From IMG/VR virus record IMGVR_UViG_3300032236_002285, positions 372,001-436,000 of that record: a DNA stretch of 64,000 nt, one strand, 5' to 3'. The notes beneath the pieces are model-generated. The model was given only the letters and a program-made list of their open reading frames with translations, was not told the DNA's origin and made no database searches. Below, one piece after another: positions 1 through 64,000 of this stretch. How positions within the stretch are numbered: position 1 is the stretch's first letter; every line of letters starts with the position of its first letter. The position numbers were made by a program, and so were the translations under genes.

Positions 1-107
1 GATCAAGTGGCTCATCAGGCTCTTCTGGATTAAATGGCACTTCAGGTTCAAGTGGCACTTCAGGTTCAAGCGGAACATCTGGATCAAGTGGTTCATCCGG
101 AACAAGC
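1..107 (+). repeat. 9-nt period coding repeat (GSS/GTS triplets)
   Basis: Repeating ggN-tcN/acN-agt/tcN units, e.g. ggcacttcaggttcaag twice in tandem. Confidence 0.85.
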
Positions 108-1286
108 TACAATGGAACATCAAACTATTTATATGCTACAAGAACTGTAACACAAACAATCGCTTCAGGTACTTGGTCTAATAGAGATATTATATTTAAT
201 ACTAAAAATACTGGTAGTGGTATAACTTATGCGACTGCTAGTGGTATTGCTTCTTTAACAGGTGGTAGAGTTTATAAAATAAATGCTGGTGTTTCTTGGA
301 ATATATTTGCTAGTAATTATGTATTACAAATTGGATTATATGATAGTTCTAATAACTTATTAAGTCCGGTATTTGAAAGTTTACCACCAACATCAACCAG
401 TAACAATGTATCTGAACAGATGCTTGATTTTATATATGCTCCTGTAAGTAATACTGATGTTAAAATTAGAACAACTGGTAATACTACAGCTTTGAGTGGT
501 GAAAATGTTAGAGGTGATGTTGCTACTTTCTTCTCTATTGTTGAAGTTGGTAATAACTCAGGTACAAGTGGTTTACTTTCATTAACTGGTGCGACAAATA
601 ATGGTTTAATTACATTAAATGGTTCAGCTCCTAATGGTACAGTTGAATCTAATCTAACATTTGATGGTACAACTTTAACAGTTACAGGTACGGTGAGTAC
701 TACAAATAACGCTACTTTTGGTGGTCAAATAACAATTGGTAAAACAACTGCTGCACTTAATGAAGGAGGTCAGATTGATTTAGCAACTGCACCAAGTGGT
801 GGTTTAACTGGTAGTACTGTTACTTTAGATATTTATGCTGATAAATTTAGAATATTTGAAGCTGGTGGTAATAATAGAGGTGTTAGTATTGACCTTAGTA
901 AGGCTCCTAATACTGTTGGTGGTGAATTGATGTGGAAAACTGGTGGTTATGTGAATGCGGGTTCGTATGTAACTTTAGATAACTTAAAAGCAACAGTAAC
1001 AACATCGGGTAATCGTGGGTTAAGTTTGGCTACTGTAGCAGGAACAGTTAGTAGTACAATAAGTGGTTCATATGCACTCTATGCTGGTGGTATCAGTGGT
1101 ACATCTAATGCTTTAACAATAACAACAACAGCAAGTAGTTCATTATTTAGTTGGAACTTTACTGGTCAAGGTGACACAGCAACATATATTATTAATGATA
1201 CGACAAATAGTAGAGTATATCGTATAATATTAATGATAGGTGGTAGTTATAATAATAACTTGATTACAATTGAAAGATTAGTTTAA
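3..1286 (+). CDS. Tail fibre/adhesin-like structural protein, 5'-truncated by the window, with Gly-X-X (GSS/GTS) repeats followed by G/T/S/N-rich beta domains
   Basis: The frame of ORF 420..1286 has no stop back to position 3 and reads SSGSSGSSGLNGTSGSSGTSGSSGTSGSSGSSGTS, so the real start lies upstream of the window. Confidence 0.7.
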   Translation, partial: SSGSSGSSGLNGTSGSSGTSGSSGTSGSSGSSGTSYNGTSNYLYATRTVTQTIASGTWSNRDIIFNTKNTGSGITYATASGIASLTGGRVYKINAGVSWNIFASNYVLQIGLYDSSNNLLSPVFESLPPTSTSNNVSEQMLDFIYAPVSNTDVKIRTTGNTTALSGENVRGDVATFFSIVEVGNNSGTSGLLSLTGATNNGLITLNGSAPNGTVESNLTFDGTTLTVTGTVSTTNNATFGGQITIGKTTAALNEGGQIDLATAPSGGLTGSTVTLDIYADKFRIFEAGGNNRGVSIDLSKAPNTVGGELMWKTGGYVNAGSYVTLDNLKATVTTSGNRGLSLATVAGTVSSTISGSYALYAGGISGTSNALTITTTASSSLFSWNFTGQGDTATYIINDTTNSRVYRIILMIGGSYNNNLITIERLV

Positions 1287-1292
1287 CATTTT

Positions 1293-1301
1293 TAATATAT
1301 A
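1293..1301 (+). promoter_or_regulatory. TAATATATA box, putative phage late promoter heading the tagged-protein array
   Basis: The same 9-mer recurs upstream of more than 10 genes in the window. Confidence 0.7.
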
Positions 1302-1323
1302 AGAAAGAAATAATATTTACAAT

Positions 1324-2088
1324 ATGAAATACTTAAAAAGATTTAACGAAGAACTTAAACCAAGTACATATATGTCTGCTGCTAAAAAGCTAACAGCAAT
1401 TGGTCATACAGGTAGAGCCAATGCTCTAAAAGATTGGGCGAATGAAACTGAAAAAAGAGAAGAGATGTCTAAGTGGAAGGATCGTTTACAAGACTATGGT
1501 CTTTTTGGTTCTTATAAGATGAATATTGTTAATCCAGAAACTGAAGAAAAATTTACAGGTGATTTTTACTTAGATATTAATTTTGATGAAATGGCATTTG
1601 AGGATAGCTTTGAATATGAGAAAGAAAATAATCCAGATAATATTAAAGGTGTTTCTATTTTATTTTTTATTGGTTTAATTCCAACATCTGAAGAAACACT
1701 TAGAAAATGTATGGAGATTATGCCTTGTGCAGAGTTTGGTAATGGTATGTTCTGGGGTATGAGTTGTGGTTTAGACTTACAAATTCTAAACGATAGATTA
1801 ACATTTACTAAATTCAGTTTAGATGATTATGATGATAACCTATCAGGTAATGTTTCTTTTGCTGATAGAGCTTCTGCTGGTAAATTCAAAACTTTATTAA
1901 AGAATATATTTAGTAATCCAGAATTAAACTATCCAAGTGGATATACAGATGTTGAATATATGTACCAAAAATTAGAACAAGTAGTTTGTATTAGACAATC
2001 ATTCTCATCTGATTATGGATTTGAATTAAAACAAGTGGCTGATTTTATTAATGCTCAGTCACCAAATACAATGTATAAAACTATTTAA
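1324..2088 (+). CDS. N-tagged hypothetical protein, paralog family A
   Basis: Starts MKYLKRFNEE. Shares SAAxKLxxxGH, G-x-FY, FxG, RxxAxxFK and a terminal YK with 2440 and 4675. Confidence 0.8.
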   Translation: MKYLKRFNEELKPSTYMSAAKKLTAIGHTGRANALKDWANETEKREEMSKWKDRLQDYGLFGSYKMNIVNPETEEKFTGDFYLDINFDEMAFEDSFEYEKENNPDNIKGVSILFFIGLIPTSEETLRKCMEIMPCAEFGNGMFWGMSCGLDLQILNDRLTFTKFSLDDYDDNLSGNVSFADRASAGKFKTLLKNIFSNPELNYPSGYTDVEYMYQKLEQVVCIRQSFSSDYGFELKQVADFINAQSPNTMYKTI

Positions 2089-2089
2089 T

Positions 2090-2440
2090 ATGAAACACTT
2101 AAAGAAATATGAAACCTTTAGTCCATATGATGATGAGCCACTAACAAGAGCGGAAGAAATCTTTGGAAAACAAACAAGATTAGAAAAACAATTTTCTGAA
2201 ATTATGATAGATGGTTTATCTAGCGACGATGTTGATGTTGCTCACTATTGGTCTACAATTAATGCTATTGTGGTAAATATAAAAGAAGATAAACTTCTTG
2301 ATGAAACATCAATTAAAGAATTACAACACAGAGTAGTAGAAGGTGAAAACCCAACAGAAGTTATAAATGATATTTGTTCAAGAATAAAAAAGCCTACTAG
2401 TGAAGTACAAAGACTATTAAAAAAACTAAATTCATTTTAA
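2090..2440 (+). CDS. N-tagged hypothetical protein
   Basis: Start moved to the internal Met (MKHLKKYETF) just after the upstream stop codon. Confidence 0.75.
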   Translation: MKHLKKYETFSPYDDEPLTRAEEIFGKQTRLEKQFSEIMIDGLSSDDVDVAHYWSTINAIVVNIKEDKLLDETSIKELQHRVVEGENPTEVINDICSRIKKPTSEVQRLLKKLNSF

Positions 2441-3261
2441 TGAAACATCTTAAAAGTATTAATGAATTAAAATCAAGCACTTTTAGAAATGCTGCTACTA
2501 AATTGAAGCAGTTAGGTCATATTAGAAGAAGTCAAGAAATTGAATCTCATGCTATTGATGTTGAGGAGAGAGAAGAAAAAGCAAGAATTGAACAAAGAAC
2601 TAAATGGTTAAAAGAACAAGCACCATTTAGATTACAATATTATAAAACAAAATATAACTCAGCCACTAAATCACATGAAAAGGATTTATTATGTGAAGGT
2701 AACTTTTATATAGAACCTTCTTTTGATGATGGTTGGTTCTCAGATTCAGGATATGATTATAGAGGTGAAGGTGGTAGATATAGTTTATTTATGTACTTTG
2801 AATTTGGTACTACTCCAGCTGATGTGGAAACTGCAAATACTTGGAAATCAATTGAATCTAAGTTATCAGAAGAAGCATATGATGGAATTTATTATGGTAC
2901 AAGATTAGGTATTGAAATTATACCAGAAGGTAATGCTTCAGTTGTTTCTAATGGTAAATGTTACTGGGAGTCAAGAGATAATGATATTTTTATCTTTGCT
3001 AATAGATCAGAAGCTATGAGATTTAAGAAACTTTTAATAGAAGCTCTTGAAGGTAAAATTGAATGGGGTAAAAACAAATGGAATGTGAAAGGTATTATAT
3101 CTTGTTTTGATAGATACTTTTTAAACGATGCTAATTATATACAAAGAAAAATAGATAAAGGTGAAACTCCTGAAGAACCTCTTTTTACAAAAGAAGATAT
3201 GCCTAAATTAATTAACACTCTTAAAACAGGGTTAAGTGTAAATCAATTATATAAAAACTAA
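2440..3261 (+). CDS. N-tagged hypothetical protein, paralog family A
   Basis: MKHLKSINELKSSTFRNAATKLKQLGH; TAATG start/stop coupling. Confidence 0.8.
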   Translation: MKHLKSINELKSSTFRNAATKLKQLGHIRRSQEIESHAIDVEEREEKARIEQRTKWLKEQAPFRLQYYKTKYNSATKSHEKDLLCEGNFYIEPSFDDGWFSDSGYDYRGEGGRYSLFMYFEFGTTPADVETANTWKSIESKLSEEAYDGIYYGTRLGIEIIPEGNASVVSNGKCYWESRDNDIFIFANRSEAMRFKKLLIEALEGKIEWGKNKWNVKGIISCFDRYFLNDANYIQRKIDKGETPEEPLFTKEDMPKLINTLKTGLSVNQLYKN

Positions 3262-4190
3262 TGAGATATTTAAAAACATATGAACTATTTGGATTTGGTT
3301 CTAAGAAATCAAAAACTTGGCAAGAAAAGTTCCAAGACATATACAATTGGTATTTAAAGAATAAAGATAAAAAAGATATCCGATCTATTGATTTACCACA
3401 TGCTGATGTTAAAGATGACTCTTTATCAATATCACAAGGTTTAGATAATCATTTGGTTTTCTATGGTAAAATAAAAGGTGGTAACAGACATATGGAATTA
3501 GTTGATTTCTCTGAAGCTGATTATGCTGATCCAAAATCAACAAAAGGTGTTTATCCAATCACTCAAGAAGTTTATGATGAGTATGAGAAAAAGATTCAAG
3601 AGATATCAGATTGGTTAGATGCTAGAAGTGAAAAAGAGTTTGGTAAGTCAGATAGTATTATTTCAGATGATGGTGAATTAAACTTAGATTTTGATGAAGC
3701 GGATTTAGCTTTAGAAGAAATAAATGATAAGATAAAATCTGAATTAGATATCATTGGTAAAGAATATGAATTTGAAATGTCTTACCATCTTTGGACATCT
3801 AAATCAACAAATGAATTAATAGTTGAAAGAATACAATTAGCTATTGATGACTTAAAATTTGGTTTTGGTGGTAATAGATTTTATTGTCAATTATTCACAA
3901 AAGATCCATTCGGTGAAAGAGCTGATATCTGGTTAGAGTCATATTCCTCTTCAGAGTATTATGACTTTGATGAACACAAGTGGCCTTATAGTGATGATAA
4001 AGATAAGATTATTAGAATGTCAACTATTAAAAAAGAGATGACTAGAAAAGAAGAAAGAGATTTTGAAAAGAATAGAAAATATCCTTATGCTTTTGCTTAT
4101 GATATTACACCTTGTAAATGGGAATCTATGGAGCTAGTAAAAGAGATTACTTCTCTATTACAACAAATGAATGATAGTATAAAGAAATGA
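3261..4190 (+). CDS. N-tagged hypothetical protein
   Basis: MRYLKTYELFGF; translationally coupled to neighbours. Confidence 0.8.
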   Translation: MRYLKTYELFGFGSKKSKTWQEKFQDIYNWYLKNKDKKDIRSIDLPHADVKDDSLSISQGLDNHLVFYGKIKGGNRHMELVDFSEADYADPKSTKGVYPITQEVYDEYEKKIQEISDWLDARSEKEFGKSDSIISDDGELNLDFDEADLALEEINDKIKSELDIIGKEYEFEMSYHLWTSKSTNELIVERIQLAIDDLKFGFGGNRFYCQLFTKDPFGERADIWLESYSSSEYYDFDEHKWPYSDDKDKIIRMSTIKKEMTRKEERDFEKNRKYPYAFAYDITPCKWESMELVKEITSLLQQMNDSIKK

Positions 4191-4678
4191 GATACTTAGA
4201 AAAATTCAAATCATTTGAAAATGTTTCTGTTATAAATTCATATATTCAAGATATAAATGATATTTTACTAGAATTAAGTGATTATAACTGGGTTATTCTA
4301 GTTGACTATGTTCCAAAAAGATGGGAAAATCCAAGTGCAAACTATACAATAAAATCCGACTACATCGGTGTAGTTATCAAAAAGAAGCAAAATAAATCAC
4401 AATCAAGATATCCAGAAGGATCTGAGTTCAAATTCTCTGATGTTTCTGATTATATACATAGAATAGTAGATTATTTTATGACAAATGACTATAGAATTAG
4501 GATTTGTGAATTAAATAATGCTTGGTACAATGGTATGCCAGGTCACTCAGAGAAAGGTATATGGTCTGATTGGACCGATTCAGAGATGCCTGAATTAGAT
4601 AAAAACATTTTGGGCATAGAAATTAATATATACTTACAAGGTGCTAACCTTGACGATTTTAAATATAAATTTAGATGA
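4187..4678 (+). CDS. N-tagged hypothetical protein, paralog family B
   Basis: MRYLEKFKSFE; DINDILLELSD helix resembles segments in 5454, 5864 and 6309. Confidence 0.75.
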   Translation: MRYLEKFKSFENVSVINSYIQDINDILLELSDYNWVILVDYVPKRWENPSANYTIKSDYIGVVIKKKQNKSQSRYPEGSEFKFSDVSDYIHRIVDYFMTNDYRIRICELNNAWYNGMPGHSEKGIWSDWTDSEMPELDKNILGIEINIYLQGANLDDFKYKFR

Positions 4679-5454
4679 GATACTTAAACAAATATAATGA
4701 AGAGTTGAAGTCAGATGTTTATAAATCTGCTGCTGATAAATTAACAAAATTAGGTCATATTAAAAGACCTGAAGAGTTAATGAAGTGGCATGAAATCACT
4801 AAGCAAAAAGAAATTGATGCTTCTAAATTAGCAACTCTTAAAGATTGTGAACAAATGGGTGTTTATCAACTTTCTCTTTCATATAGAAAAGGTGGTCAAG
4901 ATTTTAAGTATAAAGGTGATTTCTATATCAATCTTTCTTTTGACGGCTATAATTTAGATGAACAATACCCAGAGTGGAAAGAAGGTCAAGGTAATCTTTG
5001 GATTAGCTTTAGTTTTGGTGTTATACCTGTAGATGATGAAGGTAAAGAGTTTTGTAAGAATGTAGTAGAATCAATAATCGGATTGGGTGGTGATAAAATA
5101 ACTTATTGGTTAGGTGCTTTTTGGTTAAATATAAGTAAATCAATAGAAATAAATCCTTCTACAGGATTACCAGCAGAAGAATTGAAATTCGTACCAGAAA
5201 ATAAAAGTTACTTTGAAGAGTATGAAGGTAGTTGGCACTTAGATAATAGAGCATCTGCTATAAAATTCAAAAATACTTTATATCAAATATTTAGTGGTGA
5301 TATTATTATAAGAGAAACACCGAGTGTTCCAGGTGGAATGAAAGAGCAAATAATAGATGAACTTTGTAATAATAGAGGTCACGATATTGATGAGTTTGAA
5401 GCTATTATGAACTCTATTAAAGTTCTGAATATAAATAAATTGTATAAAGATTAA
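4675..5454 (+). CDS. N-tagged hypothetical protein, paralog family A
   Basis: MRYLNKYNEELKSDVYKSAADKLTKLGH. Confidence 0.8.
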   Translation: MRYLNKYNEELKSDVYKSAADKLTKLGHIKRPEELMKWHEITKQKEIDASKLATLKDCEQMGVYQLSLSYRKGGQDFKYKGDFYINLSFDGYNLDEQYPEWKEGQGNLWISFSFGVIPVDDEGKEFCKNVVESIIGLGGDKITYWLGAFWLNISKSIEINPSTGLPAEELKFVPENKSYFEEYEGSWHLDNRASAIKFKNTLYQIFSGDIIIRETPSVPGGMKEQIIDELCNNRGHDIDEFEAIMNSIKVLNINKLYKD

Positions 5455-5867
5455 TGAAACACTTAAAAACATTTGAATCACTATATGAACTACCGGTTAT
5501 TTTAGAGTTAAAAGATATGGCTCTTGAACTAACTGATATGTTTTTTAATGTTCAAATATTCAAGGATAATCCAAAACAAAAGAACTATAACGGCATCATA
5601 GATGTTGAATATGATGTTAGTGTTATAATTACATATGATAAAGGTTTGGGAATTTTTGGATATGGTAACTTTACAATGATAGATGACTTAAAAAGTTTCT
5701 TATTCAGAGCTATCGGTTATATGAAAGATAATGGCTATCAATTTGAAACTCATTCAAATATGGGTAGCTTACATTTTACTGATGATGGTAGAGTAATCAT
5801 TTCCAGCGGTGAAGCAAGAGCAAACTACCCATCATTCACAATGATAAATATATTATTTAAAAAATGA
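5454..5867 (+). CDS. N-tagged hypothetical protein, paralog family B
   Basis: MKHLKTFE; ELKDMALELTD. Confidence 0.75.
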   Translation: MKHLKTFESLYELPVILELKDMALELTDMFFNVQIFKDNPKQKNYNGIIDVEYDVSVIITYDKGLGIFGYGNFTMIDDLKSFLFRAIGYMKDNGYQFETHSNMGSLHFTDDGRVIISSGEARANYPSFTMINILFKK

Positions 5868-6331
5868 GATACTTAAAAACATATGAAGGTTTGTTTGATT
5901 TCTTTAAGAAAAAGAAATCTAATAATGAATATAATGACATGATGGATAAGCAATCATATCTTAAAATTCATTTAGAAGATGTAAAAGATTGTTTTATTGA
6001 TTTATGCTCTTATAATTCTTATGATCTAAAAGCATTTATTAGTGGTGGTGAAATACAAGTTAATATTTATCCACTTAAAGATAAATTTATGAAACTTGAA
6101 GATTTGATGGAAACTTTTAGATTTACTGACTCATATATAACCGACTTAGGATTGAAAATTATTAGATACGAATTGTATATTAGTGGTAAATATGATGGTA
6201 TCAATTATATGGGAGATATCTATTATGATAAAATTTGGGAATTGGAACAAGCCCTGGATGAAGAAGGAACTAAACACATAGAAAGTTTATTAATAAGAAT
6301 TAAAAAATATGAAATACTTAAAACGATTTAA
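5864..6331 (+). CDS. N-tagged hypothetical protein, paralog family B
   Basis: MRYLKTYEGLF; EDVKDCFIDL. Confidence 0.75.
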   Translation: MRYLKTYEGLFDFFKKKKSNNEYNDMMDKQSYLKIHLEDVKDCFIDLCSYNSYDLKAFISGGEIQVNIYPLKDKFMKLEDLMETFRFTDSYITDLGLKIIRYELYISGKYDGINYMGDIYYDKIWELEQALDEEGTKHIESLLIRIKKYEILKTI

Positions 6332-6677
6332 TGAATCATCCGACTTTAATCCTGAAGAAATAATGAAAGAATTAACTCTTGAATTATTAGATGCTGGTTT
6401 ACAAGTTAATATTTATTCTGGTCAGTATAAATATTCTAATCATCCAAAATTTGAAGGTGAGTTACATGTTGAGATAACAGATAATGATAAAGTGTTTTGT
6501 AAAAACTATCCTGAAGATGATATGGATTGGTTATATGGTAAACCTATTATTATGAATTTCTTTGATGAACTAACCGATTTTGGTTTAATAAGAGACAAAG
6601 ATTATAAAGTATATGGTGGTGGACTAGGAGTTAATTTAGTCTTCCAGAAAGGTGGACTTAAAAAAGTTAAACTATAA
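6309..6677 (+). CDS. N-tagged hypothetical protein, paralog family B
   Basis: MKYLKRFNE; EIMKELTLELLD. Confidence 0.75.
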   Translation: MKYLKRFNESSDFNPEEIMKELTLELLDAGLQVNIYSGQYKYSNHPKFEGELHVEITDNDKVFCKNYPEDDMDWLYGKPIIMNFFDELTDFGLIRDKDYKVYGGGLGVNLVFQKGGLKKVKL

Positions 6678-6701
6678 CCTGAAAATCTTTCAGGTTTTTT
6701 T
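6676..6701 (+). terminator. Rho-independent terminator
   Basis: Hairpin aacctgaaa-atc-tttcaggtt followed by a T-run. Confidence 0.75.
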
Positions 6702-6727
6702 ATTATCTTTGCTGAATATATAGGTAT

Positions 6728-7897
6728 ATGAAATTAAAAAGATATAATCAATTTTTAGAATCTAAATCTGATATGTGGGACATTATTCCACAATCAGTTA
6801 AAGAGTTACATGAATTATTTCAATCAGCTGGTAAGAAACTTTACTTAGTTGGTGGTTCAGTGCGTGACTTCTTAACTGGTGATAAGCCAAAAGATTTTGA
6901 CCTAGCAACTGACGCACTTCCGGATGAAGTATTAGAAATCGTTGGTGATCAATTTAGAACTAACCTTCAAGGTAAGGCATTTGGTGTAGTTGTTGTTTAC
7001 ACTAAAGAAGTTCCAGAAGGAATGGAGATTGCTACATTCAGACAAGATGTTAGTAAAGGTCGTAACCCAGAAGTTAAACTAGGTGTTACTATTGAAGATG
7101 ATGTTAAACGTAGAGATCTAACATACAACTCTCTTTTTTATGATTTAGATACAAGACAAATCGTTGACTTAGTTGGTGGTAAAGAAGATTTACAATCTGG
7201 TGTTACTAGAATGGTTGGTGATCCAATTGAAAGATTTGATGAAGATTCATTAAGAATTTTAAGAGCATTTAGATTTGCTTCAAGATACGAACATCCTTTA
7301 CATAAAGATACTGAGAAGGCAATTGAGAAAAGAAAACAACTTCAAAACATTGACCCAGAAACTGGTGAAATGAAAAGAATTTCTCAAGAAAGAGTTTGGG
7401 AAGAAATGAAGAAAGCTTGGAAACAAGCCAAAGATTATAGATACTATTTATCATTCTTTACTAAGTTTGATATGTGGGAAGAAGTATTTCCAGGTGCTAA
7501 CATCAATACTAACTTAGTTGATAGTAAAGATTTTGTAGTTGTTATTGCTAACTTATTTAAGAACGAAAGTCCTATTGGATTGGCTGACAAGTTGGCTCAA
7601 GAATATAAGATTGAATTAGAGTTGGCGACTAAAGTAGCTTTCTTAATTTCTTTATTAAATTTCAAAGTAGAAGATGTATTTGACATCTACAAGAAAAGAC
7701 AACAATGTGCTATCACTGATGCTACTATTTTAGAGTGGTTGAAAGTGGAAGGTATTGATACTAATGAACTAATTAAGTTTGTTGAATACAGACCAAGTGT
7801 ATCGGCTCAAGAACTAATGTCTCAAGGATTCAAGGGTAAAGAACTTGGAATTGAAATCAAAAGATTAGAGGTAGAAAAATTTAAACAAATGTTATGA
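6728..7897 (+). CDS. cca: CCA-adding tRNA nucleotidyltransferase (class II, PolyA_pol family) with N-terminal tag
   Basis: Motifs LYLVGGSVRD..KDFDLAT, EIATFR, RRDLTYNSL and EDSLRILRAFRF. N-terminus MKLKRYNQFLE. Confidence 0.9.
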   Translation: MKLKRYNQFLESKSDMWDIIPQSVKELHELFQSAGKKLYLVGGSVRDFLTGDKPKDFDLATDALPDEVLEIVGDQFRTNLQGKAFGVVVVYTKEVPEGMEIATFRQDVSKGRNPEVKLGVTIEDDVKRRDLTYNSLFYDLDTRQIVDLVGGKEDLQSGVTRMVGDPIERFDEDSLRILRAFRFASRYEHPLHKDTEKAIEKRKQLQNIDPETGEMKRISQERVWEEMKKAWKQAKDYRYYLSFFTKFDMWEEVFPGANINTNLVDSKDFVVVIANLFKNESPIGLADKLAQEYKIELELATKVAFLISLLNFKVEDVFDIYKKRQQCAITDATILEWLKVEGIDTNELIKFVEYRPSVSAQELMSQGFKGKELGIEIKRLEVEKFKQML

Positions 7898-8298
7898 AAA
7901 AATTCACAGAAAGTATTGAATCTATAAAAAAAGTACCATCAGAAACTTTAAAGTATTTTGACCTATTTCCTCTATTAAAAGGTTTAGAGTCAGAGAGACC
8001 TGGTATTAAAGAAAGAGTTTGGGAATGGATGTGTGATGAATGGGATGCTGCCTTTAAGCCATATAATGGTAGAATTTCAAGTATTAATTTATTTTTCTAT
8101 GGTATTGGTGATGAATATCCGAATGATTATTTGAATCAATATCCTGATGAACTTGAACATTGTAAAAAGATACACCCTGAAGCTTTTGTAGAAGGTTCAA
8201 AGGAAAAAGAACTAAGATTAGATTTGAATCTAATCTGGTCAGTATATGAAGAAGAGATTGAAGATCCAGAATCTTTTAGTGTAAAGGTTTTTTGGTAA
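7894..8298 (+). CDS. Hypothetical protein with a weak N-tag (MKKFTE)
   Basis: ATGA overlap with cca. Confidence 0.7.
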   Translation: MKKFTESIESIKKVPSETLKYFDLFPLLKGLESERPGIKERVWEWMCDEWDAAFKPYNGRISSINLFFYGIGDEYPNDYLNQYPDELEHCKKIHPEAFVEGSKEKELRLDLNLIWSVYEEEIEDPESFSVKVFW

Positions 8299-8315
8299 AA
8301 AAAAATTATAAATTA

Positions 8316-9289
8316 ATGAGACATTTAAAAACATTCAAACTATTTGAAGAAGCGGTTCCGAAACCGTTAAAAAAGTTTCCTACAGAACCGGCTGTTCATT
8401 GGAATTATCTAATGAAAGTTCTAGAAGATGCTGGTATTAACCCACATGATGGTTTAGTGAAAGGACAGAGAGATACTTATTTTCAGGACTTTTTGCTAAA
8501 TGTGCTAGTAGAGATAATGTTGTTTTCCCTAATATGTTAGACATTGAAGGTTGGTCTAAAGAAGGTCAAAGTGATGCTAGATATAAGAATTTTATCTTTG
8601 GTGAATCTGTGTTTCTTTTACCAATAAGCTACGATGGTTCTAATGATGCGGTAGAAGCAGTTCAAAAGAAAAAGAGCTTTCTTGATAATATGAGAGATTT
8701 CGCCAGACAAATGGGTAAATCTAAAGCAGAGGAAGATAAGTTTGTTCAAGATGCTGAGAAACATACACATTTTGGACCAAGTGGATACGACTGGGCTAAC
8801 CCAGCACTTAAAGTTATTCATGATAAATTAGGACAATATTACAGGAATGATAAATTAAGAGTTTGGTTCCCTAAAGATAGAGATTATGATCCTTGGGAAG
8901 GTATGGACTATCCACATAAATATAATGTAGTTGGTGATTTAGATAGACCAAATGGTGTTTATTTCCTTTCTGATATTGAGAAGTTTATTGATGATAAATA
9001 TGGTATTAAAGATGAACTATTCTATAAGTTTATTATTGATAATCAATATATTGAAGGTCGTTATTGGGAAAGAGTTTGGTCTCTTTCAACTGAAGATGAA
9101 AATGGGAAAGATACTGGAAATAAACTTCAGAAATCCAACTTTGGTCAATATGGAATGGAACCAACTGAAAACATTCTTGATATGTTGAATATCATAGAGC
9201 ATGAGTTTGGTGATGAAATTCAATCAACTGATTATGAAGGATTCCCAATCTATGTAGATTATTACAAAAAAGTAGAACCAAAATATTAA
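8316..9289 (+). pseudogene. N-tagged gene split by a 1-nt frameshift in the T5 run at 8490-8494 (assembly error, pseudogene or slippage)
   Basis: The MRHLKTFKLFEE frame stops at 8540, while the downstream frame is open from 8450. One extra T gives a continuous ...YFQDFFAKCASRDNVVFPNMLDIEG... Confidence 0.6.
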
Positions 9290-9290
9290 T

Positions 9291-9755
9291 ATGACTTATT
9301 ACTTAACATACTTAAAAGACACAATTGGCAACAATTATGTAGGAATTAATATTCCTGAAGCTATTGTTGAACCACATTTAGAAAAACTAAAAGAGATTTT
9401 AGGTGAAGAAGATTTTCAAATCTTTACACAAAATCAAAAGATGAGAGACCACGGTCACTATCATATCACCGTTATTAATGTAATGGATTGTAACCGCCTT
9501 TCAAAAGAAATGGGTATGGCTAACTTTGTTAAGTCAGTTGAACTTGCTTTTGAGTACCCAGTAGAAGATTTAGAAATGTTAGGTGTTGGTAAAGCTTCTA
9601 AGAACGATAATACGGCTTACTTTATAGTTTGTTCATCTGATAGTTTAGATGCTGTTAGAACTCGTTTTAACCTACCTAAACAAGACTTCCACGTTACTTT
9701 GGGATTCAATGCTAAGGATGTATTTGGTGTTCCAAAAAATGAGGTAATATTTTAA
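9291..9755 (+). CDS. 2H phosphoesterase family protein
   Basis: Two HxT motifs (YHITV, FHVTLG) about 75 aa apart. Confidence 0.8.
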   Translation: MTYYLTYLKDTIGNNYVGINIPEAIVEPHLEKLKEILGEEDFQIFTQNQKMRDHGHYHITVINVMDCNRLSKEMGMANFVKSVELAFEYPVEDLEMLGVGKASKNDNTAYFIVCSSDSLDAVRTRFNLPKQDFHVTLGFNAKDVFGVPKNEVIF

Positions 9756-9806
9756 AACTTTTCTTCTTTTAAAGAATAAGAAAAAATAAAAATAATAAAT
9801 TAAAAT

Positions 9807-10085
9807 ATGGAATTGTATAACTATTATAGCCTTGATGAATGTCCAGAAAGAAAGGTTATTAAAAAAAGACTAACACAACTTCAAGATGAAGGTAGAATTG
9901 AATTTGAAATAGATGGTGATGTTCTTAAATTAACTGATTTGGATTTAGATGAAAATGAAGTTGCTGAATTAATTGAAATGTTTGATAAATATGATGCTTT
10001 TCCTTATCCAGATTATGAAGAAGGATTGGATGATGAAGAAGAGGATGACGACTACTACGATAATTACGATGAAGATGATTATTAA
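9807..10085 (+). CDS. Small, highly acidic protein
   Basis: D/E/Y-rich C-terminal tail. Confidence 0.7.
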   Translation: MELYNYYSLDECPERKVIKKRLTQLQDEGRIEFEIDGDVLKLTDLDLDENEVAELIEMFDKYDAFPYPDYEEGLDDEEEDDDYYDNYDEDDY

Positions 10086-10097
10086 TACTTAATAAAA

Positions 10098-10682
10098 ATG
10101 ATTAAAATAGGAATTACGGGAGAAATGGGAAGCGGGAAAACCTTCTGTTCTAAGATATTTGAACAATTGGGAGTTCCTGTTTTTTATTCTGATGATATTT
10201 CAAAGTCTATAGTAAATACAAACAAAGCTTTGAAGCAAGAACTAACTCAAGAGTTTGGTAATATTTATGATGAAAATTCAATGATAGTTCCAAAACTACT
10301 AAGAGATATTGTATTTGTTAAAGGTGGTGAGCAAAAGCTAAAAATGTTGAATAAAATAATTCATCCTTATGTATTTAATGAATTTGAATTGTTCTGTAAT
10401 AAAAACTCTAGCAGTCCTTATATTATTGCTGAAACCGCACTTCTTTATGAAAGTAACATGAGAAGATATGTTGATAAAGTTATTTATGTTTGTGTAGAAG
10501 AGCAAACAAGAATCCAAAGAACATTCAAAAGAAGTGGTTATTCTGAACAAGAATATAAAGAAAGAATGAAATATCAGATTAATCCAGAAACAAAGAAAAA
10601 ACTATCAAATTTCATTATTTATAATAATGATGGTGATGATGTTAATAAACAAATTTTAGAAATACATAATACTTTAAAATAA
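10098..10682 (+). CDS. coaE: Dephospho-CoA kinase
   Basis: IGITGEMGSGKT Walker A; LNKIIHPYV, ETALLYE, IIYNN. Confidence 0.9.
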   Translation: MIKIGITGEMGSGKTFCSKIFEQLGVPVFYSDDISKSIVNTNKALKQELTQEFGNIYDENSMIVPKLLRDIVFVKGGEQKLKMLNKIIHPYVFNEFELFCNKNSSSPYIIAETALLYESNMRRYVDKVIYVCVEEQTRIQRTFKRSGYSEQEYKERMKYQINPETKKKLSNFIIYNNDGDDVNKQILEIHNTLK

Positions 10683-10714
10683 AAAAGACCAATCATTGAT
10701 TGGTCTTTTTTTTT
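10681..10714. terminator. Bidirectional terminator between convergent coaE and pit
   Basis: aaaaaagaccaatca-t-tgattggtctttttt. Confidence 0.85.
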
Positions 10715-10724
10715 ATTTTTAATA

Positions 10725-11786
10725 CTATCCAAATATATATCTAAATAGTAGGAATAATCCACCAGACATTACAATAGTGACAGGTAATGTTAATAACCAA
10801 GCAGATAATATAGTTTTGATTGTGTTTGTTTTTAAGTTAGTAACACCTTTGGAAGCCACCATTGAGCCAGCAATACCTGAACTTAAAATATGAGTTGTTG
10901 AAACTGGTAATTTAAACCAAGTAGATAAACCAATTGTTATAGCACCAACCAATTCAGCGGAAGCTCCTTGAGCATATGTTAGATGTGTTTTACCAATTTT
11001 CTCACCAATTGTAACAACAATTCTTTTCCAACCAATCATTGTTCCAAGACCAAGTGAAGCAGCAACCATCCACATAACCCAAGTTGGTGGGTGTGAAATC
11101 GTATCTAATGTATAAGCCGCAGGTAAGAAAGCCATTAGAATAATCATCACCAAGCCTATTCCTTTTTGTCCATCATTTCTACCGTGAAAGAATGATACTA
11201 AAGATGATGTTGTGAATAAAGTGGCTCTAATCCAAAACGGAGGTGGATTAACACCATCCGGTTCTTCAAATACATCTTTTCTTTTAACTACTTTTCTCAA
11301 GAACCACATTAGGAAGATAACTAAGCTGAAACCTAAAAGTGGTGATAAAACTAATGCTTTACCTATATCAATTGCTTTACCCCAATTAACTACATCAATA
11401 CCAGAATATAATGAGTAACCAACACCAACACCAAGTATTGAACCTATAAGAGTGTGAGATGATGAGGCGGGAATACCTTTATACCATGTGATTAGATTCC
11501 AGAAGATAGCAGTTGTGAGTAGAGCTGTAACCATCTGAATAACATGAGATGTGTTAGCATCTGTTAAAATTTCCTTTGGTATAAGACCAACGATTGCCAT
11601 TGTAACACCAACGCCACCAGTTATCAGACCTAGAAAGTTCATAAGACCTGACCAAACAACGGCTGTTGTTGGTTTAAGAGATTTTGTATAAATTACCGTT
11701 GCTACGGCATTTGCTGTGTCGTGAAATCCATTAACGAATTCATAAGCACAGGCTAATAATAGAAATAATACTAATAAGAATGTCAT
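10725..11786 (-). CDS. pit: Inorganic phosphate transporter, PiT family
   Basis: NGFHDTANAVAT, GIPASSSHTLIG, HGRNDGQK, LPVSTTH; many transmembrane segments. Confidence 0.92.
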   Translation of the reverse strand: MTFLLVLFLLLACAYEFVNGFHDTANAVATVIYTKSLKPTTAVVWSGLMNFLGLITGGVGVTMAIVGLIPKEILTDANTSHVIQMVTALLTTAIFWNLITWYKGIPASSSHTLIGSILGVGVGYSLYSGIDVVNWGKAIDIGKALVLSPLLGFSLVIFLMWFLRKVVKRKDVFEEPDGVNPPPFWIRATLFTTSSLVSFFHGRNDGQKGIGLVMIILMAFLPAAYTLDTISHPPTWVMWMVAASLGLGTMIGWKRIVVTIGEKIGKTHLTYAQGASAELVGAITIGLSTWFKLPVSTTHILSSGIAGSMVASKGVTNLKTNTIKTILSAWLLTLPVTIVMSGGLFLLFRYIFG

Positions 11787-11798
11787 AATTTATTGTTT

Positions 11799-12638
11799 TT
11801 ATTTTTTAGTGAAAATTTTATTAAAGTTTTCAAATATAATGTATGCTTGTAAGATATTATTTTTTTCTAAATAATCAATAGTACCATATCTATTAGCATA
11901 TTGTAGACCATAACCTAACTCGAATCTCATAGGAACAGACATTTTTGGTTTATAACCTAATAAACAGAATGTTCTATTTTGGTCCCAAATTTTATTATCA
12001 GCTACATTCTTACCAACTGAGATAAACATCTCATTCCAAGTAGTTATATAAAATGTATTATCTTCTAACTTTTTATGATTTAGAGGAACAATTGCTCTTA
12101 CAAAATATCTAATTCTTCCTTTTTGAGCACTTGGTAAGTAATCATCACCTAATGAATATCCTAAACCCGTAGATGTATTATCAACCTTGTTACCCATAAA
12201 TCTATATTCAAATCTATACCTTTGATCAATAATAACTCTACCGATCTTATTACTTAATGTTACTTGAGGACATATTCTAAACTCTGGTTGGATCTTTGGC
12301 TTTCCACCACCTTCTAAAGAAGATGTATAAGTTTCCCAGAATCCAATAGGAGAAAGAGAAAATCTAACATTATCATTTAATTGATAATGAACCCATGGTC
12401 TATAAACATGTTGATATGGGTTCTCAAATATGTTTTTTGAAGTAGATAGATTACTTGGATCAGAACATCTGCGATATTGATAATCTAATTGCCACTTCCA
12501 TTTGTTTTTGATACTACCATTGATAACCGTCTCTGTCCAAAAAGAGTAACGATTAAATGATTGTCTTGTACTTTGTGCGTTTGATGCTATTGAAATTAAC
12601 AATAAAGCAACAACTAATAGTTTTTTCATTTTTTTCAT
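11799..12638 (-). CDS. DUF2490-like outer-membrane beta-barrel protein
   Basis: Signal peptide MKKLLVVALLLISIASNAQ; DYQYRR, RYRFEYRF, NEMFI, WDQNR and ELGY strand motifs. Confidence 0.75.
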   Translation of the reverse strand: MKKMKKLLVVALLLISIASNAQSTRQSFNRYSFWTETVINGSIKNKWKWQLDYQYRRCSDPSNLSTSKNIFENPYQHVYRPWVHYQLNDNVRFSLSPIGFWETYTSSLEGGGKPKIQPEFRICPQVTLSNKIGRVIIDQRYRFEYRFMGNKVDNTSTGLGYSLGDDYLPSAQKGRIRYFVRAIVPLNHKKLEDNTFYITTWNEMFISVGKNVADNKIWDQNRTFCLLGYKPKMSVPMRFELGYGLQYANRYGTIDYLEKNNILQAYIIFENFNKIFTKK

Positions 12639-12696
12639 TTTTATTTTTATAATCTATATATGATGTGTATTATTTACTATTTTATAAAAAAATCAG

Positions 12697-12767
12697 TTAA
12701 CAATTTGATAACTATTAATTAATATCGATATCTATTGAGTTTCACTCTATTATTATCAAATTGTTAA
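12697..12767. promoter_or_regulatory. 15-bp perfect inverted repeat upstream of the DUF2490-pit operon
   Basis: ttaacaatttgataa at 12697-12711 and ttatcaaattgttaa at 12753-12767. Confidence 0.6.
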
Positions 12768-12798
12768 GTTTATTTGTTATAGAAATTATTATCATAAA

Positions 12799-12830
12799 TT
12801 TGTCTAATTGAAAAATCTTTCGTATCTTTG
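12799..12830 (+). promoter_or_regulatory. Bacteroidota sigma70-type promoter (putative early)
   Basis: TTTG-N20-TATCTTTG. Confidence 0.8.
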
Positions 12831-12889
12831 TATTCACAAAGGACGGGAACTAAGTAAGAGAAAAATAAAATAAAAAATCTCTTAAAAAT

Positions 12890-12920
12890 TTTGACAGAAT
12901 AAAAAAGTTCCTTATCTTTG
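12890..12920 (+). promoter_or_regulatory. Bacteroidota sigma70-type promoter (putative early)
   Basis: TTTG-N19-TATCTTTG. Confidence 0.8.
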
Positions 12921-12964
12921 TATAACAAATCAGATAAATAACCACTACTAAAAATAAAAATATT

Positions 12965-13588
12965 ATGGCTACAAACTTATTCGCAAAAGCTAAAAAATCA
13001 GCACCAGCTAAAACAACTAAAGCTAAAGACCAGAAGGTTCGTCTTACCGTTGAAGACGCTAACTTCTTCGCTAATGTTCAAAAACTTGAAGAATTGAACG
13101 ACCAGATGAAAGCTGCTAAAGCTAAAGCTGATATGATTTCTGATGAAATTCGTGATGTGGCTAAAGAAGCTTGGCTTAAACAATACGAAACAACTGGTAA
13201 AAACCCTGAGTCAGTTATGGTTTGCCAAGAAAGTGGCTTAGATGTGGCTCAACTTATGTTTGTACCTACTGACAAGTATATTACAATCACTGAAGCTCGT
13301 GCTGAAGAACTTCGTGAAGCATATGGTGATGAAATCGTTACAGAAGATACAACTTTTGGATTCGATGCCACTATGATTGAAAAATATGGAGAAATTCTTT
13401 CTCGCCTTATTGAAGAATCTAATGAGATTGATGAAAAAGATAAGGAAAAAATTATCACTGCTAAAACTTCATACTCTGTTGCTAAAGGTACTATTGATAA
13501 CTTTACTAAGTATGGTGATGTAAACGAAGTGATGGATGCTGTAAAACCAGTAGTAGCACTTAAAAACGTAGAAATTATCAAAGGATAA
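12965..13588 (+). CDS. Hypothetical protein, probably early and highly expressed
   Basis: Two tandem host-type promoters upstream; GCT/CGT/AAC-biased codons. Confidence 0.8.
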   Translation: MATNLFAKAKKSAPAKTTKAKDQKVRLTVEDANFFANVQKLEELNDQMKAAKAKADMISDEIRDVAKEAWLKQYETTGKNPESVMVCQESGLDVAQLMFVPTDKYITITEARAEELREAYGDEIVTEDTTFGFDATMIEKYGEILSRLIEESNEIDEKDKEKIITAKTSYSVAKGTIDNFTKYGDVNEVMDAVKPVVALKNVEIIKG

Positions 13589-13635
13589 TAAACTTTATGA
13601 AAGTGAGAGAATATACATCTTTCACTTTCAAACCT

Positions 13636-13721
13636 GGCCGGGTGGTGGAACTGGTAGACACGCAGGACTTAAAATCCTGTGGACCGAAAGGTCCGTGCGG
13701 GTTCGATTCCCGCCCCGGCTA
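13636..13721 (+). tRNA. tRNA-Leu(TAA), CCA not encoded
   Basis: Acceptor stem GGCCGGG/CCCGGCT; anticodon arm CAGGA-CTTAAAA-TCCTG; long variable arm; GGTTCGATT T-loop; followed by CAA. Confidence 0.95.
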
Positions 13722-13734
13722 CAAAAAAATATAT

Positions 13735-13806
13735 GGTTCCATCGTTCAAAGGATAGGACATCTGCCTTCTAAGCAGAGAATCTAGGTTCGATTCCTAGTG
13801 GGACTA
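13735..13806 (+). tRNA. tRNA-Arg(TCT), CCA not encoded
   Basis: Acceptor stem GGTTCCA/TGGGACT; anticodon arm TCTGC-CTTCTAA-GCAGA; followed by CTA. Confidence 0.95.
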
Positions 13807-13810
13807 CTAA

Positions 13811-13840
13811 AAAAAAGAGACACTTAAAGTGTCTCTTTTT
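13811..13840. terminator. Bidirectional terminator
   Basis: aaaaagagacactt-a-aagtgtctcttttt. Confidence 0.8.
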
Positions 13841-14360
13841 CTTTTATTTCATGGTGTATCTCTCTGTGACAATTAGCACAAACTAATATACACTTATCCA
13901 ATTCATTTTTTATTCTATCATCAAACTTATACTTCTTTAGATTTGATGGATTGAAATCTTTCTCATTTGGATCTAAATGATGAAAATCTAAAGCACCTTG
14001 GTACTTATTATACCCACATCTTGAACAACAACCACCTTTATAATCTATCATTTGAGATTTAATTTTTCTATTTCTTTCCATAGTTTGCTCGGTTGTACAA
14101 CTTTTACAATATGTTGCGCTATTTGCCTTACCTCTTCTCTGATGAAAGTTTTCAGTTTTAACATCACACTTACATCTTGGACAAAATCTTGTTTCACCAT
14201 ATTCGGTCTTTTCTAAAAATTTAAATGTTTTATAAGATGATTTTAATGAATACTTATCTTTCCAGTATCTAATAGTTGTTAATGACTTCCCAGTTAGTTT
14301 ACAAATTTTATTTAACGAAAGACCCTCTTGTAGGTATTTTTCTAATACTTCTTTTTCCAT
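13824..14360 (-). mobile_element. HNH homing endonuclease with an N-terminal HTH and Zn fingers, inserted in the tRNA region
   Basis: CSRCGY..ALDFHHLDP...CILVCANCHREIH; N-terminal GLSLNKICKLTGKSLTTIRYW; antisense to its neighbours; TAATATATA box at 14398-14406 (-). Confidence 0.85.
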
Positions 14361-14425
14361 AGTTTAGTGTATTTTATTTTTATTTTATCCTTTTAACTAT
14401 ATATTAAAAAATATTTTTCCTTTTT

Positions 14426-14457
14426 CTTGTTTTATAAACTTTCTCGCTTTATATTTG
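14426..14457 (+). promoter_or_regulatory. Bacteroidota sigma70-type promoter
   Basis: CTTG-N20-TATATTTG. Confidence 0.65.
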
Positions 14458-14485
14458 TAAAACAATTCAGAACAATAAAAGAAAT

Positions 14486-14752
14486 ATGAAACGAATTAAT
14501 TTAGTATTACTTTTTGGTGCTATGCTTGTTTTTAGCTTAGGTTATATGACATCCCGTGTTATGTACACACCAGATAACTATACTAGAGTTATGTTTGAGA
14601 ATGACTCATTGAGGTTTACTAATCTTCAAAAAGATAGTACCATCTTTGAAATCTCAGAAGAAAAGTTATACTTCTCAACTCAGCTTGATGAAATGTATGA
14701 TGAGCTTGAATTTAAAAATAAAGAAATTGATTCATTGAGTAAAAAAAAGTAA
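14486..14752 (+). CDS. Small membrane-anchored coiled-coil protein
   Basis: N-terminal hydrophobic segment followed by a charged helical region. Confidence 0.7.
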   Translation: MKRINLVLLFGAMLVFSLGYMTSRVMYTPDNYTRVMFENDSLRFTNLQKDSTIFEISEEKLYFSTQLDEMYDELEFKNKEIDSLSKKK

Positions 14753-14823
14753 GTGTGCCTCGTCAAGCCTCTTGTCTTGAACAACGTAACGAGTGGGGAA
14801 GGTTAACACTGACGCACCCAATC

Positions 14824-14897
14824 GGTCCCTTAGCTCAGTTGGTTAGAGCAACTCGCTCATAACGAGAAGGTCGGTGGTTCGAGCCCGCCAGGGACCA
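14824..14897 (+). tRNA. tRNA with CAT anticodon, probably Ile2 (lysidine type), CCA not encoded
   Basis: Acceptor stem GGTCCCT/AGGGACC and TAGCTCAG..GGTTAGAGCA resemble ileX-type tRNAs; loop CTCATAA; followed by CAA. Confidence 0.9.
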
Positions 14898-14916
14898 CAA
14901 AAAAAAAGAGTTAACT

Positions 14917-15099
14917 ATGGATTTCATGTTTACAAAAGAACAGATTGATATTTTGAAGCAACTACAAAAAAAATATCCAAATGATATGGAGTATGGTGCT
15001 TCTATAAGGTCGAAATTTATAGATGAATCTTTTACAAGAGCAATTCCAAATGATATGGAACTTGGAAAAGAATTCAGAAAAATATTTCAAAATTTATAA
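14917..15099 (+). CDS. Small protein with a duplicated PNDMExGxxxR motif
   Basis: PNDMEYGASIR and PNDMELGKEFR. Confidence 0.7.
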   Translation: MDFMFTKEQIDILKQLQKKYPNDMEYGASIRSKFIDESFTRAIPNDMELGKEFRKIFQNL

Positions 15100-15106
15100 A
15101 ATAAAT

Positions 15107-15137
15107 TTTGTTAGTTCAAAAAAAGTTACTACATTTG
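15107..15137 (+). promoter_or_regulatory. Bacteroidota sigma70-type promoter
   Basis: TTTG-N19-TACATTTG. Confidence 0.8.
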
Positions 15138-15167
15138 TATAAATAATTAAAAACAAAAAAATCAGAT

Positions 15168-16301
15168 ATGGCTGAAATGACTAAATCTACAATGCCTCAA
15201 TCAATGGTTGAGAATCTTTCAAAGTTAACTGCGAAAGAACGTAAATACTTTGCCGTGATGTGGGCTAAGTATGGTGTATTAAACATTACATCTAAACCCG
15301 GTGTTGCGAAGTCTGCTATTGGTAAATCAATTGCCGATAAAATGAACTTCCGTTATATGGACTTACGTTTATCAATGGTTGACGAAACTGACGTAGGTTT
15401 GTACCCAGCTGTTAACGAAATTGAAGTTGATGGTAAAATGGTAAAATGTTTGGACTTCGTTGTTCCTCGTTGGGCAATTGAAGCTAACAAACAACCAACC
15501 ATCATTCACTTTGAAGAGTTGAACCGTGCTTCTCAGCAAGTTCGTAATGCCGCTCTTCAAATCTTACTTGAGCGTCAAATTGGTGTTGATTTCAAATTCA
15601 ACGATAATGTTTTGATGATGTCTTCTGGTAACTTAGGTGACGAAGACGGAACAGACGTTGAAGAATTTGACTCTGCTTTGAATAACCGTTTGGTTCACAT
15701 CAACCACACCTTGAGTGTAGAAGAATGGTTAGGTGACTTTGCTGTTGCTAATTGTCACAAGTTAATCACTTCTTTCATTAAAGCTCACCCAGAGCAAATG
15801 TATAAGTCAAGTGAGAACACTAAAGCTTACGCTACTCCACGTTCTTGGACTATGATGTCTAAGTTCATCACTGAAAACTTTGGTCAAGATGCTTCACCTC
15901 GTGATTTCTTACCTTTGTTGAAAGAAGTAGCAAGTGGTTACCTTGGTAACTCTGCTGTGAAGTTTGTTCAATACTGCGAAGATATGTTGAATATCTCTAT
16001 CAACGATGTAATCAACAACTACGATGGTATCAAGAAAGACCTTGAGAAATACAACCGTGATAAGAACTCTGAATTGATTCAATCATTGAAAGAGATTGAC
16101 ATCACCAAGTTGAATAAGAAACAACTTGACAACGTTGTAAAATTCTTGAACAACGTGGGTGACGATGAAAAGACAGCTTACTTGCTTTACATCTTAGATA
16201 ACATCGCAGATGTAACAAACCCAACCTTGAAAGCTTTCTTGCTTCAGTTCGAAGACCTTCTTCGCACTATCAAGAAAATCAACAAGCCTGGTAGTAAGTA
16301 A
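15168..16301 (+). CDS. MoxR/dynein-like AAA+ ATPase
   Basis: Variant Walker A SKPGVAKS; DLRLS; Walker B IIHFEELNRA; SGN; ALNNRL; TPRSW. Confidence 0.85.
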   Translation: MAEMTKSTMPQSMVENLSKLTAKERKYFAVMWAKYGVLNITSKPGVAKSAIGKSIADKMNFRYMDLRLSMVDETDVGLYPAVNEIEVDGKMVKCLDFVVPRWAIEANKQPTIIHFEELNRASQQVRNAALQILLERQIGVDFKFNDNVLMMSSGNLGDEDGTDVEEFDSALNNRLVHINHTLSVEEWLGDFAVANCHKLITSFIKAHPEQMYKSSENTKAYATPRSWTMMSKFITENFGQDASPRDFLPLLKEVASGYLGNSAVKFVQYCEDMLNISINDVINNYDGIKKDLEKYNRDKNSELIQSLKEIDITKLNKKQLDNVVKFLNNVGDDEKTAYLLYILDNIADVTNPTLKAFLLQFEDLLRTIKKINKPGSK

Positions 16302-16323
16302 TCGGAACAGCCAATCTGAATTC

Positions 16324-16358
16324 AAGGGGGTATCATGAACTTGATATCCCCTTTTTTT
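16324..16358 (+). terminator. Rho-independent terminator
   Basis: aagggggtatca...tgatatcccc followed by T7. Confidence 0.8.
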
Positions 16359-16359
16359 C

Positions 16360-16387
16360 TAAACAAAATATCCATATATAGATATAA
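16360..16387 (+). promoter_or_regulatory. TAAAC-N18-TATAA motif (putative middle promoter)
   Basis: The same spacing occurs at six gene-upstream sites. Confidence 0.65.
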
Positions 16388-16392
16388 CTAAT

Positions 16393-16650
16393 ATGGAAAT
16401 GTATCAAGTTCAACTGGTTCTAATTAACAAATTCGGTGAGTTCAAGGGCAAGCCTGCCGAAATCGATGAAGAAACATTACAGAGTTTGATTGAAATGTCT
16501 AAGACATTTTATATGAGCGGTGGATTTGAACTAACCTGCGAAGATAATAAATATGTTATATTCGCCCCTGAAATAGTAAAAGAATCTATTTTGGTAATAA
16601 ATAAAAAACTAATATCTGTTAACACAGAACAAGAAGAAGAAAATGTATAG
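16393..16650 (+). CDS. Hypothetical protein
   Basis: ORF directly after the promoter motif, coupled to the next gene. Confidence 0.7.
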   Translation: MEMYQVQLVLINKFGEFKGKPAEIDEETLQSLIEMSKTFYMSGGFELTCEDNKYVIFAPEIVKESILVINKKLISVNTEQEEENV

Positions 16651-17293
16651 AGCTAAATTCAAGAAGTTTGGTGGAGAATATATCCCAGACATCATACAAT
16701 ACTTAAAAGAAGCTATTGAAGCTGACCCAACGATCACTATTACCGTTGGTTGCGACTCTATTCAAAAGAGACGTAGAACCGTTTATGCTATAACTCTGAT
16801 GTTGTATAATCAAGACATTAGAAGAGGTGCGCATGTTGTTTTCTTCCGTGAGTCTTGTACTAAGATAAGAGATAATAACGAAAGACTTTACAAAGAAGCT
16901 CAATATCTACACGATGTTGCTACTTTTTTAGATAAGGAACTTTCTGACTTCTATGTTAGAAAAGACTTAACAGAAATTGAAAGAAAAAGATATAAGTTTC
17001 ACTTAGCAAAATGTAATGGTGAATACTCTGATATTCCGGTTCACTATGAAGATGGTGTTATGAAGGCTTTGAGTTTAAACCATGCTGATAATGTTGATTT
17101 CAGACTTGTTGATATTCATATTGATTTTAACCCATCAGAAGGAACAAAGAATGAAAGAGGTGTTAGTAAGAATAAATCTTATGCTTCTTATAAGTCTTAT
17201 GTACCTTGGTTAAGAGGTTTAGGTTTCAGAACCTGGGCTAAACCATCTGCTTTTGGTGCTACAACTGCTGCTGACCTTTTATTACAAGACTAA
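16643..17293 (+). CDS. RNase H-like YkuK (DUF458) family protein
   Basis: ITVGCDS, RLYKEA, IHIDFN, KPSAFGATTAAD. Confidence 0.75.
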   Translation: MYRAKFKKFGGEYIPDIIQYLKEAIEADPTITITVGCDSIQKRRRTVYAITLMLYNQDIRRGAHVVFFRESCTKIRDNNERLYKEAQYLHDVATFLDKELSDFYVRKDLTEIERKRYKFHLAKCNGEYSDIPVHYEDGVMKALSLNHADNVDFRLVDIHIDFNPSEGTKNERGVSKNKSYASYKSYVPWLRGLGFRTWAKPSAFGATTAADLLLQD

Positions 17294-17294
17294 T

Positions 17295-17603
17295 ATGTTC
17301 CAGATAAACTCAATGTTATTAATTAAGATGGGTTGGACAGAATACAAATGGGGTTATTCTAATAGCCCCTTTTTTGATGATCCAAATTTAGTTAAGTTTT
17401 ATATAAGAAAAGAAACTAAATACATTATTATAAAAGAAATTGAAAGAAAGAAACAAATATTAAAAAATTCATATAAATTTGTAGTTGGTGATAAAGAAAT
17501 TTATTTCAACTCAAATATGGAGTTATTAAAATTAGTTATTAATCACGAAGCTTGTAACGAAGAATATAAAAGACACTTTAAACTAAATAGAATATTAAAA
17601 TGA
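17295..17603 (+). CDS. C-tagged hypothetical protein
   Basis: Start moved to MFQ after the upstream stop; ends KRHFKLNRILK. Confidence 0.7.
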   Translation: MFQINSMLLIKMGWTEYKWGYSNSPFFDDPNLVKFYIRKETKYIIIKEIERKKQILKNSYKFVVGDKEIYFNSNMELLKLVINHEACNEEYKRHFKLNRILK

Positions 17604-18193
17604 AAAAAGAAGTAAAAATATTAGGCTTATCATATAGCCAATCAAACACTGGATCATATGTGGTTGTTCTTTCTGAGAAGAAAGGTAAACGTAAATTACC
17701 TATAGTAATCAAGCCATCTGATGCTCAACAAATCGCACTTAAAATTGAAGGTGTTAAATCACCAAGACCCTTAACACATGACTTATTTAAAAGTGTTGTT
17801 GAAGCTTACACTATCGATGTTCAAGAAGTTTATATCTATGCTATACTCGAAGGTGTTTTCTATACGAAGTTAATTACATCCAACGGTTTAGATGAAGTTG
17901 AGATTGAATGTACTGCGGGTGATGGTATTGCTCTTTCGATTGTATTTGATTGTCCTTTGTATGCTTCTAAAGAAGTTTTAGAAATGTCAGGTGTTTATAT
18001 AAACGATGATGGTTCTACAATGAGTAACTCTGAAGTCGAAGTTGAAGATGATGAAGACTATGTAGAAGAACCAAAAAGGGTTGTATCTATTGAGAATCTA
18101 CAACATATGATGGAAGAAGCGCTTCGTAACGAAGAATATGAAATTGCGGCTGAAATCCGTGATAGAATTGCTAAGATGAAAGAGCAACAATAA
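17600..18193 (+). CDS. Bifunctional nuclease (DUF151) with a C-terminal UVR domain
   Basis: RKLPIVI, PRPLTHDL, EGVFY, and EEYEIAAEIRD. Confidence 0.88.
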   Translation: MKKEVKILGLSYSQSNTGSYVVVLSEKKGKRKLPIVIKPSDAQQIALKIEGVKSPRPLTHDLFKSVVEAYTIDVQEVYIYAILEGVFYTKLITSNGLDEVEIECTAGDGIALSIVFDCPLYASKEVLEMSGVYINDDGSTMSNSEVEVEDDEDYVEEPKRVVSIENLQHMMEEALRNEEYEIAAEIRDRIAKMKEQQ

Positions 18194-18207
18194 AATAAAG
18201 ATTAATA

Positions 18208-19041
18208 ATGATTAGCTATATCGGTGGTAAAAGTAAAATAGGATGTTGGATTAGAAATTATATTCCTAATAATATAGAAACTTATGTAGAGCCTTTTAGT
18301 GGTGCTTTCTGGGTTTTCTTTAAATTAAATACTCCGAGTTTTAAAAACCTTAAAACCGTTGTTTATAATGATGTCAACCCACTAAATGTAAACCTTTTCT
18401 TATGTTTGAAAGAATATAAGAAGTTCTGGGAAATGACTCAAAACACACCTATTGAGAGTAAGGAGTTATTTGATAAATGTAAATCAGATATCTTTGATAC
18501 TGATTTTGTATTAGATATGAATAACCCTAACTTTGATATTGCTTTCAAGTATGCTTATGTGTTAAGTCAAGTTTGGTCAGGTACTGACCCAAGAAAAGGA
18601 AATCTTATTCTAAAAGGTGGTTATGAAGGTAAAGATGGTACTTACAAATCTAAGTTTGAAATCTTTAGAAGTAAACTAATTGATCCTAAATGGCAAAAAT
18701 ATCTTGACTCAATTACTAATATTGAGAATATGGATTTTGAAGATGTTGTTAAAAAATACGACTCACCAACAACTTATTTTTATTGTGACCCACCATACTT
18801 CAAAACCGAAGACTACTATATCAACCATAGTTTTGGTATTCAAACACATGAAAGATTGGCTAACTGCTTAAAATCTATTCAAGGTAAGTTTTCACTGAGT
18901 TACTATCATTTTGATTTATTAGATGAATGGTTTCCGGTAACAGAATACACTTGGAAAAATAAAGAGTTTGCTAAAACAGCAATGGCTGTTCCAGGAAAAG
19001 CTCAAACCAAAGGTATAGAGCTCTTAATAATGAACTATTGA
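18208..19041 (+). CDS. Dam-like (D12 class) N6-adenine DNA methyltransferase
   Basis: YIGGKS, YVEPFSG, YND, DPPY, ELLIMNY. Confidence 0.9.
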   Translation: MISYIGGKSKIGCWIRNYIPNNIETYVEPFSGAFWVFFKLNTPSFKNLKTVVYNDVNPLNVNLFLCLKEYKKFWEMTQNTPIESKELFDKCKSDIFDTDFVLDMNNPNFDIAFKYAYVLSQVWSGTDPRKGNLILKGGYEGKDGTYKSKFEIFRSKLIDPKWQKYLDSITNIENMDFEDVVKKYDSPTTYFYCDPPYFKTEDYYINHSFGIQTHERLANCLKSIQGKFSLSYYHFDLLDEWFPVTEYTWKNKEFAKTAMAVPGKAQTKGIELLIMNY

Positions 19042-19042
19042 T

Positions 19043-19387
19043 ATGATACTTTTAACCAGTCAGTTATTATTTGAAAACTCTAAAACTTGGCCAAATCGTC
19101 TACAACGGATATTAACATCAATTGTTTATGATGAAACTGGCAATAGATTTGTTAAAATAAGTCAAAAAATATCAGCTGAGCTAACACAAGATTTATCATC
19201 ATCTAACCCCATCGTTGATATTATGGATGTAATTAATTTAGATTATGTAGATTATGTTTTCAATGAAGAAGAAATTGAAGAAATATTTGAAATGGTAGAC
19301 GATGTTCCGGATAATGATATAGTTAGAAAAGCAAAAGAATTTATTGTTTCTTATAGAAGAAATAAAAAAATAGACAAATTATTATGA
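19043..19387 (+). CDS. C-tagged hypothetical protein
   Basis: Ends RRNKKIDKLL. Confidence 0.7.
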   Translation: MILLTSQLLFENSKTWPNRLQRILTSIVYDETGNRFVKISQKISAELTQDLSSSNPIVDIMDVINLDYVDYVFNEEEIEEIFEMVDDVPDNDIVRKAKEFIVSYRRNKKIDKLL

Positions 19388-19698
19388 GGTACAAAAAGAT
19401 AATTAAGGAATGGAATGAAGCAACGCCTAAAGAAGTTTGGGAAGGAGTTAGAGATAATTTTCTTTTTGGATTTATTGGTGCAACACTGGTTGTATTTATT
19501 GCAACTAAAATAGATTTCGCAGTTTTGATTGGATACTTTACCTACTATATGTTTATGGGTAGAATTGTTAACCGTCCTAAATATGTAACTGACTTAGGTA
19601 AGTTAATTGTATTTCCAATACCATCAGCGATAGGTGCTTTCACCGGATATAAAATATCATACTTGATGATAGAATTTATAAGTCAAGTATTAAAATAA
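19384..19698 (+). CDS. Small membrane protein
   Basis: About three hydrophobic segments. Confidence 0.7.
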   Translation: MRYKKIIKEWNEATPKEVWEGVRDNFLFGFIGATLVVFIATKIDFAVLIGYFTYYMFMGRIVNRPKYVTDLGKLIVFPIPSAIGAFTGYKISYLMIEFISQVLK

Positions 19699-19726
19699 AA
19701 AACCCTCATTGATTGAGGGTTTTTTT
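19697..19726. terminator. Bidirectional terminator
   Basis: aaaaaaccctca-ttgat-tgagggttttttt. Confidence 0.85.
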
Positions 19727-20285
19727 ATTCATCATAAGTAAAATTCATACTTATTATTATTCTCTTTTGATTACTTAGATTCTTTGTAACACAATGTGGT
19801 AGTGTTGAATCAAATAATATAAATTTACCAGTCTCGGCTTTTTCAGTGTACATTCTTGAAACAAATGGATTCTCATCACATTTGAAAACTATATCACCGC
19901 TATTTTCCGGCACATCAACATAATAAACGGCACTTACTTTAGCACCTGCTTGATAATTATAATGAGTAGCGTGGTCGTGCCAGTTTGTACTTTCATTATG
20001 TTCATGTACAACCGCCCAAACAACTTCATTGATATCTTGTGACGGTACTGGTTTAAGTTTATCTCCATATTGTTGATAAAACTTATCCATAATAGTATTC
20101 ATTAGATTTTTTACTTCTGGATAGAAATCTAATCTAATGTCTTCATTTCTTATACTTTCTGGATCTTCTTCCATAAATTTACCTTCTTCATAGTTTCTTA
20201 GGATATTTGCTTTAAGTTTAGCATTATCTATATTATCTAAATAACCAGTAAGATATTCAACCGTGTGTAAAACTTTAACTTCCAT
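19725..20285 (-). CDS. 2OG-Fe(II) oxygenase-like protein (TIGR02466-like)
   Basis: WHDH, SAVYYV, FILFDSTLPHCV, RIIISMN. Confidence 0.8.
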   Translation of the reverse strand: MEVKVLHTVEYLTGYLDNIDNAKLKANILRNYEEGKFMEEDPESIRNEDIRLDFYPEVKNLMNTIMDKFYQQYGDKLKPVPSQDINEVVWAVVHEHNESTNWHDHATHYNYQAGAKVSAVYYVDVPENSGDIVFKCDENPFVSRMYTEKAETGKFILFDSTLPHCVTKNLSNQKRIIISMNFTYDE

Positions 20286-20286
20286 A

Positions 20287-21144
20287 TTACATTGATAATG
20301 CTTTGCTAAATCCGTTGGGACAAGTTGATGTACAAATTAATGTAGCAACAACTGGTGCCACTGCTGCGCCGATAGCGATACCAACACCAGCTGGTGTAGC
20401 CCAAAGAGCCGCACAATCTAAACTATAATATATGCAGTTGGAAATTACATTTTTTAATAACTTAGCATTTACAGAACCTTTAACACCCGGTATTAATAAG
20501 AAAGCATCAACACAAACTTCAGCCATTGCTGTTGCAACCGCCATCTTAGCCGCCATATCTGCTGTATATAATACAGGAGTAGCCATAAATGACAATGAAG
20601 TTGATGTAATTGTTCCAGGATCACCAGGAGCTGGTTTTGGAGTGAAGTAAGTAACAACACCTAAAGAGATTGCTGATGTTAAAGCAAGACGACAAGCGTT
20701 CTCATCTAACCATTGATAAGCTTCTTCAGCAACATCTTTAAGAACTTCAACACCTGCGATTACTTGTTTTTCAACTTGTCTACTTAGATCATTAAATTCT
20801 TTTGATGTTGTGTCTAGGCCAGCTTTAGCCAATTCTTCTGTACTTTTAAGAACGGTAGCTTGTATAGACTCGGTTCTTTTAATTGTATCATTTGCAAAAT
20901 CAACAGCGTAATTATAAGTATCTTTTGTGATATCAATAACTTTATTTGTTGTATCTACAATTGCATTACCAGCGTCTACAGCTGTTTTTTCAATTGCATT
21001 ACCTGCATCTGTTGTAGTTTTTTCAATCGCTTTGCCGGTATCAGTGGCTGTTTTTTCGATTGCTTTACCGGTATCTTTAGCACCTTTATCGATTGCTTTA
21101 CCGGCATCTTTGAATCCTTTACTGATAGATTTTCCCCATCCCAT
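20287..21144 (-). CDS. Protein with N-terminal 11-aa amphipathic repeats and a hydrophobic, Cys-containing C-terminal domain
   Basis: About five copies of D[AT]G[KN]AI[DE]Kxxx (33-nt repeat). Confidence 0.75.
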   Translation of the reverse strand: MGWGKSISKGFKDAGKAIDKGAKDTGKAIEKTATDTGKAIEKTTTDAGNAIEKTAVDAGNAIVDTTNKVIDITKDTYNYAVDFANDTIKRTESIQATVLKSTEELAKAGLDTTSKEFNDLSRQVEKQVIAGVEVLKDVAEEAYQWLDENACRLALTSAISLGVVTYFTPKPAPGDPGTITSTSLSFMATPVLYTADMAAKMAVATAMAEVCVDAFLLIPGVKGSVNAKLLKNVISNCIYYSLDCAALWATPAGVGIAIGAAVAPVVATLICTSTCPNGFSKALSM

Positions 21145-21232
21145 TTCGTTTATAATTATTTTTTATAATTTATATATCTAATGAGGTGAAGTCTGTTTTT
21201 TAATAAATAAATTATAAAATTATAAATTGTCT

Positions 21233-21463
21233 ATGAAATTTAAAATTGGAGATGTCGTAATTAAAACCACAGGTGGTAATAAAATGACGGTATCTGATAA
21301 TATAAAAGACGGTGTTTATAAATGCCTTTGGTTCGTTGAAAGTTCTTTAAACGAATCAATATTTAAAGAAGAAGATATCGTTACTCTGAGTGAGTATAAA
21401 AGATTTCTAAAAACAGAAGAAAGAGAAGATAAAATTAATCAGCTACTTAAAGATTCCAATTAA
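21233..21463 (+). CDS. DUF2158/YodC-like small beta-barrel protein with C-tag
   Basis: MKFKIGDVVIKTTGGNKMTV...CLWF; ends EREDKINQLLKDSN. Confidence 0.75.
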   Translation: MKFKIGDVVIKTTGGNKMTVSDNIKDGVYKCLWFVESSLNESIFKEEDIVTLSEYKRFLKTEEREDKINQLLKDSN

Positions 21464-22235
21464 CATTAGTTAATTTAGGTTCTGTATAAAGAGCACTAGA
21501 ATAGTACCCATCAAATACTTCTCTGTATTTTTCCATCCACTCATCAATATTAGGAATATTCATTTCTTCCATTTTTCTACCTAACCCAGTGGACATATAA
21601 GCTTGTAGCTCATCTGGTAAAACGTGATCAGCATAACCATATTCAGTGATACATTTAAACATAGAATCCTTAACAACACTATCACATTCATTATTTAATT
21701 GAGTCATTGCTGATTTATATTCTGGTAATGTAAAGTACATAGCATGAGCAAATTCGTGTTCAAGTAAATGATTAGCCAACTCATCAACACCTAAAAGATA
21801 ATAATTATGATCTCCCTCAACTTCTTTAATAGCTGATATAATAGATAACATTATTTTATCATAGGTATTAATTTCATCCTCAGGTACATTAAACATACAC
21901 TCTTCTAAAACATTAGATGGAATATTAAATCCAGACCAATCAGAACCATAAGTAAACTCTTGTTTACCATAATGTTGCTTGTAGATATCCATATACTTTG
22001 ATACCTTAAATTGTTTACCAATTATCTCATCAAATGCTGATTCATAAAACTCTTGAGATCTCATAAAAACCATAGCTCTAGAATGAGAATCATTAATCTT
22101 AACGGCCCAAATATGTTGACCACAATGATATAACTCAATTTTATTTAAGAAGTCTTCAGTTTTAGGAGCCAATAAGTGAGATGGGTCCGTAATTAATTTT
22201 TCTAAAAATAGTTTGTATGTTTTAATTATTCTCAT
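21447..22235 (-). CDS. N-tagged putative zinc metallopeptidase
   Basis: MRIIKTYKLFLE; HEFAH plus a downstream DELQAY. Confidence 0.65.
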   Translation of the reverse strand: MRIIKTYKLFLEKLITDPSHLLAPKTEDFLNKIELYHCGQHIWAVKINDSHSRAMVFMRSQEFYESAFDEIIGKQFKVSKYMDIYKQHYGKQEFTYGSDWSGFNIPSNVLEECMFNVPEDEINTYDKIMLSIISAIKEVEGDHNYYLLGVDELANHLLEHEFAHAMYFTLPEYKSAMTQLNNECDSVVKDSMFKCITEYGYADHVLPDELQAYMSTGLGRKMEEMNIPNIDEWMEKYREVFDGYYSSALYTEPKLTNVNWNL

Positions 22236-23305
22236 AATCTTGTATTATTTTTTAATGAATATAGTTTTATTATGTTTTTTTGTAATTTTTCACCAGAACG
22301 ATTGATTCTTTTTTGAATAAATGATAAAAACTTATCAACCGACATTGATCTAATAGCTTCTCCTGATAATGTAGGCTTATCTTGTTTATAAGCAATTGAC
22401 TCTTCTCTTCTATTTATTAACTCATTAGCGAGTCCGTTTTTCATTCTCTTCAACATCATATCAACATCAGCATCTGGATAAACACTTAGGATTTTATCAG
22501 ACATTTTTTGCTTAAAAGTTTTAGCATCAAATTCTTTCATTCTTTTTGCGAATCTCCAAGTTGGTGCTTTTTCTTTTACCTCTTCTATATCATATCTTTT
22601 AACATAAGGCCAAGCATCTTGAGTCATTGCGTTCATCTCATGTGGTTCACTCCAATAAATATAAAAGCCAATCTCATCATACCATATTTTCCAAATATCT
22701 TTTCTTATTTTAGCTCTATTAACATCTAAACCAAAAGTAACATCAGTTGATAACTGACCTTTATTTTTCTTCATTCTATTCCAACCTTCATATCCATGAT
22801 TTAACTCATGTGTTATAGAGGATTCAACTTCAATTGATAAACCCTCTCTATCATTAAATGAATCAGAAATAACAGCACCAATTTCAAGTACCAAGTGAAT
22901 AGTAACATCAGATCTATCATCAATACTAGGTCTAATTTCTGAACCACCTTCTTCTCCAATATTATAACAAGCACCAGTTCCAACAAATTTCTTTAATAAT
23001 CCTGTAGTTGGAAACCTTTTATTATAATTATCATCAGTCATTACTTTTATTGAATAAGTAACCTTCATTGATGAAATAGGGTATTTGGGCCAAAATTCAC
23101 TATTAATAAATAACGATAAGTCTTCTTTATTATACTCCTTTATAACTGAGTAATCTCTATTATCATTCTTATCGGCTAATTCATCTTCCTTAATAAATGA
23201 ATCAAAGCACTGATTAAACTCGTCTAATAGGAACTGATTATAAATTAGAGTAGCTTCTGCTACACCATGTGCTTCAAATAATTGATATGATTTTATATGT
23301 TTCAT
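22232..23305 (-). CDS. N-tagged putative zinc metallopeptidase
   Basis: MKHIKSYQLFE; HELNH plus a downstream EMNA; TAATATATA box 5 nt upstream. Confidence 0.6.
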   Translation of the reverse strand: MKHIKSYQLFEAHGVAEATLIYNQFLLDEFNQCFDSFIKEDELADKNDNRDYSVIKEYNKEDLSLFINSEFWPKYPISSMKVTYSIKVMTDDNYNKRFPTTGLLKKFVGTGACYNIGEEGGSEIRPSIDDRSDVTIHLVLEIGAVISDSFNDREGLSIEVESSITHELNHGYEGWNRMKKNKGQLSTDVTFGLDVNRAKIRKDIWKIWYDEIGFYIYWSEPHEMNAMTQDAWPYVKRYDIEEVKEKAPTWRFAKRMKEFDAKTFKQKMSDKILSVYPDADVDMMLKRMKNGLANELINRREESIAYKQDKPTLSGEAIRSMSVDKFLSFIQKRINRSGEKLQKNIIKLYSLKNNTRL

Positions 23306-23425
23306 TTCGTTATATATTAAAATAGATTAAGAATTTTTCCGGTTTGTATTGAAATAACTTCTTTAGAAATATTTGTATTTTCATTAAAAGTGTACCAACG
23401 CTTAATCATATAATATATATTAAAT

Positions 23426-23770
23426 ATGAAACTTGATATCAATGAAATTTACCACAATTATATTGTGAGAGTTGTAGTATTTGCTCTCTTTACTTTTAAG
23501 AGACAGATAAGACAACCTAATATTTATAAGATGTCTGTTATAGCTTTTACTATTAAAAGATTGCCTTGGAAAATTAATTTAGTAATTGATACAGGATTAA
23601 AACTAGATAAAGAAGATGAAAGAGAAATACTACTTAATGAAATATTAGAAGGTATTGAAACAGATTATTTATCAACCGTTACCGTTACATTTATCACACC
23701 ACTAAAAGAAGTTACTATGAGTGTGGATTTAAGTGATGAAGAAAAATACGAACACTATCTTTATTCTTAA
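23426..23770 (+). CDS. Hypothetical protein with an internal C-tag-like helix
   Basis: TAATATATA at 23411-23419; internal EREILLNEIL. Confidence 0.65.
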   Translation: MKLDINEIYHNYIVRVVVFALFTFKRQIRQPNIYKMSVIAFTIKRLPWKINLVIDTGLKLDKEDEREILLNEILEGIETDYLSTVTVTFITPLKEVTMSVDLSDEEKYEHYLYS

Positions 23771-25008
23771 TACTCAAAATTAACTTCAGCTCTTCTGTAG
23801 TTTAAGTCAAATGAACTAAATCCAAAGATATCACAGATTCTTTGAAATTTATCCTCACAACTTTCTTCAGATGGTAGTTGACCATCATAAGCATAAGAGC
23901 TAAATTCTATTTTAGTTTCTGAGTCGCCTATTTTTAGACTATCTACTCTGAATCCTAATTTTTCAATTTCATATTTTAAATCAACTTCGTCGGGTAATTC
24001 AAAGTTATCATGTTGAATACTTGGTCTACTGAATTCAAAAAATATATTAAATACTTTATTAACTTCAAAACCAGATAAAGTCCAACCATCATCTCCTAAT
24101 CTACCTACTGCAGATTGCATATTTTCTAATATAACCATTAAGTTATTATAAGTGGCATCTTTAGGTGAATAAACAATACTGAACTTACTAACGGTTTTAT
24201 TTTTAGATACAAGAACTGGTTTGAAATTTTGATATCTTATATTTTTTTCAAGATAATCTGAGTATGTCATATTACCGGTAGAAGACTTGAAGGTAATCTT
24301 TTCACCTTCATCAATAAAGTCCAACATAGTATCAACTATCTTATCAACTTCATTGTGTGTATCAGTTGATTCTTTGATAAAAGAAACATATTTATCAACC
24401 TTTCTTTTCTTTAATTTACCATTATCAAACTTATAGTATTTATACTTACCATCTTTATTAAGAACCACATAAAAAGAATCGGGTTTAATATATTTTAGAT
24501 AAGACTTTGTTGTTTGTAATTGAGTTGAGTAAACATAATCAATATAATCTTCATCTGCTTTATGACCACCCATCTCACCTCTTGTTAGGTTTTGCTTTTT
24601 AGCTGTTGACAAATCAATTAAAATAAGAATAAAAATAACATTATAACCATACTTGTGAGCATCCTTAGTAATCTCAAAAATGTTTTTATCATTTGATCCG
24701 GTTGTATCGTAGATAAAGTTTTGACCGGTTCTTAAATATGATTTTAGATGTGTAATATTTAATTCTGATGCGCCTTGATGATATTTAGATTTATCTTTAC
24801 TAAGTATATATGAAACATCATCGGTTGAAAACTTTCTAATATTAGAATTATAAGGCAAGATATTGTTATTAGCAAATGTAGATTTACCAGAGCCTGGAAT
24901 GCCAAGTAAAACTATACCTAGCTTTTCCTTTTGTCTAATATCGGGTATAGGATCATTCTTTGACCACTCTTCATTTATAAACCCTTCAAAATTGTTAATA
25001 ACTCTCAT
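23767..25008 (-). CDS. N-tagged P-loop kinase (zeta-toxin/AAA_33-like) fused to a second module
   Basis: GIPGSGKST, FIYDTTGS; an internal tag-like KYVSFIKES precedes the C-terminal module. Confidence 0.75.
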   Translation of the reverse strand: MRVINNFEGFINEEWSKNDPIPDIRQKEKLGIVLLGIPGSGKSTFANNNILPYNSNIRKFSTDDVSYILSKDKSKYHQGASELNITHLKSYLRTGQNFIYDTTGSNDKNIFEITKDAHKYGYNVIFILILIDLSTAKKQNLTRGEMGGHKADEDYIDYVYSTQLQTTKSYLKYIKPDSFYVVLNKDGKYKYYKFDNGKLKKRKVDKYVSFIKESTDTHNEVDKIVDTMLDFIDEGEKITFKSSTGNMTYSDYLEKNIRYQNFKPVLVSKNKTVSKFSIVYSPKDATYNNLMVILENMQSAVGRLGDDGWTLSGFEVNKVFNIFFEFSRPSIQHDNFELPDEVDLKYEIEKLGFRVDSLKIGDSETKIEFSSYAYDGQLPSEESCEDKFQRICDIFGFSSFDLNYRRAEVNFEY

Positions 25009-25038
25009 CTTGATATATATTAAATTTTAGGTAATCAT

Positions 25039-25069
25039 TTTGTTTTTGATAAAAAATTACTTATCTTTG
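25039..25069 (+). promoter_or_regulatory. Bacteroidota sigma70-type promoter
   Basis: TTTG-N19-TATCTTTG. Confidence 0.8.
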
Positions 25070-25085
25070 TGTAAATAATTTAGAT

Positions 25086-25943
25086 ATGAAAGGTTTTAGA
25101 CCATATAACAAGGCAGATATTTTCAACACACTTGATAATATCACAATCACTAAAAATGAAAACAACCAGGTTATCACCAGTTATGGCGGTCGAGTAATCA
25201 ACATTACCAATGTCTCTAATCGTTACGAGATATTTGATATTGTTAAGTATCTAAAGGATAAAATTGAATCTATCGAAAAAAACTTTACCATAAGTAAATA
25301 CTCTCTTGGTCTTACAAGAGGTCGCCAATCACTAACTTTAGTTTCTGATGAAGTAGAAGTTGGTGGTGTTAAGTTTCATAAAACCTTTTACATTCTAAAC
25401 TCAACTGATAAATCTCGTAGACTTCACTTCAGTGCTGGTCTACATTCTGATAAATTTTATTTTATTGGCGCTAATAATGTTGGTTTGACTAAACTACATT
25501 TAAAAGGTGTTACACAAGCCGCAGAGGATGCTTCTGCTGCTCTTAATGGTGAAACATTTGATGAGCAAATTGAATCACTAAATTCATTAGTAGGACATCG
25601 TATTCAATTTTCTAAAATTCGTCAAGTAATTCTTGGTGATAAGCAAGATGTTCCACAAATTAATCACCGTAAGTTTGATGCTTTTAAGAACTCTATTAGA
25701 TATGCTAGCTCTGATAATAAAATCACTTTAACCAGTGACCAAAGAAATCAGTTGTTTACAGAGTCGGAAAAGCTTACTACTATTCAACATGATTTTTATA
25801 TTGATGCTTTCTTTGCTTTTCAAATTTATATGAGATTGTTTAATAAGCAAGATGCTCATATTATCAAGAATGAAACGGCTCGTATTATGAAAATAACTCA
25901 ATGGGCGGTTCGTAATAACGTTTTAGAATCACTTGGTATCTAA
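25086..25943 (+). CDS. DUF932-like protein with C-tag
   Basis: VSNRYEI and YILNSTDKS..HFSAGL..KLH resemble DUF932 motifs; ends RNNVLESLGI. Confidence 0.55.
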   Translation: MKGFRPYNKADIFNTLDNITITKNENNQVITSYGGRVINITNVSNRYEIFDIVKYLKDKIESIEKNFTISKYSLGLTRGRQSLTLVSDEVEVGGVKFHKTFYILNSTDKSRRLHFSAGLHSDKFYFIGANNVGLTKLHLKGVTQAAEDASAALNGETFDEQIESLNSLVGHRIQFSKIRQVILGDKQDVPQINHRKFDAFKNSIRYASSDNKITLTSDQRNQLFTESEKLTTIQHDFYIDAFFAFQIYMRLFNKQDAHIIKNETARIMKITQWAVRNNVLESLGI

Positions 25944-26155
25944 TGAAATTTGACCACGATATATTATTTCAGTTCCTATCAGAGGAAGATCAAAAATCAT
26001 TTATGGTTTGGGACAATGTTATTATTAACTATGCCGGAAACATTTTGGCAACTTTCAGATCACCATTTGATGAGAGAATTGTAATACCATTTGAAGAATA
26101 CCAAATGAAGTTGAAACAAAAAGAAAGAGAAATTAAGTTAAATAAAATATTATAA
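25943..26155 (+). CDS. C-tagged hypothetical protein
   Basis: Ends EREIKLNKIL. Confidence 0.7.
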   Translation: MKFDHDILFQFLSEEDQKSFMVWDNVIINYAGNILATFRSPFDERIVIPFEEYQMKLKQKEREIKLNKIL

Positions 26156-26156
26156 A

Positions 26157-26660
26157 ATGTTAAGAGAAGATAATTCAGGGTTTGTTCATTTCCCGTTGCC
26201 ATCTAAAATGATAAACCGTTTAGAAACCGGTAAAACATTTGTGTATCTTGTAGCATTTGATGCTGAAGATGTTTCAAACAATGCTTATGAGTTATCTAAT
26301 CTTAGGTTGGTTTTACCCGGTACTTTCATTGCTGATGATATTAGTATGAGAGCTAAACCAAAAGGTGGTAAAATGTCAATTGATGAATTGATTAAGAATA
26401 ATCTAAAAGATGATGAATATGATAATCTTTATTTCCCAAATTCAGGTGATAAAGATGATCTTAAAAAAATGATGTCTATTCCTTTAACAACTTGTATCTG
26501 TATGGGTTGGTCTGAATATACATTTGATATAAAAGATGATTTAGGGTTTTGGAGTGCTTCATTCCGTGACTTAACCAATGAGGGTAGAAAACTTTACTAC
26601 TCAATAAAAAAGTTACACAATAATAAAGAAGTTAGAATTCTAACATTTAGCAATATTTAA
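26157..26660 (+). CDS. Hypothetical protein
   Basis: ORF within the operon. Confidence 0.7.
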   Translation: MLREDNSGFVHFPLPSKMINRLETGKTFVYLVAFDAEDVSNNAYELSNLRLVLPGTFIADDISMRAKPKGGKMSIDELIKNNLKDDEYDNLYFPNSGDKDDLKKMMSIPLTTCICMGWSEYTFDIKDDLGFWSASFRDLTNEGRKLYYSIKKLHNNKEVRILTFSNI

Positions 26661-26692
26661 CTTGCTAAATTAAAAATTAAGAATTAAATTTG
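26661..26692 (+). promoter_or_regulatory. Bacteroidota sigma70-type promoter
   Basis: CTTG-N20-TAAATTTG. Confidence 0.65.
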
Positions 26693-26705
26693 TAAAAAAA
26701 TATTT

Positions 26706-28112
26706 ATGCCATACGAAAGAAAAACATTTGATTTAGTCATATCTGAAGAGTTGAGGAGTGTGTTATCAGAAATTGAGTCTGATTCACAGGTAGCAAAATT
26801 GTTGCTAAAGAAAAGACATGATAAAGATGATTTGGTCGAAGACCCAATCAATTTTATTTCAGTTGCGCATGATAAAACAAAAATCTCTTATCTAACTACA
26901 GATAGGATTGCTAAAATTGAAGATCCTTCTCAATATTGGTCTTCTTCTCGTAGATTTGCCGCTAAGCCAGGTGGATTTATCTCAAAACTATTCAAAGATA
27001 TTCCAGCTAAAGAGGTAGAGAAATTCTCTAATCTTTATCGCGCTCAATCCAATAAACCTAAATTTGAATTAAAAATAGTTGAGGGTGGTGAAATCCTTAA
27101 ATACTATCATTATAAGTCTTATCTTGATGAAAGAGGTACGCTTGGTGCTTCTTGTATGAAACACGATAGTTGTCAAAACTTCCTTGATATCTATATAAAC
27201 AATAATAACATCGTTAAGATGTTAGTTATGTTAAATAATGATGGTATGTTGATGGGTCGTGCTCTTCTTTGGAATTTTGATAGTAATAAAATTATGGATC
27301 GTATTTATACGATTTCTGATGAAGAACTTGTTTTCCATTTCAAGAAATGGGCAACTGACAATGGCTATCTTTATAAATCAGAACAAAACTGGTACAACAC
27401 TCTTAATTTTGAAAACCTTTCAACATCTAAACAAGAGTTGAAGCTTAAAATTAAATTGAATAACTCTTCTGTTAGAAGGTTTCCTTATGTTGATACTTTC
27501 AAGTTTTTAGACGAAGAAAATGGCTTATTACTAAACTATATACCAGATGGTGATTTTAGAACTTTGTGTGCTTCTGATGGTAGTAAGTATGGCTCTGACT
27601 ATTTAATATTTGATGGCATTGATAGAGTGTTGAGACATAGAGGTGATAGTGTTTATCTAAGATATTTAGATATCAGAACACATGCTAATAATGCTCGTTA
27701 CTCTGATATTAATGATGAATATATCTTACACAAAGATTGTAACTATGATGAAGATTTAGGTGATTATATCTTCAACAAGAATAACGATAAGTATAATAAT
27801 GCTGAAAGAATTCAAGAAAGAAGAGACTATCTTAAAAATAGAAGAGAAGAGATGGAAAAAAGAGAATCTTCAAGTAGGTCTAAAAAAAGAAATAGCTGGA
27901 TAGAAGAAATTATCAATAATAATGACTTATCAGATGAAGGTATCCGTGAGGTATATAATCGCATGACAAGCATGACTGGTATTCCGCGAGGTTATTTTGG
28001 AAGCTTTGATTATTTTGATGCTAGTGATATTTCTATAAGAGAAGAAAGACAAGAAACTCAATCTGAAGATCATTCGGAACCAACTCAAGAAACAGAAATA
28101 ACTGAACTATAA
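26706..28112 (+). CDS. Conserved phage protein of unknown function
   Basis: SCM...GRALLW...MDRIY...FPYVDTF motif string, recognised from memory of phage proteins. Confidence 0.65.
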   Translation: MPYERKTFDLVISEELRSVLSEIESDSQVAKLLLKKRHDKDDLVEDPINFISVAHDKTKISYLTTDRIAKIEDPSQYWSSSRRFAAKPGGFISKLFKDIPAKEVEKFSNLYRAQSNKPKFELKIVEGGEILKYYHYKSYLDERGTLGASCMKHDSCQNFLDIYINNNNIVKMLVMLNNDGMLMGRALLWNFDSNKIMDRIYTISDEELVFHFKKWATDNGYLYKSEQNWYNTLNFENLSTSKQELKLKIKLNNSSVRRFPYVDTFKFLDEENGLLLNYIPDGDFRTLCASDGSKYGSDYLIFDGIDRVLRHRGDSVYLRYLDIRTHANNARYSDINDEYILHKDCNYDEDLGDYIFNKNNDKYNNAERIQERRDYLKNRREEMEKRESSSRSKKRNSWIEEIINNNDLSDEGIREVYNRMTSMTGIPRGYFGSFDYFDASDISIREERQETQSEDHSEPTQETEITEL

Positions 28113-28115
28113 AAC

Positions 28116-28140
28116 AAAACCCTCGTCAAGAGGGTTTTTT
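28116..28140 (+). terminator. Rho-independent terminator
   Basis: aaaaccctc-gtcaa-gagggtttttt. Confidence 0.8.
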
Positions 28141-28193
28141 ATTTTAAACTTTATCACTATTTCCGTATAAAACATAAAAATATAGTATGATAG

Positions 28194-28946
28194 ATGATAG
28201 AATTGCTACGCAATCAACTAGAGTGTTTTAACGACTTACAATTTGAATTTGATCCTAAATTACATAGATATACATACGAAGGTGAGCCTTTTGTTTCTGT
28301 AACTCGATTCATACAACAATTTCACAAGCCATTTGAACAAGACTATTGGTCTAAAGTAAAAGCCGATCAGGCCGGTGTTCCACAAGATTGGATATTAGCC
28401 GAATGGAAAAAATTAAATGATTATGCTAATGAAGTTGGTACCGACACTCACCAATGGATTGAAGATTACTTTAATCAAATTTGGAAACCTCTTCCTAATA
28501 ACTTAGATGTTATACACCGTATTAATAAATTTAATAAGATTTATGCTAAACATCTTTATAAACTTGAGCCTCTAAAGTTTGAGGTGAGAGTATTTTCAAA
28601 AAGATGGAAAATAGCCGGAATGATTGACTCTTTATTTGTTTATAGAGGAAAGATTTACATTCTTGACTGGAAAACAAATAAAGACTTTACAGATAATAAC
28701 CATAAGAAAGGCACCTATGAGAAACTACTTGCGCCTTTTCAAGATTACTATAAAAATCATCTAAACGAATACTCAATACAACTATCTATGTATGCCTTAA
28801 TTTTAGAAGAGTGGGGCTTTCAAGTAGGTGGCGCTTACATAGTTCATATTGGACCTGGTGATGAAGAAGCAGAACTATATAAAGTAGTTGACATGAGAGA
28901 CAACCTAAAATTATTTTTAAATGGATCTATACAGGAGTCTAACTAA
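28194..28946 (+). CDS. PD-(D/E)XK superfamily exonuclease
   Basis: SVT, GTDTHQWIE, IAGMID, ILDWKT, YSIQLSMY. Confidence 0.85.
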   Translation: MIELLRNQLECFNDLQFEFDPKLHRYTYEGEPFVSVTRFIQQFHKPFEQDYWSKVKADQAGVPQDWILAEWKKLNDYANEVGTDTHQWIEDYFNQIWKPLPNNLDVIHRINKFNKIYAKHLYKLEPLKFEVRVFSKRWKIAGMIDSLFVYRGKIYILDWKTNKDFTDNNHKKGTYEKLLAPFQDYYKNHLNEYSIQLSMYALILEEWGFQVGGAYIVHIGPGDEEAELYKVVDMRDNLKLFLNGSIQESN

Positions 28947-29226
28947 TAGTGATGATTTTTTAAACTACTTCTGTGATGTATTAGAAGATAATATATCAAC
29001 TAAAGCAGGTTATAAGGTTAATATTAGTTTCAAGAAACATGACATGTCTATATTCTTTTTTATAGATGGATCGTCTATACTACAAGTAATACCTGATAAA
29101 GATTTACAATATACATATGCTCACGTTCCTTCTTATGAGAAGGAGATAAGACATTCAATTGGAGTAGCCGAGAAACAATATAAGAGAGATAAAACGATAG
29201 AAGAGATCATAAAAAAAGAGAGTTAA
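28921..29226 (+). CDS. C-tagged hypothetical protein
   Basis: Ends KRDKTIEEIIKKES. Confidence 0.65.
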   Translation: MDLYRSLTNSDDFLNYFCDVLEDNISTKAGYKVNISFKKHDMSIFFFIDGSSILQVIPDKDLQYTYAHVPSYEKEIRHSIGVAEKQYKRDKTIEEIIKKES

Positions 29227-29242
29227 TTTAACTCTCTTTTTT
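29211..29242. terminator. Bidirectional terminator
   Basis: aaaaaagagagttaa-t-ttaactctctttttt. Confidence 0.8.
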
Positions 29243-29261
29243 ATTTTTAGTATGTTTTGTA

Positions 29262-29744
29262 TTAAACATTTGGCTCAACTACTTCACCAGAAGCTACCTC
29301 TGTATAAAATAATCCTTTTTGTTTAATAACATCCAAGATAGTATTAGTAGCATCAATTCTATCTGTGTTAAAGATAACTTCCATCTTACCCATAACTAAA
29401 TCAATAGAGTTTTGGTTAGCCCACTCATCGATGATAACCGACAATTGATCATAAACACTTGTATTTAGATCTTCTGACATTTGCTTAAGTTGAGTTTTAA
29501 ATTCAGTATCAGCTTTCATTAGAGTATCTTGGATTTGTTTGAATTTCTCCATATCTCTTTTTTGAGATACTTCATCTACAATAAGACCTGATTGAGATCT
29601 TGTAATGATTGCTTGCATTTCTTTTCTAGAAGGTTCAACACTCTCCAACATTCTTCTTTTTTCAGATTCAATGTTTTTGTAACCATCAACATATGGTTGA
29701 AAATTTCTTGTTAAAACTTCAAAGTCTATTACTCTTAATTCCAT
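29262..29744 (-). CDS. OmpH/Skp-like chaperone without a signal peptide
   Basis: LRVIDFEVL, long coiled coil, IIDEWANQNSIDLVM, DATNTIL; TAAAC-N18-TATAA at 29763-29790 (-). Confidence 0.7.
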   Translation of the reverse strand: MELRVIDFEVLTRNFQPYVDGYKNIESEKRRMLESVEPSRKEMQAIITRSQSGLIVDEVSQKRDMEKFKQIQDTLMKADTEFKTQLKQMSEDLNTSVYDQLSVIIDEWANQNSIDLVMGKMEVIFNTDRIDATNTILDVIKQKGLFYTEVASGEVVEPNV

Positions 29745-29787
29745 TTAAAATATTTTTTCTTATTATAGATTAAATTGATATAAATGT

Positions 29788-30339
29788 TTAAGAAAGAAGA
29801 TAATCAACAGCTATTTTATATCTGTTTAATAAATTAGTATCTTCTGAGTAAGCAGCATCTGTTGTATCAACAATAATACTAGATGTTGCACCTTGTTTTG
29901 TGACTTCTAAATAAGTTACTCTTGATCCGATTACTTTAGCAAATTGTTTATTTTGTAGATAGTAACTAGAATCTGGAGAGAATTGATCTACCTCAACTAT
30001 CTGACCAATTGTTTGATTTGTTGAATCTAAATGAATATCAAATCCCATTTGATAAAGACTTTTCTTATCCATTAAAGCTTTTATTTTCTTTGATACAGAT
30101 GGGTTTGTTTGGAATAAAATACTTTCCCATGTTTTGTTTTTAACATCAACTATACTTTGAAAATCGGTAATATCAATACTATATTTGTAATATAATGTCA
30201 ATTCAAAATAATTATAATCACCTTTTGTAATTAAGTCATCTATCAATGTATGATACTCATAGATGTATTCTCTGCCTTTAGTAGCAAGTTTATCTATTTG
30301 AGAATATATTTTATTAATTTTCTTTTTATCTGGACTCAT
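29788..30339 (-). CDS. Hypothetical protein (putative late)
   Basis: TAATATATA box 4 nt upstream (30344-30352). Confidence 0.7.
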   Translation of the reverse strand: MSPDKKKINKIYSQIDKLATKGREYIYEYHTLIDDLITKGDYNYFELTLYYKYSIDITDFQSIVDVKNKTWESILFQTNPSVSKKIKALMDKKSLYQMGFDIHLDSTNQTIGQIVEVDQFSPDSSYYLQNKQFAKVIGSRVTYLEVTKQGATSSIIVDTTDAAYSEDTNLLNRYKIAVDYLLS

Positions 30340-30351
30340 ATCTTATATATT

Positions 30352-30380
30352 AAAAAATCCGAACTTGTGATTCGGATTTT
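30352..30380 (-). terminator. Rho-independent terminator
   Basis: aaaatccgaa-cttgtga-ttcggatttt with an A-run on the plus strand. Confidence 0.75.
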
Positions 30381-30383
30381 AAT

Positions 30384-31511
30384 TTATTTAGCTTCTTCGC
30401 CACCTAATTGTTTTTCAATTTCGGTTATCTTATCTTTATTTGCTTCTGGTTCTTGATATAGTTTAGCTATATCATCTAACTTTTTAATCGCTTCAGGATT
30501 TTTAGTTTTTACATCTGCTAAAGTTTTAACTAAATCTTCTTGACCTTCTGCTTTTTCAACCTCACCTTCAGCTTTCATAAGTATGTCAGCTATAGTTTTA
30601 GTAAAGTCAGCACCTTCAAAAGAAACTTTATCACCTTCAATTTTAGAAATCTTTTTAATTCCAATTTCATCAGTTTGAAGTTCTTTCATTTTACCTTCAT
30701 TTGTTTTTTTCTTATCGTCATCTGTTAAAGCATCCCATTTAGCCTGGTCAAATTTATCTCTTTTATAAACTACGGTATCACCTACTTTATAATCCTGAGT
30801 CGCACCCGCTCCACCAAATGTTATTTTTTTAGCCTCAAGATTTTTATTCAACTCGTCTATCGTTATAGCTTTTTCAAACTTAACCAATTGAGGAATTAAA
30901 GTTTTTTCAACCCAATTTATAATTGCGTCTTTTTTCTTTTTACCATCATTTGCTGCCGCTAATAACTTTTTAACATCAGGAAGATGTGTAGTATCCTTTA
31001 AGTCAACATTAATCTTTTTAGGATCAACTTTACCATCAGTTGGGCCACCAGCAAATTTATATTGAGCTATTGCCTTATTTCTAATTGTTTCAAAAACATA
31101 TTGAGTATCAGCAGGTAACCAGTTCATTGGTTCACCTTTTTTTGGTGGATATTTTTTATTAAGAGCATCTAACATTGGTTTTAATCCTTGTTTTCCTAAA
31201 GCACCTGTTTCTGGATTAAGTATACCATCAACAAGAGTTAAACAATCTTGATCATTAGCCTCTGGTCTTTTTTTGAACTCCTCCATTTGTTGTTTAAACA
31301 TATAAGAATCATCTGTTGGATTTAAGGTATTTGTGCTTATCCATTTTGTTATATCTTCTTGCTTAGGATTTGCACCAAGCTTGTCTAATTCGGCAATAGC
31401 TTTATTCCAAAGATTCTTAAAAAAGTTAATAACACCACCTAATAATTCTTCATTAACAGGCTCCGTGTTTTTTAGTTTTCTATGAGACTCGAATGTTTTA
31501 ATATACTTCAT
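30384..31511 (-). CDS. N-tagged Lys/Glu-rich protein, probably virion-associated
   Basis: MKYIKTFE...VNEELLG. Confidence 0.75.
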   Translation of the reverse strand: MKYIKTFESHRKLKNTEPVNEELLGGVINFFKNLWNKAIAELDKLGANPKQEDITKWISTNTLNPTDDSYMFKQQMEEFKKRPEANDQDCLTLVDGILNPETGALGKQGLKPMLDALNKKYPPKKGEPMNWLPADTQYVFETIRNKAIAQYKFAGGPTDGKVDPKKINVDLKDTTHLPDVKKLLAAANDGKKKKDAIINWVEKTLIPQLVKFEKAITIDELNKNLEAKKITFGGAGATQDYKVGDTVVYKRDKFDQAKWDALTDDDKKKTNEGKMKELQTDEIGIKKISKIEGDKVSFEGADFTKTIADILMKAEGEVEKAEGQEDLVKTLADVKTKNPEAIKKLDDIAKLYQEPEANKDKITEIEKQLGGEEAK

Positions 31512-31602
31512 AAATTAATAATTTATTTATTTAGTGTATATATTTATTTTCTTAAACCAAATACTTAAATTTTCATATAAACTTCAAATAACTAATTTTA
31601 TA

Positions 31603-32073
31603 ATGGAACAAATCAATTCACTTAATCAAGTCGCTGACTTTCACAGGACATTTAATGCACCTATTTTAGATACACCTCAAATCCCATCTGAACAAAGATG
31701 CCAACTTCGTGTTAATCTTTTACAAGAAGAATTAAATGAACTATCACAAGCTATTAAAGACAATGATATTGTAGAAATCGCAGATGCTCTTTGTGATATT
31801 CAATACGTTCTTTCCGGTGCTGTATTAGAATTTGGCTTAGGTGAAAAATTTGTTGAGTTATTCAATGAAGTTCAAAGAAGTAATATGTCTAAAGCTTGTT
31901 CAACTGAAGAAGAGGCTCAAAGAACTTTAGAACACTATAAACAAAAAGATGGCACTGAAGGTTACTACAAACAAGTAGGAGATAAATGGGTTGCTTATAG
32001 AAACGGTGATGATAAAGTATTAAAATCAGTTGGGTATTCAGCTGCAAATATAAAGGGGATGTTGAATGATTAG
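31603..32073 (+). CDS. MazG-like/PRA-PH nucleoside triphosphate pyrophosphohydrolase
   Basis: VADFHRTF, LLQEELNEL, EIADALCDIQYV, EVQRSNMSK; start moved to MEQ after TAAAC-N18-TATAA (31553-31580). Confidence 0.85.
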   Translation: MEQINSLNQVADFHRTFNAPILDTPQIPSEQRCQLRVNLLQEELNELSQAIKDNDIVEIADALCDIQYVLSGAVLEFGLGEKFVELFNEVQRSNMSKACSTEEEAQRTLEHYKQKDGTEGYYKQVGDKWVAYRNGDDKVLKSVGYSAANIKGMLND

Positions 32074-32392
32074 TGATTATGTTGAATACAAACTAAGACT
32101 AAAAGTAACAACTCATCTTAGATTAGCCGGGCTTGATACTAATGTTGATATATCATCATTGGTTGAAAAGGTTAAAGAAATGGGTGACTATAAAATAAGT
32201 TGGCAAGAGAATATACCAGTTGCTATAAATATGTTTGACTTTCCACATAAAGTAGAAGTTGATTTTGGTAAGTACTTTATTTTAAACGAAGATGGTAGTT
32301 TTAAGCAGCAACTTTATTCATCAGAGTTTATAGATTTTTCTCTAAAAGAAATGAGAGAATATAGATTAAGTAAAATATTAAAAGAGTTATGA
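32066..32392 (+). CDS. C-tagged hypothetical protein
   Basis: Ends MREYRLSKILKEL. Confidence 0.7.
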   Translation: MISDYVEYKLRLKVTTHLRLAGLDTNVDISSLVEKVKEMGDYKISWQENIPVAINMFDFPHKVEVDFGKYFILNEDGSFKQQLYSSEFIDFSLKEMREYRLSKILKEL

Positions 32393-33381
32393 AAACAATC
32401 TTAGTAACAGGTGGATCAGGTTATATTGGATCACACACGGTAGTAGAGTTATTAAAAAACCCAGAATATGATGTTATCATTGTTGATAACTTCTCAAATT
32501 CAAACCCAGAGATAGTTAACCGTCTTTATGAGGTAACTCAAAGACCTATAAAAATCTACCACAGAGATTGTAGAGATCAATTAGATGATATTCTTTCTCA
32601 ACATAAAGTAGATGGTATTATTCACTTTGCTGCTTATAAGTCTGTTGGTGAATCAGTTGAAAGTCCAATACAATACTATGATAATAATATTAATTCTTTG
32701 TTGAATATGTTAGATACTGCTAAGTATTTTGGTATTAAAAACTTTGTATTCTCTTCTTCTTGTGCTCTTTATGGTAATCTAAAAGAACTACCAGCAACAG
32801 AAGAGTCTCCACTATCTGAGCCAGAGTCACCTTATGCCAATACTAAATTAATGGGTGAACAAATTCTGAAGGATTTTTCAAAAGCCAATCCAGATATAAA
32901 AATTATATCTTTAAGATACTTTAATCCGGTTGGCGCTCACGAATCTGGTCTAATAGGTGAATCACCAATTAACAAACCAAATAATATCCTACCAGTAATT
33001 TGCAACTCAGCAGAAACTAAAGAAGAAATGTTAGTTTTTGGTGGTGATTATCCAACAAAAGATGGGACTTGTATTAGAGATTATGTTCATGTTTCTGATA
33101 TTGCTGAAGCTCATGTTAAAGCTTTTGAATATTCAAGTGATAAACCCTATGATGTTTTTAACTTAGGATCAAATAATGGCGTTTCAGTCTTAGATATAAT
33201 AAACTCATTTGAAAGAGTTAATAATGTTAAGGTTAATTATAAGATAAGTGATAGAAGAGAAGGTGATATTATTCAGATATATTCCGATTCAAGTAAAGCA
33301 AAGATAATTGGTTGGGAACCAAAAAGAAGTGTTGATGATATGGTTTCAAGTGCTTGGAAATGGTATAAAAATAAAATTTAA
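32389..33381 (+). CDS. galE: UDP-glucose 4-epimerase
   Basis: ILVTGGSGYIGSHT, HFAAYKSVGES, YANTK, LRYFNPVGAH, DGTCIRDYVHV. Confidence 0.95.
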   Translation: MKTILVTGGSGYIGSHTVVELLKNPEYDVIIVDNFSNSNPEIVNRLYEVTQRPIKIYHRDCRDQLDDILSQHKVDGIIHFAAYKSVGESVESPIQYYDNNINSLLNMLDTAKYFGIKNFVFSSSCALYGNLKELPATEESPLSEPESPYANTKLMGEQILKDFSKANPDIKIISLRYFNPVGAHESGLIGESPINKPNNILPVICNSAETKEEMLVFGGDYPTKDGTCIRDYVHVSDIAEAHVKAFEYSSDKPYDVFNLGSNNGVSVLDIINSFERVNNVKVNYKISDRREGDIIQIYSDSSKAKIIGWEPKRSVDDMVSSAWKWYKNKI

Positions 33382-33406
33382 TTAAAATATTTTGTATATT
33401 TGCATT

Positions 33407-33769
33407 ATGAATATTTCCAATCGAGAAAAGAAAAGACGACAACATTCAAAAGAATTAAACTCTTTTAGAAATAAAATGGGTAAACATATTGTTTGGTTTG
33501 ACTCTTTGTCAACAACGAAGCAATATGATTTGCTATTTGGTTGGAAAAGAGAGAAGAAAACAAACAAGTTACAATCACCTGAAGAAAAAACAATCTTGAG
33601 ACCAACCTATGTTGGTTACAGAAGAAAAATGGTAAAACAAAAAATCACTTCTTATCCAGCGTCACTTAAACACTTTATAATTAAATGTAGAATGAACCCA
33701 AATTTCCAACCTCATAAAACAAGAGTTAGGGATGCGGCAATCGATATACTTTTAAATAACAAAAAATAA
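33407..33769 (+). CDS. Basic C-tagged hypothetical protein
   Basis: TATATTTG at 33395-33402 precedes the ATG at 33407; ends RDAAIDILLNNKK. Confidence 0.65.
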   Translation: MNISNREKKRRQHSKELNSFRNKMGKHIVWFDSLSTTKQYDLLFGWKREKKTNKLQSPEEKTILRPTYVGYRRKMVKQKITSYPASLKHFIIKCRMNPNFQPHKTRVRDAAIDILLNNKK

Positions 33770-33782
33770 TAAAAAATATAGT

Positions 33783-34745
33783 ATGAAAATCTTTAGTGGA
33801 TCATCAAGTCAAGTTCTCACAGATCAGATTTGTGAAATTTTAAATCAAGAGTTGAAAAGTTTCTCCTCAATGGGTATCACCAACGGTGAAATTAAACCAG
33901 GTAAATTACAAATTGATAAATTCTCAGATGGTGAGATTTTACCATTATTCAATGAATCAGTTAGAGACGAGCATGTTTTCTTTGTCAGTACAACAAATAG
34001 TTCTGATAATATTGTTGAAACACTTCTTGTAATTGATGCCGCTAAAAGAGCTGGTTGTAAATCATTTACTTTAATTGCGCCATTTCAAGGCTATTCTCGT
34101 CAAGATAAAACAGACCATCTTCGTTCATCAATTGGTTCTAAAATGCTGGCGGATGTTTTAACATCCGCAGGTATGACAAGAATTATGACAATTGACTTAC
34201 ACGCATCAGCTATTCAAGGTTTTTATAATGTTCCTGTTATTCACTTAAATGGTAACAAAATCTTTATTGATTATATTAAAGATCACAAAATTGAAGATTT
34301 AACAATTGTGGCACCAGACCAGGGAGCCGTTAAAAGAGCTTCTGATTTTTGTAAAGCTTTTCCAGATGCTACTTTTGCTATGATTAATAAGAAAAGAATT
34401 AAACCAAATGAAGTTCACTCAATGGAATTGGTCGGTGATGTTAGTGGTCGCAATGTTGTTATCGTTGATGATATGGCAGATACGCTAGGTACAATGAAAA
34501 AAGCCGCTGAACTTCTTATGAAAAATGGTGCTAAATCAGTTAGGGCAATTGCCACACATGGTGTTTTAAGTGGTAAAGCATATGAAAACTTAGAATCATC
34601 TGTTTTAACTGAGTTGTTAGTATCAGACTCTATTCCAGCTAAAGCTTCACCTAAATTAAAAGTTATATCTTGCGATAGACTTATTGCTAAATCTATTTGG
34701 GGTTTGGTTAATAGAGTAAGTATTCATGAACTAAATGTAATTTAA
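33783..34745 (+). CDS. prs: Ribose-phosphate pyrophosphokinase
   Basis: KFSDGE, YSRQDK, IDLHA, VAPDQG, VIVDDMADT, ATHGVLSG. Confidence 0.95.
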   Translation: MKIFSGSSSQVLTDQICEILNQELKSFSSMGITNGEIKPGKLQIDKFSDGEILPLFNESVRDEHVFFVSTTNSSDNIVETLLVIDAAKRAGCKSFTLIAPFQGYSRQDKTDHLRSSIGSKMLADVLTSAGMTRIMTIDLHASAIQGFYNVPVIHLNGNKIFIDYIKDHKIEDLTIVAPDQGAVKRASDFCKAFPDATFAMINKKRIKPNEVHSMELVGDVSGRNVVIVDDMADTLGTMKKAAELLMKNGAKSVRAIATHGVLSGKAYENLESSVLTELLVSDSIPAKASPKLKVISCDRLIAKSIWGLVNRVSIHELNVI

Positions 34746-35368
34746 TGAGTTACTTAAATGAAATAAAAGCTTATATGAGAGATATTAATCTTGACATCCT
34801 AATGAATTGCCCGGATGTCAAGATTGATATTTCTAAACGATACAAAAATAAGTTTCGTCTTTTTTATCCAAGCCGTAAACTTATTAAGTATGTAACTAAT
34901 ATCGGTGGTGTACTAACCGGTTCAAGAGCTATTCGTTGTTATACAATTGGTGGTAAACCAATTCTTGAAAGAAAAGTAGATGATTGGGATTTTATTGTTA
35001 CTCTTGATATGGCTTTTAAGATTTGCGCAGATATGGGTATAGATGAAATTCCACAAGTTGATAACGTAATAAGTATTAGAAATCAAAGAATGTGGAGACA
35101 TCCTGATTACTCTGAAGCTTATCGAGTTGGTCCAGTTGATGTTCAATTAATTGTGAAAGAAGAACTTCCAGACTATACAGAGATTGATGGTGTTAGAATT
35201 TCTAACTTTGGTTATTCAGTTTCACAAAAAATTGGATTGACTACCGAGTTACAAAGTAAACTTACTGGTGAAAAATCTGAATATGATGAACACTATCACA
35301 AACACATTTCTGATATGAAAGAAATGATTATAAAATTTAATAGTTTAAAATGGAAACAACCGGCGTAG
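34745..35368 (+). CDS. Putative nucleotidyltransferase-fold protein with an N-terminal C-tag-like helix
   Basis: LTGSRA...DDWDF (GS plus DxD); MRDINLDIL near the N-terminus. Confidence 0.55.
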   Translation: MSYLNEIKAYMRDINLDILMNCPDVKIDISKRYKNKFRLFYPSRKLIKYVTNIGGVLTGSRAIRCYTIGGKPILERKVDDWDFIVTLDMAFKICADMGIDEIPQVDNVISIRNQRMWRHPDYSEAYRVGPVDVQLIVKEELPDYTEIDGVRISNFGYSVSQKIGLTTELQSKLTGEKSEYDEHYHKHISDMKEMIIKFNSLKWKQPA

Positions 35369-36261
35369 CAAATATATTAGACGGTAAATTAGTATCTAAC
35401 CACATACTTGATGGTGTTAGAGAGAATGTTGATAAACATGTAAATGAATCAAAAGAAAAGTTAGGCTATACAATCGCAAGACCAAGTATGGCTATCGTTC
35501 TTGTTGGTAACAATCCTGCTTCTGAATCATATGTTAAAGGCAAATTAAAAGCTTGTGAGAAAGCCGGTATCAATCATCATCTAATTAGATTTGATGAATC
35601 AATATCTGCTTTTGATTTATTAACAGAAGTTAAGAACTTAAACAAATCTTCTTATGATGGTTTCATTGTTCAACTTCCTTTACCAGAACATATCAAACCA
35701 GAGCCAATTATCAATGAGATAAGTGCTTACAAAGATATTGATGGGTTTCATCCACTTAACTTTGGTAAGATGGCTTTAGGTCAAAAAGCAATGAGACCAG
35801 CAACTGCTTATGGTATTCTAAAGTTGTTAGAGTATTATCAACTTGAAACAAAAGGTAAACATGTGGTTGTTATTGGTCGTTCAAATATTGTCGGTAAACC
35901 TATTTCTATTATGCTTGGTAATGACTTTAACATCGGACGAGCTACTGTTACCTCATGTGATATTAACACTCCCAAATCGCTTCTAATTGAAGAATGTCAA
36001 AAAGCAGATATCGTTATTGTAGCTGTTGGTAAGCCTTGTTTAGTAACGGCTGATATGATTAAAGAAGGTGCTGTTGTGATTGATGTTGGTATTAATAAAT
36101 TAGAATCAGGTAAGTTAGTTGGTGATTGTGACTTTGGCGCGATTGCTGAGAAAGCAAGTTGGGTTACTCCGGTACCAGGCGGTGTTGGACCAATGACTAT
36201 ATCTGGTTTGATTCTAAATACTTATGAAGCTTGGAAAATGAAAAACTTTATCAATGAATAA
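35350..36261 (+). CDS. folD: Methylenetetrahydrofolate dehydrogenase/cyclohydrolase
   Basis: VQLPLP, KDIDGFHP, VVIGRSNIVGKP, VIDVGIN, TPVPGGVGPMT. Confidence 0.95.
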   Translation: METTGVANILDGKLVSNHILDGVRENVDKHVNESKEKLGYTIARPSMAIVLVGNNPASESYVKGKLKACEKAGINHHLIRFDESISAFDLLTEVKNLNKSSYDGFIVQLPLPEHIKPEPIINEISAYKDIDGFHPLNFGKMALGQKAMRPATAYGILKLLEYYQLETKGKHVVVIGRSNIVGKPISIMLGNDFNIGRATVTSCDINTPKSLLIEECQKADIVIVAVGKPCLVTADMIKEGAVVIDVGINKLESGKLVGDCDFGAIAEKASWVTPVPGGVGPMTISGLILNTYEAWKMKNFINE

Positions 36262-36499
36262 AGTAATGTGTGTTAGTAATAAGGGTTGGGAACCTCTTCC
36301 GATAACAATCGGTAAGATTTATGATGTTATTAGGTTAGAGAATATACCATTCTCACCACATAGGTATGATGATCCAAGTGGTCCTTTTTATTTAATCAAG
36401 TGTGACAATAAAGAATTAAAACATATTGATGCTAATAGATTTCGTGAGTTAACATTAGATGAGAAAAGAGAATTAAAACTTGAAGATTTGGGAATATGA
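36254..36499 (+). CDS. C-tagged small beta-rich protein
   Basis: TIGKIYDV..YLIKCD..; ends KRELKLEDLGI. Confidence 0.75.
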   Translation: MNKVMCVSNKGWEPLPITIGKIYDVIRLENIPFSPHRYDDPSGPFYLIKCDNKELKHIDANRFRELTLDEKRELKLEDLGI

Positions 36500-36825
36500 T
36501 GCTAAATTGTAGCAGTGAAGAGTCTAAACAAGTGTGTCAAATTATTAATGAATTTGACAAACATAGAGAAAATTATATAAAAGTTTTTAATGTTGAGTTA
36601 ACAAAAGGTAAAGTTTCTAATAGAATACATATCGGTGCACCATTAAGACAAGTAGAAGTTAATTGTTTTAAAGTAAGACATTCAAGTGAATTTGCTTACA
36701 ATAAAGTTTCAACTGGTACACGATATATCTATGAAGGTGATATATTATACACAGAGATTTATAAATGGTATAATAGACATCTACGAGACAATAAATTAGA
36801 AGAATTATTTAATGGAATTTTATAA
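36496..36825 (+). CDS. C-tagged hypothetical protein
   Basis: Ends LRDNKLEELFNGIL. Confidence 0.7.
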   Translation: MMLNCSSEESKQVCQIINEFDKHRENYIKVFNVELTKGKVSNRIHIGAPLRQVEVNCFKVRHSSEFAYNKVSTGTRYIYEGDILYTEIYKWYNRHLRDNKLEELFNGIL

Positions 36826-37105
36826 CTTATTTAAGTTAGTATTTTCAATTGTAATTTATATTATATTATCACCAATCATTATTCCTATTTTATTAATCAA
36901 TGAAGTAAGATGGAATAAAGGTGTTTGTAGAAAGTGTAACTCTGATAGATATGATTTAGATTTCAGACCAGATAAGTTTATTAACCATCACTATGTTTGT
37001 AAGAAGTGTGGATATAGATTCTTATCATCAAGACATAGAATTCAACCGAGTAATAATCAATTAAAAACTCTGATAAGAGAAAATAAGATAAATAAAATAT
37101 TATAA
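36812..37105 (+). CDS. C-tagged membrane-anchored Zn-ribbon protein
   Basis: TM helix, CRKC..CKKC; ends IRENKINKIL. Confidence 0.7.
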   Translation: MEFYNLFKLVFSIVIYIILSPIIIPILLINEVRWNKGVCRKCNSDRYDLDFRPDKFINHHYVCKKCGYRFLSSRHRIQPSNNQLKTLIRENKINKIL

Positions 37106-37106
37106 A

Positions 37107-37370
37107 ATGATTTACCCATCAAGAATAAAAGGTCAGGAATATCCTCTTAGTAAAGGGGATATTGTTGTTTGTATAACTGAGAATTTTGGTGAGTTTACTT
37201 TTGGTAAAAAATATACTTTATACTCTGACTTTGATGGTAATACTTTACCAATTACATCAGATTTAGGTAATCAACCATTACCTTGTTACTACGCACCAAC
37301 TGGATATTATTTTCTACCTCTTCATATCTGGAGAGAATTAAAAATAAACAAAGTATTAGAAAATGAGTAA
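37107..37370 (+). CDS. C-tagged small beta-rich protein
   Basis: GDIVVCI..FTFGKKY; ends WRELKINKVLENE. Confidence 0.7.
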   Translation: MIYPSRIKGQEYPLSKGDIVVCITENFGEFTFGKKYTLYSDFDGNTLPITSDLGNQPLPCYYAPTGYYFLPLHIWRELKINKVLENE

Positions 37371-37542
37371 AGTGACAAAAGAAGAACTTGAAAGATATAA
37401 AAAAATCTTAGCAAATGAAATATCAGCTTTTTTAAAAGAATGTCCAATTTGTAAACAAAAGTTCAAAGATTTTTTAGATATCAAAATCATTTGCACTAAT
37501 TGTGATAGAGAAGAGAAACTAAACAAAGTATTAGAAAAATGA
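37363..37542 (+). CDS. C-tagged 59-aa Zn-finger protein (absent from the ORF track)
   Basis: MSKVTKEELERYKKILANEISAFLKECPICKQKFKDFLDIKIICTNCDREEKLNKVLEK; fills the gap and overlaps both neighbours. Confidence 0.75.
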   Translation: MSKVTKEELERYKKILANEISAFLKECPICKQKFKDFLDIKIICTNCDREEKLNKVLEK

Positions 37543-37763
37543 TAAAAGTAGGAGATAGAGTTAGAAACATCAGAGTAGAAGTATATAAAGATGAACCTAT
37601 AATTGTGATTGATAAATCTTGGAGAGATAGATATCATATTAAATACCTAAATGTTTATACGGTTCAGAATACAAATATGTTATCTTGGGTTGATGAAGGT
37701 GATATAACTTTAGATATAGAATATTATAGAAATCTTAAATTAGAAAAATTATTAAATGAATAA
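37539..37763 (+). CDS. C-tagged small beta-rich protein
   Basis: MIKVGDRV; ends YRNLKLEKLLNE. Confidence 0.7.
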   Translation: MIKVGDRVRNIRVEVYKDEPIIVIDKSWRDRYHIKYLNVYTVQNTNMLSWVDEGDITLDIEYYRNLKLEKLLNE

Positions 37764-38757
37764 TATAAACGATTTTATTAAAACCTTATCAATTAAAGAT
37801 AAGAAGACGCTTTCACAGAAAGGTCTTAAACTTGTAGAAGAAGTAGGTGAGCTAGCAAGAGTTATTTTACCTTATGATTCTGCTCACGGAACTAATCATA
37901 GATTTATTGACAGAGAAGCAATACTTGAAGAAGTAGTTGATGTTTATCTAACAAACATTTCAATTGCTCACTCATTAGGATTCACTGATGAGGAGTTTAA
38001 TGATATGTTGAGTAAGAAGTCAGAGAAGTGGTCTCAGTTACAAGCAAGTGAGGAAAAGGCTGAGTTCCCTCTACCTTTTGAAATTCATGTAACAATTGAA
38101 TCACCTAGTTCTATTGATAAATTCAAACAATCTTGTTCTTTAATTGAAGTTAAACCGATTGTAATTGATTTAGAGATTAATGATGGCTCTATTATTAAAG
38201 ATGTTATGACATCTTCTAAACACTTTGGTGATAACAGAACAGCTTATGAAGAATCAAAAAGAATCTGTAGAGAGTTAGAACTACAAGGTTTTAGAGTTTT
38301 GAGAAATAAAATAGAAAGTGTGCCTTGGCATCCAGCCGCTCCGGTTATTTCAACTGGTAAAGAGATTCCAAATGGTTGTTACTTTGAGGCACACATTGGT
38401 GTTGTTATTAAACCTGAAGAAAAAGATAAATTAAGTGACTTTGTTAAATATCTTGTGAAAACATCTTGCCTATTTAAGTCTGAATACTTATCAAAAAATA
38501 CAATTCCATTGTCAGGAACAGCCAAACTATCACAAAATTTCTTTAAGAAGTCTAAAGATGGTAATGAGTTTATCAATATGTTAACTTATAGAAGTAATAA
38601 ATGTGGTTCTGATAACTTCAAACTAGAAGTTGAGAGTATTAAAAATAGCTTACAAGAAGAAGGATTTGAATTTGAAAAAGTTGAAGTTGAATACGCTGTG
38701 TATGATACAAATGTAACACACGACGCAAAATGGATTTTAGGATATGAAGTCGCTTGA
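37756..38757 (+). CDS. MazG-like pyrophosphohydrolase domain fused to an unknown domain
   Basis: KLVEEVGELA..EEVVDV; C-terminal part has FEIHVT and YFEAHI motifs. Confidence 0.7.
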   Translation: MNNINDFIKTLSIKDKKTLSQKGLKLVEEVGELARVILPYDSAHGTNHRFIDREAILEEVVDVYLTNISIAHSLGFTDEEFNDMLSKKSEKWSQLQASEEKAEFPLPFEIHVTIESPSSIDKFKQSCSLIEVKPIVIDLEINDGSIIKDVMTSSKHFGDNRTAYEESKRICRELELQGFRVLRNKIESVPWHPAAPVISTGKEIPNGCYFEAHIGVVIKPEEKDKLSDFVKYLVKTSCLFKSEYLSKNTIPLSGTAKLSQNFFKKSKDGNEFINMLTYRSNKCGSDNFKLEVESIKNSLQEEGFEFEKVEVEYAVYDTNVTHDAKWILGYEVA

Positions 38758-39133
38758 TATTAGAACTATACAAAATTGGGTAAATCAAACACAAGTTGTT
38801 TGGTTACCTGACTTTGCTGAGATATTAGATATATCTTTTGATGAATGGGGTAGTAATTTAAACATACTATATCAGTTTGACTATCAGTTAGCCGGTACCA
38901 ATCAAAAAATGTTTAACATTTGGATAATGGATTCTAAAAACATATGTCCACCACCAGGTGACTTTTATAAATTCTTTGGAACAGTTGAAAAAAGATTTTC
39001 AGAAGTAAATTTGGCTAATGCTAATAACGGTAGAACAATCACGGTTGATACAGTAACAAAGTGTTATATTTTTATAGAAGAAGTAAAAACAATTGCTGAA
39101 AACAGAGAAGAAAAATTAAACGAAATACTATGA
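38744..39133 (+). CDS. C-tagged hypothetical protein
   Basis: Ends NREEKLNEIL. Confidence 0.7.
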   Translation: MKSLDIRTIQNWVNQTQVVWLPDFAEILDISFDEWGSNLNILYQFDYQLAGTNQKMFNIWIMDSKNICPPPGDFYKFFGTVEKRFSEVNLANANNGRTITVDTVTKCYIFIEEVKTIAENREEKLNEIL

Positions 39134-39474
39134 CAAAAATATATTTAGCCATTCCGTATTCAAGATACGAAGAAAAAAGTTTTAAGTTAGCCAATGAAAT
39201 TGCGGCTCAGTTAATTAACATGGGACACGTTGTTTTCTCACCAATCAGTATGTCACATCCGATTGCTGTTCACGGCAATCTAAAAGGTGACTGGGAAACC
39301 TGGAAAAGAATTGATTTTGAATTCATTAAGTGGTGTGATGAGGTAGTAGTTGTAAACTTTGATGAAGAAGCTGTTGCTAATTCAACTGGTGTTCAAGGTG
39401 AATTAGAATTTGCTAAAGAACTTGGTAAAAATATCAGATATTACTATGACAGGCCACGAGTGGAAAATAACTGA
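39130..39474 (+). CDS. DUF1937 / nucleoside 2-deoxyribosyltransferase-like protein
   Basis: KIYLAIPYS, VFSPISMSH, STGVQGELEFAKELGK. Confidence 0.75.
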   Translation: MTKIYLAIPYSRYEEKSFKLANEIAAQLINMGHVVFSPISMSHPIAVHGNLKGDWETWKRIDFEFIKWCDEVVVVNFDEEAVANSTGVQGELEFAKELGKNIRYYYDRPRVENN

Positions 39475-39475
39475 T

Positions 39476-39730
39476 ATGATTGAAAAAGGATTGGTCAGCT
39501 ATGTTAAAGGTGAAAAGGTTGTCTTATTCCGCAGAAAATCAAATGGTTATCCGAAAGGAATCAAAGATGGTGTTGAATACACTATAAGAGGAATCTATGG
39601 TGAAGGTATTGAAGTTGCTTTAAATTCTTCTGATGGTGTGGGTTGGTTACAATCCATAAAAGTCCACAAGACATATATGATACCTAAATATGCCTTGAGA
39701 GATATAAATCTTAAAAAACTTCTTAATTAA
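39476..39730 (+). CDS. C-tagged small beta-rich protein
   Basis: Start moved to just after the upstream stop; ends LRDINLKKLLN. Confidence 0.65.
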   Translation: MIEKGLVSYVKGEKVVLFRRKSNGYPKGIKDGVEYTIRGIYGEGIEVALNSSDGVGWLQSIKVHKTYMIPKYALRDINLKKLLN

Positions 39731-40455
39731 TTTCTTTTTGGTTGCTTACCATCATACCTTTTACCATCTTTAAATCTTGTTGAAGTTCTAACACCAGCAT
39801 CATGTAAAATTCTACTGGTTATCATAATAGTTAAACCTTCCTCTTCAGATATTTCTTTAATGGTTTTACCATTTTCATATTTAGATATTACAGAATTTAT
39901 TTTATCATCTTCAAGTTTTATAGAGTTTGTTAATTTAACCATATCTTTATCTATATTAATATTATTTGATTTAAAAAATCTTGATAGTCTTTGTCTTGAT
40001 ATATTATATTTTTTAGAAATTTCTCTAATTGATATTTTATTATTTAGATAATCATCTAATATAGATTTTGATATAATTCCTGATATATCTACATAATAGT
40101 TTTCAGAGTCATATCCTTTTGAAGTTAGTTGCTGTTTTATTATATCAAGCCTTCTTGGGTTATTAGATATAGTATCACCACCATCACCGCCCGTAGATGT
40201 ATTATATCCATTTTTTATAGAGTCATATTTTAAAATAAATTCTATTTCTTTTTGATTTATTATGTCTATATCCTCTGTCTCAAAAATAATTTCCCATTTT
40301 ATTGAATCAAAGCCATATTTATTTATAGCATTTGTAAGTTTTGTATTATAATATCGTGTACTATAAGAGTGTTTGATTTTTCTACTATCAAAGTCTTTAC
40401 TTTTACCAATATAAACTTTACCATTTGGAAATTCTGCTTTATATATAACAAACAT
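39727..40455 (-). mobile_element. GIY-YIG homing endonuclease with C-terminal HTH repeats
   Basis: VIYK..NGKVYIGKS..R, AINKYG, E, GYNTSTGGDGG; antisense insertion; TAATATATA box 4 nt upstream. Confidence 0.85.
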
Positions 40456-40515
40456 AGATTATATATTAAACAAAGTGAACTCTTAGAACTATAATTAAAA
40501 AAACATAATAAATAG

Positions 40516-41694
40516 ATGCCAAAATTAATTTTAAATACTATCGTTAAAGATGAATCACATTGTATTTTAACAATGTTAAAATCAGCTATACAAATATCAG
40601 ATGCTATAGTTATAGCAGACACTGGTTCTACTGATGGAACACAAGAAATAATTAGAAAATTTGGAGAGGAAAATAATATTCCAACATATGTCGTTGAAAG
40701 ACCATTTGATGACTTTGAGAAAAGTAGAAATTTTGGAATGGAGAAGGCAAGAGAAATTGTAAAAGAGTTAGGTTGGAATCCAAATGATTGTTGGACTTGG
40801 TGGTGTGATGCTGATGAAACTATTATAGTTGATTCAAAGTTTGATAAAAAACAATTTGTTAATGACCTTTATATGATAAACACATACATAGGTCAAATGA
40901 AATATACAAGAAATACATTTGCTAGAGTTTCAAAACCTTTTAGGTTTTATGGTCCAATTCACGAGTTCATTGTTTGTGATGACCAAAACATCACATCTGG
41001 TTTAGCAACTGATATTCACGTTGATGTTAAGATGATTGGTGCTTCTTGGCAAGGTGATATCCCAACTAAATATAAGAACCACGCTTTTGTATTAGAAAAG
41101 TACATTGATGCTAATCGTCAAGATCCTCGTTGGATTTTCTATACAGCTCAGTCATATCACGACTCTGCTTCTATTCCTGATAATAAAGAAGAAAATGAAG
41201 AAAGATTGCGTAGAGCAATGAAGTATTACAAAGAACGTGTTAATAGACCGGATGGTTATGCTGAAGAGGTTTACTATTCACAGTTCCGTATTGGTACTAT
41301 TATGCGTGCTATGGAAGAACCTTGGAACTTAACACACCAAGAGTTATTGAAAGCTTATAATATGGATCCAATGAGAGGTGAATCTATTAAGATTATCATT
41401 GATTACTACTTACAAATGAATGAGTGGAATATGGCTTATTTATATTCTAAGTTTGCTAAATTAAACTTCCACGGTAAGAATCCTTATCCTAATAGATTAT
41501 TATTTGTTGATGAAGCTCTTTATGTTTGGAAATTTGCTGAAGCTCACGCCGCTTCTTGTTTCTACACAGGTAGAATGGATGAGGCTAAAGCATCATTTAC
41601 TGAGATAATGCAAATATCTAAAACAAGTCCTCAGTACTTTACACCAGAAGATATGGCTAAGATCCAACAAAACGCACAATTCTTCTTAAAGTAA
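40516..41694 (+). CDS. Family 2 glycosyltransferase with a TPR-like C-terminus
   Basis: IVKDES, DTGSTDGT, DFEKSRN, DADE, GPIHE; TAAAC-N18-TATAA at 40467-40494. Confidence 0.85.
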   Translation: MPKLILNTIVKDESHCILTMLKSAIQISDAIVIADTGSTDGTQEIIRKFGEENNIPTYVVERPFDDFEKSRNFGMEKAREIVKELGWNPNDCWTWWCDADETIIVDSKFDKKQFVNDLYMINTYIGQMKYTRNTFARVSKPFRFYGPIHEFIVCDDQNITSGLATDIHVDVKMIGASWQGDIPTKYKNHAFVLEKYIDANRQDPRWIFYTAQSYHDSASIPDNKEENEERLRRAMKYYKERVNRPDGYAEEVYYSQFRIGTIMRAMEEPWNLTHQELLKAYNMDPMRGESIKIIIDYYLQMNEWNMAYLYSKFAKLNFHGKNPYPNRLLFVDEALYVWKFAEAHAASCFYTGRMDEAKASFTEIMQISKTSPQYFTPEDMAKIQQNAQFFLK

Positions 41695-41695
41695 A

Positions 41696-42175
41696 ATGGT
41701 AAAGATAATAGTAGCAATGTCTGAGAATAGAGTTATTGGAAACAATAATGAATTGATATGGAAACTATCATCTGACCTCAAACGATTCAAAGAGTTAACT
41801 ACAGGACATCCGGTTGTGATGGGTAGAAAGACCTATGAATCAATTGGTAGACCTCTTCCTAATAGAAGAAACATAATCATAACAAGAAATTCAGAATATG
41901 AAGTTGAAGGTTGTGAGATTGTTTCTTCATTAGAAGAGGCTTTACTTTTAACAGGTAGCAACTGTTTTATTATAGGTGGTGGAGAAATCTATAAACAATC
42001 ATTAGAAATAGCTGATAAGATATATCTAACAGTAGTTCATAAAGACTTTGAAGGTGATACATCATTTCCAGAATTGGATGAAACCTGGGCCAAGTTAGAT
42101 GTCAAAGACTTCACATCTGATGAGAAGAATGAATATGATTATTCATTTATTGAATACGAAAGATATCAGTTTTAA
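41696..42175 (+). CDS. folA: Dihydrofolate reductase
   Basis: VIGNNNELIW, DLKRFK, VMGRKTYESIGRPLPNRRNII, IIGGGEIY, GDTSFP. Confidence 0.95.
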   Translation: MVKIIVAMSENRVIGNNNELIWKLSSDLKRFKELTTGHPVVMGRKTYESIGRPLPNRRNIIITRNSEYEVEGCEIVSSLEEALLLTGSNCFIIGGGEIYKQSLEIADKIYLTVVHKDFEGDTSFPELDETWAKLDVKDFTSDEKNEYDYSFIEYERYQF

Positions 42176-42205
42176 AATAAGAAACCCATTCATTTCTGAA
42201 TGGGT
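42176..42205 (-). terminator. Terminator hairpin between convergent genes
   Basis: acccattca-tttc-tgaatgggt with a T-rich tail on the minus strand. Confidence 0.65.
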
Positions 42206-42236
42206 CAGTCAAGGGATGCTATCCTAAGAGGGGTTC

Positions 42237-42767
42237 TTATTTACAAGATTTTATAATAGAAGAAATCTCAGCTTTAATTTTACCTAACTCTTCATATCCT
42301 AATTCTTTAGGGAATTTATTACCTACTTTCTTAACACCAACATAGTCAGCTCTAAACATTACTTGACCAACGTGTTCATCACAACAATGAATCTCCAAGT
42401 CATCACCTACTTGTTTAGTTTTACAATCTTTATTTGATTCAATAATATCTTTGATTTTCTTTCTGAAAGAATCTCTCTTATCAGCTTTAACTTCTTTATG
42501 TTTATCTTTAGTTCTTACTGACTTCTCAGCAACACCTTCACCTAACCAACTTGGTTTGCCCATACCATCTTGCCAACCACCTTTTGAGTCAGAGTCATCA
42601 TATCTTTCATCATCTCTTGGATACATTCCATCTGGATCTTCTTTCTGAGATCTTTTTATTCTTTTTTCTCTTTTCTCAGCATCCTCTTTAGCTTTGTGTG
42701 GAAAATTAGAGATAGCTGTTTTTTCTGCTGGAGATAACTCCTCATTAAATCTCTTTAAGTATTTCAT
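42237..42767 (-). CDS. N-tagged charged protein
   Basis: MKYLKRFNEEL. Confidence 0.75.
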   Translation of the reverse strand: MKYLKRFNEELSPAEKTAISNFPHKAKEDAEKREKRIKRSQKEDPDGMYPRDDERYDDSDSKGGWQDGMGKPSWLGEGVAEKSVRTKDKHKEVKADKRDSFRKKIKDIIESNKDCKTKQVGDDLEIHCCDEHVGQVMFRADYVGVKKVGNKFPKELGYEELGKIKAEISSIIKSCK

Positions 42768-42813
42768 ATTTTAATATGTATTTTTATAATGTATATATAA
42801 AATTTTACTGCAT

Positions 42814-42837
42814 AAAAAAACTCACCGAAGTGAGTTT
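42814..42837 (-). terminator. Rho-independent terminator
   Basis: aaactcac-cgaa-gtgagttt (UUCG loop on the minus strand) with a T7 tail. Confidence 0.8.
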
Positions 42838-42843
42838 CTTAAA

Positions 42844-43494
42844 TTATTTACTTAAAAGTTTTATTAAGTCTTCTGTGATTTTAGTAATCATCTTTTTACC
42901 TTCAACTTCTAATAAAGGAATGTTTTTAACCATTGAGTATTTATCATTACCATCAACAACTATTTTAGAAATAGCTTCAATGAACTTTTTATCTTTACCA
43001 TATTTCTTAGTATAGTATCCTTTTAACTCGTTAACGAATTTAGATAAATCAACACCTTCTTTGTAGTTATATTTAACCATTTGAAGTTCGTTGTCTTGCT
43101 TCTCAACCATAATATACCAAATAGACTTCTTAGAAACTTTAACATTCTCAAGGAAGTTATAAGCTTTAGATGCTTTAGTATTCTTAGGGAACTTAGCAAC
43201 CTTACCAGTGAAGTTTACATTTTCATGTGTTTTATCACCTTTCATTTCAATATCATTTTCAAATTCATCTTCGTCAGAAGGTAAATCTACCGTTTGATCT
43301 TGAGGAATCAAGTTTTTTCTTGAAGCTGGTTTTTCGATTTTTTTAGAATCTTTAGGCACATTAGGATTTGCTGGCAAATCTGAATCAGTAGCCGGTTGAG
43401 CGTCTAACGAAGGATTAACCTCTTCAATCTTAGATTTGCTCTTGATATCTGAGAATTTCTTAAATCCAACAATCTTTTTGTTTTCTTCTGCCAT
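42844..43494 (-). CDS. Putative late protein with a tag-like segment (KKIVGFKKF)
   Basis: TAATATATA at 43519-43527. Confidence 0.7.
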   Translation of the reverse strand: MAEENKKIVGFKKFSDIKSKSKIEEVNPSLDAQPATDSDLPANPNVPKDSKKIEKPASRKNLIPQDQTVDLPSDEDEFENDIEMKGDKTHENVNFTGKVAKFPKNTKASKAYNFLENVKVSKKSIWYIMVEKQDNELQMVKYNYKEGVDLSKFVNELKGYYTKKYGKDKKFIEAISKIVVDGNDKYSMVKNIPLLEVEGKKMITKITEDLIKLLSK

Positions 43495-43559
43495 TTGATT
43501 TTATTACGTTTTGTCTATTATATATTAAATAAATTATTTAGTTTTCTTGATTTTTAAAA

Positions 43560-43811
43560 TTATCTTTGTCTATAGTGATATTTGTCTACCATATAGTTCT
43601 TCCAGTTCTTCATAATGTTCATTTGGTCAAACAAAATAGCTACCAATGGTTGCATTTTATTTAGCCAATTATTCATTAAGTCATTTTGAAAAATGTAAGG
43701 TGACAAAGACTTATCAAGTATAACCTCATCATATTTCACAAAATTAGTATCATCATCATGAAGATGTTTCATATGATATAATTCTGGTAACTGATTCTTT
43801 TCGTATAACAT
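43560..43811 (-). CDS. Small putative late protein downstream of the baseplate gene
   Basis: TAATATATA box 4 nt upstream (43816-43824). Confidence 0.7.
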   Translation of the reverse strand: MLYEKNQLPELYHMKHLHDDDTNFVKYDEVILDKSLSPYIFQNDLMNNWLNKMQPLVAILFDQMNIMKNWKNYMVDKYHYRQR

Positions 43812-43824
43812 ATCTTATATATTA

Positions 43825-45555
43825 TTAAACAGCGGGTCTGTTTTTAGCATCTATAGTTCCTTTCTTAATAATATTAACAGATTTCAAACCATTGCCATCT
43901 ATATCATCAGAATAATAAACACCATTTCTATCAAACCAACCACCTCTAATAATAGGAATTTCATTTGGTTCGAATATGATATCACCTAAAATAGGATCAA
44001 GACCTTTAACATCACTATATGAATAATCAGGATTCATGTTAGAAATTGATATATCAGTTTGGTAACTTGAGTTATACATATTTAATTTATTTTGAGCATC
44101 GGTCATTGCTTGTGTATGATAATCCTCATTCTTTTTAGATATAATTTGAATATCAACTGAGTGAATATCTTGTATGCTTGAAAGAGCTCTAATTAAATCT
44201 AATTTAGGTATTCTATCAATTCTGGTTAAATTCAAAAAGTAATCAGAAATAGCTTGTAATATTTGAGAATTAACAGAATCATCTAAAGCATCTGAATAAG
44301 ACATCACATAGACATTCATCACATAATATGATAAGTCAGGTGATTTAATTCTATACTTCTTAGTTAATTGTAAGTTACCACCCGCCTTCAAATAAGTATC
44401 TATCTTTGATATCTCATAAGCATCTAAACTAAAAGCCGCAATATCAATCGTAAAATAATCAGAATCTGGACTTTTGAACAATTTAATATTTGGTGTTGCC
44501 ACTATGAAAATTGTTCCTGTTTGCTCATAAGCATTAACATGTGAGAAAACACCTAATTTTTTAATCTCATAAGCATATTGTTGAGGCAAACCTAATACGA
44601 AGTTATTAGAAGCAATAGGAAGAATGTTTTTAGTAAACATCAAATCCTCTTTATCAGCGCCAAAATTAATATCAGTGTAAATATCAACATCAAATACTTT
44701 TGTTATATCTAGTGTGTCACCATTACCATCAAATACATCTTCTACAAACTTCCAATCATTTCTAGTTCTTCTGAAGATATTACCATTAGAACCATTAGTT
44801 TTTAAGTAGTTAATTTGTATTACAGAACCTATTGGAGGAATAGCACCGAATCCACTATTACCAAATACAACATCAATACCACCGTTGAATCCAGTTCTAA
44901 CAACACAAGCGTTTTCATCTGGAATCATCTCCCAAATGTGTTTTTTTATTGACCAATAAACACCATTAACTAAAACTTCAACATTAAAATTTTCGACATC
45001 TTGATTAGCTGACTCTGAAAAGTTAAAAGTTTGTAAAGAAGTTCCATCACCTGTTCTAGTATTTTGAACCCACTCACCTTGAATTATTGGTAAGAAAAAT
45101 TGATAGTTAGGAGTTATTTTATGACTAACTCTTTCAGTACCTATATTAAGAATATAACTTAAACTATTAGTTATGTTTTTAATTCTGGTTCTATTTATAA
45201 TAACAACTCTACCACCTGGTATATCAGTTCCTAAATCTACATTACTTTTCAATGTCAGCCTTAATGTACCAGTAGCACTAATAGCTCTACCTGGATTATG
45301 ACCAGCAAAAATAGCAGCATTTCTAATAATTCTTTCATTTATTGAGTTATTATCACCAAGATCAAACTGATTAATAGCATTCTTCAAATATAAGAATGAC
45401 AACTGATGTAGATTTTCTAAAACAGATAAAATCTGACCATAAGGTGATGCAGGACTATAAAGGATGTTGCCTTTATTATGCTCGTTTCTAAGGAAAGTTT
45501 CTATATCAGCTTTGATATTTGAGTATGTAATCTGTATGAAATTATTTAATGCCAT
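43825..45555 (-). CDS. Baseplate wedge subunit (T4 gp6-like)
   Basis: YSNIKADI..L, LYLKNAINQ, GHNPGRAISA, VVFGNSGFGAIP..G..I.INYLKTNG..GN, GADKED. Confidence 0.75.
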   Translation of the reverse strand: MALNNFIQITYSNIKADIETFLRNEHNKGNILYSPASPYGQILSVLENLHQLSFLYLKNAINQFDLGDNNSINERIIRNAAIFAGHNPGRAISATGTLRLTLKSNVDLGTDIPGGRVVIINRTRIKNITNSLSYILNIGTERVSHKITPNYQFFLPIIQGEWVQNTRTGDGTSLQTFNFSESANQDVENFNVEVLVNGVYWSIKKHIWEMIPDENACVVRTGFNGGIDVVFGNSGFGAIPPIGSVIQINYLKTNGSNGNIFRRTRNDWKFVEDVFDGNGDTLDITKVFDVDIYTDINFGADKEDLMFTKNILPIASNNFVLGLPQQYAYEIKKLGVFSHVNAYEQTGTIFIVATPNIKLFKSPDSDYFTIDIAAFSLDAYEISKIDTYLKAGGNLQLTKKYRIKSPDLSYYVMNVYVMSYSDALDDSVNSQILQAISDYFLNLTRIDRIPKLDLIRALSSIQDIHSVDIQIISKKNEDYHTQAMTDAQNKLNMYNSSYQTDISISNMNPDYSYSDVKGLDPILGDIIFEPNEIPIIRGGWFDRNGVYYSDDIDGNGLKSVNIIKKGTIDAKNRPAV

Positions 45556-45566
45556 AAAGCTATTTA

Positions 45567-45899
45567 TTATTTATTTACTTCTTTTAAGTAATCTTCAGAA
45601 AACCTATTTTTTTCAAAGATTTCTTTAATATCAGATGTGATATCATCAACACTTGAAAATCTTTCAACAAAATCTGAACTTTCATTAAGTGGATTTTCTG
45701 AATATCTCCAAGGGAAACTATAATTCTCTAAATCTTTCTTAGTCATAATCATTTTGACCTCTTTACCTTCATTGATAACAGAAACCTCAATGTAACTACC
45801 ATATTTTAAGTTTGATTTTTCTTCTATTTTAATCTCTGCGTTATAAAACTGCGAAAGAAGATCGCTATGAATCTTATTAATATTATATTTCAAGTCCAT
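45567..45899 (-). CDS. Hypothetical protein (putative late)
   Basis: TAATATATA at 45920-45928. Confidence 0.7.
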   Translation of the reverse strand: MDLKYNINKIHSDLLSQFYNAEIKIEEKSNLKYGSYIEVSVINEGKEVKMIMTKKDLENYSFPWRYSENPLNESSDFVERFSSVDDITSDIKEIFEKNRFSEDYLKEVNK

Positions 45900-46007
45900 T
45901 TTTATTAATTTATTTTATTTATATATTAAATTGGAGCCACCACTTACTTATTTTTTAATAAAAGAGTTTCAATAATAAATATATACTCCTATAAAATATA
46001 ATTAAAG

Positions 46008-46727
46008 ATGGATATAAAAGATATAGCAGACCTTTTAGGTAAATACGGTTTTAAAGGAACCTTATTTGCTGTTTTTGTTTTTTTACTGGTTACTATGTTG
46101 AAAAGCAACTGGTTTAGTGGTGTAATGAGTAAGTTGTCTGATAAGTTTGTTGAAAAGTTTATGAGAAGCAAGGTTAAAGAAGTTAACTCTCATGTTAAAT
46201 CAATTACTGACTCTGATATAACAAATCATGATATATTCAACTATATTGACTTCTGGACTTATTCTAAGGTTCCTACTATTCAATTCTCAACTGAGTATAG
46301 AACCGTAGTATTTAGAAAATATTTAACAATATATCTTAAATCATACAAAAAGAAAATATCAGATTTTGTAAATAGCAAAGAATATCAAGCTATGGATGAT
46401 GCTAAGGTTTGGAAAGCGTTACTTGATTTAATTAATCAAATTGTCTTTGATTACGAAAGAGAGATGATAGATGCTGGTTTACCTAAGATTGTTGTTGATA
46501 AAATGAAGGCTAAAAACAATGATACAATTACTTTAACAATAGATTTAATTGAGGGTATTTGTAACTCACAATTTTATGATTCGGATAAAAACTTCTTAAA
46601 AGTTTATTCTATTCTAAATATTTTATTATCAGTTTTAGAAAATACAATTTCTAATTCCGAAAATGTTTGTAATTCTATTAACGGTCAGTTAAAAGGATTA
46701 AAATTTGATGGAAAAATTGAACCGTAA
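46008..46727 (+). CDS. Single-pass membrane protein, possibly holin-like
   Basis: One N-terminal TM helix followed by a soluble helical domain; AAATATATA upstream. Confidence 0.5.
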   Translation: MDIKDIADLLGKYGFKGTLFAVFVFLLVTMLKSNWFSGVMSKLSDKFVEKFMRSKVKEVNSHVKSITDSDITNHDIFNYIDFWTYSKVPTIQFSTEYRTVVFRKYLTIYLKSYKKKISDFVNSKEYQAMDDAKVWKALLDLINQIVFDYEREMIDAGLPKIVVDKMKAKNNDTITLTIDLIEGICNSQFYDSDKNFLKVYSILNILLSVLENTISNSENVCNSINGQLKGLKFDGKIEP

Positions 46728-46731
46728 TGAA

Positions 46732-47169
46732 ATGAAACACTTAAAATCATATAAGATCTACGAAAGTGATAATGTTTGTACTACTTGTAACGGAACTGGT
46801 GAAGTAGATAGAGAGATTAATATGTGGGGTGATATGGGTAGATATGAGTGTGAGGATTGTAATGGAACTGGTAAACTAAGCACTCAATCATTTACAAAAG
46901 ATTTAAGATCATTCACAGATGAATCTCAATCAGAATTGAAATCATTACTGGATAAGTATGAAATAAAATACGGCGCTGTTTTACCTAAAGTTGAAAGATA
47001 TTCTGATAATCATGAAGATGTTGAGAAGGTAGAAATAGAAGCTCAGTTATACTCAACTTCTACATTAACTAAAGAATTACTTGAAGAAATAAATGAAAAA
47101 TATGTTGATTATAATATTCATTTTGATACTTACAATCACTTATATCTAATGGTTTATAAACTTTACTAA
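46732..47169 (+). CDS. N-tagged protein with a DnaJ-type CxxCxGxG zinc finger
   Basis: MKHLKSYKIYE; CTTCNGTG and CEDCNGTG. Confidence 0.75.
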   Translation: MKHLKSYKIYESDNVCTTCNGTGEVDREINMWGDMGRYECEDCNGTGKLSTQSFTKDLRSFTDESQSELKSLLDKYEIKYGAVLPKVERYSDNHEDVEKVEIEAQLYSTSTLTKELLEEINEKYVDYNIHFDTYNHLYLMVYKLY

Positions 47170-47711
47170 TCCATAAAATCATAAATATCATCTGGTAAAA
47201 ATTCTGGATCAGTTATTTTTAAATCATAGTCTCTAAAGTCTCCGAAGTCAATATCATCAGCATCTAGTCTTCTTGTAATTGAGTCATTTTTATCTTGTCG
47301 TCCTAATAGTCTTGACTCTCTAACCTCTCTATCAATATCAAGATAAACAACAAAGCAACCTTCTCTCATCTCAGGTGTTAAGTTAGTAAACTCACCAGGT
47401 GTCATAATAAATACTTGTGACTCATTGAATTCTTGTAAGGTTATACCATAGTACCATGTTTCTGGTTCTCTACCATCAGGTGTAACATAAAATGTTTGGT
47501 AAGCTAAAAATTTATTTTCATTTATAGATTGTGTAAACTCATAATCAGATACAAAATTGTAAGTAATACCTTGTTCTTCATTTAGTCTTTGAGGTCTTGT
47601 TGTCCATTTAAGACAAGCTTTTAATCCTTTTTCAACAAGCTTTCTCATTAAGAAGTCCTTACCTGAACCAGATTTACCTAAAATAATTAGTTTCTCATTT
47701 TTAACATTCAT
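47166..47711 (-). CDS. gmk: Guanylate kinase-like protein
   Basis: GKSGSGKD, TTRPQRLNE..G..YNFVS, WYYG; TAAAC-N18-TATAA at 47735-47762 (-). Confidence 0.8.
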   Translation of the reverse strand: MNVKNEKLIILGKSGSGKDFLMRKLVEKGLKACLKWTTRPQRLNEEQGITYNFVSDYEFTQSINENKFLAYQTFYVTPDGREPETWYYGITLQEFNESQVFIMTPGEFTNLTPEMREGCFVVYLDIDREVRESRLLGRQDKNDSITRRLDADDIDFGDFRDYDLKITDPEFLPDDIYDFMD

Positions 47712-47804
47712 TATATTGTTAATAAATTTATTAATTATAATTTGTAAATATGAAAAAGTTTAAGTATTGAATTTTTAATATATACTAAAAACAAATAATA
47801 ATAT

Positions 47805-48848
47805 ATGTCAGTTGGTACAAAATATGCTACAGCCTTTACGAATGGTGTTACAATTCCAGGTTTTACTAATATTGGTAAAGTTGCCATAGATACAAACCCA
47901 GGTGTCGGAGATTATACACTCGGTAACTTTGTTGGTGGTATAAATGGCTCATATGACTACACTTCATATATTATTATATCTGATACAACTACAGCTCTTA
48001 TTGATAATAGAAGCACTGGTAATCACACGGGTTCGGCTTTACCTAATCAACCAACATTTTTTGCTTCTAAATTTAAAACTGATGAAAGTTTTTTAAGAAT
48101 GGTTAATAGACTACCAGCAAGATCAGGTCAAACTGCTTTTACTGATCCTTTATTAGCTTCTTCCTGGCTTAGGTCAAATGGTTATTGGACTACTTATGTA
48201 ACACCGGTACTATCATTAGATGCTGGTAACCCAGCAAGTTACCCAGGAACCGGAAATACATGGACTGATACTATTGGTGGTAAAACATTCAATTTATATA
48301 ATGGCGTTGGTTACGATCCAAACAATGGTGGTAAGTTTTATTTTTATGCACCAGCGGGTCAATATGCTGAGTGTAATACAAGTTTACCTGATTTAAATAC
48401 TTGGTCAGTTGGTGTTTGGCACTATTATACTGGTCAAAATATTGGTTCTGGTATGTGTATTGTAACTGAAGTTTACCCAGGAGTAAATAATAATATAAAC
48501 TACTCTTTAGGAGATAACGATACTGGCGGTGATATAAGTGCAGGATTTTTTGATGGCGCTTGGAGAGTAAGTAATCCTTATAGTTTAACACCTAATAATT
48601 GGTATTATATCGTTGGTACCTATGATGGTAGTACAATTAGTCTTTATGTTAATGGTAGTCTAGTACAATCAAATAATTATAATGGTTACCCAATATCATC
48701 CCAGGGTGGTATAAGATTAATGAGAAGATGGGATAATCCTGATTATTGGGATGGTTATTTATCTACGGTTGATATTTATGATCAAGCATTAGATTCATCA
48801 AAGATATCATCTATCTTTAATTCAACTAAATCAAGATTTGGTTTGTAA
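47805..48848 (+). CDS. LamG/concanavalin A-like domain virion protein
   Basis: LDAGNPASYPGTGNTWTD, WYYIVGTYDG..ISLYVNG, IYDQAL..FNSTKSRFGL; TAATATATA at 47776-47784. Confidence 0.85.
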   Translation: MSVGTKYATAFTNGVTIPGFTNIGKVAIDTNPGVGDYTLGNFVGGINGSYDYTSYIIISDTTTALIDNRSTGNHTGSALPNQPTFFASKFKTDESFLRMVNRLPARSGQTAFTDPLLASSWLRSNGYWTTYVTPVLSLDAGNPASYPGTGNTWTDTIGGKTFNLYNGVGYDPNNGGKFYFYAPAGQYAECNTSLPDLNTWSVGVWHYYTGQNIGSGMCIVTEVYPGVNNNINYSLGDNDTGGDISAGFFDGAWRVSNPYSLTPNNWYYIVGTYDGSTISLYVNGSLVQSNNYNGYPISSQGGIRLMRRWDNPDYWDGYLSTVDIYDQALDSSKISSIFNSTKSRFGL

Positions 48849-48850
48849 TA

Positions 48851-49096
48851 TTATCTAATTGGTTTGTAATTAGGAATAGCACCTTTGTAATTAGTGTTAC
48901 CTTTTCTGATTTCTTCATGTTCAGCTTCTACTGCTGCTTGATATTCAGGATCATTCTTTTCATCCTGTTTACAATTCATACAAATAACATCTTCATTAAA
49001 CATAGACATTGTAGTAACACCATTAGTTGGCTCACCACATCTATCACAGATAGATTTATTCATTTCAAATGATTCGTATGTTTTTAAGTGTTTCAT
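48851..49096 (-). CDS. N-tagged Zn-finger protein
   Basis: MKHLKTYESFE; CDRC..MSMFN..ICMNCK. Confidence 0.75.
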   Translation of the reverse strand: MKHLKTYESFEMNKSICDRCGEPTNGVTTMSMFNEDVICMNCKQDEKNDPEYQAAVEAEHEEIRKGNTNYKGAIPNYKPIR

Positions 49097-49608
49097 TATT
49101 TCTTAATAGTATTGATATCATTCTTTTGAAAGTCATCAAAACTCATAACTTTCTTTTCACCATTTTTAGATTGACCTGATGTGAAATCTTGTTTTTTAGC
49201 AAAAACACTTTTAAGAGCTTTTAAGTCTAATTTTTTAGTTCTTGATTTCTTACCGGTTCTTGGTCCGTGGTCATTACCCATTGGTGCTGGTATTTTCTGA
49301 AATACTCTATTAGCACCACTTGGATTATAAGGAACATCAACATCACCTGAACCTGTTGTACCACCGTGAGATGCCCAACTTGTACCAATTGTAGCACCTG
49401 CTAAACCTGAAGGTTGAGCATTAACAACAGCACCCATACCACCAACAGCTGGACCACCAGTAGCAGAAGTACCACCACCATCTTCAAGAAGACTTTCTCT
49501 GTTTGATATTTTCTCACAAAGTTTCAAATACCCTTCTTCAGAAGAAAGATTTTCTTTTTCCATTGTTTCTTTTAAAAGATGTAATTGGTATAATGATAAT
49601 TGATTCAT
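49096..49608 (-). CDS. Gly-rich putative late protein, possibly head-associated
   Basis: LLEDGGGTSA; C-terminal KKVMSFDDF; TAATATATA at 49614-49622. Confidence 0.7.
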   Translation of the reverse strand: MNQLSLYQLHLLKETMEKENLSSEEGYLKLCEKISNRESLLEDGGGTSATGGPAVGGMGAVVNAQPSGLAGATIGTSWASHGGTTGSGDVDVPYNPSGANRVFQKIPAPMGNDHGPRTGKKSRTKKLDLKALKSVFAKKQDFTSGQSKNGEKKVMSFDDFQKNDINTIKK

Positions 49609-49689
49609 AAACTTATATATTAAATATTAAACTCACTATTTTGTTTTCAACAAAAGCAGTGACTAATTATATATAAACTACCTATTTGT

Positions 49690-50322
49690 ATGAGCAAGAT
49701 AAAACAACTTGAGATTAAAAAACTATTGAAAGAGTTAGATTTTATTGAATCTGATTATAACTATAAAAGTGAAATAATAAATGAGGCTGATAGTAATTTC
49801 ATTAAAACGGTTAATGATCTACTTGAAGAGCATCCATTATTAAAAGAGGTATTTGACAAAAAAATTAATAGTAAGCTAGATCAAATATTTGAAAAAAAAT
49901 CAGAACAGATAAAAGAAAAGATTGAAGTTGATATCGAAAAAGAAAATCAAGAGGAAGTATTTGAAGATGTTATAATTGAAAAGTTTGTAGATGATAAGGT
50001 TAAAAAACTTTATAGAGAAATAGCTAAACTAACACATCCAGATAGAGTCAGTAATAAAAAACTAAACGACCTGTATATTAAAGCAACCGATTGCTATCAT
50101 AACAATGATAGACCCGGAACTTATACTATTTGTGATGAGTTAGATATAGACTATGAACCAGATGATTCAGATAATCAAATGATAAGTAGTAAGATTTCTA
50201 GCATTAAAGGTAAGATTAATTTCATAGAATCAACTATGACTTGGAATTGGTACCACTCAAATGATGAAAAAGAAAAAGAACAAATGGTGTTAAGATATAT
50301 TAAAAATAGATTAGATAATTGA
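49690..50322 (+). CDS. J-domain-like co-chaperone
   Basis: VKKLYREIAKLTHPDR (HPD motif). Confidence 0.7.
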   Translation: MSKIKQLEIKKLLKELDFIESDYNYKSEIINEADSNFIKTVNDLLEEHPLLKEVFDKKINSKLDQIFEKKSEQIKEKIEVDIEKENQEEVFEDVIIEKFVDDKVKKLYREIAKLTHPDRVSNKKLNDLYIKATDCYHNNDRPGTYTICDELDIDYEPDDSDNQMISSKISSIKGKINFIESTMTWNWYHSNDEKEKEQMVLRYIKNRLDN

Positions 50323-50943
50323 TATTTTAACTTTTCTTTCGTTTAATAATGATTGTAACTCATCTTTTCTGAAAAATCTCTTATAAATATCGTTTTCCTT
50401 ATCAAGGTTTTGAAGTTCCCAAGTATTACCATCAGCTGTTGTGTAGATATAATTCTCGTCACCATCTGCAACTTCAATAGTTTTAGATGAAAGTTTATCA
50501 TAAAACTTTTTAACATCACCATTAATTTGAAATAGTTTAACATCTTCCCAGTCTTTATTAGTTTCATTCCATGTTTGAAAAGCAATATAAACAGGGTTTT
50601 CTAGTTCATTGGAATTAATATCATAAATAAACATCCATTTACAAGGTTTATTGACAAATGTTTGATAATCTTCTGTATTTTGAACTGGTGACTTTTTCAA
50701 ACCTAAAGAAGATAGAGAATTAATAAATTCTATGTTATCTGATAAAAAGTCTAAAGTAAGTCTACCTTGATAAAAATCTTTAGGTAATTTTAAAGTATCA
50801 AAAATATCTTTTTCTTCAGCTGAAATAGCCGAAAGAAGCACATCATGCCATATATTCATCGATTCTAGTATATCAACTGACATAGTAACCAAGTCGATAA
50901 CTAAAGATTCTTTGAATTGTTTGTATGTTTTTATTGTCTTCAT
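50311..50943 (-). CDS. N-tagged hypothetical protein
   Basis: MKTIKTYKQFKE. Confidence 0.75.
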   Translation of the reverse strand: MKTIKTYKQFKESLVIDLVTMSVDILESMNIWHDVLLSAISAEEKDIFDTLKLPKDFYQGRLTLDFLSDNIEFINSLSSLGLKKSPVQNTEDYQTFVNKPCKWMFIYDINSNELENPVYIAFQTWNETNKDWEDVKLFQINGDVKKFYDKLSSKTIEVADGDENYIYTTADGNTWELQNLDKENDIYKRFFRKDELQSLLNERKVKISII

Positions 50944-50960
50944 AAAAAAAGAATTAATAC

Positions 50961-50980
50961 TTTTAATATATATATTAAAA
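50961..50980. promoter_or_regulatory. 20-bp palindrome containing back-to-back TAATATATA boxes
   Basis: ttttaatatatatattaaaa lies between two divergent N-tagged genes. Confidence 0.75.
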
Positions 50981-50998
50981 TACTACATCACAAATCGA

Positions 50999-52372
50999 AT
51001 GAAATGGTTGAGAGGTTATAAATTATTCAAAGAAGCTAAGCAAGAAAAATCTTATAAGAATTTAATTAATGAGATATGTACTTGTATGGTACTCTTAAAC
51101 AATGAATTCTTAGATAATTTATTAGATAGAGGATTGAAAGCAAGATATTCTGAAAACTCAGAAATATTTGTTACTGACTTAAAAAATTTGTTATTAGCTA
51201 AGAATAGATTGAATTTAGGTAAGTTTGAAGGTGATACTTGTATTGCTGATGATGAGCTAGCAAAGGTTAATATGGCTTTTGATGGTATTGAGTTTGATAT
51301 TGAGAAAGATTGGGATAAATTAGTTTCTGCTAGAACAACTGCTAGAAATATTATTGATAAGTTATTATTAGATTCTAAACTAAAACCAGAGATGATTAAA
51401 AATATCTACTGGATTGGTCCTAATAAAGATACCGATCATGAGGAAGATATAGTTATAGAAGATAAAAATGGTCAACAATATAGTTTTTACTTAAATAAAA
51501 ATCTTGCTACACAAAAAACTGCTTCATTTAGTTTATTTGCTGATGACTTGATTGGTGCTGATATTGATAAATTATATAAAGATGAGTATTTACCTAAATG
51601 GGATAAATTAACTCAAGAATGGATTAGATTAATCTATGAGAATGCTAATAAAAATATTCAACAATTAATTGAGAAGTTTATTGACCCTAAAAGAATTGAT
51701 ACAATTGGTTATTTTGAATACTATGACATAAGACATAAAGACCCAAAATTCAAACACTTAGGTGAATTTGTTAGAGAGTTTGAAAAGAATATTTTAAAGT
51801 TTTCAGATTTAATGTCTGAAATATGGAAGAATAAAGATAATTGCTTTATGGACTCAAATAGAGTTACTAAGGAATGGATGGAAGTTAAAATAGTTATTCT
51901 TAACTCTAAAATTCTTGAGAATCTATTAACAACAAGTCTTAAATCAAATCATGTTGATGATATTCAAAAAGTTGAAGATAGTTGGAAATTGGCTGGTGGA
52001 ACCGTTAAGATGAAACTATTTAAGACTTTAGTTGAAAAAATGGGTTGTCTAGAAAGACCTGTTTACTTCTTGGGTAAAAATGGTGACATCTTTAATCTAG
52101 TCCCATCAAGAGAATTCTTTAGAGAAAACTATGATGACTTAAATATTAAATTTGATTATCATGTTAACTTTAATGTTAGTGACGAAGAAGAGAATAATGA
52201 TTTCACAATTAAAATAAAACTAGAGTTAGATGACAACACATTGATAGATATGTTTGTTATAGTTAAATTCTCTGGTGGTGAAATGTCTGGTAAATTATCA
52301 GCTAAATATAAATTTGATATCGCTGATAACTTTAATTATTTAATTTCCAAAAAACAATCTAGTGTTGAATAA
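50999..52372 (+). CDS. N-tagged hypothetical protein
   Basis: Start moved to MKWLRGYKLFKE, downstream of the palindrome. Confidence 0.75.
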   Translation: MKWLRGYKLFKEAKQEKSYKNLINEICTCMVLLNNEFLDNLLDRGLKARYSENSEIFVTDLKNLLLAKNRLNLGKFEGDTCIADDELAKVNMAFDGIEFDIEKDWDKLVSARTTARNIIDKLLLDSKLKPEMIKNIYWIGPNKDTDHEEDIVIEDKNGQQYSFYLNKNLATQKTASFSLFADDLIGADIDKLYKDEYLPKWDKLTQEWIRLIYENANKNIQQLIEKFIDPKRIDTIGYFEYYDIRHKDPKFKHLGEFVREFEKNILKFSDLMSEIWKNKDNCFMDSNRVTKEWMEVKIVILNSKILENLLTTSLKSNHVDDIQKVEDSWKLAGGTVKMKLFKTLVEKMGCLERPVYFLGKNGDIFNLVPSREFFRENYDDLNIKFDYHVNFNVSDEEENNDFTIKIKLELDDNTLIDMFVIVKFSGGEMSGKLSAKYKFDIADNFNYLISKKQSSVE

Positions 52373-52423
52373 ATTTTAGGAATACATGATATAAAAATAT
52401 ATATCTAAAATTCTTAAAATTAA

Positions 52424-55400
52424 ATGGCTTTACCTGGTTTATTTCCACTTTACCCCGATCCAATACCAATGAAATATCAAGTTTCATTAGGTCTACCGCC
52501 TCTTCCGGTAAGTGAAATAACTAAGTCAATTGGTATAACTTCATCAAGCTCATTTTTAGTTCCTAATATTGAATATCTTCAAAAGTTTATTGAAGGTGAT
52601 TTAGGAATTGCTGATAAGGCAGTAAAAGAAACATTATATAAAAACTTTAATGACCCTATTGCTCAGAATAATGATAAAGTATTCAAAAGCTATGCTAGTC
52701 TAAATCAAATTGACATACCAGATATTAATAAGTATAAAGTAGATGGTAAAATAAAATTCCCTAAAGAAGATGTAACAGCTCCTAATTTAGATGGCATTGG
52801 ATTCAAAGCATTTGAGAAAACCATTATGACTTCTATCTTTGAAACTCAGAAACCATATCTTGAAGTTGCTAAATTAGTTATTGCTAATGTTGCTAAAATA
52901 GAAGACATAACCGCAAGAGTCATGCCTTTATTGGGTGTTCCTCTTAAAACTAAATCGCTAAAACCAACAGGTAATAGTGGTGCGGGTGATAGACCTAAAG
53001 CAATTGGTTATCAAAATGGTGATGAGTTAAAGAAAGCTCTTTCTCAATTACAAACACTAACTAATCAAGGATCAAAGATAAAAATAGATAAAAATGGTAA
53101 TGCTACTCAAAGTATAACACCAACCGGAACAGCAAGCGTTTCGGGTAACGGTGATAATACAAACTGGCAGATACTATCAAGTGTTTATTCAACTGGTAAA
53201 TTCATACCAGGCATAGACTATCAATATACTTATATTGATTTACCAAGCCAAACAAAGAACACACCAGAAACAGCTGACTTAAATTTAGGAGATGATGATC
53301 CATATAGTGGTTATAAACCAGAGAGAATAATATTGGGTATATTTAGATCGGATGGAACGCCATTAGATCCTAATGAATATCTAAAGACTATTGGTTCAAA
53401 TGGCAATAATATAACATATAATGAAACAAATTTCAAAAGAGCTGATTGGGTATTAAAATCACCGAAGTGGCATTTACCACCATATCTTTCAGATACAAGA
53501 TCGGCTATTTACTCTTGGCCGGCATTTGGCTCACCAACATATAAGTGGAAAGGTCCTTTATTATTAACTCAAGATAGTAAGACGAAACCAGCGGATGGTT
53601 GGGAAATAATGAAATATGAAAAAGGAGATAAGAATGTAATTACCGGAGATGACGCTATCGAAGGTGACCCAATAATAACTGGGTTTGATACTAATCAAAT
53701 TAATGAGTATAAGTCTTATTTTACCGATACGGTTAAATATAAAATGAATCAATCTGATGGTTTAGAACAAACAGAAAAAGATCAATATTCTAATGAAATA
53801 ATTAGCAAACTAAATATTCAATCACATCTTCAAAATGTTTACTTATATGGTCAATCAAAGTCATCTGTTTACAAACAAATTAATAATAAACCGGCTTACC
53901 CTGAATCATTAAAAATATCTTTTAAGCCTTTTCAGATATATTCAGCATCGGCTTCTCAAGATGTTAATCTTGCTGCTTATAATAAATCAGTGGGTTTACA
54001 ACCAGGATTTATTTGGATTGATCCAGAATCTGATTATGAAACAAAGATAATAAGAGTTGATCCTACAACTAAAATTGCTTTTGAAGAGGGAAAAGGTCAG
54101 CCTCAAATTTCATCAACAATTAAATCATTTGTTAAAAACAAAGCCAGTTTTAGTATATCTAATGGTCAAAACTTTAATATTGATATTCAAAAGAACGGCT
54201 TAGTAACGGAATCATTTACAAATGTTAATCAGTATGTTCTTGAAAATTGGAATTATAATTCAGATACTAATTTACCACCAGAAAATAGATTTGAGAATAC
54301 TAACTTTTATAACATCTCTATTTGGTCAACAACACCTACAAAAGACTATGTTAATAAATCAGGAACAATAGAATTAAATCCTGACTCCTACTATCGTGAG
54401 TTAGTTAGAGAAAATGATAAATGGCTATATAAATCATATATCTATGATAGCAATGGTGATAAATCTTATGTCGTGATATCAGATGGTGATATACTACTTA
54501 ATGATAATATGAAAACTAGAGTTAGAATTCAAAATGGTTATATTATAAGATGGTATTATGCTTATAATAGAGTATTTAATGCTACAAACCTACCCGCATT
54601 TGGAAAAGGAAGAAACTTAGTATTAAACTACACAAACGATTTGGATTCAAATTCTAACTTAATCATAAACACAACAGATACTGATATACCTTTATATCAA
54701 TTAAAAGTCGAAAATAGTGATTTTCCTTATGGTAAAATTATAGACCCATCAAAAATAACTAACGACAACTTAATTAAAGACCAATTATTCTCAAAAGGTA
54801 AGTATGGTCATGGTGATGCTGAAAATCCACAAGAGATAGAAGTTATACAAAGATATATGCTAACTGATTTAGACACAGAGTCTTATTATATCATAGAGGG
54901 AGTTTTAACAGAAAAAAATACACAAACTGACACGGTACCTTCAACAGGCGGCGCTGCGTCCGGTGGTGGTTATTATAGACTACCACATGCTTTAGGTGCG
55001 ACTAAAGTTTTCTTATCTTTATTAGTAGATATCTTTTCAAAGTTAATACCTCAAATAACTAAGATGATAGCTCTTTTCAAAAATCCAGGAAGTTTTATAA
55101 TAGACATTATACAAAGAAAGTTAGGTGAAGGTTTTTCTATTTTTTCTAAACAATCATTTGATACATTTGAAAAGGCAAAATCTATTTCAAATAAGAAAGT
55201 TGATAGCACCAATAGAGTATCCGATAAGGTTAATAGGCTTAAAGATACATTTAAAAACTCACCATTATCTAATGTGGTTTATGTTGATAAAAAAGGTAAT
55301 TACAAATTTTTACTTGATGGTGTAGCTATGTTACCATTTGAGATGTTTGGTTTAAGTATTCCTTTTGGTGCTGATTTGAACTTTTCTAATTTACCTGATG

Positions 55401-56719
55401 TGCCTATAAAATTAATAACAGATGTTAAAACAGCAAAAGCTAAAAATATTCAAGACTTCTTAAAACCTAAGTTAAAAGAATTTAACGGACCAGGTAGTAC
55501 CGGTGTTGCGCCAACAGGAGCAGGAAAGCTAGCACCTGGATTAAATATCTCAGATATAAAGTCAATTAAAGATGATCCTATTTATAATACTAATGTAAAT
55601 AATGGTAAAACCAATCCTAATGATTATCAGATTATTGATGTTAAATATTCAACTGGTTCTTATATAAATGGTGTGAATTATAATTATATTTATATTAATC
55701 AAGATGAAGATAAAATATTAACTGATGCTAATAATTTAGTAAATACTCCTAATGAAGCGGTCGATTTACCTAAGGCTCAAAAAACTTTACAGGATTTGAA
55801 TGATGCTCAAAAGAAAGACCCTACAAATGAGGCAATAAAAGATATGATTAATAAACTTAAAAATAAGTTAGCAAATCTTTCTGATAATACTCAACCAATT
55901 ATTAAAATGTTATTAGGCTTTGTTACAATACCTGTAAAAATAATTGGTGGTATAATAAGTTGGTTAATGGACTTTTTCAAAAGTCTAACAAATCCACTAA
56001 CACTACCTGCTAAAATAGCAGAATTATTATCTTTTAGTTGGCTCATGAAGTTTTTCACACCTATTGGTATGATGGAACTTATAGGATTTAAGTTTGAACC
56101 AGCTAAACTAGCAGAGTGGCTTGCCTTGGTTAAGGTACCAAGTGTAAAACCACCTAATATATCACCTAAAATACCAGATGGTTTTGATTTACCAAGTGCT
56201 CATTATTACAAGGATGCAACACCAAAAGGTAGATTTTTAATACCAGATGATTTTGATATAGCTGACTTAAATATGGTAATTGCTGCTCCGTTTATTCCTA
56301 AATTACCAACCTATACAGCTAGACAATTCAGAGAGAATCCAACAAGACCTATTAAGTTAATATTGCCTTTTCTTTGTTTCTTTGAAAAAATAATAAATGG
56401 TATAATTGATTTTATTTGGTCAACATTAGGTATAGAAGCTTTAATACCAGCACCTCATATAAAATTATGTAGTAATTCAGTAAATCCTAGTATAAGTGAT
56501 GCTGTTAAGATAGCTGATGACTTGAAGAAAACGGGAACTGAACCGGTTGCTACAGGTGGTACCTTTAGTAATGGTAGTAGCACTAATATACCAACAGATG
56601 CTGGGTTTTTATATGATATAACTCTTGATAATGGGACCGTAGTAAAAGGTTTAAACTATGAAGAAATGCAAAAGTATATTAAAGACCATGAGAATATTGG
56701 TTATGATTTTAAATTCTAA
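52424..56719 (+). CDS. Large (1431 aa) putative late, probably structural protein
   Basis: AAATATATA upstream; internal duplication YSTGKFIPGIDYQYTYI / YSTGSYINGVNYNYIYI; hydrophobic helical segments. Confidence 0.7.
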   Translation: MALPGLFPLYPDPIPMKYQVSLGLPPLPVSEITKSIGITSSSSFLVPNIEYLQKFIEGDLGIADKAVKETLYKNFNDPIAQNNDKVFKSYASLNQIDIPDINKYKVDGKIKFPKEDVTAPNLDGIGFKAFEKTIMTSIFETQKPYLEVAKLVIANVAKIEDITARVMPLLGVPLKTKSLKPTGNSGAGDRPKAIGYQNGDELKKALSQLQTLTNQGSKIKIDKNGNATQSITPTGTASVSGNGDNTNWQILSSVYSTGKFIPGIDYQYTYIDLPSQTKNTPETADLNLGDDDPYSGYKPERIILGIFRSDGTPLDPNEYLKTIGSNGNNITYNETNFKRADWVLKSPKWHLPPYLSDTRSAIYSWPAFGSPTYKWKGPLLLTQDSKTKPADGWEIMKYEKGDKNVITGDDAIEGDPIITGFDTNQINEYKSYFTDTVKYKMNQSDGLEQTEKDQYSNEIISKLNIQSHLQNVYLYGQSKSSVYKQINNKPAYPESLKISFKPFQIYSASASQDVNLAAYNKSVGLQPGFIWIDPESDYETKIIRVDPTTKIAFEEGKGQPQISSTIKSFVKNKASFSISNGQNFNIDIQKNGLVTESFTNVNQYVLENWNYNSDTNLPPENRFENTNFYNISIWSTTPTKDYVNKSGTIELNPDSYYRELVRENDKWLYKSYIYDSNGDKSYVVISDGDILLNDNMKTRVRIQNGYIIRWYYAYNRVFNATNLPAFGKGRNLVLNYTNDLDSNSNLIINTTDTDIPLYQLKVENSDFPYGKIIDPSKITNDNLIKDQLFSKGKYGHGDAENPQEIEVIQRYMLTDLDTESYYIIEGVLTEKNTQTDTVPSTGGAASGGGYYRLPHALGATKVFLSLLVDIFSKLIPQITKMIALFKNPGSFIIDIIQRKLGEGFSIFSKQSFDTFEKAKSISNKKVDSTNRVSDKVNRLKDTFKNSPLSNVVYVDKKGNYKFLLDGVAMLPFEMFGLSIPFGADLNFSNLPDVPIKLITDVKTAKAKNIQDFLKPKLKEFNGPGSTGVAPTGAGKLAPGLNISDIKSIKDDPIYNTNVNNGKTNPNDYQIIDVKYSTGSYINGVNYNYIYINQDEDKILTDANNLVNTPNEAVDLPKAQKTLQDLNDAQKKDPTNEAIKDMINKLKNKLANLSDNTQPIIKMLLGFVTIPVKIIGGIISWLMDFFKSLTNPLTLPAKIAELLSFSWLMKFFTPIGMMELIGFKFEPAKLAEWLALVKVPSVKPPNISPKIPDGFDLPSAHYYKDATPKGRFLIPDDFDIADLNMVIAAPFIPKLPTYTARQFRENPTRPIKLILPFLCFFEKIINGIIDFIWSTLGIEALIPAPHIKLCSNSVNPSISDAVKIADDLKKTGTEPVATGGTFSNGSSTNIPTDAGFLYDITLDNGTVVKGLNYEEMQKYIKDHENIGYDFKF

Positions 56720-56771
56720 TAAACATTTTAGTAAGCTTCATATATAACTAAAAACATAAATTAAATTAAAA

Positions 56772-56993
56772 ATGGGAAAAGCAGCAAAAGAACACCGTAA
56801 GAAAGTTCAAGCAAGAAACAATCGCATCAATCAACAAAAGCAAAAAGTGCAAAAGATGCAAAAAGATTTTATCATGAATTTGATTAAGCAAGAGCAAGAA
56901 AAAGGAATGTTTGAGAATAATCCAAGTATTACACCAATGCCGGGATTGAATGGACCAGCAATCGATACAACAATAGAAGGACCTTCTATCTAA
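56772..56993 (+). CDS. Small basic protein
   Basis: TAAAC-N18-TATAA at 56720-56747. Confidence 0.7.
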   Translation: MGKAAKEHRKKVQARNNRINQQKQKVQKMQKDFIMNLIKQEQEKGMFENNPSITPMPGLNGPAIDTTIEGPSI

Positions 56994-56999
56994 TACTAT

Positions 57000-57179
57000 T
57001 TAAAATAAAAAAAAGGCTTTGCTTGGTTGAACTAATTTAGTTCTCTCAAACAGAGCCTTATTTATTTTAGCAACAAGATATTTTCTTGCTAGTTCCGTCT
57101 TAGGACAAGATGGCTTTTCCATCTTACACTTAATAAGGTACCAATTTGCTAAAAGAATCGAATCTATGTCTTGTTTCAT
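57000..57179 (-). CDS. 59-aa hypothetical protein (absent from the ORF track)
   Basis: MKQDIDSILLANWYLIKCK...; fills the gap; TTATATATA box upstream. Confidence 0.5.
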   Translation of the reverse strand: MKQDIDSILLANWYLIKCKMEKPSCPKTELARKYLVAKINKALFERTKLVQPSKAFFLF

Positions 57180-57237
57180 TTAATATTTAAACTTTTAATG
57201 AGATTATATATAAAAAAATAAAATCAATTTTCTTATT

Positions 57238-58323
57238 TTGAAAAATAAATCTACATACACAACACCTACACTGAATCTTAATGTAAATAAAGATGATGCT
57301 GAATTAAATGACTTTTTATATTGTTGGGAACAATTTGGAACTCGTCCTAATAAAATAGTTATACATAATACATACTCAACAAAGCCATTTAACCAGCTTT
57401 TATCAGAGTTAATAATTGAAAAAAATTATTTTACAGAGATTTTACCAGCAGAAGATGAGTTTGTCATCAATGATAAAATGTTTGTTAAAATAACAGATGA
57501 AGTTTATTGCGCATATGTGGTTGTTGATAGAAAACATGAAAACTCTATTATCAGCGAACTAACATTCTTTTACAAATCAGAAGAAGATTTCAAAACTATT
57601 CAAGAAATTGTAGAAGATCTAAATACTTGCACACTTAATTTTCAAGAAGAAGAATCTAATAATCTAAATACAATTGCGCTAAGCACTACCAGTGGTTTAG
57701 AAATAGAGCCTATTGAAATGTCTGAGCTAGATATTGATAATTTTGATTTGTATTACACAAAGAGTACCGGTAAAGATATTAACAAACTAGTAAAAGAGAT
57801 TAAAAAATCTGATAAAGGTTTAAGTATATTATACGGTGAAAGAGGAACAGGTAAAACATCAGTTATTAACTTCTTAGCATCTAAACTTGATAGAATTGTA
57901 ATATTCATACCAAATAGTATGATTGAACACACTATAAACAATCCAGAGTTTAGAAAATTCTTAAAAAGATATACCAAACCGGTAATTGTAATTGATGATT
58001 GTGAGATGATGTTTCATGAATATTTTAATAAATCAAATATGTTTGTAAATAATCTTTTACAAATGGTAGATGGTTTCTTATCTGATTCAATGGAGGTAAA
58101 TGTAGTTGCTATATTTAATGTTAATAGTGATGATGAAATAGACCATTCTCTTTTAGAGTCAAATAACTTGATAAGAGTTATTGAATTTGATCATTTATCA
58201 TCTGAAGAAGCAACGGATTTATCTGAATTTATAGGATACAAAAAGCAATATAAAAACAAAACAAAGGTTTTAGATATAATAAGGAATAGAAAACCAAAGG
58301 ATGTGAAGGAGTTTGGTTTGTAA
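57238..58323 (+). CDS. AAA+ ATPase
   Basis: Walker A GERGTGKT; Walker B IVIDDCE; NLLQMVDG. Confidence 0.8.
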   Translation: MKNKSTYTTPTLNLNVNKDDAELNDFLYCWEQFGTRPNKIVIHNTYSTKPFNQLLSELIIEKNYFTEILPAEDEFVINDKMFVKITDEVYCAYVVVDRKHENSIISELTFFYKSEEDFKTIQEIVEDLNTCTLNFQEEESNNLNTIALSTTSGLEIEPIEMSELDIDNFDLYYTKSTGKDINKLVKEIKKSDKGLSILYGERGTGKTSVINFLASKLDRIVIFIPNSMIEHTINNPEFRKFLKRYTKPVIVIDDCEMMFHEYFNKSNMFVNNLLQMVDGFLSDSMEVNVVAIFNVNSDDEIDHSLLESNNLIRVIEFDHLSSEEATDLSEFIGYKKQYKNKTKVLDIIRNRKPKDVKEFGL

Positions 58324-58340
58324 AAAAAATATATATACAC

Positions 58341-58682
58341 ATGATTTCAGAACTAAAAGATGACGAAATATTAGATTTCTTGATGACTTCCGACTTCGAA
58401 GATGATTATTCTCCAACAGAGCTAAAATATCTATTGGTTAAATGGAGATATTTTTACAGACTTCAAAACGGTGCGTTAGAAAGAAGGTCAGTTGATTTAG
58501 AAGGTAAAATAAGAATTTTAGAAGAAAAAGTTAATGCTCAAGAAAGAGAGAAAACAAATCTTCAAATTCAATTAGCTGATAGTCAAAACACCATCGATAG
58601 TATGAAAAACAGAAATCTTACCTTCAAGGAAAGATGGTCTGGAAAAATTATTCTAAAAGAAGATGAAAATACAAGAGTTTAA
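58341..58682 (+). CDS. Coiled-coil hypothetical protein
   Basis: Heptad pattern; LTFKERWSGKI near the C-terminus. Confidence 0.7.
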   Translation: MISELKDDEILDFLMTSDFEDDYSPTELKYLLVKWRYFYRLQNGALERRSVDLEGKIRILEEKVNAQEREKTNLQIQLADSQNTIDSMKNRNLTFKERWSGKIILKEDENTRV

Positions 58683-59787
58683 AAAACTAGAAGAGAAAAT
58701 AACGGGTCAAGACTTCAATAGAGGTTATAAAAACATTAATACTTTAATGCTTATACTTTCTATTTTTGGACACTTTGCCTCTATTTTCTTGGCTTATTTT
58801 ATGGTTTCTAAAGTTTTATCAGGTGCTATGACTGATAACCCTGTTGCTGTGTTCATAGCTTCAATCGTAATCCTTTCTGGATTAGAGTTATTAAAAAGAG
58901 ATATCTTTGATAAATTCAGTATTCAATACTTGAAATTCAAATCATTTACAAAAGAAGTTTTACCGCTTTTTATTTTAAGTGTTGCTATTATAAGTATATC
59001 TTTCTACTCATCTATATCAGGTGCTAAAGAGTTTTCATCTAAAGCCGCAGTGATTGAGCAAAACAAAAAAGAAGTGGTTAGTCAGTTTGCTGATAGTTTA
59101 ACTAAAATTTATGATGCTAAAGTATCTGAAATTGATAGTGAAATTAAATCAGATAAAGATAAAATTGATGCTAAAGATAAAGAACAAACAGATCTTGAAG
59201 CTATTCAACCACCTACTCGTTCTCAAAGATCTAGAATTAAAGACTTAAAAGATGAGAAGACTATTTTAAGAAATGAGATTACTAAATTTGAAAGTGATCA
59301 AAATAATATTAAAGCTGAGCTTGCTACTAAGTTAAAAGAACATGAAACTGAAGTAAGTAAAGATGCTGATAGTAAAAAGAAAGATAACAGCTCTAACTCT
59401 TTAGCATTTGTTTTAATATCAACTTTGATTGAATTGGTTATCTTAGCTGGTGTTTATTTCAATGAGTATTATAAATTCAGATCGTATAGAGAATTTAGAA
59501 ATAAAATTGAAAAAGATCCTAACTATCAAAAATGGATGCTTTACGACCAAATGTTACACATTGTTTACACAGAAGATTCTAAAATGAATCAAAAACTACC
59601 AGCTAATAAAGGTATTGCTGATATGTGTAAAGTAAATGATATCATTGTTATGCCTAAAGATATCACAGATTTCTTAAAAGTTATGAACGGTCTTGGTATT
59701 ATTAAAACATCTGGTTCAACTAGGTATATAAATAAGCAAAGAGATTTAGCTTTTGAGATTTTAAGAAGACATTTTAATATTCAATAA
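58663..59787 (+). CDS. Membrane protein with a long coiled coil
   Basis: Three N-terminal TM helices, a coiled coil, then a fourth TM helix. Confidence 0.7.
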   Translation: MKIQEFKKLEEKITGQDFNRGYKNINTLMLILSIFGHFASIFLAYFMVSKVLSGAMTDNPVAVFIASIVILSGLELLKRDIFDKFSIQYLKFKSFTKEVLPLFILSVAIISISFYSSISGAKEFSSKAAVIEQNKKEVVSQFADSLTKIYDAKVSEIDSEIKSDKDKIDAKDKEQTDLEAIQPPTRSQRSRIKDLKDEKTILRNEITKFESDQNNIKAELATKLKEHETEVSKDADSKKKDNSSNSLAFVLISTLIELVILAGVYFNEYYKFRSYREFRNKIEKDPNYQKWMLYDQMLHIVYTEDSKMNQKLPANKGIADMCKVNDIIVMPKDITDFLKVMNGLGIIKTSGSTRYINKQRDLAFEILRRHFNIQ

Positions 59788-59788
59788 T

Positions 59789-60595
59789 ATGTATATAGAT
59801 TCTGTAATGAATTACACGGGAAGTAAATTCAAGCTACTTGAACAATTACTTCCCGTTTTTGATTATACAAAACCTTACTTTGTAGATGTATTTGCCGGTG
59901 GTGGCTCAATCTACACAAATGTCGTTGATAAGTATCAAAAGGTATTAGTCAATGATGTTATATCTGATTTAGTCGGAATACATCAAAATCTTCTATTAGG
60001 AGACGAAATTATTCAAACAACTAAAGAACTATGCCCGGGTAAAAATAACCCAACCAAGTTCGCCGAATTGAGAAATTCATACAATTTAGAACCAACACCT
60101 GCTAAACTTTGGGCTTTGATGTTATCATCAACTAATAATATGATGAGGTTCAATCAAAAGTTCAAGTATAATCAAACTTATGGTGATAGAGGTTGGAATG
60201 CTAACACTGATAAGAAGGTAGAAACATTTACTAATCATATCAGACAATACAAAGAAAGGATTAAATTCATTTCTAAACCATTTGATCAGATAGAGATATC
60301 TTCAAATAAAATTATGTTTTATTGTGATCCGCCATACAAAAACTCAAATGCTGGTTATAACGCATATTGGAAAAATGAAGATGAGGATAAGTTATATGAA
60401 TATCTAAAAAAAATAGACAACCATGGTTCTTCATTTATGGTATCTGGAGTTTTAAAACATAATAATATTGAATCTGAGTTGTTAAAAAAACTGATATCAG
60501 ATGGATATAAGTATAAAGAGTTAAGATTTGATTATAATAAGGTCTCAAGAGTTGGTAAAAAAGAAACAACGGAGATTATAGTTATGAACTATTAG
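59789..60595 (+). CDS. Dam-like N6-adenine DNA methyltransferase (T4 Dam-like)
   Basis: NYTGSKFKLL, FVDVFAGGGS, RFNQKF.YN, DPPY, EIIVMNY. Confidence 0.9.
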   Translation: MYIDSVMNYTGSKFKLLEQLLPVFDYTKPYFVDVFAGGGSIYTNVVDKYQKVLVNDVISDLVGIHQNLLLGDEIIQTTKELCPGKNNPTKFAELRNSYNLEPTPAKLWALMLSSTNNMMRFNQKFKYNQTYGDRGWNANTDKKVETFTNHIRQYKERIKFISKPFDQIEISSNKIMFYCDPPYKNSNAGYNAYWKNEDEDKLYEYLKKIDNHGSSFMVSGVLKHNNIESELLKKLISDGYKYKELRFDYNKVSRVGKKETTEIIVMNY

Positions 60596-60683
60596 ATATA
60601 TTTAAATATATTGATCCTCCCTATTAAAAATCCAAAGAAAGCGCACTTTTTAATATATAAACCATAAAAAATAAAAATAAATT

Positions 60684-60899
60684 ATGGAATACTTAGACAA
60701 ATACGATAAATTGGTTAAGTTACTTACAGAAGATTTTGAGATTGAAGGTAAGAATTTTAATCTAAAAGATGACTTTGAAAAGTTCTTCGTAAAAGGCAAC
60801 AAAACTGCAGGCACTCGTATTAGAAAAGCAATGCAAGAGTTAAAGAAATTATCTCAAGAAGTTAGAAATGATGTTCAAGAGTATAAAACTAAAATCTAA
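60684..60899 (+). CDS. Histone H1-like (Hc1 family) nucleoid protein
   Basis: DFEKFFVKGNKTAGTRIRKAMQELKKLSQEVRNDVQ; TAATATATA at 60651-60659. Confidence 0.8.
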   Translation: MEYLDKYDKLVKLLTEDFEIEGKNFNLKDDFEKFFVKGNKTAGTRIRKAMQELKKLSQEVRNDVQEYKTKI

Positions 60900-60911
60900 T
60901 GAAAAGATATT

Positions 60912-60938
60912 AAAACCCATCTCAAAAAGATGGGTTTT
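60912..60938 (+). terminator. Rho-independent terminator
   Basis: aaaacccatct-caaaa-agatgggtttt. Confidence 0.8.
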
Positions 60939-60976
60939 GCTTTTTAATATATAATTATACAAATAAGATTTATAAT

Positions 60977-61561
60977 ATGAAAAAGTTCAGTAACATATCA
61001 AACGTAAAGGTTTCAGAAGAACCTAAAATAGAAGTTAAACAATTAAACGAAGAAGAAATGTTTAAGGTTAAGGTAATGAACCTTATGGAACAACTTCTTT
61101 CTGTAAGAACTTATGGCCCGGTTGATAGATATCTAAGAGCCGGTAACATTAAAGTTGTTGGTAAAGAAATGTTTTTAGAAGCTTTAATGGACTTACTAAA
61201 AGATAAATCTTCAAAAGATGAAAAGAAAATATTAGAATCACTTAAAGCTGAAGTTTCCAACTGGGAAGTGATTGATTCTAAAATTGATGAAGTAAATCAA
61301 AAAATTGCTGAGAATCAAGAAAAGGATAAAATGATTCCTCATAGAAACAAGCTCAAATCTCTTTATAATAACTACGGTCAAGACGAAGAAATGTTTATGA
61401 ACATGGTTCAAGAAGCTTGTAACAAAATTACAAATAGCGAAACAGCTTATTTAAGAGGTTTAACAGCCGAATATATGGCTAATGAAGGTAAATACCCAAA
61501 AGAAGTATTTGCTAAAGTATCTGAATTATTTAAAGAAAAATCTAAACAATTAGGCTCATAA
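60977..61561 (+). CDS. Putative late helical protein with a weak N-tag (MKKFS)
   Basis: TAATATATA at 60945-60953. Confidence 0.7.
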   Translation: MKKFSNISNVKVSEEPKIEVKQLNEEEMFKVKVMNLMEQLLSVRTYGPVDRYLRAGNIKVVGKEMFLEALMDLLKDKSSKDEKKILESLKAEVSNWEVIDSKIDEVNQKIAENQEKDKMIPHRNKLKSLYNNYGQDEEMFMNMVQEACNKITNSETAYLRGLTAEYMANEGKYPKEVFAKVSELFKEKSKQLGS

Positions 61562-61568
61562 TTAATTA

Positions 61569-61823
61569 ATGACTGATCTAACAGACAATCAACTTGAAAA
61601 GCTTTATGCTATGTCTGAAATCCACTACAAATGGTTCCAGATATATTCTCCTGAGACTAAATATGAAGATGTTTTAAAGCTTAATCATATAAAGATGTTA
61701 AGTATAATGGAAGGTTGTTCTGATTGTTCAGAAGATATGTTAGATTTTATTTTTGATGCTATTATTAGAGATTATAAAGAAATGTTAAATGATTATTCAA
61801 TTGGCTTAGACGATATTATCTAA
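61569..61823 (+). CDS. Hypothetical protein
   Basis: ORF within the operon. Confidence 0.6.
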   Translation: MTDLTDNQLEKLYAMSEIHYKWFQIYSPETKYEDVLKLNHIKMLSIMEGCSDCSEDMLDFIFDAIIRDYKEMLNDYSIGLDDII

Positions 61824-62186
61824 GTTCTTTCTTCTGCGATACTTTTGTTTTGACTTTTCCACTTCATCTTCGTTGTTTCCGTACATATAGTTATAATAAT
61901 AAAGAAGTGTTGCGTCTTGTAAGTTTTCTTTAATACAATCATCACAAATAGCAATCACGAATTGATCACCATCATGTGTTGAACCATAACCAGCGTCAAT
62001 GATATGAATTATACCATTATCAATCATTTCATTATTGACATTAACCAAACTACCATCTTCTCTTCTTTCTCTTTTCCAAATAACATCCTCTTCACTTTGA
62101 GGGGGTGAATCTTCAGTTGAGATTTTAGAACCCATTCTTGGTGTATAAGGAATTACATTATTTTTCTTACAACAGATGCAATACAT
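61806..62186 (-). CDS. C-tagged Zn-binding protein
   Basis: CICC...AGYGSTHD..ICDDC; ends RRRKNLDNIV. Confidence 0.7.
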   Translation of the reverse strand: MYCICCKKNNVIPYTPRMGSKISTEDSPPQSEEDVIWKRERREDGSLVNVNNEMIDNGIIHIIDAGYGSTHDGDQFVIAICDDCIKENLQDATLLYYYNYMYGNNEDEVEKSKQKYRRRKNLDNIV

Positions 62187-62335
62187 TAGTTAAATATCTT
62201 TTTAATTTTTTTCATTCTTTTCTTTTCTCTACTTAATGGTCTGTTATAAGTTATAATAGAAGATATTCTTGTTTCTAAATTAGGTAGAAACCTTATTTTA
62301 GCACCTGGCTTTAACTCAAAGAATTCTTTTTTCAT
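62186..62335 (-). CDS. C-tagged 49-aa protein (absent from the ORF track)
   Basis: MKKEFFELKPGAKIRFLPNLETRISSIITYNRPLSREKKRMKKIKKIFN; coupled to both neighbours. Confidence 0.7.
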   Translation of the reverse strand: MKKEFFELKPGAKIRFLPNLETRISSIITYNRPLSREKKRMKKIKKIFN

Positions 62336-62517
62336 ATATCAAATATGTTTTTAATTTTTTTCATTCTTCTGCTTTGCTTAGAAGGAAACTTCATTGTCAT
62401 AAAAGATGGATAAATAATTCTATCGTAGTTTTTAATACTATCTTGAATTTTACCCTTCTGTTCTTTTCTAAGTGATGCTAGTTCTTCTAACATCTTCTTC
62501 ATTTGTTCTTCGTTCAT
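62332..62517 (-). CDS. C-tagged small protein
   Basis: Ends RRMKKIKNIFDI. Confidence 0.7.
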   Translation of the reverse strand: MNEEQMKKMLEELASLRKEQKGKIQDSIKNYDRIIYPSFMTMKFPSKQSRRMKKIKNIFDI

Positions 62518-62657
62518 AGATTAAACAAGTTCTTTATTTTCTCTTTTCTTTTTGTTCGTCTTGATGGTAGAATAGTTACTGAATGTGTTAAAGAGGATAT
62601 ACCACCTTGTAATCCACTTGGTAAAGTAAAAACAAAATCAAAATTCTTTATATTCAT
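62514..62657 (-). CDS. C-tagged 47-aa protein (absent from the ORF track)
   Basis: MNIKNFDFVFTLPSGLQGGISSLTHSVTILPSRRTKRKEKIKNLFNL; ATGA overlaps on both sides. Confidence 0.7.
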   Translation of the reverse strand: MNIKNFDFVFTLPSGLQGGISSLTHSVTILPSRRTKRKEKIKNLFNL

Positions 62658-63496
62658 TTCTCTGCTACTTTTCTAAAGTCAGTTAAGATAGTGTTTCTTA
62701 GTTCTCTGAACTCTTCATCTAATTCCTCCCAAGTCCATCTTTTTCTTTTAATCTTATCCCAAATAAAGTTAGCACAAGAAAAATCTGTAATACGACCTGA
62801 CGTTGCTATTTGAGTAGCAAACATAGGAATTCTCAATGAGTGAAAAAGAGATTTAACTCCGGTGTGGTATTCGTCAGTTAGTTCTAATTTCTTTTTGCAC
62901 TTGACCCAGCTATTAGAACTTATATGAGAAGTTGCGTGTCTGAGTTTAGCTAAGTTGATTTTGAAATTATCAAACTTGATAGTTTCTTTTAACTTAGCCC
63001 AATCTGGTGCCCAAATACATTCTAGATTGTTTATACGATGCCATTCTAAATCAGCTTTGAACTTATCAGGAGTGTAAACGTGAATGTTGAATAAACCATT
63101 ACGAATCTCAGTTGATTCAACAGAGTTGTTAGCGATCATAATAATATCCCAATCAGAATCAGAGGTAGCTGTTCCGTATACCTGAGACCCGAAGATGTAC
63201 ACGTTAAAGACCCGACTTGGGTGTATCTTTGATGCTTTAATTATTGTTTCTAATGTTGGTATCATTATCTTATCTATTTTAATATTTCTTACTGCTGATG
63301 GATCTAAACTCTCTAAAATCCCCTCAATACAATCTTGACAAAGAATTGAAACTCCACCATCTAATGTGTGTATAGAAGCACACTTCACAACGTGAGAGTC
63401 ACAACCATCACATATCTTATTATCATCAACAAACATTAGAGATGCTTTAAGTACTTGTGGTCTTTCTGGAAACTTAGATAAGTGTATTTTTCTCAT
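62654..63496 (-). CDS. Pol-beta-type nucleotidyltransferase fused to an N-terminal Zn-finger/tag module
   Basis: YIFGSQVYGTATSDSDWDIIMI; KSLFHSLRI; N-terminal CDGC..CQDC then RNIKIDKI-M. Confidence 0.8.
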   Translation of the reverse strand: MRKIHLSKFPERPQVLKASLMFVDDNKICDGCDSHVVKCASIHTLDGGVSILCQDCIEGILESLDPSAVRNIKIDKIMIPTLETIIKASKIHPSRVFNVYIFGSQVYGTATSDSDWDIIMIANNSVESTEIRNGLFNIHVYTPDKFKADLEWHRINNLECIWAPDWAKLKETIKFDNFKINLAKLRHATSHISSNSWVKCKKKLELTDEYHTGVKSLFHSLRIPMFATQIATSGRITDFSCANFIWDKIKRKRWTWEELDEEFRELRNTILTDFRKVAEK

Positions 63497-63714
63497 ATTC
63501 CTAATTCTTTTAACTTGTCGTCTCTTAATTTACTAAGCAATTCATACTTACTACGAATGAATCTTGTTTCACCAATACAATTACCATTATCATCTTCTAA
63601 ATCAAGACCTCTAATGTCATCATCACCTGTAATAGTGAACTGATGTCCTTTCTTATATACTTTACCGTTAAATTCAAAGTCCTCTAAAAAAACTACTCTG
63701 TCTCCAATTCTCAT
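63493..63714 (-). CDS. C-tagged small beta-rich protein
   Basis: MRIGDRVVF; ends LRDDKLKELGI. Confidence 0.75.
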   Translation of the reverse strand: MRIGDRVVFLEDFEFNGKVYKKGHQFTITGDDDIRGLDLEDDNGNCIGETRFIRSKYELLSKLRDDKLKELGI

Positions 63715-63953
63715 TTTAATATTTTATTTATTTGTTGTTCTCTAAATTCTTCTAACGTCATAAAATGTTTAGCATCCATCTTCCTAAACTTACCATCATC
63801 ACACTTGATAACATATGATGGTGCTACAGGTTTTAATGTAACTGGATCATAAATAACAGGAGTCAATTCACACTCATAAAAGCTACCTGGCTTTACATAG
63901 TAAGCCATTTCATCAACTGGTGATATAGTATCTTTAAGATAGAGTGTAGCCAT
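63711..63953 (-). CDS. C-tagged small beta-rich protein
   Basis: YVIKCDDG..HFMTLEEFREQQINKILK; TATCTTTG at 63958-63965 (-). Confidence 0.75.
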   Translation of the reverse strand: MATLYLKDTISPVDEMAYYVKPGSFYECELTPVIYDPVTLKPVAPSYVIKCDDGKFRKMDAKHFMTLEEFREQQINKILK

Positions 63954-63976
63954 TTTACAAAGATAGTTATTTTTAT

Positions 63977-64000
63977 TTAGATTCCTAATTCACTTAACTT
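63977..64000 (-). CDS. 3' end of another C-tagged gene (truncated by the window)
   Basis: Reads ...KLSELGI-stop. Confidence 0.55.
   Translation of the reverse strand, partial: KLSELGI

What the first reader, a model, noticed from the sequence alone, without database searches (positions are those of the whole stretch)
6728..9755. Tagged CCA-adding enzyme with a 2H phosphoesterase in the same operon: possible virion-delivered tRNA 3'-end repair module
Seen: the CCA enzyme has the N-tag (MKLKRYNQFLE), both a host-type -7 box (6704-6711) and an AATATATA box (6715-6722) upstream, and a 2H phosphoesterase lies three genes downstream. Known: several bacterial toxins and anti-phage effectors attack tRNAs, including their 3' ends. 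2H enzymes open 2',3'-cyclic phosphates, and T4 Acb1 is a 2H enzyme that degrades CBASS cyclic nucleotides. Inference: a counter-defence module that heals and re-tails tRNAs from the first minutes of infection; alternatively the 2H protein is an anti-CBASS enzyme.
Basis: partly seen in the sequence, partly recalled or inferred. Interest (0 to 1): 0.78.

Follow-up and report, generated by a model that had tools for sequence, protein, structure and literature searches.

The report
Megaphage tRNA tail repair gene pair
A giant freshwater phage carries an enzyme that rebuilds the CCA tail of tRNAs together with an enzyme that most likely unblocks damaged RNA ends; the pairing is conserved in its relatives, and it is a plausible but untested counter to bacterial defences that cut tRNA tails.

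Summary
All features lie at the stated coordinates. The window comes from a 476-kb freshwater megaphage related to the 634-642 kb uncultured phages LR745206 and LR756502.

Gene 6728-7897 is a class II tRNA nucleotidyltransferase. Its catalytic motifs are invariant, and the full-length model best matches solved CCA-adding enzymes. Gene 9291-9755 is a stand-alone 2H-SAK phosphoesterase with both HxT motifs.

One terminator-to-terminator unit holds CCA, three ORFans, 2H, an acidic 92-aa protein and CoaE. In relatives CCA and 2H are mostly adjacent and overlap by 4 nt in close ones, so the three genes between them here are an insertion.

Elsewhere 2H-SAK domains are fused to RNA 5'-kinase, phosphatase and RNA ligase. 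This favours RNA 2',3'-cyclic-phosphate healing over an Acb1-like anti-CBASS role.

At least 49 of the phage's 53 tRNA genes lack an encoded CCA, so routine tRNA maturation is a strong ordinary role for the CCA enzyme.

The N-tag is real, portable (three orthologues lack it) and selected at the protein level. It resembles the T4 capsid-targeting sequence in a phage with a T4-type head, but virion delivery is untested. The AATATATA box is a genuine phage promoter class shared with head genes. The "-7 box" is near chance level.

Verdict: a new variant of known phage RNA repair, of moderate interest.

The parts
6676..6696 (+). Intrinsic terminator-like hairpin plus T-tract that ends the upstream gene (6309-6677) and marks the 5' boundary of the unit
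   Evidence: 9-bp stem, T-run; sequence
6704..6711 (+). TATCTTTG, a match to the Bacteroidota -7 consensus TAnnTTTG; not distinguishable from chance
   Evidence: 859 genome copies; 69 of 592 genes have one within 80 nt upstream against about 43 expected
6715..6722 (+). AATATATA phage promoter box, starting 13 nt before the ATG, which implies a very short or absent leader
   Evidence: 123 of 181 copies lie within 45 nt upstream of starts; same box before the Rnl1-like ligase, HD and portal genes; it is the only copy inside 6700-10700
6728..6775 (+). N-terminal tag (MKLKRYNQFLE, residues 1-11) plus linker (to residue 16) of the CCA enzyme. It is an addition to the enzyme core, which starts at M16-W-D-I-I-P
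   Evidence: tag conserved in most orthologues; L038, L048 and L049 start at the core; the Bacillus CCA enzyme aligns from query residue 32 = chain residue 16; residues 1-13 pLDDT below 50
6728..7897 (+). Class II tRNA nucleotidyltransferase, most likely CCA-adding, 389 aa
   Evidence: GG..DxD, RRD..N and EDxxRxxR invariant; TM 0.69/0.72 to CCA-adding enzyme 6qy6
7894..8298 (+). ORFan, 134 aa, overlaps the CCA stop by 4 nt; part of the lineage-specific insertion
   Evidence: no family; no homologue in 57 related loci
8292..8540 (+). Small ORF (82 aa from TTG, or 74 aa from ATG at 8316, which gives the tag MRHLKTFKLFEE); part of the insertion
8534..9289 (+). ORFan, 251 aa; part of the insertion
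9291..9755 (+). Stand-alone 2H-SAK phosphoesterase, 154 aa, untagged; predicted RNA 2',3'-cyclic phosphodiesterase
   Evidence: pLDDT 97; the best structural matches are 2H enzymes, LigT/CPDase-like on top
9807..10085 (+). Acidic 92-aa protein with a D/E/Y-rich tail; follows 2H in most relatives; function unknown
   Evidence: present in about 30 loci; cluster whose members are all viral
10098..10682 (+). Dephospho-CoA kinase (CoaE) homologue; last gene of the unit; conserved at this place in close relatives
   Evidence: (TIGR00152, 112.6 bits against cut-off 65.6)
10681..10711 (+). Strong hairpin terminator shared with the convergent PHO4 gene; 3' boundary of the unit
   Evidence: 14-bp stem

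Best explanation
The stretch 6728-10682 is one phage transcription unit in a 476-kb freshwater megaphage, probably of Bacteroidota. Its conserved core is an ancestral gene pair: a class II CCA-adding tRNA nucleotidyltransferase followed by a stand-alone 2H-SAK RNA 2',3'-cyclic phosphodiesterase. After these come a small acidic protein and CoaE.

Proposed mechanism:
1. The CCA enzyme adds or rebuilds the 3' CCA tail. It acts first on the phage's own roughly 53 tRNAs, nearly all of which lack an encoded CCA, and also on host tRNAs whose tails were trimmed or cut.
2. The 2H enzyme opens the 2',3'-cyclic phosphate ends left by metal-independent RNases.
3. A phosphatase removes the remaining phosphate, giving a 3'-OH that the CCA enzyme can extend or an RNA ligase can seal. 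The candidate is the phage's HAD_SAK_2 protein at G000:366621-367076.

Shown: the enzyme families, intact active-site motifs, the operon structure, conserved adjacency in relatives, the RNA-repair fusion partners of 2H-SAK, and the CCA-less phage tRNAs.

Inferred: the substrates, the coupling of the two activities, and any role against host defence.

The N-terminal tag of the CCA enzyme is a portable peptide that may target it to the capsid. This part is a hypothesis only.
For: CCA identity:
- PF01743 at E 3e-30 and phrog_2244 at E 4e-59.
- Best sequence match to a solved structure is the CCA-adding enzyme 6ibp, at E 1.4e-31.
- Motifs A, B and D are invariant in 21 orthologues.
- The full-length model matches CCA-adding enzymes at TM 0.69-0.72, E. 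coli poly(A) polymerase at 0.57-0.62, and A-adding or CC-adding enzymes at 0.50-0.54.

2H identity:
- PF22547 at 77 bits, with a conserved HxT pair.
- The model has pLDDT 97. The best-ranked structural matches are 2H enzymes, with LigT, CPDase and CNPase types on top at Z 7-7.8. The Trl1 CPD domain and B. subtilis RNA cyclic phosphodiesterase give TM 0.47-0.48.

Link between the two genes:
- CCA lies upstream of 2H on the same strand in 28 of 37 distinct related loci (duplicate contigs removed), within 46 nt in 13 of them. CCA identity in these loci ranges from 41 to 90%.
- In three further loci from close relatives the two genes overlap by 4 nt.

Family context of 2H-SAK:
- It is fused to AAA_33 kinase, HAD_PNKP phosphatase and DSP-PTP phosphatase.
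- In 838-846 aa proteins it is also fused to an RNA ligase.

Need for CCA addition: 49 of 53 phage tRNA genes lack CCA.

Rest of a repair kit in the same genome:
- An Rnl1-like ligase and two other RNA ligases, plus an HD protein.
- AAA_33 kinases.
- An intact HAD_SAK_2 phosphatase. A HAD_SAK_2 remnant lies just after CoaE in close relatives.

One promoter box and no internal terminator.
Against: - All loci showing the pairing belong to one phage clade, so the synteny could be inherited rather than selected. In more distant 2H-SAK loci no CCA gene lies within 8 kb.
- In this genome three unrelated genes separate the pair, so adjacency is not required.
- No phosphatase lies in the unit. By established knowledge of ThpR and Trl1-CPD, 2H CPDases leave a 2'- or 3'-phosphate that would still block or hinder CCA addition.
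- The complex prediction for CCA plus 2H gave no answer.
- The CCA protein does not reach NCBIfam equivalog cut-offs (151 bits against 290), and its PcnB and CCA scores are similar.
- No ribozyme or other internal source of cyclic-phosphate tRNA ends was found near the tRNA clusters.
- Some 2H-SAK domains are fused to Cap15 cyclic-dinucleotide receptors.
Confidence: 0.55

Rival explanations
1. Housekeeping only. The CCA enzyme exists simply to mature the phage's own large set of CCA-less tRNAs. The 2H gene next to it has no functional tie to tRNA 3' ends. It would serve the classical heal-and-seal pathway with the phage's RNA ligases and kinases at anticodon-loop breaks, and sits there by descent.
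For: - 49 of 53 phage tRNA genes lack CCA.
- 507 phage records encode homologues of this enzyme, many of them large-genome phages (Caulobacter, Brevundimonas).
- Outside this clade 2H-SAK is linked to kinase, phosphatase and ligase, not to CCA.
- The genome has four ligase-like genes and two kinases elsewhere.
- Three genes have been inserted between CCA and 2H here without apparent harm.
Against: - The pair is kept adjacent, often overlapping, over 41-90% CCA identity, while the flanking and intervening genes turn over.
- The ligases and kinases lie 50 kb or more away from the 2H gene.
Confidence: 0.25
2. Anti-signalling enzyme. The 2H protein degrades host immune cyclic oligonucleotides (CBASS, type III CRISPR, or 2'-5'-linked signals) as T4 Acb1 and the poxvirus cGAMP phosphodiesterases do. 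It would be unrelated to the CCA enzyme.
For: - Acb1 (7t26/7t27) and the penguinpox cGAMP PDE appear among the structural matches.
- Two bacterial proteins fuse a Cap15 cyclic-dinucleotide receptor to a 2H-SAK domain.
Against: - Acb1 scores lower (Z 6.3-6.5) than the LigT, CPDase and CNPase types (Z 7-7.8).
- There is no sequence match to any solved structure.
- The dominant fusion partners of 2H-SAK are RNA end-healing and sealing domains.
- Linkage to a tRNA enzyme is conserved.
Confidence: 0.12
3. The nucleotidyltransferase is not a CCA-adding enzyme. It would be a poly(A) polymerase or a partial (CC- or A-adding) enzyme that marks RNAs for decay or remodels host RNA.
For: - The top NCBIfam hit by score is the PcnB subfamily (155.6 bits), marginally above the CCA equivalog (151.5). 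Both are below their cut-offs.
- E. coli PAP structures are among the sequence and fold matches.
Against: - Full-length fold matches are better to CCA-adding enzymes (TM 0.69-0.72) than to PAP (0.57-0.62) or to A- and CC-adding enzymes (0.50-0.54).
- The loop between motifs A and B, and the C-terminal body and tail, are present.
- By established knowledge, PAP I is confined to beta- and gamma-proteobacteria.
- The phage has a clear need for CCA addition.
Confidence: 0.06

Closest known systems
E. coli multifunctional CCA addition/repair protein (Cca: class II nucleotidyltransferase fused to an HD domain with 2',3'-cyclic phosphodiesterase, 2'-nucleotidase and phosphatase activities; Yakunin et al. 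2004, cited from own knowledge; NCBIfam NF008137)
   Same: It combines a CCA-adding nucleotidyltransferase with an enzyme that opens 2',3'-cyclic phosphates, which is the logic proposed here for healing and then re-tailing tRNA 3' ends.
   Different: Here the two activities are separate genes, and the phosphodiesterase is a 2H enzyme, not an HD domain. The phage CCA protein has no HD domain. The phosphatase step would need a third protein.
'Swiss Army Knife' (SAK) RNA repair proteins, the source of Pfam 2H-SAK, PTP-SAK and HAD_SAK_2
   Same: The 2H domain belongs to the same Pfam family (77 bits). The genome also encodes a HAD_SAK_2 phosphatase, P-loop kinases and RNA ligases.
   Different: SAK proteins join 2H, phosphatase, kinase and ligase in one chain. 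Here the 2H domain stands alone, and its conserved neighbour is a CCA-adding enzyme, a partner not seen in the other 2H-SAK loci examined.
Phage T4 tRNA repair (Pnkp + Rnl1 against the PrrC anticodon nuclease) and the RNA repair sets of jumbo phages (PMC7824862)
   Same: These are phage-encoded healing and sealing enzymes that restore cleaved tRNAs. Jumbo phages are already known to carry CCA-adding enzymes, 2H phosphoesterases and many tRNAs.
   Different: T4 repairs anticodon-loop breaks by ligation. The pair here would act on the 3' acceptor end, with no ligation needed. A conserved CCA-2H operon is not mentioned in the passages of that survey that I retrieved by term search.
T4 capsid-targeting sequence (CTS, MKTYQEFIAE) of internal proteins IPI-III and Alt (PMC8442874, PMC9026906)
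   Same: Both are short N-terminal peptides beginning MK, with aromatic residues at i and i+3 (T4 Y4/F7; here Y6/F9). These are the positions that matter for T4 targeting. They are followed by I/L and then Glu (T4 I8..E10; here L10-E11). The tag is portable across unrelated enzymes, and the genome has a T4-type portal, prohead protease and gp23-like capsid protein.
   Different: Neither cleavage nor packaging has been shown. The spacing of Glu differs by one residue. There are two tag flavours on roughly 50-75 genes, far more than in T4. The 2H partner is untagged.
T4 Acb1 anti-CBASS 2H nuclease
   Same: It has a 2H fold with two HxT/S motifs, is small and phage-encoded, and aligns structurally at Z 6.3-6.5.
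   Different: It is not the best structural match, there is no sequence-level relationship, and the family context points to RNA ends.
CCA-adding enzymes of phages such as the Caulobacter, Brevundimonas and Mycobacterium phages listed
   Same: They belong to the same enzyme family (about 26-31% identity). Many of the listed phages have large genomes.
   Different: Those annotated genes are not reported with a 2H partner in the hits seen. The 2H protein here has phage relatives only in three uncultured megaphage records. The N-terminal tag is specific to this clade.

Membership tests
Class II CCA-adding tRNA nucleotidyltransferase | PolyA_pol head domain with motif A (GGxVRD ... DxD carboxylates) | tested here: met
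   PF01743 at E 3e-30. G42, G43, R46, D47, D56 and D58 are invariant in 21 orthologues.
Class II CCA-adding tRNA nucleotidyltransferase | Motif B (RRDxxxN) and the nucleotide-selecting motif D (EDxxRxxR) | tested here: met
   R128, R129, D130, N134 and E172, D173, R176, R179 are invariant. They align to the same motifs of 6ibp.
Class II CCA-adding tRNA nucleotidyltransferase | Head-neck-body-tail architecture that holds the tRNA acceptor/T arm | tested here: met
   The model has pLDDT 90. Full-length TM is 0.69/0.72 to 6qy6 and 0.69 to the T. maritima enzyme bound to tRNA (5hc9). This is better than to PAP or to A-/CC-adding enzymes.
Class II CCA-adding tRNA nucleotidyltransferase | Reaches a curated equivalog score for CCA tRNA nucleotidyltransferase | tested here: not met
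   NF009814 scores 151.5 bits against a cut-off of 290. The PcnB subfamily scores 155.6 against 305.65. The protein is a divergent member; subfamily assignment rests on fold and context.
Class II CCA-adding tRNA nucleotidyltransferase | Adds exactly C-C-A to tRNA and stops | not testable with these tools
   Needs an enzyme assay.
2H phosphoesterase superfamily, 2H-SAK family (PF22547) | Two H-x-T/S motifs | tested here: met
   H58-I-T60 and H134-V-T136. H58 is invariant and the others are at least 90% conserved in 66 sequences.
2H phosphoesterase superfamily, 2H-SAK family (PF22547) | Profile score above the Pfam gathering threshold | tested here: met
   77 bits against 27; the only hit in the genome.
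2H phosphoesterase superfamily, 2H-SAK family (PF22547) | 2H fold (two lobes with pseudo-twofold symmetry) | tested here: inconclusive
   The best-ranked matches are 2H enzymes, but the scores are middling (Z 7-7.8, TM below 0.5).
2H phosphoesterase superfamily, 2H-SAK family (PF22547) | Hydrolysis of RNA 2',3'-cyclic phosphate ends | not testable with these tools
   Inferred from fusions with kinase, phosphatase and ligase.
Swiss Army Knife multidomain RNA repair protein | 2H, phosphatase, kinase (and ligase) joined in one polypeptide | tested here: not met
   The window protein is 154 aa and consists of the 2H domain only. HAD_SAK_2, kinases and ligases are separate genes elsewhere.
Acb1-type anti-CBASS nuclease | Sequence or close structural membership in the Acb1 family | tested here: not met
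   There is no sequence match to any PDB chain at E up to 10. Acb1 scores Z 6.3-6.5, below the RNA CPDase-type enzymes.
Acb1-type anti-CBASS nuclease | Cleaves cyclic di-/trinucleotide signals | not testable with these tools
   Needs an assay. Cap15-receptor fusions of 2H-SAK keep the question open.
T4-type capsid-targeting sequence (CTS) | Peptide of about 10 aa at the extreme N-terminus with the targeting aromatics and an I/L..E processing site | tested here: inconclusive
   Y6/F9, L10 and E11 compare with T4 Y4/F7, I8 and E10. The spacing to Glu differs by one residue.
T4-type capsid-targeting sequence (CTS) | T4-type prohead protease and capsid present in the genome | tested here: met
   Head maturation protease phrog_207 at E 1e-31, with a weak PF03420 hit; gp23-like capsid protein PF07068 at 91.8 bits; portal phrog_213.
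T4-type capsid-targeting sequence (CTS) | Protein found in virions with the tag cleaved off | not testable with these tools
   There is no isolate and no proteome. Only DNA metagenome runs hold the sequence.
Bacteroidota sigma-A promoter (-33 TTTG / -7 TAnnTTTG) | -7 box with a -33 partner, enriched at this position | tested here: not met
   The 8-mer is present, but no -33 TTTG is visible in the sequence. The motif is only about 1.6-fold enriched upstream of genes.

The most novel reading that the evidence does not exclude
The N-terminal tag is a capsid-targeting sequence of a T4-type head. Under this reading the megaphage packs a ready-made RNA repair kit into its giant capsid and injects it with the DNA. 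The kit would hold the tagged CCA-adding enzyme, the tagged Rnl1-like ligase, a tagged P-loop kinase and a tagged NUDIX hydrolase. tRNA tails and loops cut by host immunity could then be rebuilt before any phage gene is expressed. One example of such immunity is the tRNA-tail-cleaving Cas12a3, first described in Bacteroidetes among others, for which no viral counter-measure is known (PMC12851939). The untagged 2H and HAD_SAK_2 enzymes would join after expression.
Probability: 0.2. Interest if true: 0.8.

Novelty: new variant of a known kind. Interest (0 to 1): 0.5.

Why it matters
Bacteria are increasingly found to stop phages by destroying tRNAs. A 2026 study showed that Cas12a3 nucleases cut the universal CCA tail and stated that viral counter-measures are unknown (PMC12851939).

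A conserved, often translationally coupled pair of a CCA-adding enzyme and an RNA cyclic-phosphate-opening enzyme in a widespread clade of freshwater megaphages is a concrete, cloneable candidate for such a counter-measure. It would repair without ligation, which differs from the T4 paradigm.

The pair also gives the uncharacterised 2H-SAK family a simple stand-alone member to assay.

The portable N-terminal tag sits on several nucleic-acid enzymes in a phage with a T4-type head. It offers a testable route to learning what giant phages carry inside their capsids.

If instead the pair only serves maturation of the phage's own CCA-less tRNAs, the finding is ordinary.

Tried and rejected
- **Ribozyme-made cyclic ends.** I asked whether self-cleaving ribozymes after phage tRNAs (as with HDV-like theta ribozymes) create the 2',3'-cyclic ends that 2H would open. 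An Rfam scan of all four tRNA cluster regions at E up to 0.1 found tRNAs and only weak, sub-threshold chance-level hits to other families, none of them a ribozyme. The window holds only three tRNAs. Rejected for lack of evidence.
- **Physical complex of CCA and 2H.** The prediction gave 'no answer', which counts neither for nor against.
- **Host flank or provirus.** CoaE, PHO4 and DUF2490 look cellular. However, CoaE is conserved at this place in related phages, and tagged genes with phage promoters lie on both sides. I read them as phage-borne.
- **Tag as a nucleotide-level translation signal.** Rejected, because synonymous codon usage in the tag equals the genome's.
- **Transcription timing from public RNA data.** Only DNA metagenome runs hold the sequence, so no reads were laid.
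- **Functions for the three inserted ORFs and the acidic protein.** Pfam, NCBIfam, PHROGs and the Atlas gave nothing.
- **Bacterial genome scan for 2H-SAK neighbours.** A few look-ups of single proteins gave a Cap15-fusion locus and an uninformative housekeeping locus.
- **Burroughs and Aravind 2016**, the source of the SAK name, could not be read.

Full report
**What the window is.** The window is bases 372001-436000 of a 476,236-bp IMG/VR virus record. Its nearest GenBank relatives are uncultured phages of 634 and 642 kb, LR745206 and LR756502. Their CCA proteins are 79% and 51% identical to the window's, and their 2H proteins 62% and 59%. The sequence recurs in freshwater, lake, river and drinking-water metagenomes. 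The genome has a T4-type head module: portal, head maturation protease and a gp23-like major capsid protein. It also has 53 tRNA genes by ARAGORN. A relative encodes a protein with a T9SS-type sorting motif (my reading of the ORF). Close relatives carry a TonB-dependent receptor and a Por_Secre_tail protein next to the unit. Both point to a Bacteroidota host, though this is an inference. The record is labelled 'provirus'. However, the phage's own promoter box and N-terminal tag occur throughout the record, on both sides of the cellular-looking genes. I therefore treat CoaE, PHO4 and DUF2490 as phage-borne.

**Checking the observation.** Every feature is at the stated place.
- ORF 6728-7897 begins MKLKRYNQFLE and is a PolyA_pol-head nucleotidyltransferase.
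- ORF 9291-9755 is a 2H-SAK phosphoesterase with both HxT motifs.
- Three ORFs lie between them, chained by 4- and 7-nt overlaps and a 1-nt gap.
- Terminator-like hairpins on the + strand occur only at 6676-6696 and 10681-10711. The only AATATATA box between them is the one at 6715.

The unit is therefore CCA, three ORFans, 2H, an acidic 92-aa protein and CoaE.

**The two upstream boxes.** The AATATATA box is a true regulatory element. Of 181 copies, 123 lie within 45 nt upstream of a start codon in the right orientation, where 2.4% of positions qualify. They fall into two sharp classes. One is TTAATATATA-N4-ATG (56 genes, including the CCA gene, the Rnl1-like ligase and an HD protein). The other lies about 30 nt upstream with an A-rich leader (61 genes, including the portal). 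The head protease and capsid genes carry the near-identical TTATATATA. The class thus looks late-like, comparable to the T4 late promoter TATAAATA (own knowledge), and not early. The TAnnTTTG match at 6704 is at most weakly above chance and lies in the terminator's T-tract.

**The nucleotidyltransferase.** Motifs A (GG..R-D, DxD), B (RRD..N) and D (EDxxRxxR) are invariant across 21 orthologues. The best sequence match to a solved structure is a CCA-adding enzyme (6ibp, E 1.4e-31). A confident model (pLDDT 90) superposes over its whole length best on CCA-adding enzymes, at TM 0.69-0.72. Poly(A) polymerase reaches 0.57-0.62, and A-adding or CC-adding enzymes 0.50-0.54. Curated equivalog cut-offs are not reached, and the PcnB and CCA profiles score alike. 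The subfamily call therefore rests on fold and context. The context is strong: 49 of the phage's 53 tRNA genes do not encode CCA, so CCA addition is needed for the phage's own tRNAs.

**The tag.**
- Residues 1-13 are the only low-confidence part of the model.
- The Bacillus enzyme aligns from query residue 32 at its own residue 16. The first roughly 16 residues therefore have no cellular counterpart.
- Most orthologues keep M-x-I-K-[KR]-Y-x-x-F-L-E-S followed by a linker of variable length.
- Three orthologues (L038, L048, L049) start exactly at the core (MW[ND]IIP or MKTVIP). The tag is thus a separable module.
- A loose pattern marks 77 of 592 genes, 13% of N-termini against 2.75% at internal Met. 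Stricter patterns mark 33-54 genes.
- Bearers have unrelated folds: the CCA enzyme, an Rnl1-like ligase (MKLFRYKEFLRES), an AAA_33/Zeta-type kinase at window 23767-25008 (-), and a NUDIX protein.
- Codon usage inside the tag equals the genome's, so the peptide itself is under selection.
- Tagged genes are enriched for the AATATATA promoter (16 of 33 against 107 of 559; odds ratio 4.0, P 2e-4).
- The T4 capsid-targeting sequence is MKTYQEFIAE (PMC8442874). Residues 4 and 7 matter for targeting and residues 8 and 10 for processing (PMC9026906). The tag has the same Y-x-x-F spacing, followed by L and then E.

Together with the T4-type head, this makes capsid targeting a reasonable hypothesis. Nothing here tests it, and the 2H protein is untagged.

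**The 2H protein.** The model is very confident (pLDDT 97). The best-ranked structural matches are 2H enzymes. By VIA-align the top ones are LigT/ThpR-type RNA cyclic phosphodiesterases and CNPase (Z 7-7.8), with Acb1 at 6.3-6.5. By Foldseek the best coverage is to the CPD domain of fungal tRNA ligase and to B. subtilis RNA 2',3'-cyclic phosphodiesterase (TM 0.47-0.48). These scores are middling and cannot fix a substrate.

The family context is more telling. Among 758 representatives and 54 viral loci, 2H-SAK domains are fused to:
- an AAA_33 polynucleotide-kinase-type domain;
- HAD_PNKP or DSP-PTP phosphatases;
- in proteins of 838-846 aa, all of these plus an RNA ligase.

That is a complete heal-and-seal enzyme. 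Two bacterial proteins instead fuse a Cap15 cyclic-dinucleotide receptor to 2H-SAK, so a role on cyclic nucleotides cannot be excluded for the family.

**The link between the two genes.** After removing identical duplicate contigs, the phage clade whose 2H is at least 41% identical gives 37 distinct loci. These are 35 distinct IMG/VR loci plus LR745206 and LR756502. A CCA gene lies upstream of 2H on the same strand in 28 of them, and within 46 nt in 13. The others have one to four unrelated ORFs in between. In three further loci from close relatives (2H 92% identical) the genes overlap by 4 nt. They are followed by the acidic protein, CoaE and a 69-aa remnant of a HAD_SAK_2 phosphatase. None of the window's three intervening ORFs has a homologue in any of the 57 related loci compared, and the close relatives have no gene between CCA and 2H. 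They are therefore an insertion into an ancestral, probably translationally coupled pair. More distant 2H-SAK loci have no CCA gene within 8 kb. The pairing is thus a trait of this clade. It may be selected or merely inherited, and I could not run the control that would tell the two apart.

**How it most likely works.** The CCA enzyme finishes the phage's own tRNAs and can rebuild trimmed tails on any tRNA. The 2H enzyme opens the 2',3'-cyclic phosphates left by metal-independent RNases. A phosphatase is still needed, because 2H CPDases leave a phosphomonoester (established for ThpR and Trl1-CPD; PMC4201822 abstract). The genome has an intact HAD_SAK_2 gene (FLDNDGV motif) at G000:366621-367076, about 5 kb before the window, as well as an HD protein. 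The healed 3'-OH end can then be re-tailed by the CCA enzyme or, at internal breaks, sealed by the phage ligases. No RtcB, Tpt1 or HAD_PNKP was found. The closest known logic is the E. coli Cca protein, where the nucleotidyltransferase is fused to an HD domain with cyclic phosphodiesterase and phosphatase activities.

**Bearing on defence.** Cas12a3 nucleases, one of them from a Bacteroidetes bacterium, cut tRNA CCA tails as anti-phage immunity. The authors state that viral counter-measures are unknown (PMC12851939). A phage CCA-adding enzyme is an obvious candidate. RuvC cuts should leave a 3'-OH (own knowledge), so 2H would not be needed for that particular nuclease. The solved post-cleavage complex holds a cleaved ACCA fragment, so the cut can also remove the discriminator base, which a CCA enzyme cannot restore on its own.

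**Verdict.** The repair-module idea is plausible and gains support from conserved adjacency and from the family context of 2H-SAK. The early-promoter argument fails. Virion delivery is an attractive but untested extension. The ordinary role, maturation of CCA-less phage tRNAs, must be counted as at least part of the explanation. This is a new variant of known phage RNA repair, of moderate interest.

Noticed in passing
G000:C1:219792-272289 (outside the window; loci L072-L074): Many phage tRNAs with Lys, Glu, Gln, Asn, Ile, Thr and Met anticodons are 83-88 nt long and fold with a long variable arm. That class II shape is normally restricted to Leu, Ser, Tyr and Sec. If seryl- or leucyl-tRNA synthetase charges them, they could miscode. 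Their identity elements were not examined.
   Followed up: partly
genome-wide; in the window e.g. 6715-6722, and before the genes starting at 22235(-), 23426(+) and 25008(-): TTAATATATA followed by 4 nt and then ATG occurs before 56 genes. This implies leaderless or nearly leaderless mRNAs. A second class of 61 genes has the box about 30 nt upstream with an A-rich leader.
   Followed up: partly
window 23767-25008 (-); G000:326882-328225 (+); G000:278693-279298 (+): Besides the CCA enzyme, the N-terminal tag sits on an AAA_33/Zeta-type P-loop kinase, an Rnl1-like RNA ligase and a NUDIX hydrolase. All of these are nucleic-acid or nucleotide enzymes.
   Followed up: partly
window 10725-12638 (-): A PHO4-family phosphate transporter and a DUF2490 protein lie inside the phage genome, directly after the unit. 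Close relatives carry a TonB-dependent receptor and a T9SS-tail protein at the same place. This looks like a hot spot for host-derived cargo.
   Followed up: no
window 1324-5454 (+), and 4675-5454 in particular: A run of paralogous tagged proteins of about 250-310 aa (MKYLKRFNEELKP..YMSAAKKL..) precedes the CCA unit. Homologues are found upstream of CCA in many relatives. No family match was found.
   Followed up: no
window 9807-10085 (+): An acidic 92-aa protein with a D/E/Y-rich tail follows 2H in about 30 related loci and belongs to a cluster whose members are all viral. It may be a nucleic-acid mimic or a partner of the pair; its function is unknown.
   Followed up: partly
L003:8162-8902, L004:7565-8299 and most related loci: In most relatives the 2H protein is about 245 aa, with a roughly 90-aa C-terminal extension that has no family match. 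The window's protein and a few others lack it.
   Followed up: no
G000:C1:366621-367076 (+), about 5 kb before the window: An intact HAD_SAK_2 phosphatase (82 bits; DxD motif FLDNDGV). A 69-aa remnant of the same family lies just after CoaE in close relatives.
   Followed up: partly
G000:C1:446188-447150 (-), outside the window: A second, very divergent PolyA_pol-like ORF of 320 aa (PF01743 at E 0.0016, below the cut-off).
   Followed up: no
L072:3576-3706 and 15176-15277 (G000 about 221.1 kb and 232.7 kb): Weak partial tmRNA-like matches (31 and 21.5 bits; gathering score 47) lie inside the tRNA clusters.
   Followed up: no
whole record: IMG/VR classes the record as a 'provirus'. The phage promoter box and the tag occur throughout the record, and the nearest relatives are free 600-kb phage genomes. 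The label may be due to the cellular-looking cargo genes.
   Followed up: no

What the first reader, a model, noticed from the sequence alone, without database searches (positions are those of the whole stretch)
16360..56747. Bipartite motif TAAAC-N18-TATAA with fixed spacing heads the metabolic operons
Seen with an exact 18-nt spacer at 16360-16387, 29763-29790(-), 31553-31580, 40467-40494, 47735-47762(-) and 56720-56747, and with a 16-nt spacer at 28145 and 57188. It always sits at a gene boundary and points at the next gene or operon: YkuK/nuclease/Dam, Skp-like, MazG-galE, glycosyltransferase-folA, gmk-like, exonuclease and AAA ATPase. It does not match the Bacteroidota housekeeping consensus. 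Inference: -35/-10 elements for a phage-encoded or host alternative sigma factor (middle promoter).
Basis: partly seen in the sequence, partly recalled or inferred. Interest (0 to 1): 0.7.

Follow-up and report, generated by a model that had tools for sequence, protein, structure and literature searches.

The report
Middle promoters of a giant phage
The repeated TAAAC-N18-TATAA signal is real and is most likely the promoter read by a sigma factor that this 476-kb freshwater Bacteroidota phage encodes itself. It probably switches on replication, nucleotide-metabolism and helper genes, and the phage's own late sigma factor, after the early genes; this is a familiar kind of phage control in a group where it had not been described.

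Summary
All six exact sites and both 16-nt-spacer sites are present, lie in non-coding DNA and point at the next gene. In the whole 476-kb phage genome, intergenic TAAAC-Nx-TATAA peaks sharply at 18 nt (19 sites) and 17 nt (9 sites), against 0-4 for other spacers; counts inside genes are flat. The same peak occurs in two related genomes. An unbiased dyad scan ranks AAAC-N18-TATA first.

The true motif is (T/A)AAAC, then a T-rich stretch, N17-18, TATAA, and a conserved A six bases later. That A is the A of the ATG in a leaderless subset.

The phage encodes an ECF-type sigma factor (regions 2 and 4; closest solved relative is B. subtilis SigW, whose -35 is TGAAACnTTT). The gene sits in an operon headed by host-type (Bacteroidota sigma-A) promoters. 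In several relatives an M site precedes the sigma gene itself.

The motif also precedes the gp55-like late sigma gene in 42 of 47 distinct relatives, with both boxes conserved and the spacer free.

A more abundant TTTAATATATA motif heads structural genes. I infer a cascade: host sigma-A, then phage ECF sigma, then late sigma. No RNA data were available, so start sites and sigma assignment remain inferred.

The parts
16360..16387 (+). M-class promoter. TAAAC at 16360-16364, 18-nt spacer, TATAA at 16383-16387. The ATG at 16393 lies 5 nt after TATAA (leaderless type). It heads an 85-aa ORF, then YkuK-like PF04308, a bifunctional nuclease and Dam.
16324..16353 (+). Intrinsic terminator hairpin plus T-run, ending just before the M site at 16360.
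28116..28138 (.). Bidirectional intrinsic terminator hairpin directly upstream of the M site at 28145.
28145..28170 (+). M-class promoter variant with a 16-nt spacer. The ATG at 28194 lies 23 nt after TATAA. It heads a PD-(D/E)XK nuclease gene.
29763..29790 (-). M-class promoter with an 18-nt spacer. The ATG at 29744 lies 18 nt after TATAA. It heads the OmpH/Skp-like gene. The upstream gene's TAA stop is part of the TAAAC box.
31553..31580 (+). M-class promoter with an 18-nt spacer. The ATG at 31603 lies 22 nt after TATAA. It heads a MazG-like gene (PRA-PH), a 108-aa ORF and a GalE-like epimerase. A second, overlapping 16-nt-spacer match lies at 31578-31603.
40467..40494 (+). M-class promoter with an 18-nt spacer. 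The ATG at 40516 lies 21 nt after TATAA. It heads a GT2 glycosyltransferase and DHFR. It sits back to back with a leaderless TAATATATA promoter on the minus strand (40460-40468).
47735..47762 (-). M-class promoter with an 18-nt spacer. The ATG at 47711 lies 23 nt after TATAA. It heads a guanylate-kinase-like gene.
56720..56747 (+). M-class promoter with an 18-nt spacer. The ATG at 56772 lies 24 nt after TATAA. It heads a 73-aa ORF. TAAAC begins at the base after the stop codon of the 1431-aa ORF.
57188..57213 (+). M-class promoter variant with a 16-nt spacer. A TTG at 57238 lies 24 nt after TATAA. It heads an AAA ATPase gene; the start codon is uncertain.
43518..43545 (-). Ambiguous site. AAAAC-N18-TATAA overlaps a TAATATATA (L-class) box at 43519-43527, 23-24 nt upstream of the ATG at 43494.

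Best explanation
TAAAC-N18-TATAA is the core of a phage-specific promoter class, which I call M. Its fuller form is (T/A)AAAC, a T-rich stretch, a total spacer of 17-18 nt (rarely 16), TATAA, 5 nt, and then an A that is probably the start site.

Proposed mechanism:
1. Host RNA polymerase with Bacteroidota sigma-A transcribes early operons from TTTG-N19-TAnnTTTG promoters.
2. One early operon encodes a phage ECF-type sigma factor of 262 aa, at genome 209428-210216, outside the window.
3. This sigma binds host core polymerase. Its region 4 reads the AAAC box at about -33 to -29, and its region 2 reads TATAA at about -10 to -6. Transcription starts at the A six bases downstream.
4. That A is the A of the ATG in about a quarter of cases (leaderless mRNA). 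Otherwise it is followed by an A-rich leader of about 15-20 nt.
5. The roughly 40 M promoters per genome drive replication, recombination and nucleotide-metabolism genes, proteases and chaperones, auxiliary metabolic genes, and the gp55-like late sigma gene.
6. The late sigma then probably reads the abundant TTTAATATATA promoters of structural genes.

Shown: the motif, its spacing, position, orientation and conservation; the sigma genes and their promoter contexts. Inferred: the start site, which sigma reads which motif, and the temporal order.
For: Spacer peak:
- Intergenic counts peak at 18 and 17 nt in this genome, while coding counts are flat.
- Two relatives whose sigma is about 70% identical show the same peak.
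- For WAAAC, N17/18 outnumbers N21/22 by 56 to 17 in a third, near-complete relative.
- An unbiased scan of 4-mer dyads over 864 upstream regions ranks AAAC-N18-TATA first: 91 against 21.9 at other spacings, z = 14.4. The next family is the Bacteroidota sigma-A dyad.
- 41 co-oriented, gene-proximal [TA]AAAC-N17/18-TATAA sites occur in this genome, against about 1.7 per control spacer.

Start-site geometry:
- The 6th base after TATAA is A in 50 of 54 seed sites.
- Distances to the ATG are bimodal, at 5 nt or 18-24 nt. The other two promoter classes show the same pattern.

Conservation:
- Orthologous genes (metallopeptidase, DnaB, thioredoxin and the late sigma) keep both boxes while the spacers diverge.
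- 42 of 47 distinct upstream regions of the late-sigma gene in IMG/VR relatives keep NAAAC-N17/18-TATAA behind a conserved terminator, with a variable spacer.

Sigma factor:
- It is the only protein in the genome with both Sigma70_r2 and r4_2.
- It passes TIGR02937, the sigma70-ECF model.
- Its best solved relative is SigW.
- The SigW -35 consensus is TGAAACnTTT. The Lys that contacts the C:G pair is conserved. The Thr at A-34 is Ser, as in sigma-E. The Arg that reads G-35 is Asn, which fits T/A in place of G (with PMC6713349).
- An AAC core in the -35 is the ECF hallmark (PMC5758882).
- The recognition helix is invariant across homologues of 67-90% identity.
- The sigma gene lies in an operon headed by leaderless host-type promoters. 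That layout recurs in relatives.
- In four or more relatives an M site lies 60-70 nt upstream of the sigma gene, the ECF-style autoregulation pattern.

Other machinery:
- No RNAP beta, T7-type RNAP, AsiA or MotA was detected.

Gene classes:
- M genes are DnaB, SbcC, RNR small subunit, thioredoxin, ClpP, a ClpB-like protein, GlnA and others.
- TAATATATA genes include the portal, a tail fibre and many large ORFans.
- Host-type promoter genes include the NAD ligase and helicases.
Against: - No transcript data. No RNA run was listed for this DNA, so no start site has been mapped and no timing measured.
- The -10 box TATAA is unlike the usual ECF -10 (CGT-type).
- The 18-nt gap exceeds the 14-17 bp quoted for ECF promoters (PMC5758882).
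- In this genome the sigma gene has no M site of its own. In two relatives (L032, L033) a TAATATATA box sits upstream of it instead.
- The link between sigma and motif rests on co-occurrence, domain logic and one alignment-based residue argument, not on binding data.
- Every genome of the clade that was complete enough to judge has the sigma, so no natural 'sigma absent, motif absent' control was found.
- Gene starts come from my simple ATG-only ORF caller.
Confidence: 0.72

Rival explanations
1. The motif is a real promoter, but a host-encoded alternative (ECF) sigma factor of the Bacteroidota host reads it, and the phage sigma does something else.
For: Bacteroidota carry many ECF sigmas. The phage sigma's best subfamily model is a Bacteroidetes ECF family, TIGR02985, although below its cut-off. 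A host paralogue could therefore share its specificity. No binding data exist.
Against: The phage sigma is conserved throughout the clade, with an invariant recognition helix. It is placed under host-type early promoters. In several relatives an M site precedes it. A lytic programme that depends on a stress-gated host ECF sigma would be fragile.
Confidence: 0.12
2. This is activator-type (T4 MotA-like) control. The AAAC box would bind a separate phage DNA-binding activator, and TATAA would be read by another sigma, either the gp55-like one or a modified host sigma.
For: TATAA resembles the core of the TTTAATATATA motif and lies at the same distance from the putative start. T4 middle promoters combine a -30 box with a -10 element (established knowledge).
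Against: No MotA or AsiA homologue was detected. The gp55-like gene is itself behind an M promoter in 42 of 47 relatives, so M must fire before that protein exists. Host sigma-A of Bacteroidota needs TAnnTTTG, which M sites lack. The AAAC-plus-T-tract box matches ECF -35 elements.
Confidence: 0.08
3. The motif is not a promoter. It could be a by-product of AT-rich intergenic composition, of terminator T-runs, or of the A-rich translation-initiation context of Bacteroidota.
For: Intergenic DNA here is about 78% A+T. Leaders are A-rich, as expected for translation without a Shine-Dalgarno sequence (PMC6847099, listed). Some sites abut terminators.
Against: Composition cannot produce a spacer-specific peak at 17-18 nt with flat neighbours. 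It cannot explain an essential C, strict orientation towards genes, or conservation of the boxes with free spacers across 47 sequences.
Confidence: 0.03

Closest known systems
ECF sigma promoters, especially Bacillus subtilis SigW (group ECF01): TGAAACnTTT, about N16, CGTA
   Same: The promoter is bipartite and read by a two-domain (sigma-2 + sigma-4) sigma. The -35 has an AAAC core followed by a T-tract. SigW is the closest solved relative of the phage sigma. In some relatives the sigma gene carries its own M site, the autoregulation layout.
   Different: The -35 has T/A where SigW has G, and the G-reading Arg is Asn in the phage protein. The -10 is TATAA rather than CGTA. The gap is 17-18 nt rather than about 16. 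No anti-sigma partner was identified. The sigma is phage-borne, sits under host-type early promoters, and has a variable N-terminal extension (199-262 aa).
Bacillus phage SPO1 sigma cascade (host sigma-A, then gp28, then gp33/34)
   Same: It works the same way. Early genes use the host sigma, an early-encoded phage sigma redirects host core polymerase to middle promoters, and a middle gene product provides late specificity (established knowledge; see also PMC13401047, listed).
   Different: The sigma proteins and consensus sequences are unrelated and the host phylum is different. Here the late factor is T4 gp55-like (phrog_234).
Phage T4 middle (MotA box + AsiA) and late (gp55, TATAAATA) promoters
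   Same: There are three temporal classes. The late class appears to be a single extended -10-like block read by a gp55-family minimal sigma. Group 2 jumbo phages, including Bacteroidetes ones, are known to encode minimal and fuller sigma factors (PMC7824862).
   Different: Here the middle class is sigma-replacement rather than sigma appropriation: no MotA or AsiA was detected. The late box is TTTAATATATA.
Bacteroidota housekeeping (sigma-A) promoter TTTG-N19-TAnnTTTG
   Same: It is present in the same genome upstream of a different gene set, with the same 4-nt or roughly 20-nt spacing to the ATG.
   Different: M sites lack both TTTG elements and have a different geometry and consensus.

Membership tests
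ECF-sigma-dependent promoter | -35 element with a conserved AAC core | tested here: met
   (T/A)AAAC. The C is essential, since TAAAA shows no spacer-specific excess. The AAC hallmark is quoted in PMC5758882.
ECF-sigma-dependent promoter | Cognate sigma with only regions 2 and 4 (no 1.1, no region 3) encoded nearby or in the same genome | tested here: met
   Sigma70_r2 spans residues 89-157 and r4_2 spans 200-244, with a 43-aa linker. TIGR02937 scores 82.9 bits against a cut-off of 42.9. All PDB hits are ECF sigmas.
ECF-sigma-dependent promoter | Group-specific -10 element, commonly CGT-containing, with a 14-17 bp spacer | tested here: not met
   The -10 is TATAA. The gap between AAAC and TATAA is 17-18 nt, and the quoted range is 14-17 bp. 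This is an atypical ECF promoter.
ECF-sigma-dependent promoter | Target motif upstream of the sigma's own gene (autoregulation) | tested here: inconclusive
   Present in relatives L027, L028, L029 and L035. Absent in this genome, where the gene is operon-internal. Replaced by TAATATATA in L032 and L033.
ECF-sigma-dependent promoter | Direct recognition by the sigma (binding or in vitro transcription) | not testable with these tools
   The complex-prediction job with DNA was not folded. No wet-lab data exist.
Phage middle promoter (temporal class) | Expression after early genes and before late genes | not testable with these tools
   No RNA run was listed. Indirect support only: the sigma sits under host-type promoters, and the late sigma sits under M.
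T4-type MotA/AsiA middle promoter | MotA activator and AsiA co-activator encoded; MotA box at -30 with a host-sigma -10 | tested here: not met
   PF09114 gave no hit. PF09010 gave only E = 0.89. The consensus is different.
Bacteroidota sigma-A promoter | -33 TTTG and -7 TAnnTTTG | tested here: not met
   M-site logos lack both elements. This consensus forms a separate class in the same genome.
Canonical sigma-70 promoter TTGACA-N17-TATAAT | Both hexamers near consensus, and enrichment over chance | tested here: not met
   The sigma-70 consensus scan found 94 sites against 105.6 in shuffles. Only the -10 half resembles TATAAT.

The most novel reading that the evidence does not exclude
A clade of uncultivated freshwater Bacteroidota giant phages (relatives' contigs of 385 and 436 kb fetched here, and up to about 630 kb by the protein database's contig lengths) has captured an ECF-family sigma factor and retuned it. 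The retuning comprises Asn for the G-reading Arg, an AT-rich TATAA -10 and an 18-nt gap.

This sigma would be the middle switch of a three-tier cascade: host sigma-A, then ECF-type sigma, then gp55-type sigma. All three promoter classes are positioned so that roughly a quarter to a half of their genes (by class) are transcribed as leaderless mRNAs.

I found no such cascade or consensus described for phages of this phylum. It would also provide a compact orthogonal sigma/promoter pair for Bacteroidota.
Probability: 0.55. Interest if true: 0.6.

Novelty: new member of a known kind. Interest (0 to 1): 0.52.

Why it matters
Giant phages found by metagenomics have almost no experimentally known regulation. 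Here sequence alone yields a testable wiring diagram:
- three promoter classes;
- the two phage sigma genes that probably read two of them;
- the order in which they fire.

This lets uncharacterised genes, most of the genome, be sorted into early, middle and late sets. It supports the host-phylum call of Bacteroidota through the host-type promoters.

It gives an example of an ECF-family sigma used as a developmental switch by a virus, with an unusual -10 box. It also offers candidate orthogonal promoter/sigma parts for Bacteroidota genetics.

It is not a new principle. Phage-encoded sigma cascades have been known since SPO1 and T4.

Tried and rejected
- **Transcript evidence.** Two run searches (any kind, then RNA) listed only DNA metagenomes or nothing.
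- **Sigma with promoter DNA in complex prediction.** The job was not folded and no verdict exists for DNA. It is no evidence either way.
- **Annotated relatives.** A megablast of a window gene against GenBank phages found nothing.
- **Phage RNA polymerases.** Neither the Rpb2_6 nor the T7-type family was found. The T7 family rang in no control genome either, so that negative is weak.
- **A natural 'no sigma, no motif' control.** Portal relatives were either fragments or also carried the sigma.
- **An apparent fourth motif (TCAT-N8-ATAT).** It is the reverse complement of leaderless TAATATATA promoters in divergent intergenic regions.
- **Terminal repeats.** None were found.
- **Strict TAAAC enrichment on its own.** TAAAC is not enriched in intergenic DNA (146 observed, 145 expected). 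The signal lies in its pairing with TATAA at a fixed distance.


Full report
**What the window is.** The window is bases 372001-436000 of a single 476,236-bp IMG/VR virus record. Its GC content is 29.9% and CheckV rates it 97% complete. The DNA is held only by metagenome runs; two weaker holders are labelled freshwater. Gene positions below come from my own simple caller (ATG starts, longest ORFs first, 612 genes, 92% coding). Individual start codons are therefore provisional.

**The observation.** All six exact TAAAC-N18-TATAA matches are at the stated coordinates. Dinucleotide shuffles give 1.04 on average and never reached six in 100 trials. The two 16-nt-spacer sites at 28145 and 57188 exist as well. 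All eight lie in non-coding DNA and point at a co-oriented start codon 5 nt or 18-24 nt downstream. Two sit immediately after strong intrinsic terminators.

- Across the whole genome, intergenic TAAAC-Nx-TATAA counts are 19 at x = 18, 9 at x = 17 and 4 at x = 16. Every other spacer from 5 to 40 gives 0-4. Counts inside genes are flat, at about 7 per spacer.
- TAAAC alone is not enriched between genes (146 against 145 expected). The signal is in the pairing.
- I fetched two related genomes, of 436 kb and 263 kb, whose sigma factor is about 70% identical. They show the same intergenic peak: 12 and 9 sites at 18 nt, 3 and 5 at 17 nt, and no more than 3 elsewhere.
- In a third near-complete relative of 385 kb, WAAAC-N17/18-TATAA outnumbers N21/22 by 56 to 17. 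Four fragmentary relatives show weaker excesses.
- I counted every pair of 4-mers at every spacing from 8 to 26 nt in 864 upstream regions of the three genomes. AAAC-N18-TATA ranks first, with 91 against 21.9 at other spacings (z = 14.4). The next independent family is TTTG-N23-TTTG, the Bacteroidota housekeeping promoter.

**Anatomy of the motif.**
- Single-base variants show that the first base may be T or A. AAAAC gives 41 sites at 17/18 nt in three genomes, against about 3 per control spacer.
- The C is essential.
- TATAT is tolerated in the second box.
- The bases after AAAC are T-rich.
- The base before TATAA is usually A.
- The sixth base after TATAA is A in 50 of 54 seed sites.
- With the T/A first base, this genome has 41 gene-proximal, co-oriented sites at 17/18 nt. 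Control spacers give about 1.7 each.
- Distances from TATAA to the start codon are bimodal, at 5 nt or about 18-24 nt. In the 5-nt set the conserved A is the A of the ATG. Such transcripts would therefore be leaderless.

**Two other upstream motifs.**
- TAATATATA (fuller form TTTAATATATA) occurs 143 times in the genome, 127 of them intergenic. It precedes 116 genes at 4-6 nt or 19-25 nt from the ATG, with a conserved A five bases after it.
- TTTG-N(~19)-TAtaTTTGta, the Bacteroidota sigma-A consensus, precedes another set of genes, often exactly 4 nt before the ATG.
- The shared geometry of all three motifs relative to start codons is strong internal evidence that each contains a -10-type element.

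**Gene content by class** (only a sample of each class was searched).

| Class | Genes found |
|---|---|
| M sites | DnaB-like helicase, SbcC/Rad50-like ATPase, RNR small subunit, thioredoxin, PolB-exo-like nuclease, ClpP, ClpB-like AAA+, glutamine synthetase, NADAR, M16 peptidase, tyrosinase, glycosyltransferases, MazG-like, GalE-like, DHFR, guanylate-kinase-like, Skp-like, nucleases, Dam |
| TAATATATA | portal protein, a tail-fibre protein, an Rnl1-like tail-fibre attachment protein, many large proteins with no family |
| Host-type promoters | NAD-dependent DNA ligase, helicases, a helicase-methyltransferase fusion, an HNH endonuclease, tRNA nucleotidyltransferase |

**The transcription machinery encoded.**
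- The genome has one protein with both Sigma70 region 2 and region 4_2. It is 262 aa, at genome 209428-210216.
- It has one 121-aa protein matching PHROG 234, 'late sigma transcription factor', the T4 gp55 family. It lies at genome 50240-50605.
- No RNA polymerase beta-type or T7-type polymerase, AsiA or MotA was detected.
- The 262-aa protein passes the NCBIfam sigma70-ECF model. Its best subfamily is a Bacteroidetes ECF family, though below that model's cut-off.
- All its PDB matches are ECF sigmas, and B. subtilis SigW is the best at E = 2.5e-15.

**Linking the sigma to the motif.**
- A bipartite promoter needs a sigma with region 4, and only this protein has one.
- ECF promoters characteristically carry AAC in the -35 (PMC5758882).
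- The SigW -35 consensus is TGAAACnTTT (PMC6713349). Apart from the G, that is the M box with its T-tract.
- In the SigW sigma-4/DNA structure, K170 reads the G paired to C-31, T171 reads A-34, and R175 reads G-35. In the alignment the phage protein has K, S and N at these positions.
- The C and A contacts are therefore kept, and the G-specific Arg is lost. This matches T/A in place of G. It is an inference from one pairwise alignment, not a structure.
- The recognition helix (NLSTxKSQIRNGR) is invariant in eleven homologues of 67-90% identity. This fits the conserved box.

**Order of events.**
- The sigma gene is the eighth gene of a tightly packed plus-strand operon. Its first genes, a 79-aa ORF and the NAD ligase, have host-type TAnnTTTG boxes 3-4 nt before their ATGs.
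- Eleven related loci show the same layout. A host-type promoter lies 1.3-4 kb upstream on the same strand, and an M site lies about 2-3 kb downstream, before the thioredoxin gene.
- In relatives with a shorter (about 200 aa) sigma, an M site lies 60-70 nt upstream of the sigma gene itself (L027, L028, L029, L035). This is the autoregulatory layout typical of ECF sigmas. Two relatives have TAATATATA there instead.
- The gp55-like gene has an M site about 60 nt upstream.
- Across 80 IMG/VR relatives (47 distinct upstream sequences), 42 keep NAAAC-N17/18-TATAA behind a conserved terminator hairpin. The spacer and the leader vary freely while both boxes stay fixed.
- The late sigma gene therefore depends on M, so M cannot depend on the late sigma.
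- This gives the inferred cascade: host sigma-A, then phage ECF-type sigma (M promoters), then gp55-like sigma (TAATATATA promoters).

**Weak points.**
- No RNA run was listed, so start sites and timing are inferred.
- TATAA is not a typical ECF -10.
- The 17-18 nt gap is longer than the 14-17 bp quoted for ECF promoters.
- Autoregulation is not universal.
- No genome of the clade lacking the sigma was available as a negative control.
- A host ECF sigma or a separate activator cannot be excluded, although both fit the data less well.

**Comparison with what is known.**
- Functionally this is the SPO1/T4 style of temporal control by sigma replacement.
- Iyer et al. (PMC7824862) already noted that T4-related 'group 2' jumbo phages, including Bacteroidetes ones, encode a minimal and a fuller sigma factor. 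Their paper gives no promoter consensus.
- My literature searches found no description of this motif or of the cascade in Bacteroidota phages. The held library is incomplete, however.
- A 2025 paper on freshwater 'moraphages' describes giant phages with predicted Bacteroidota hosts, glutamine synthetase, chaperones and a core sigma factor (PMC12619734). They may be ecologically or phylogenetically close. I did not test kinship.

**Verdict.** It is a new member of a known kind: a promoter class dependent on a phage-encoded sigma. The -35 is ECF-like, and the -10 and spacer are unusual for that family.

Noticed in passing
window 1293, 23311(-), 23411, 25014(-), 30344(-), 40460(-), 43519(-), 43816(-), 45920(-), 47776, 49614(-), 50964, 50969(-), 60651, 60945 (each 9 nt): TTTAATATATA is the most abundant upstream motif. 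TAATATATA occurs 143 times in the genome, 127 of them intergenic. It sits 4-6 nt or 19-25 nt before the ATG, ahead of the portal, a tail fibre and many large ORFans. It is probably the late promoter read by the gp55-like sigma. It is conserved in relatives (102 of 113 and 58 of 64 copies intergenic).
   Followed up: partly
window 12890-12920, 15107-15137, 25039-25069 (+); genome-wide: Classical Bacteroidota sigma-A promoters (TTTG-N19-TAnnTTTG, consensus TATATTTGTA) precede a separate gene set: ligase, helicases, HNH endonuclease and tRNA nucleotidyltransferase. This supports a Bacteroidota host and marks the early genes.
   Followed up: partly
genome-wide; in window e.g. ATG 16393, 23305(-), 25008(-), 30339(-), 40455(-), 49608(-): All three promoter classes show a sharp second mode in which the -10-type box ends 4-5 nt before the ATG. 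This implies that a large share of genes are made as leaderless mRNAs: about 54 of 117 TAATATATA sites, 12 of 47 M sites, and 20 TAnnTTTG sites at exactly 4 nt.
   Followed up: partly
genome 50100-50240 (locus L002 about 1230-1372) and loci L153-L232: Upstream of the gp55-like gene, TATAA is followed by a conserved CATGAAA. In many relatives the spacer holds TTTCATG..CATG repeats that form an inverted repeat around the -10. This may be an operator for extra control of late-sigma synthesis. The gene also has an unusually long leader of about 55 nt.
   Followed up: no
loci L026-L036 (sigma gene at about 10001): The ECF-type sigma comes in a long form (about 255-262 aa, with a variable N-terminal extension) and a short form (about 199-204 aa). 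Its immediate promoter differs among relatives: operon-internal, an M site, or TAATATATA.
   Followed up: partly
window 31553-31603: Two overlapping M-type matches in tandem, with 18-nt and 16-nt spacers. The TATAA of the second overlaps the ATG of the MazG-like gene.
   Followed up: no
window 56717-56724 and 29786-29790(-): The TAA stop codon of the upstream gene directly abuts the TAAAC box (56717-56724) or forms part of it (29786-29790). Coding end and next promoter are packed without any gap.
   Followed up: no
window 13636-13722, 13735-13807, 14824-14898: Three phage tRNA genes: Leu-TAA, Arg-TCT and Met-CAT.
   Followed up: no
window 13824-14360 (-): A 178-aa ORF with a very weak Sigma70_r4_2-like stretch (E = 0.045) and no family hit in NCBIfam. 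A TAATATATA box lies 37 nt upstream. It may be a small HTH regulator.
   Followed up: partly
window 52424-56719 (+): A 1431-aa ORF behind a TATATA-type box, with no PHROG match. It is probably a virion protein.
   Followed up: partly
window 18208-19041 and 59789-60595: Two separate D12-class (Dam-like) N6-adenine methyltransferase genes lie within 42 kb of each other.
   Followed up: no
genome 447214-448671(-), 50774-51865(-), 67355-67873, 185477-186586(-): Unusual auxiliary genes sit behind M promoters: a tyrosinase-domain protein, glutamine synthetase, a NADAR-domain protein and an M16 peptidase.
   Followed up: no
whole record G000: IMG/VR labels the record 'provirus', yet phage promoter classes run from about 6 kb to 475 kb. 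No terminal repeat was found. The sigma protein's longest source contig is 481,145 bp, so the label may come from boundary trimming.
   Followed up: partly

What the first reader, a model, noticed from the sequence alone, without database searches (positions are those of the whole stretch)
17295..64000. A second, mutually exclusive tag: C-terminal R-x-x-K-[LI]-x-x-[LI]-[LG] helix on about 23 mostly small proteins
Seen: C-termini include RHFKLNRILK, RNKKIDKLL, REDKINQLL, RNNVLESLGI, REIKLNKIL, RDKTIEEII, REYRLSKIL, RDAAIDILL, RELKLEDLGI, RDNKLEELF, RENKINKIL, RELKINKVL, REEKLNKVL, RNLKLEKLL, REEKLNEIL, RDINLKKLL, RRKNLDNIV, RMKKIKKIF, RMKKIKNIF, RKEKIKNLF, RDDKLKELGI, REQQINKIL and ..KLSELGI. 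The bodies are unrelated (beta-rich domains, Zn ribbons, a membrane protein, a DUF932-like protein). They mostly sit behind host-type or TAAAC-N18-TATAA motifs, and none also has the N-terminal tag. Inference: a conserved amphipathic docking helix with a fixed Arg and i+4/i+7/i+8 hydrophobics that recruits many effectors to one partner. Candidates are a protease (degron for timed turnover), an AAA+ ATPase, a phage compartment or a host complex. I know of no described function for this tag.
Basis: partly seen in the sequence, partly recalled or inferred. Interest (0 to 1): 0.88.

Follow-up and report, generated by a model that had tools for sequence, protein, structure and literature searches.

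The report
Shared C-terminal helix tag on early phage proteins
About one in six proteins of this 476-kb freshwater phage, almost all of them small, unrelated products of early genes, end in the same ten-residue helix (R-[DE]-x-K-[LI]-x-x-[LI]-[L or GI]); the motif is real, is selected at the protein level and occurs in unrelated phages, but its binding partner is unknown and I found no description of it.

Summary
All 23 C-termini are present. Genome-wide, 116 of 681 called genes carry the motif within 6 residues of the stop, against about 4-5.5 expected. Arg codons follow genome usage, so selection acts on the protein. The bodies fall into 112 BLAST clusters with almost no Pfam or PHROG matches. 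In 50 of 51 homologue pairs the tag survives at 48% body identity. AlphaFold puts it at the far end of a single projecting C-terminal helix.

Tagged genes lie in compact arrays enriched for the Bacteroidota host-type promoter box. They are nearly absent (3 of 182 genes) behind the late-type motif that also precedes the capsid and terminase genes.

The N-terminal tag (45 genes, no overlap) sits mainly in that late class.

The C-tag also occurs in Mahaphage relatives, one with its own dialect, and in small siphovirus-like contigs that share no protein with this phage. Cultured relatives of both backbones lack it. The reader of the tag is therefore probably host-encoded.

Best guess: a docking handle for early proteins, possibly feeding Clp-type proteolysis. 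The phage encodes an N-domain-less ClpC and a ClpP. The partner is not shown.

The parts
17571..17597 (+). tag core RHFKLNRIL of gene 17253-17603 (116 aa)
19358..19384 (+). tag core RNKKIDKLL of gene 19043-19387 (114 aa)
21422..21448 (+). tag core REDKINQLL of gene 21227-21463 (DUF2158 SH3-like body). R and K are invariant in 32 aligned homologues (of 120 retrieved). AF2 places the tag at the end of helix 54-77.
25911..25937 (+). tag core RNNVLESLG(I) of gene 25086-25943 (285 aa, no Pfam match)
26126..26152 (+). tag core REIKLNKIL of gene 25943-26155 (70 aa)
29185..29211 (+). tag core RDKTIEEII of gene 28921-29226 (101 aa)
32354..32380 (+). tag core REYRLSKIL of gene 32066-32392 (108 aa)
33728..33754 (+). 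tag core RDAAIDILL of gene 33392-33769 (125 aa)
36467..36493 (+). tag core RELKLEDLG(I) of gene 36254-36499; the stop overlaps the next start (ATGA)
36784..36810 (+). tag core RDNKLEELF of gene 36496-36825. This gene and the next are absent from related contigs in runs X3 and X7.
37076..37102 (+). tag core RENKINKIL of gene 36812-37105 (N-terminal membrane segment)
37332..37358 (+). tag core RELKINKVL of gene 37107-37370
37507..37533 (+). tag core REEKLNKVL of gene 37363-37542 (59 aa)
37728..37754 (+). tag core RNLKLEKLL of gene 37539-37763 (74 aa)
39104..39130 (+). tag core REEKLNEIL of gene 38744-39133 (129 aa)
39698..39724 (+). tag core RDINLKKLL of gene 39410-39730 (106 aa)
61809..61835 (-). 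tag core RRKNLDNIV of gene 61806-62186 (basic sub-flavour)
62192..62218 (-). tag core RMKKIKKIF of gene 62186-62335 (49 aa, basic, ..IF sub-flavour)
62341..62367 (-). tag core RMKKIKNIF of gene 62332-62517 (61 aa)
62523..62549 (-). tag core RKEKIKNLF of gene 62514-62657 (47 aa)
63499..63525 (-). tag core RDDKLKELG(I) of gene 63493-63714 (73 aa)
63717..63743 (-). tag core REQQINKIL of gene 63711-63953 (80 aa)
63977..64000 (-). 3' end (..KLSELGI-stop) of a gene that runs off the window (genome 435977-436210, RDKKLSELGI). It is part of the dense minus-strand tagged arm at genome 433.8-475 kb (window part: 61806-64000).

Best explanation
The motif is a short linear motif at the protein level. It forms the last two and a half turns, plus a C-cap, of a solitary C-terminal helix. 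Its invariant Arg sits in the middle of the hydrophobic face (residues -4, +4, +7, +8). It is appended to otherwise unrelated, mostly orphan proteins of 50-200 aa that are made from early gene arrays (host-RNA-polymerase type). I propose that it is a common docking handle that plugs these early proteins into one abundant cytoplasmic partner. The partner is most likely encoded by the host, a freshwater low-GC Bacteroidota lineage, not by the phage. The leading candidate function is hand-off to a Clp-type AAA+ protease. The tag would act either as a degron that clears early proteins, or as a tether like the C-terminal ClpX-binding peptide of SspB, bringing whatever the variable body binds to the protease. 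The huge phages would reinforce this with their own N-domain-less ClpC and ClpP. Shown here: the motif is real, it is selected at the protein level, it is helical in a model, it belongs to the early class, and it cuts across phage backbones. Inferred: that it docks to a single partner, that the partner is host-encoded, and the Clp link. My rough split is about 0.45 for a host-read docking handle and about 0.2-0.25 for the Clp version specifically.
For: Enrichment is 20-30 fold over internal and shuffled controls. Synonymous codon usage at Arg and Lys equals the genome average. The bodies fall into 112 clusters from 116 proteins and share no family. The tag is retained in 50 of 51 homologue pairs found with the body alone, at 48% mean body identity. 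Within one family (32 aligned homologues) R66 and K69 are invariant, while the residues after the motif vary in length and sequence across the 120 homologues. The AF2 model shows an SH3-like barrel plus one projecting helix, 54-77, with the tag at its tip. Tagged membrane proteins have N-terminal membrane segments followed by basic residues, so the tag would face the cytoplasm. Genes behind the host -7 box TAnnTTTG are tagged in 51 of 183 cases; genes behind the late-type AATATATA/TAATATAT motif in 3 of 182, and that motif also precedes the capsid and terminase genes. The same tag dialect is present in the small siphovirus-like contigs G016 (6 of 50 genes) and G019 (5 of 61). At BLASTP E<=1e-3, G019 shares no protein with this phage; G016 shares only three non-tag proteins with it. 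The tag is absent from Tenacibaculum phage PTm1, a relative by terminase, and from Nonlabens phage P12024L, a capsid relative of G016. Lineage dialects exist: R-K-x-x-I-x-x-L-L-COOH in LR756504. For the Clp link: the phage ClpC homologue aligns to B. subtilis ClpC from residue 149 onward, so it lacks the N-domain, and it keeps a VGF loop. ClpP lies in an early-type array among tagged genes. The ClpC-like gene is present in every huge relative examined, whether near-complete or complete (LR756501, with few tags, included), and is absent from the untagged PTm1 and PAU. The conserved small gene immediately upstream of the ClpC-like gene ends in a tag-like ERR[DE]EI[IL]DD[LV]LN.
Against: No partner was identified, and no complex could be modelled with the tools available. 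Phage ClpP is missing from the tagged, near-complete contigs G004 and G018 and from the small phages. LR756501 has a ClpC-like gene but few tags. The Clp link is therefore neither necessary nor sufficient at the phage level, and host Clp proteins could not be examined. The tag does not resemble known ssrA-type degrons, and in most copies it is not at the exact C-terminus. A stable helix is not an ideal handle for an unfoldase. Two scans of 185,579 prokaryote genomes with DNA patterns of the LGI type found no host gene or prophage, so no host protein that the tag might mimic was found. The host-encoded inference rests on two backbone contrasts and on BLAST-level absence of shared proteins. A small, fast-evolving phage receptor could have been missed.
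Confidence: 0.42

Rival explanations
1. The tag is a self- or hetero-association module. It would be a short coiled-coil segment with a buried polar Arg layer that bundles tagged proteins with each other or with a helical hub. This would assemble the early proteome into oligomers or a condensate.
For: The tag lies on a long solitary helix that does not pack on the body. Arg sits at the centre of the hydrophobic face and is followed by hydrophobic layers at +4 and +7. The best match of the tag profile in the PDB is the zero-layer region of the R-SNARE VAMP2 (..ERDQKLSEL..), but at E = 0.55 it is only an analogy. This reading needs no separate receptor, which would explain the tag's presence in phages that share no proteins.
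Against: Only about 10 conserved residues are available, with weak periodicity upstream. Promiscuous pairing of about 100 unrelated proteins has no obvious benefit. Lineage dialects and the strictly invariant Arg fit a fixed external pocket at least as well. No multimer model could be run.
Confidence: 0.2
2. The tag is a localisation signal. It would take early proteins to the inner face of the membrane, to the nucleoid or to a phage-induced compartment, in the manner of MinD/FtsA membrane-targeting helices or microcompartment encapsulation peptides.
For: It is a terminal amphipathic helix with a net charge of +1.4. The phage also has an N-terminal helix tag, as microcompartment cargo systems do.
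Against: An invariant Arg in the middle of the hydrophobic face, a preferred acidic neighbour and only three hydrophobic residues make it a poor lipid binder. Small temperate-like phages carry the tag, which argues against a compartment encoded by the huge phage. I did not search for shell proteins.
Confidence: 0.12
3. The conserved C-terminal peptide or its codons serve translation. It would act either as a nascent-chain effect on termination and re-initiation at the overlapping ATGA start, or as the A-rich start context of the downstream gene in a host that does not use Shine-Dalgarno sites.
For: 57% of tagged genes overlap the next start, against 22% of untagged genes. TGA stops and ATA codons for the last Ile are enriched. 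The genome does not use Shine-Dalgarno sites.
Against: Tag frequency is the same for genes with only an upstream overlap (39%) and genes with only a downstream overlap (36%), so it tracks membership of an array, not downstream coupling. 31% of tagged genes have no close downstream gene. The distance from motif to stop varies from 0 to 6 residues. Codon usage in the motif is neutral.
Confidence: 0.05
4. The tag is a capsid-targeting or ejection-protein signal, a C-terminal counterpart of the T4 capsid targeting sequence or of encapsulin cargo-loading peptides.
For: The phage has a T4-type capsid protein and terminase. Diverse proteins that share only a short terminal peptide is exactly the T4 internal-protein pattern (PMC3012670). 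The ..LGI ending is loosely reminiscent of encapsulin cargo peptides; this comparison is from memory.
Against: Tagged genes are almost excluded from the late promoter class that drives the capsid and terminase genes (3 of 182). The N-terminal tag occupies that class instead. More than 100 cargo species, and tags in 32-37 kb phages, are implausible for capsid loading.
Confidence: 0.04
5. The tag is a DNA-level junction. The tag-coding sequence would be kept as microhomology for shuffling small gene cassettes between phages.
For: Related contigs lack exactly the two tagged genes 36496-37106, with the joint running from start codon to start codon and 5 shared bases. The tag occurs in unrelated phage backbones.
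Against: Arg is encoded by AGA, CGT, CGA, AGG and CGC at genome-average ratios, and Leu/Ile codons differ at first positions. The amino acids are conserved, not the nucleotides. The observed joint lies at the ATG, not inside the tag.
Confidence: 0.04

Closest known systems
T4 capsid targeting sequence (CTS) of internal proteins
   Same: A short terminal peptide is the only thing shared by a diverse set of otherwise unrelated phage proteins (PMC3012670). This phage has a T4-type head.
   Different: The CTS is N-terminal, belongs to late-assembled head contents and is cleaved off. The C-tag is C-terminal, sits on early-class genes and never co-occurs with the CTS-like N-terminal tag of this phage.
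C-terminal tethering peptide of the ClpX adaptor SspB (XB motif), and C-terminal degrons such as ssrA and the MuA end
   Same: The architecture matches: a folded body, a linker, then a short conserved C-terminal peptide that many different proteins could use to reach one AAA+ protease. The phage carries a ClpC-like ATPase and a ClpP.
   Different: There is no sequence resemblance. The tag is helical and often followed by extra residues. Dependence on any protease is untested. What I state about these motifs comes from established knowledge, not from a test here.
Encapsulation peptides of bacterial microcompartments and cargo-loading peptides of encapsulins
   Same: Both are about 10-18 residue amphipathic terminal helices, N- or C-terminal, that address unrelated cargo to one shell.
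   Different: No shell gene is known here. The tagged genes are early, and the tag also occurs in small phages. The invariant Arg is not a feature of those peptides.
R-SNARE zero-layer segment (VAMP2 ..ERDQKLSEL..)
   Same: An Arg sits in a core position and is followed by hydrophobic layers at +4 and +7. It was the best, though non-significant, PDB match of the tag profile.
   Different: E = 0.55, so there is no homology. SNARE motifs span about 60 residues and eight or more layers; the tag spans about 10 residues.
PIP box and bacterial clamp-binding motifs
   Same: The spacing polar-x-x-[LI]-x-x-h-h near a C-terminus with basic flanks resembles Q-x-x-[LIM]-x-x-[FY]-[FY].
   Different: Gln and the aromatic residues are missing. 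No tagged protein carries a recognisable replication domain. Over 100 clamp clients is implausible.

Membership tests
T4-type capsid targeting sequence | Located at the N-terminus of the precursor | tested here: not met
   The motif lies 0-6 residues from the C-terminus.
T4-type capsid targeting sequence | Carried by proteins made with the head (late) genes | tested here: not met
   Only 3 of 182 genes behind the late-type motif are tagged. That motif precedes the capsid and terminase genes.
T4-type capsid targeting sequence | Removed by the prohead protease; the proteins are found in virions | not testable with these tools
   This needs virion proteomics.
ssrA / ClpX C-motif degrons | Exact C-terminal position with non-polar last residues and a free carboxylate | tested here: inconclusive
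   The ..LGI flavour (27 of 30) and the LR756504 ..LL dialect end exactly at the C-terminus. The other flavour has 0-6 variable trailing residues.
ssrA / ClpX C-motif degrons | Tag-dependent degradation by an AAA+ protease | not testable with these tools
   Only co-occurrence data exist: phage ClpC-like and ClpP are present in some tagged phages but not all.
Adaptor tether (SspB XB type) | Folded substrate-binding body, then a linker, then a short C-terminal docking peptide | tested here: met
   The AF2 model shows a barrel (10-53) plus a helix (54-77) with the tag at its end.
Adaptor tether (SspB XB type) | The peptide binds the N-domain of the unfoldase | not testable with these tools
   The phage ClpC-like protein lacks the N-domain.
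Membrane-targeting amphipathic helix (MinD/FtsA type) | Uninterrupted hydrophobic face flanked by basic residues, with no invariant residue | tested here: not met
   An invariant Arg lies in the centre of the hydrophobic face, next to a preferred Asp/Glu.
Clamp-binding motif / PIP box | Conserved Gln and aromatic pair; present on replication and repair proteins | tested here: not met
   Position 1 is D/E/N and positions 7-8 are aliphatic or Gly. No tagged protein has a replication domain.
Single paralogous protein family | Detectable homology of the bodies | tested here: not met
   There are 112 BLASTP clusters among 116 bodies. No Pfam or PHROG family is shared by more than two tagged proteins.
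R-SNARE | Significant sequence match and a heptad motif of about 60 residues | tested here: not met
   E = 0.55 and the match covers only 15 residues.

The most novel reading that the evidence does not exclude
The tag is an address tag for the whole early proteome that is specific to one host group. Unrelated phages, from huge T4-like myoviruses to 32-37 kb siphoviruses, would have converged on it or exchanged it. It would plug dozens to hundreds of orphan effector domains into one host machine. One attractive version has the effectors acting as adaptors that deliver host targets to a Clp protease, a bacterial-virus analogue of viral hijacking of degradation machinery. Lineage dialects would then track the host receptor.
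Probability: 0.2. Interest if true: 0.92.

Novelty: new variant of a known kind. Interest (0 to 1): 0.8.

Why it matters
Huge phages are mostly genetic dark matter. Here a ten-residue motif sorts about 17% of one such proteome, and 13-47% of genes in the sampled regions of relatives, into one functional class tied to early expression. A single peptide therefore gives experimental access to more than 100 orphan proteins at once, by pull-down, half-life or localisation assays. If the reader of the tag is a host machine, the tag is also a sequence marker of host range that cuts across phage taxonomy. It could also become a portable tag for work in Bacteroidota. Together with the CTS-like N-terminal tag on late genes, it suggests that these phages address their proteins by temporal class.

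Tried and rejected
**Family searches.** Pfam and PHROG scans of 180 tagged proteins found only scattered single domains: DUF2158, DUF1660, DUF6011, Cse60 and BtpA.

**ESM Atlas look-alikes.** These were uninformative.

**Chance or composition.** Rejected by three controls.

**DNA-level motif.** Rejected by codon usage.

**Translational coupling.** Rejected because tag frequency is the same for upstream-only and downstream-only overlaps.

**Shared phage-encoded receptor.** BLASTP of the small tagged phages against this genome found nothing shared by all of them.

**Phage ClpP as an obligatory partner.** Rejected because it is absent from tagged, near-complete contigs.

**Host proteins or prophages with the tag.** Two pattern scans of genome contigs gave 0 hits. 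These were narrow, LGI-type codon patterns, so this is weak negative evidence.

**Cultured carriers.** None were found. PTm1 and Nonlabens P12024L lack the tag. tblastn of a tagged family hit only the two Mahaphage records.

**Tag profile against the PDB.** Only a non-significant VAMP2 match came back.

**The small gene next to ClpC.** The model is of moderate quality and gives only weak tail-tube/Hcp-like matches, not a MecA or ClpS fold.

**The AAA+ proteins at 15168 and 57238.** No informative homologues.

I reran it with permitted rows only.

Full report
**Context.** The window is bases 372,001-436,000 of a single 476,236-bp virus record with 29.9% GC. The genome has 53 tRNA genes and makes practically no use of Shine-Dalgarno sites. 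It has a T4-type large terminase and a Gp23-type capsid protein. Its closest relatives are the uncultured 634-642 kb phages LR745206 and LR756502, with 78% terminase identity. LR756504 and LR756501 follow at 41-44%, then Sphingomonas phage PAU and Tenacibaculum phages PTm1 and PTm5. Near-identical DNA occurs in freshwater metagenomes. Bacteroidota-type -7 promoter boxes (TAnnTTTG) are common upstream of gene arrays. The host is therefore most likely a freshwater Bacteroidota lineage.

I called genes by keeping the longest non-overlapping ORFs, which gave 681 genes covering 95% of the genome. Among them, the core R-x3-[LIVM]-x2-[LIVM]-[LIVMFG] ends within 6 residues of the stop in 116 genes. 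The internal rate predicts 3.7. Shuffled tails give 5.5 +/- 2.3, with a maximum of 14 in 1000, and reversed tails give 2. An unbiased search for C-terminal motifs returns the same motif at p of about 1e-79. The consensus is R-[DE>NQ]-x-K-[LI]-x-x-[IL]-[L>G>I,F]. It ends either as L-G-I-stop exactly, or as [IL]-L followed by 0-6 free residues, often N, G or D. In the ..LxxLGI form the Gly and the last Ile look like a classical helix C-cap; that reading is my own inference. 40% of genes of 60-100 aa and 31% of genes of 100-150 aa are tagged. None above 600 aa is.

**Selection acts on the protein, not the DNA.** The invariant Arg is encoded by AGA 83, CGT 22, CGA 7, AGG 3 and CGC 1, which is the genome-wide ratio. 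Lys is AAA or AAG at 77/23, again the genome ratio. Positions 4 and 7 swap Leu, Ile and Val through first-base changes. The only codon skews are ATA for the final Ile and TGA stops, and both are explained by the overlapping ATGA start of the next gene.

**The bodies are unrelated, and the tag is under purifying selection.** With the tag removed, the 116 bodies form 112 BLASTP clusters. Pfam and PHROG scans of 180 tagged proteins from this phage and its relatives found no family shared by more than two proteins and very few domains at all. I searched relatives using bodies alone. In 50 of 51 homologue pairs (mean identity 48%) the partner keeps the tag; the one exception is a near-variant. In the DUF2158 family of gene 21227-21463, 120 metagenomic homologues were retrieved. 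In an alignment of 32 of them, E-E-R-x-x-K is invariant. Across all 120, the residues after the motif vary freely in length and sequence.

**Structure.** AlphaFold2 models that protein as an SH3-like barrel (residues 10-53) with one long projecting helix (54-77; pLDDT 71-89). The tag sits at its far end. On a helical wheel the Arg lies in the middle of the face formed by positions -4, +4, +7 and +8. The Lys and the acidic residue lie on the flanks. That geometry suits a specific pocket or a buried polar layer, not lipid binding. Eight of 103 tagged proteins of 60-200 aa have N-terminal membrane segments followed by basic residues, the same share as untagged proteins. The tag should therefore face the cytoplasm.

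**Temporal class.** I grouped genes into same-strand arrays with gaps under 40 nt and scanned 100 nt upstream of each array.
- Behind the host-type -7 box, 51 of 183 genes are tagged.
- Behind AATATATA/TAATATAT, only 3 of 182 genes are tagged (Fisher p = 3e-6 at the array level).
- The terminase gene carries the latter motif about 24 nt upstream, and the capsid gene carries a close variant (TTATATATAG) at a similar distance. This motif behaves like a late promoter.

The C-tag is thus a mark of non-late, largely host-promoter-driven genes. The N-terminal tag, M-[KR]-[HY]-L-K-x-[FY]-[EN]-x-F, is on 45 genes and never occurs together with the C-tag. It is concentrated in the late class (26 of 154 genes in late-only arrays). 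It resembles, from memory, the N-terminal capsid targeting sequence of T4 internal proteins. Those proteins are described as diverse, with only that sequence in common (PMC3012670). The mutual exclusion of the two tags therefore reflects two temporal and functional classes.

**Not a coupling signal.** Tagged genes overlap the next start more often than untagged genes (57% against 22%). However, pooled over five genomes or genome segments, tag frequency is the same for genes with only an upstream overlap (39%) and genes with only a downstream overlap (36%). It is highest when both are present (67%). The tag therefore tracks membership of compact arrays, not re-initiation downstream.

**Distribution across phages.**
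- The last 50 kb of LR756502 has 51 tagged genes of 109. The first 50 kb of LR745206 has 20 of 109.
- A strict DNA pattern for the LGI flavour found 25 stretches in IMG/VR, in contigs of 25-32% GC. Fragments G001 and G006 have 60 and 57 tagged genes of 190 each.
- Two small contigs that CheckV rates complete also carry the tag: G016 (32 kb, 6 tags in 50 genes) and G019 (37 kb, with recombinase-like genes, 5 in 61). About 0.3 tags would be expected in each. At BLASTP E<=1e-3, G019 shares no protein with the 476-kb phage; G016 shares only three non-tag proteins with it.
- The capsid protein of G016 is related to that of Nonlabens phage P12024L, a marine flavobacterial siphovirus. That phage has no tag.
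- PTm1 has none either: 4 hits against 2.4 expected, and no comparable de novo motif.
- LR756504 uses a dialect, [EY/H]-R-K-x-x-I-x-x-L-L-COOH, on 58 of 443 genes in the sampled regions.
- LR756501 has only a few R-T-x-L-I-D-x-V-L ends. It also has a different C-terminal motif, DPYGEExW.

Presence of the tag thus cuts across two unrelated phage backbones and varies by lineage. This is what one expects if the reader of the tag belongs to the host. Horizontal exchange of small genes among phages of one host group would give the same picture.

**Candidate partner.** The genome encodes a 710-aa ClpC homologue. It aligns to B. subtilis ClpC from residue 149 to 800, so it has no N-domain. It keeps both AAA modules, the UVR/M region and a VGF loop. 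The genome also encodes a full-length ClpP. Its gene is the last of an eight-gene array that has a host-type box and tagged neighbours. Every huge relative examined, whether near-complete or complete, has the ClpC-like gene, and PTm1 and PAU do not. ClpP is present in most relatives but missing from G004 and G018. PAU also lacks ClpP. In the closest relatives the gene just upstream of the ClpC-like gene is conserved. Its best-conserved segment is a tag-like ERR[DE]EI[IL]DD[LV]LN followed by a short tail. Its model gives only weak tail-tube/Hcp-like matches. These facts make Clp-linked turnover or tethering the most concrete hypothesis. It remains circumstantial: the small tagged phages have neither gene, LR756501 has a ClpC-like gene but few tags, and no binding could be modelled.

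**Other leads.** The tag profile's best PDB match is the zero-layer segment of the R-SNARE VAMP2 (ERDQKLSEL) at E = 0.55. This is not homology. It is a useful picture of an Arg buried between hydrophobic layers, and it keeps a coiled-coil or self-association reading alive. Contigs of relatives, including contigs from a metatranscriptome library, cover several tagged genes at 90-95% identity. Two DNA runs hold a form that lacks exactly the two tagged genes 36496-37106, joined from start codon to start codon. Small tagged genes therefore come and go as cassettes.

**Verdict.** The finding is real, large in scale and, as far as four full-text searches show, undescribed. It works like the known terminal address peptides: the T4 capsid targeting sequence, adaptor tethers and degrons, and cargo peptides. 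It is not a member of any of them by the features I could test. The partner and the consequence of docking remain to be determined.

Noticed in passing
window 1324-6677, 21447-23305 (-), 30384-31511 (-), 42237-42767 (-), 48851-49096 (-), 50311-50943 (-); 45 genes genome-wide: An N-terminal tag M-[KR]-[HY]-L-K-x-[FY]-[EN]-x-F sits on 45 genes and never occurs with the C-tag. 26 of them lie in arrays behind the late-type motif. From memory it resembles the T4 capsid targeting sequence, so these may be packaged internal proteins. In contig G013 the ClpC-like protein itself starts MKKLKVYEEF.
   Followed up: partly
genome-wide; e.g. upstream of TerL (genome 38196) and the capsid gene (genome 62115): The motif (A/T)ATATATA (TAATATAT, AATATATA or GTATATAT) lies upstream of about 36% of untagged arrays, against 2.6% background. 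Its distance to the start codon is bimodal: 5-6 nt for about 48 genes, which may be near-leaderless, and 19-26 nt for about 60 genes. It is probably the late promoter.
   Followed up: partly
genome 284643-286775 (+), 440754-441512 (-), 284277-284624 (+): The phage encodes a ClpC homologue without the N-terminal domain and a ClpP. A conserved small gene directly upstream of the ClpC-like gene ends in a tag-like motif, and its model gives weak tail-tube/Hcp-like fold matches.
   Followed up: partly
L092-L101 (LR756501.1, first and last 100 kb): A different C-terminal motif, ..DPYGEExW[NDSE][DEK]-stop, occurs on at least 8 proteins of 72-843 aa. The R-type tag is rare in this genome.
   Followed up: no
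L082-L091 (LR756504.1, first and last 100 kb): A dialect of the tag, [E][YH]-R-K-x-x-I-x-[DE]-L-L at the exact C-terminus, occurs on 58 of 443 genes. Position 1 is Lys instead of Asp/Glu.
   Followed up: partly
window 36496-37106: Contigs of related phages in two freshwater DNA runs join 36495 directly to 37107. They lack exactly two tagged genes, and the joint runs from start codon to start codon with 5 shared bases. This is cassette-like gain or loss of small genes.
   Followed up: partly
genome 73332-73472 (+) and 297451-297648 (+): Two tiny tagged ORFs (66 and 75 aa, ..INKIF flavour) match positions 126-194 of the Gp23 capsid profile at E of about 1e-4 to 1e-5. A 261-aa ORF at 75676-76029 matches positions 184-305.
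   Followed up: no
window 10725-12638 (-): One ORF is a PitA-like phosphate transporter by its N-terminal sequence. The adjacent ORF is a 279-aa protein with a Bacteroidota-style signal peptide. They look like host-derived auxiliary genes. I named them by eye and did not test this.
   Followed up: no
genome 84859-86436 (+): The family-B DNA polymerase match spans an in-frame TAA, and the ORF is only 508 aa. The gene appears split or interrupted.
   Followed up: no
window 13636-13807 and 14824-14898; genome 218-272 kb: There are 53 tRNA genes in several clusters, three of them in the window (Leu-TAA, Arg-TCT, Met-CAT).
   Followed up: no
whole record: IMG/VR labels the 476-kb record a provirus. 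Its content (T4-type head genes, tRNA clusters, no obvious host flanks in the parts I read) looks like a free huge-phage genome.
   Followed up: no
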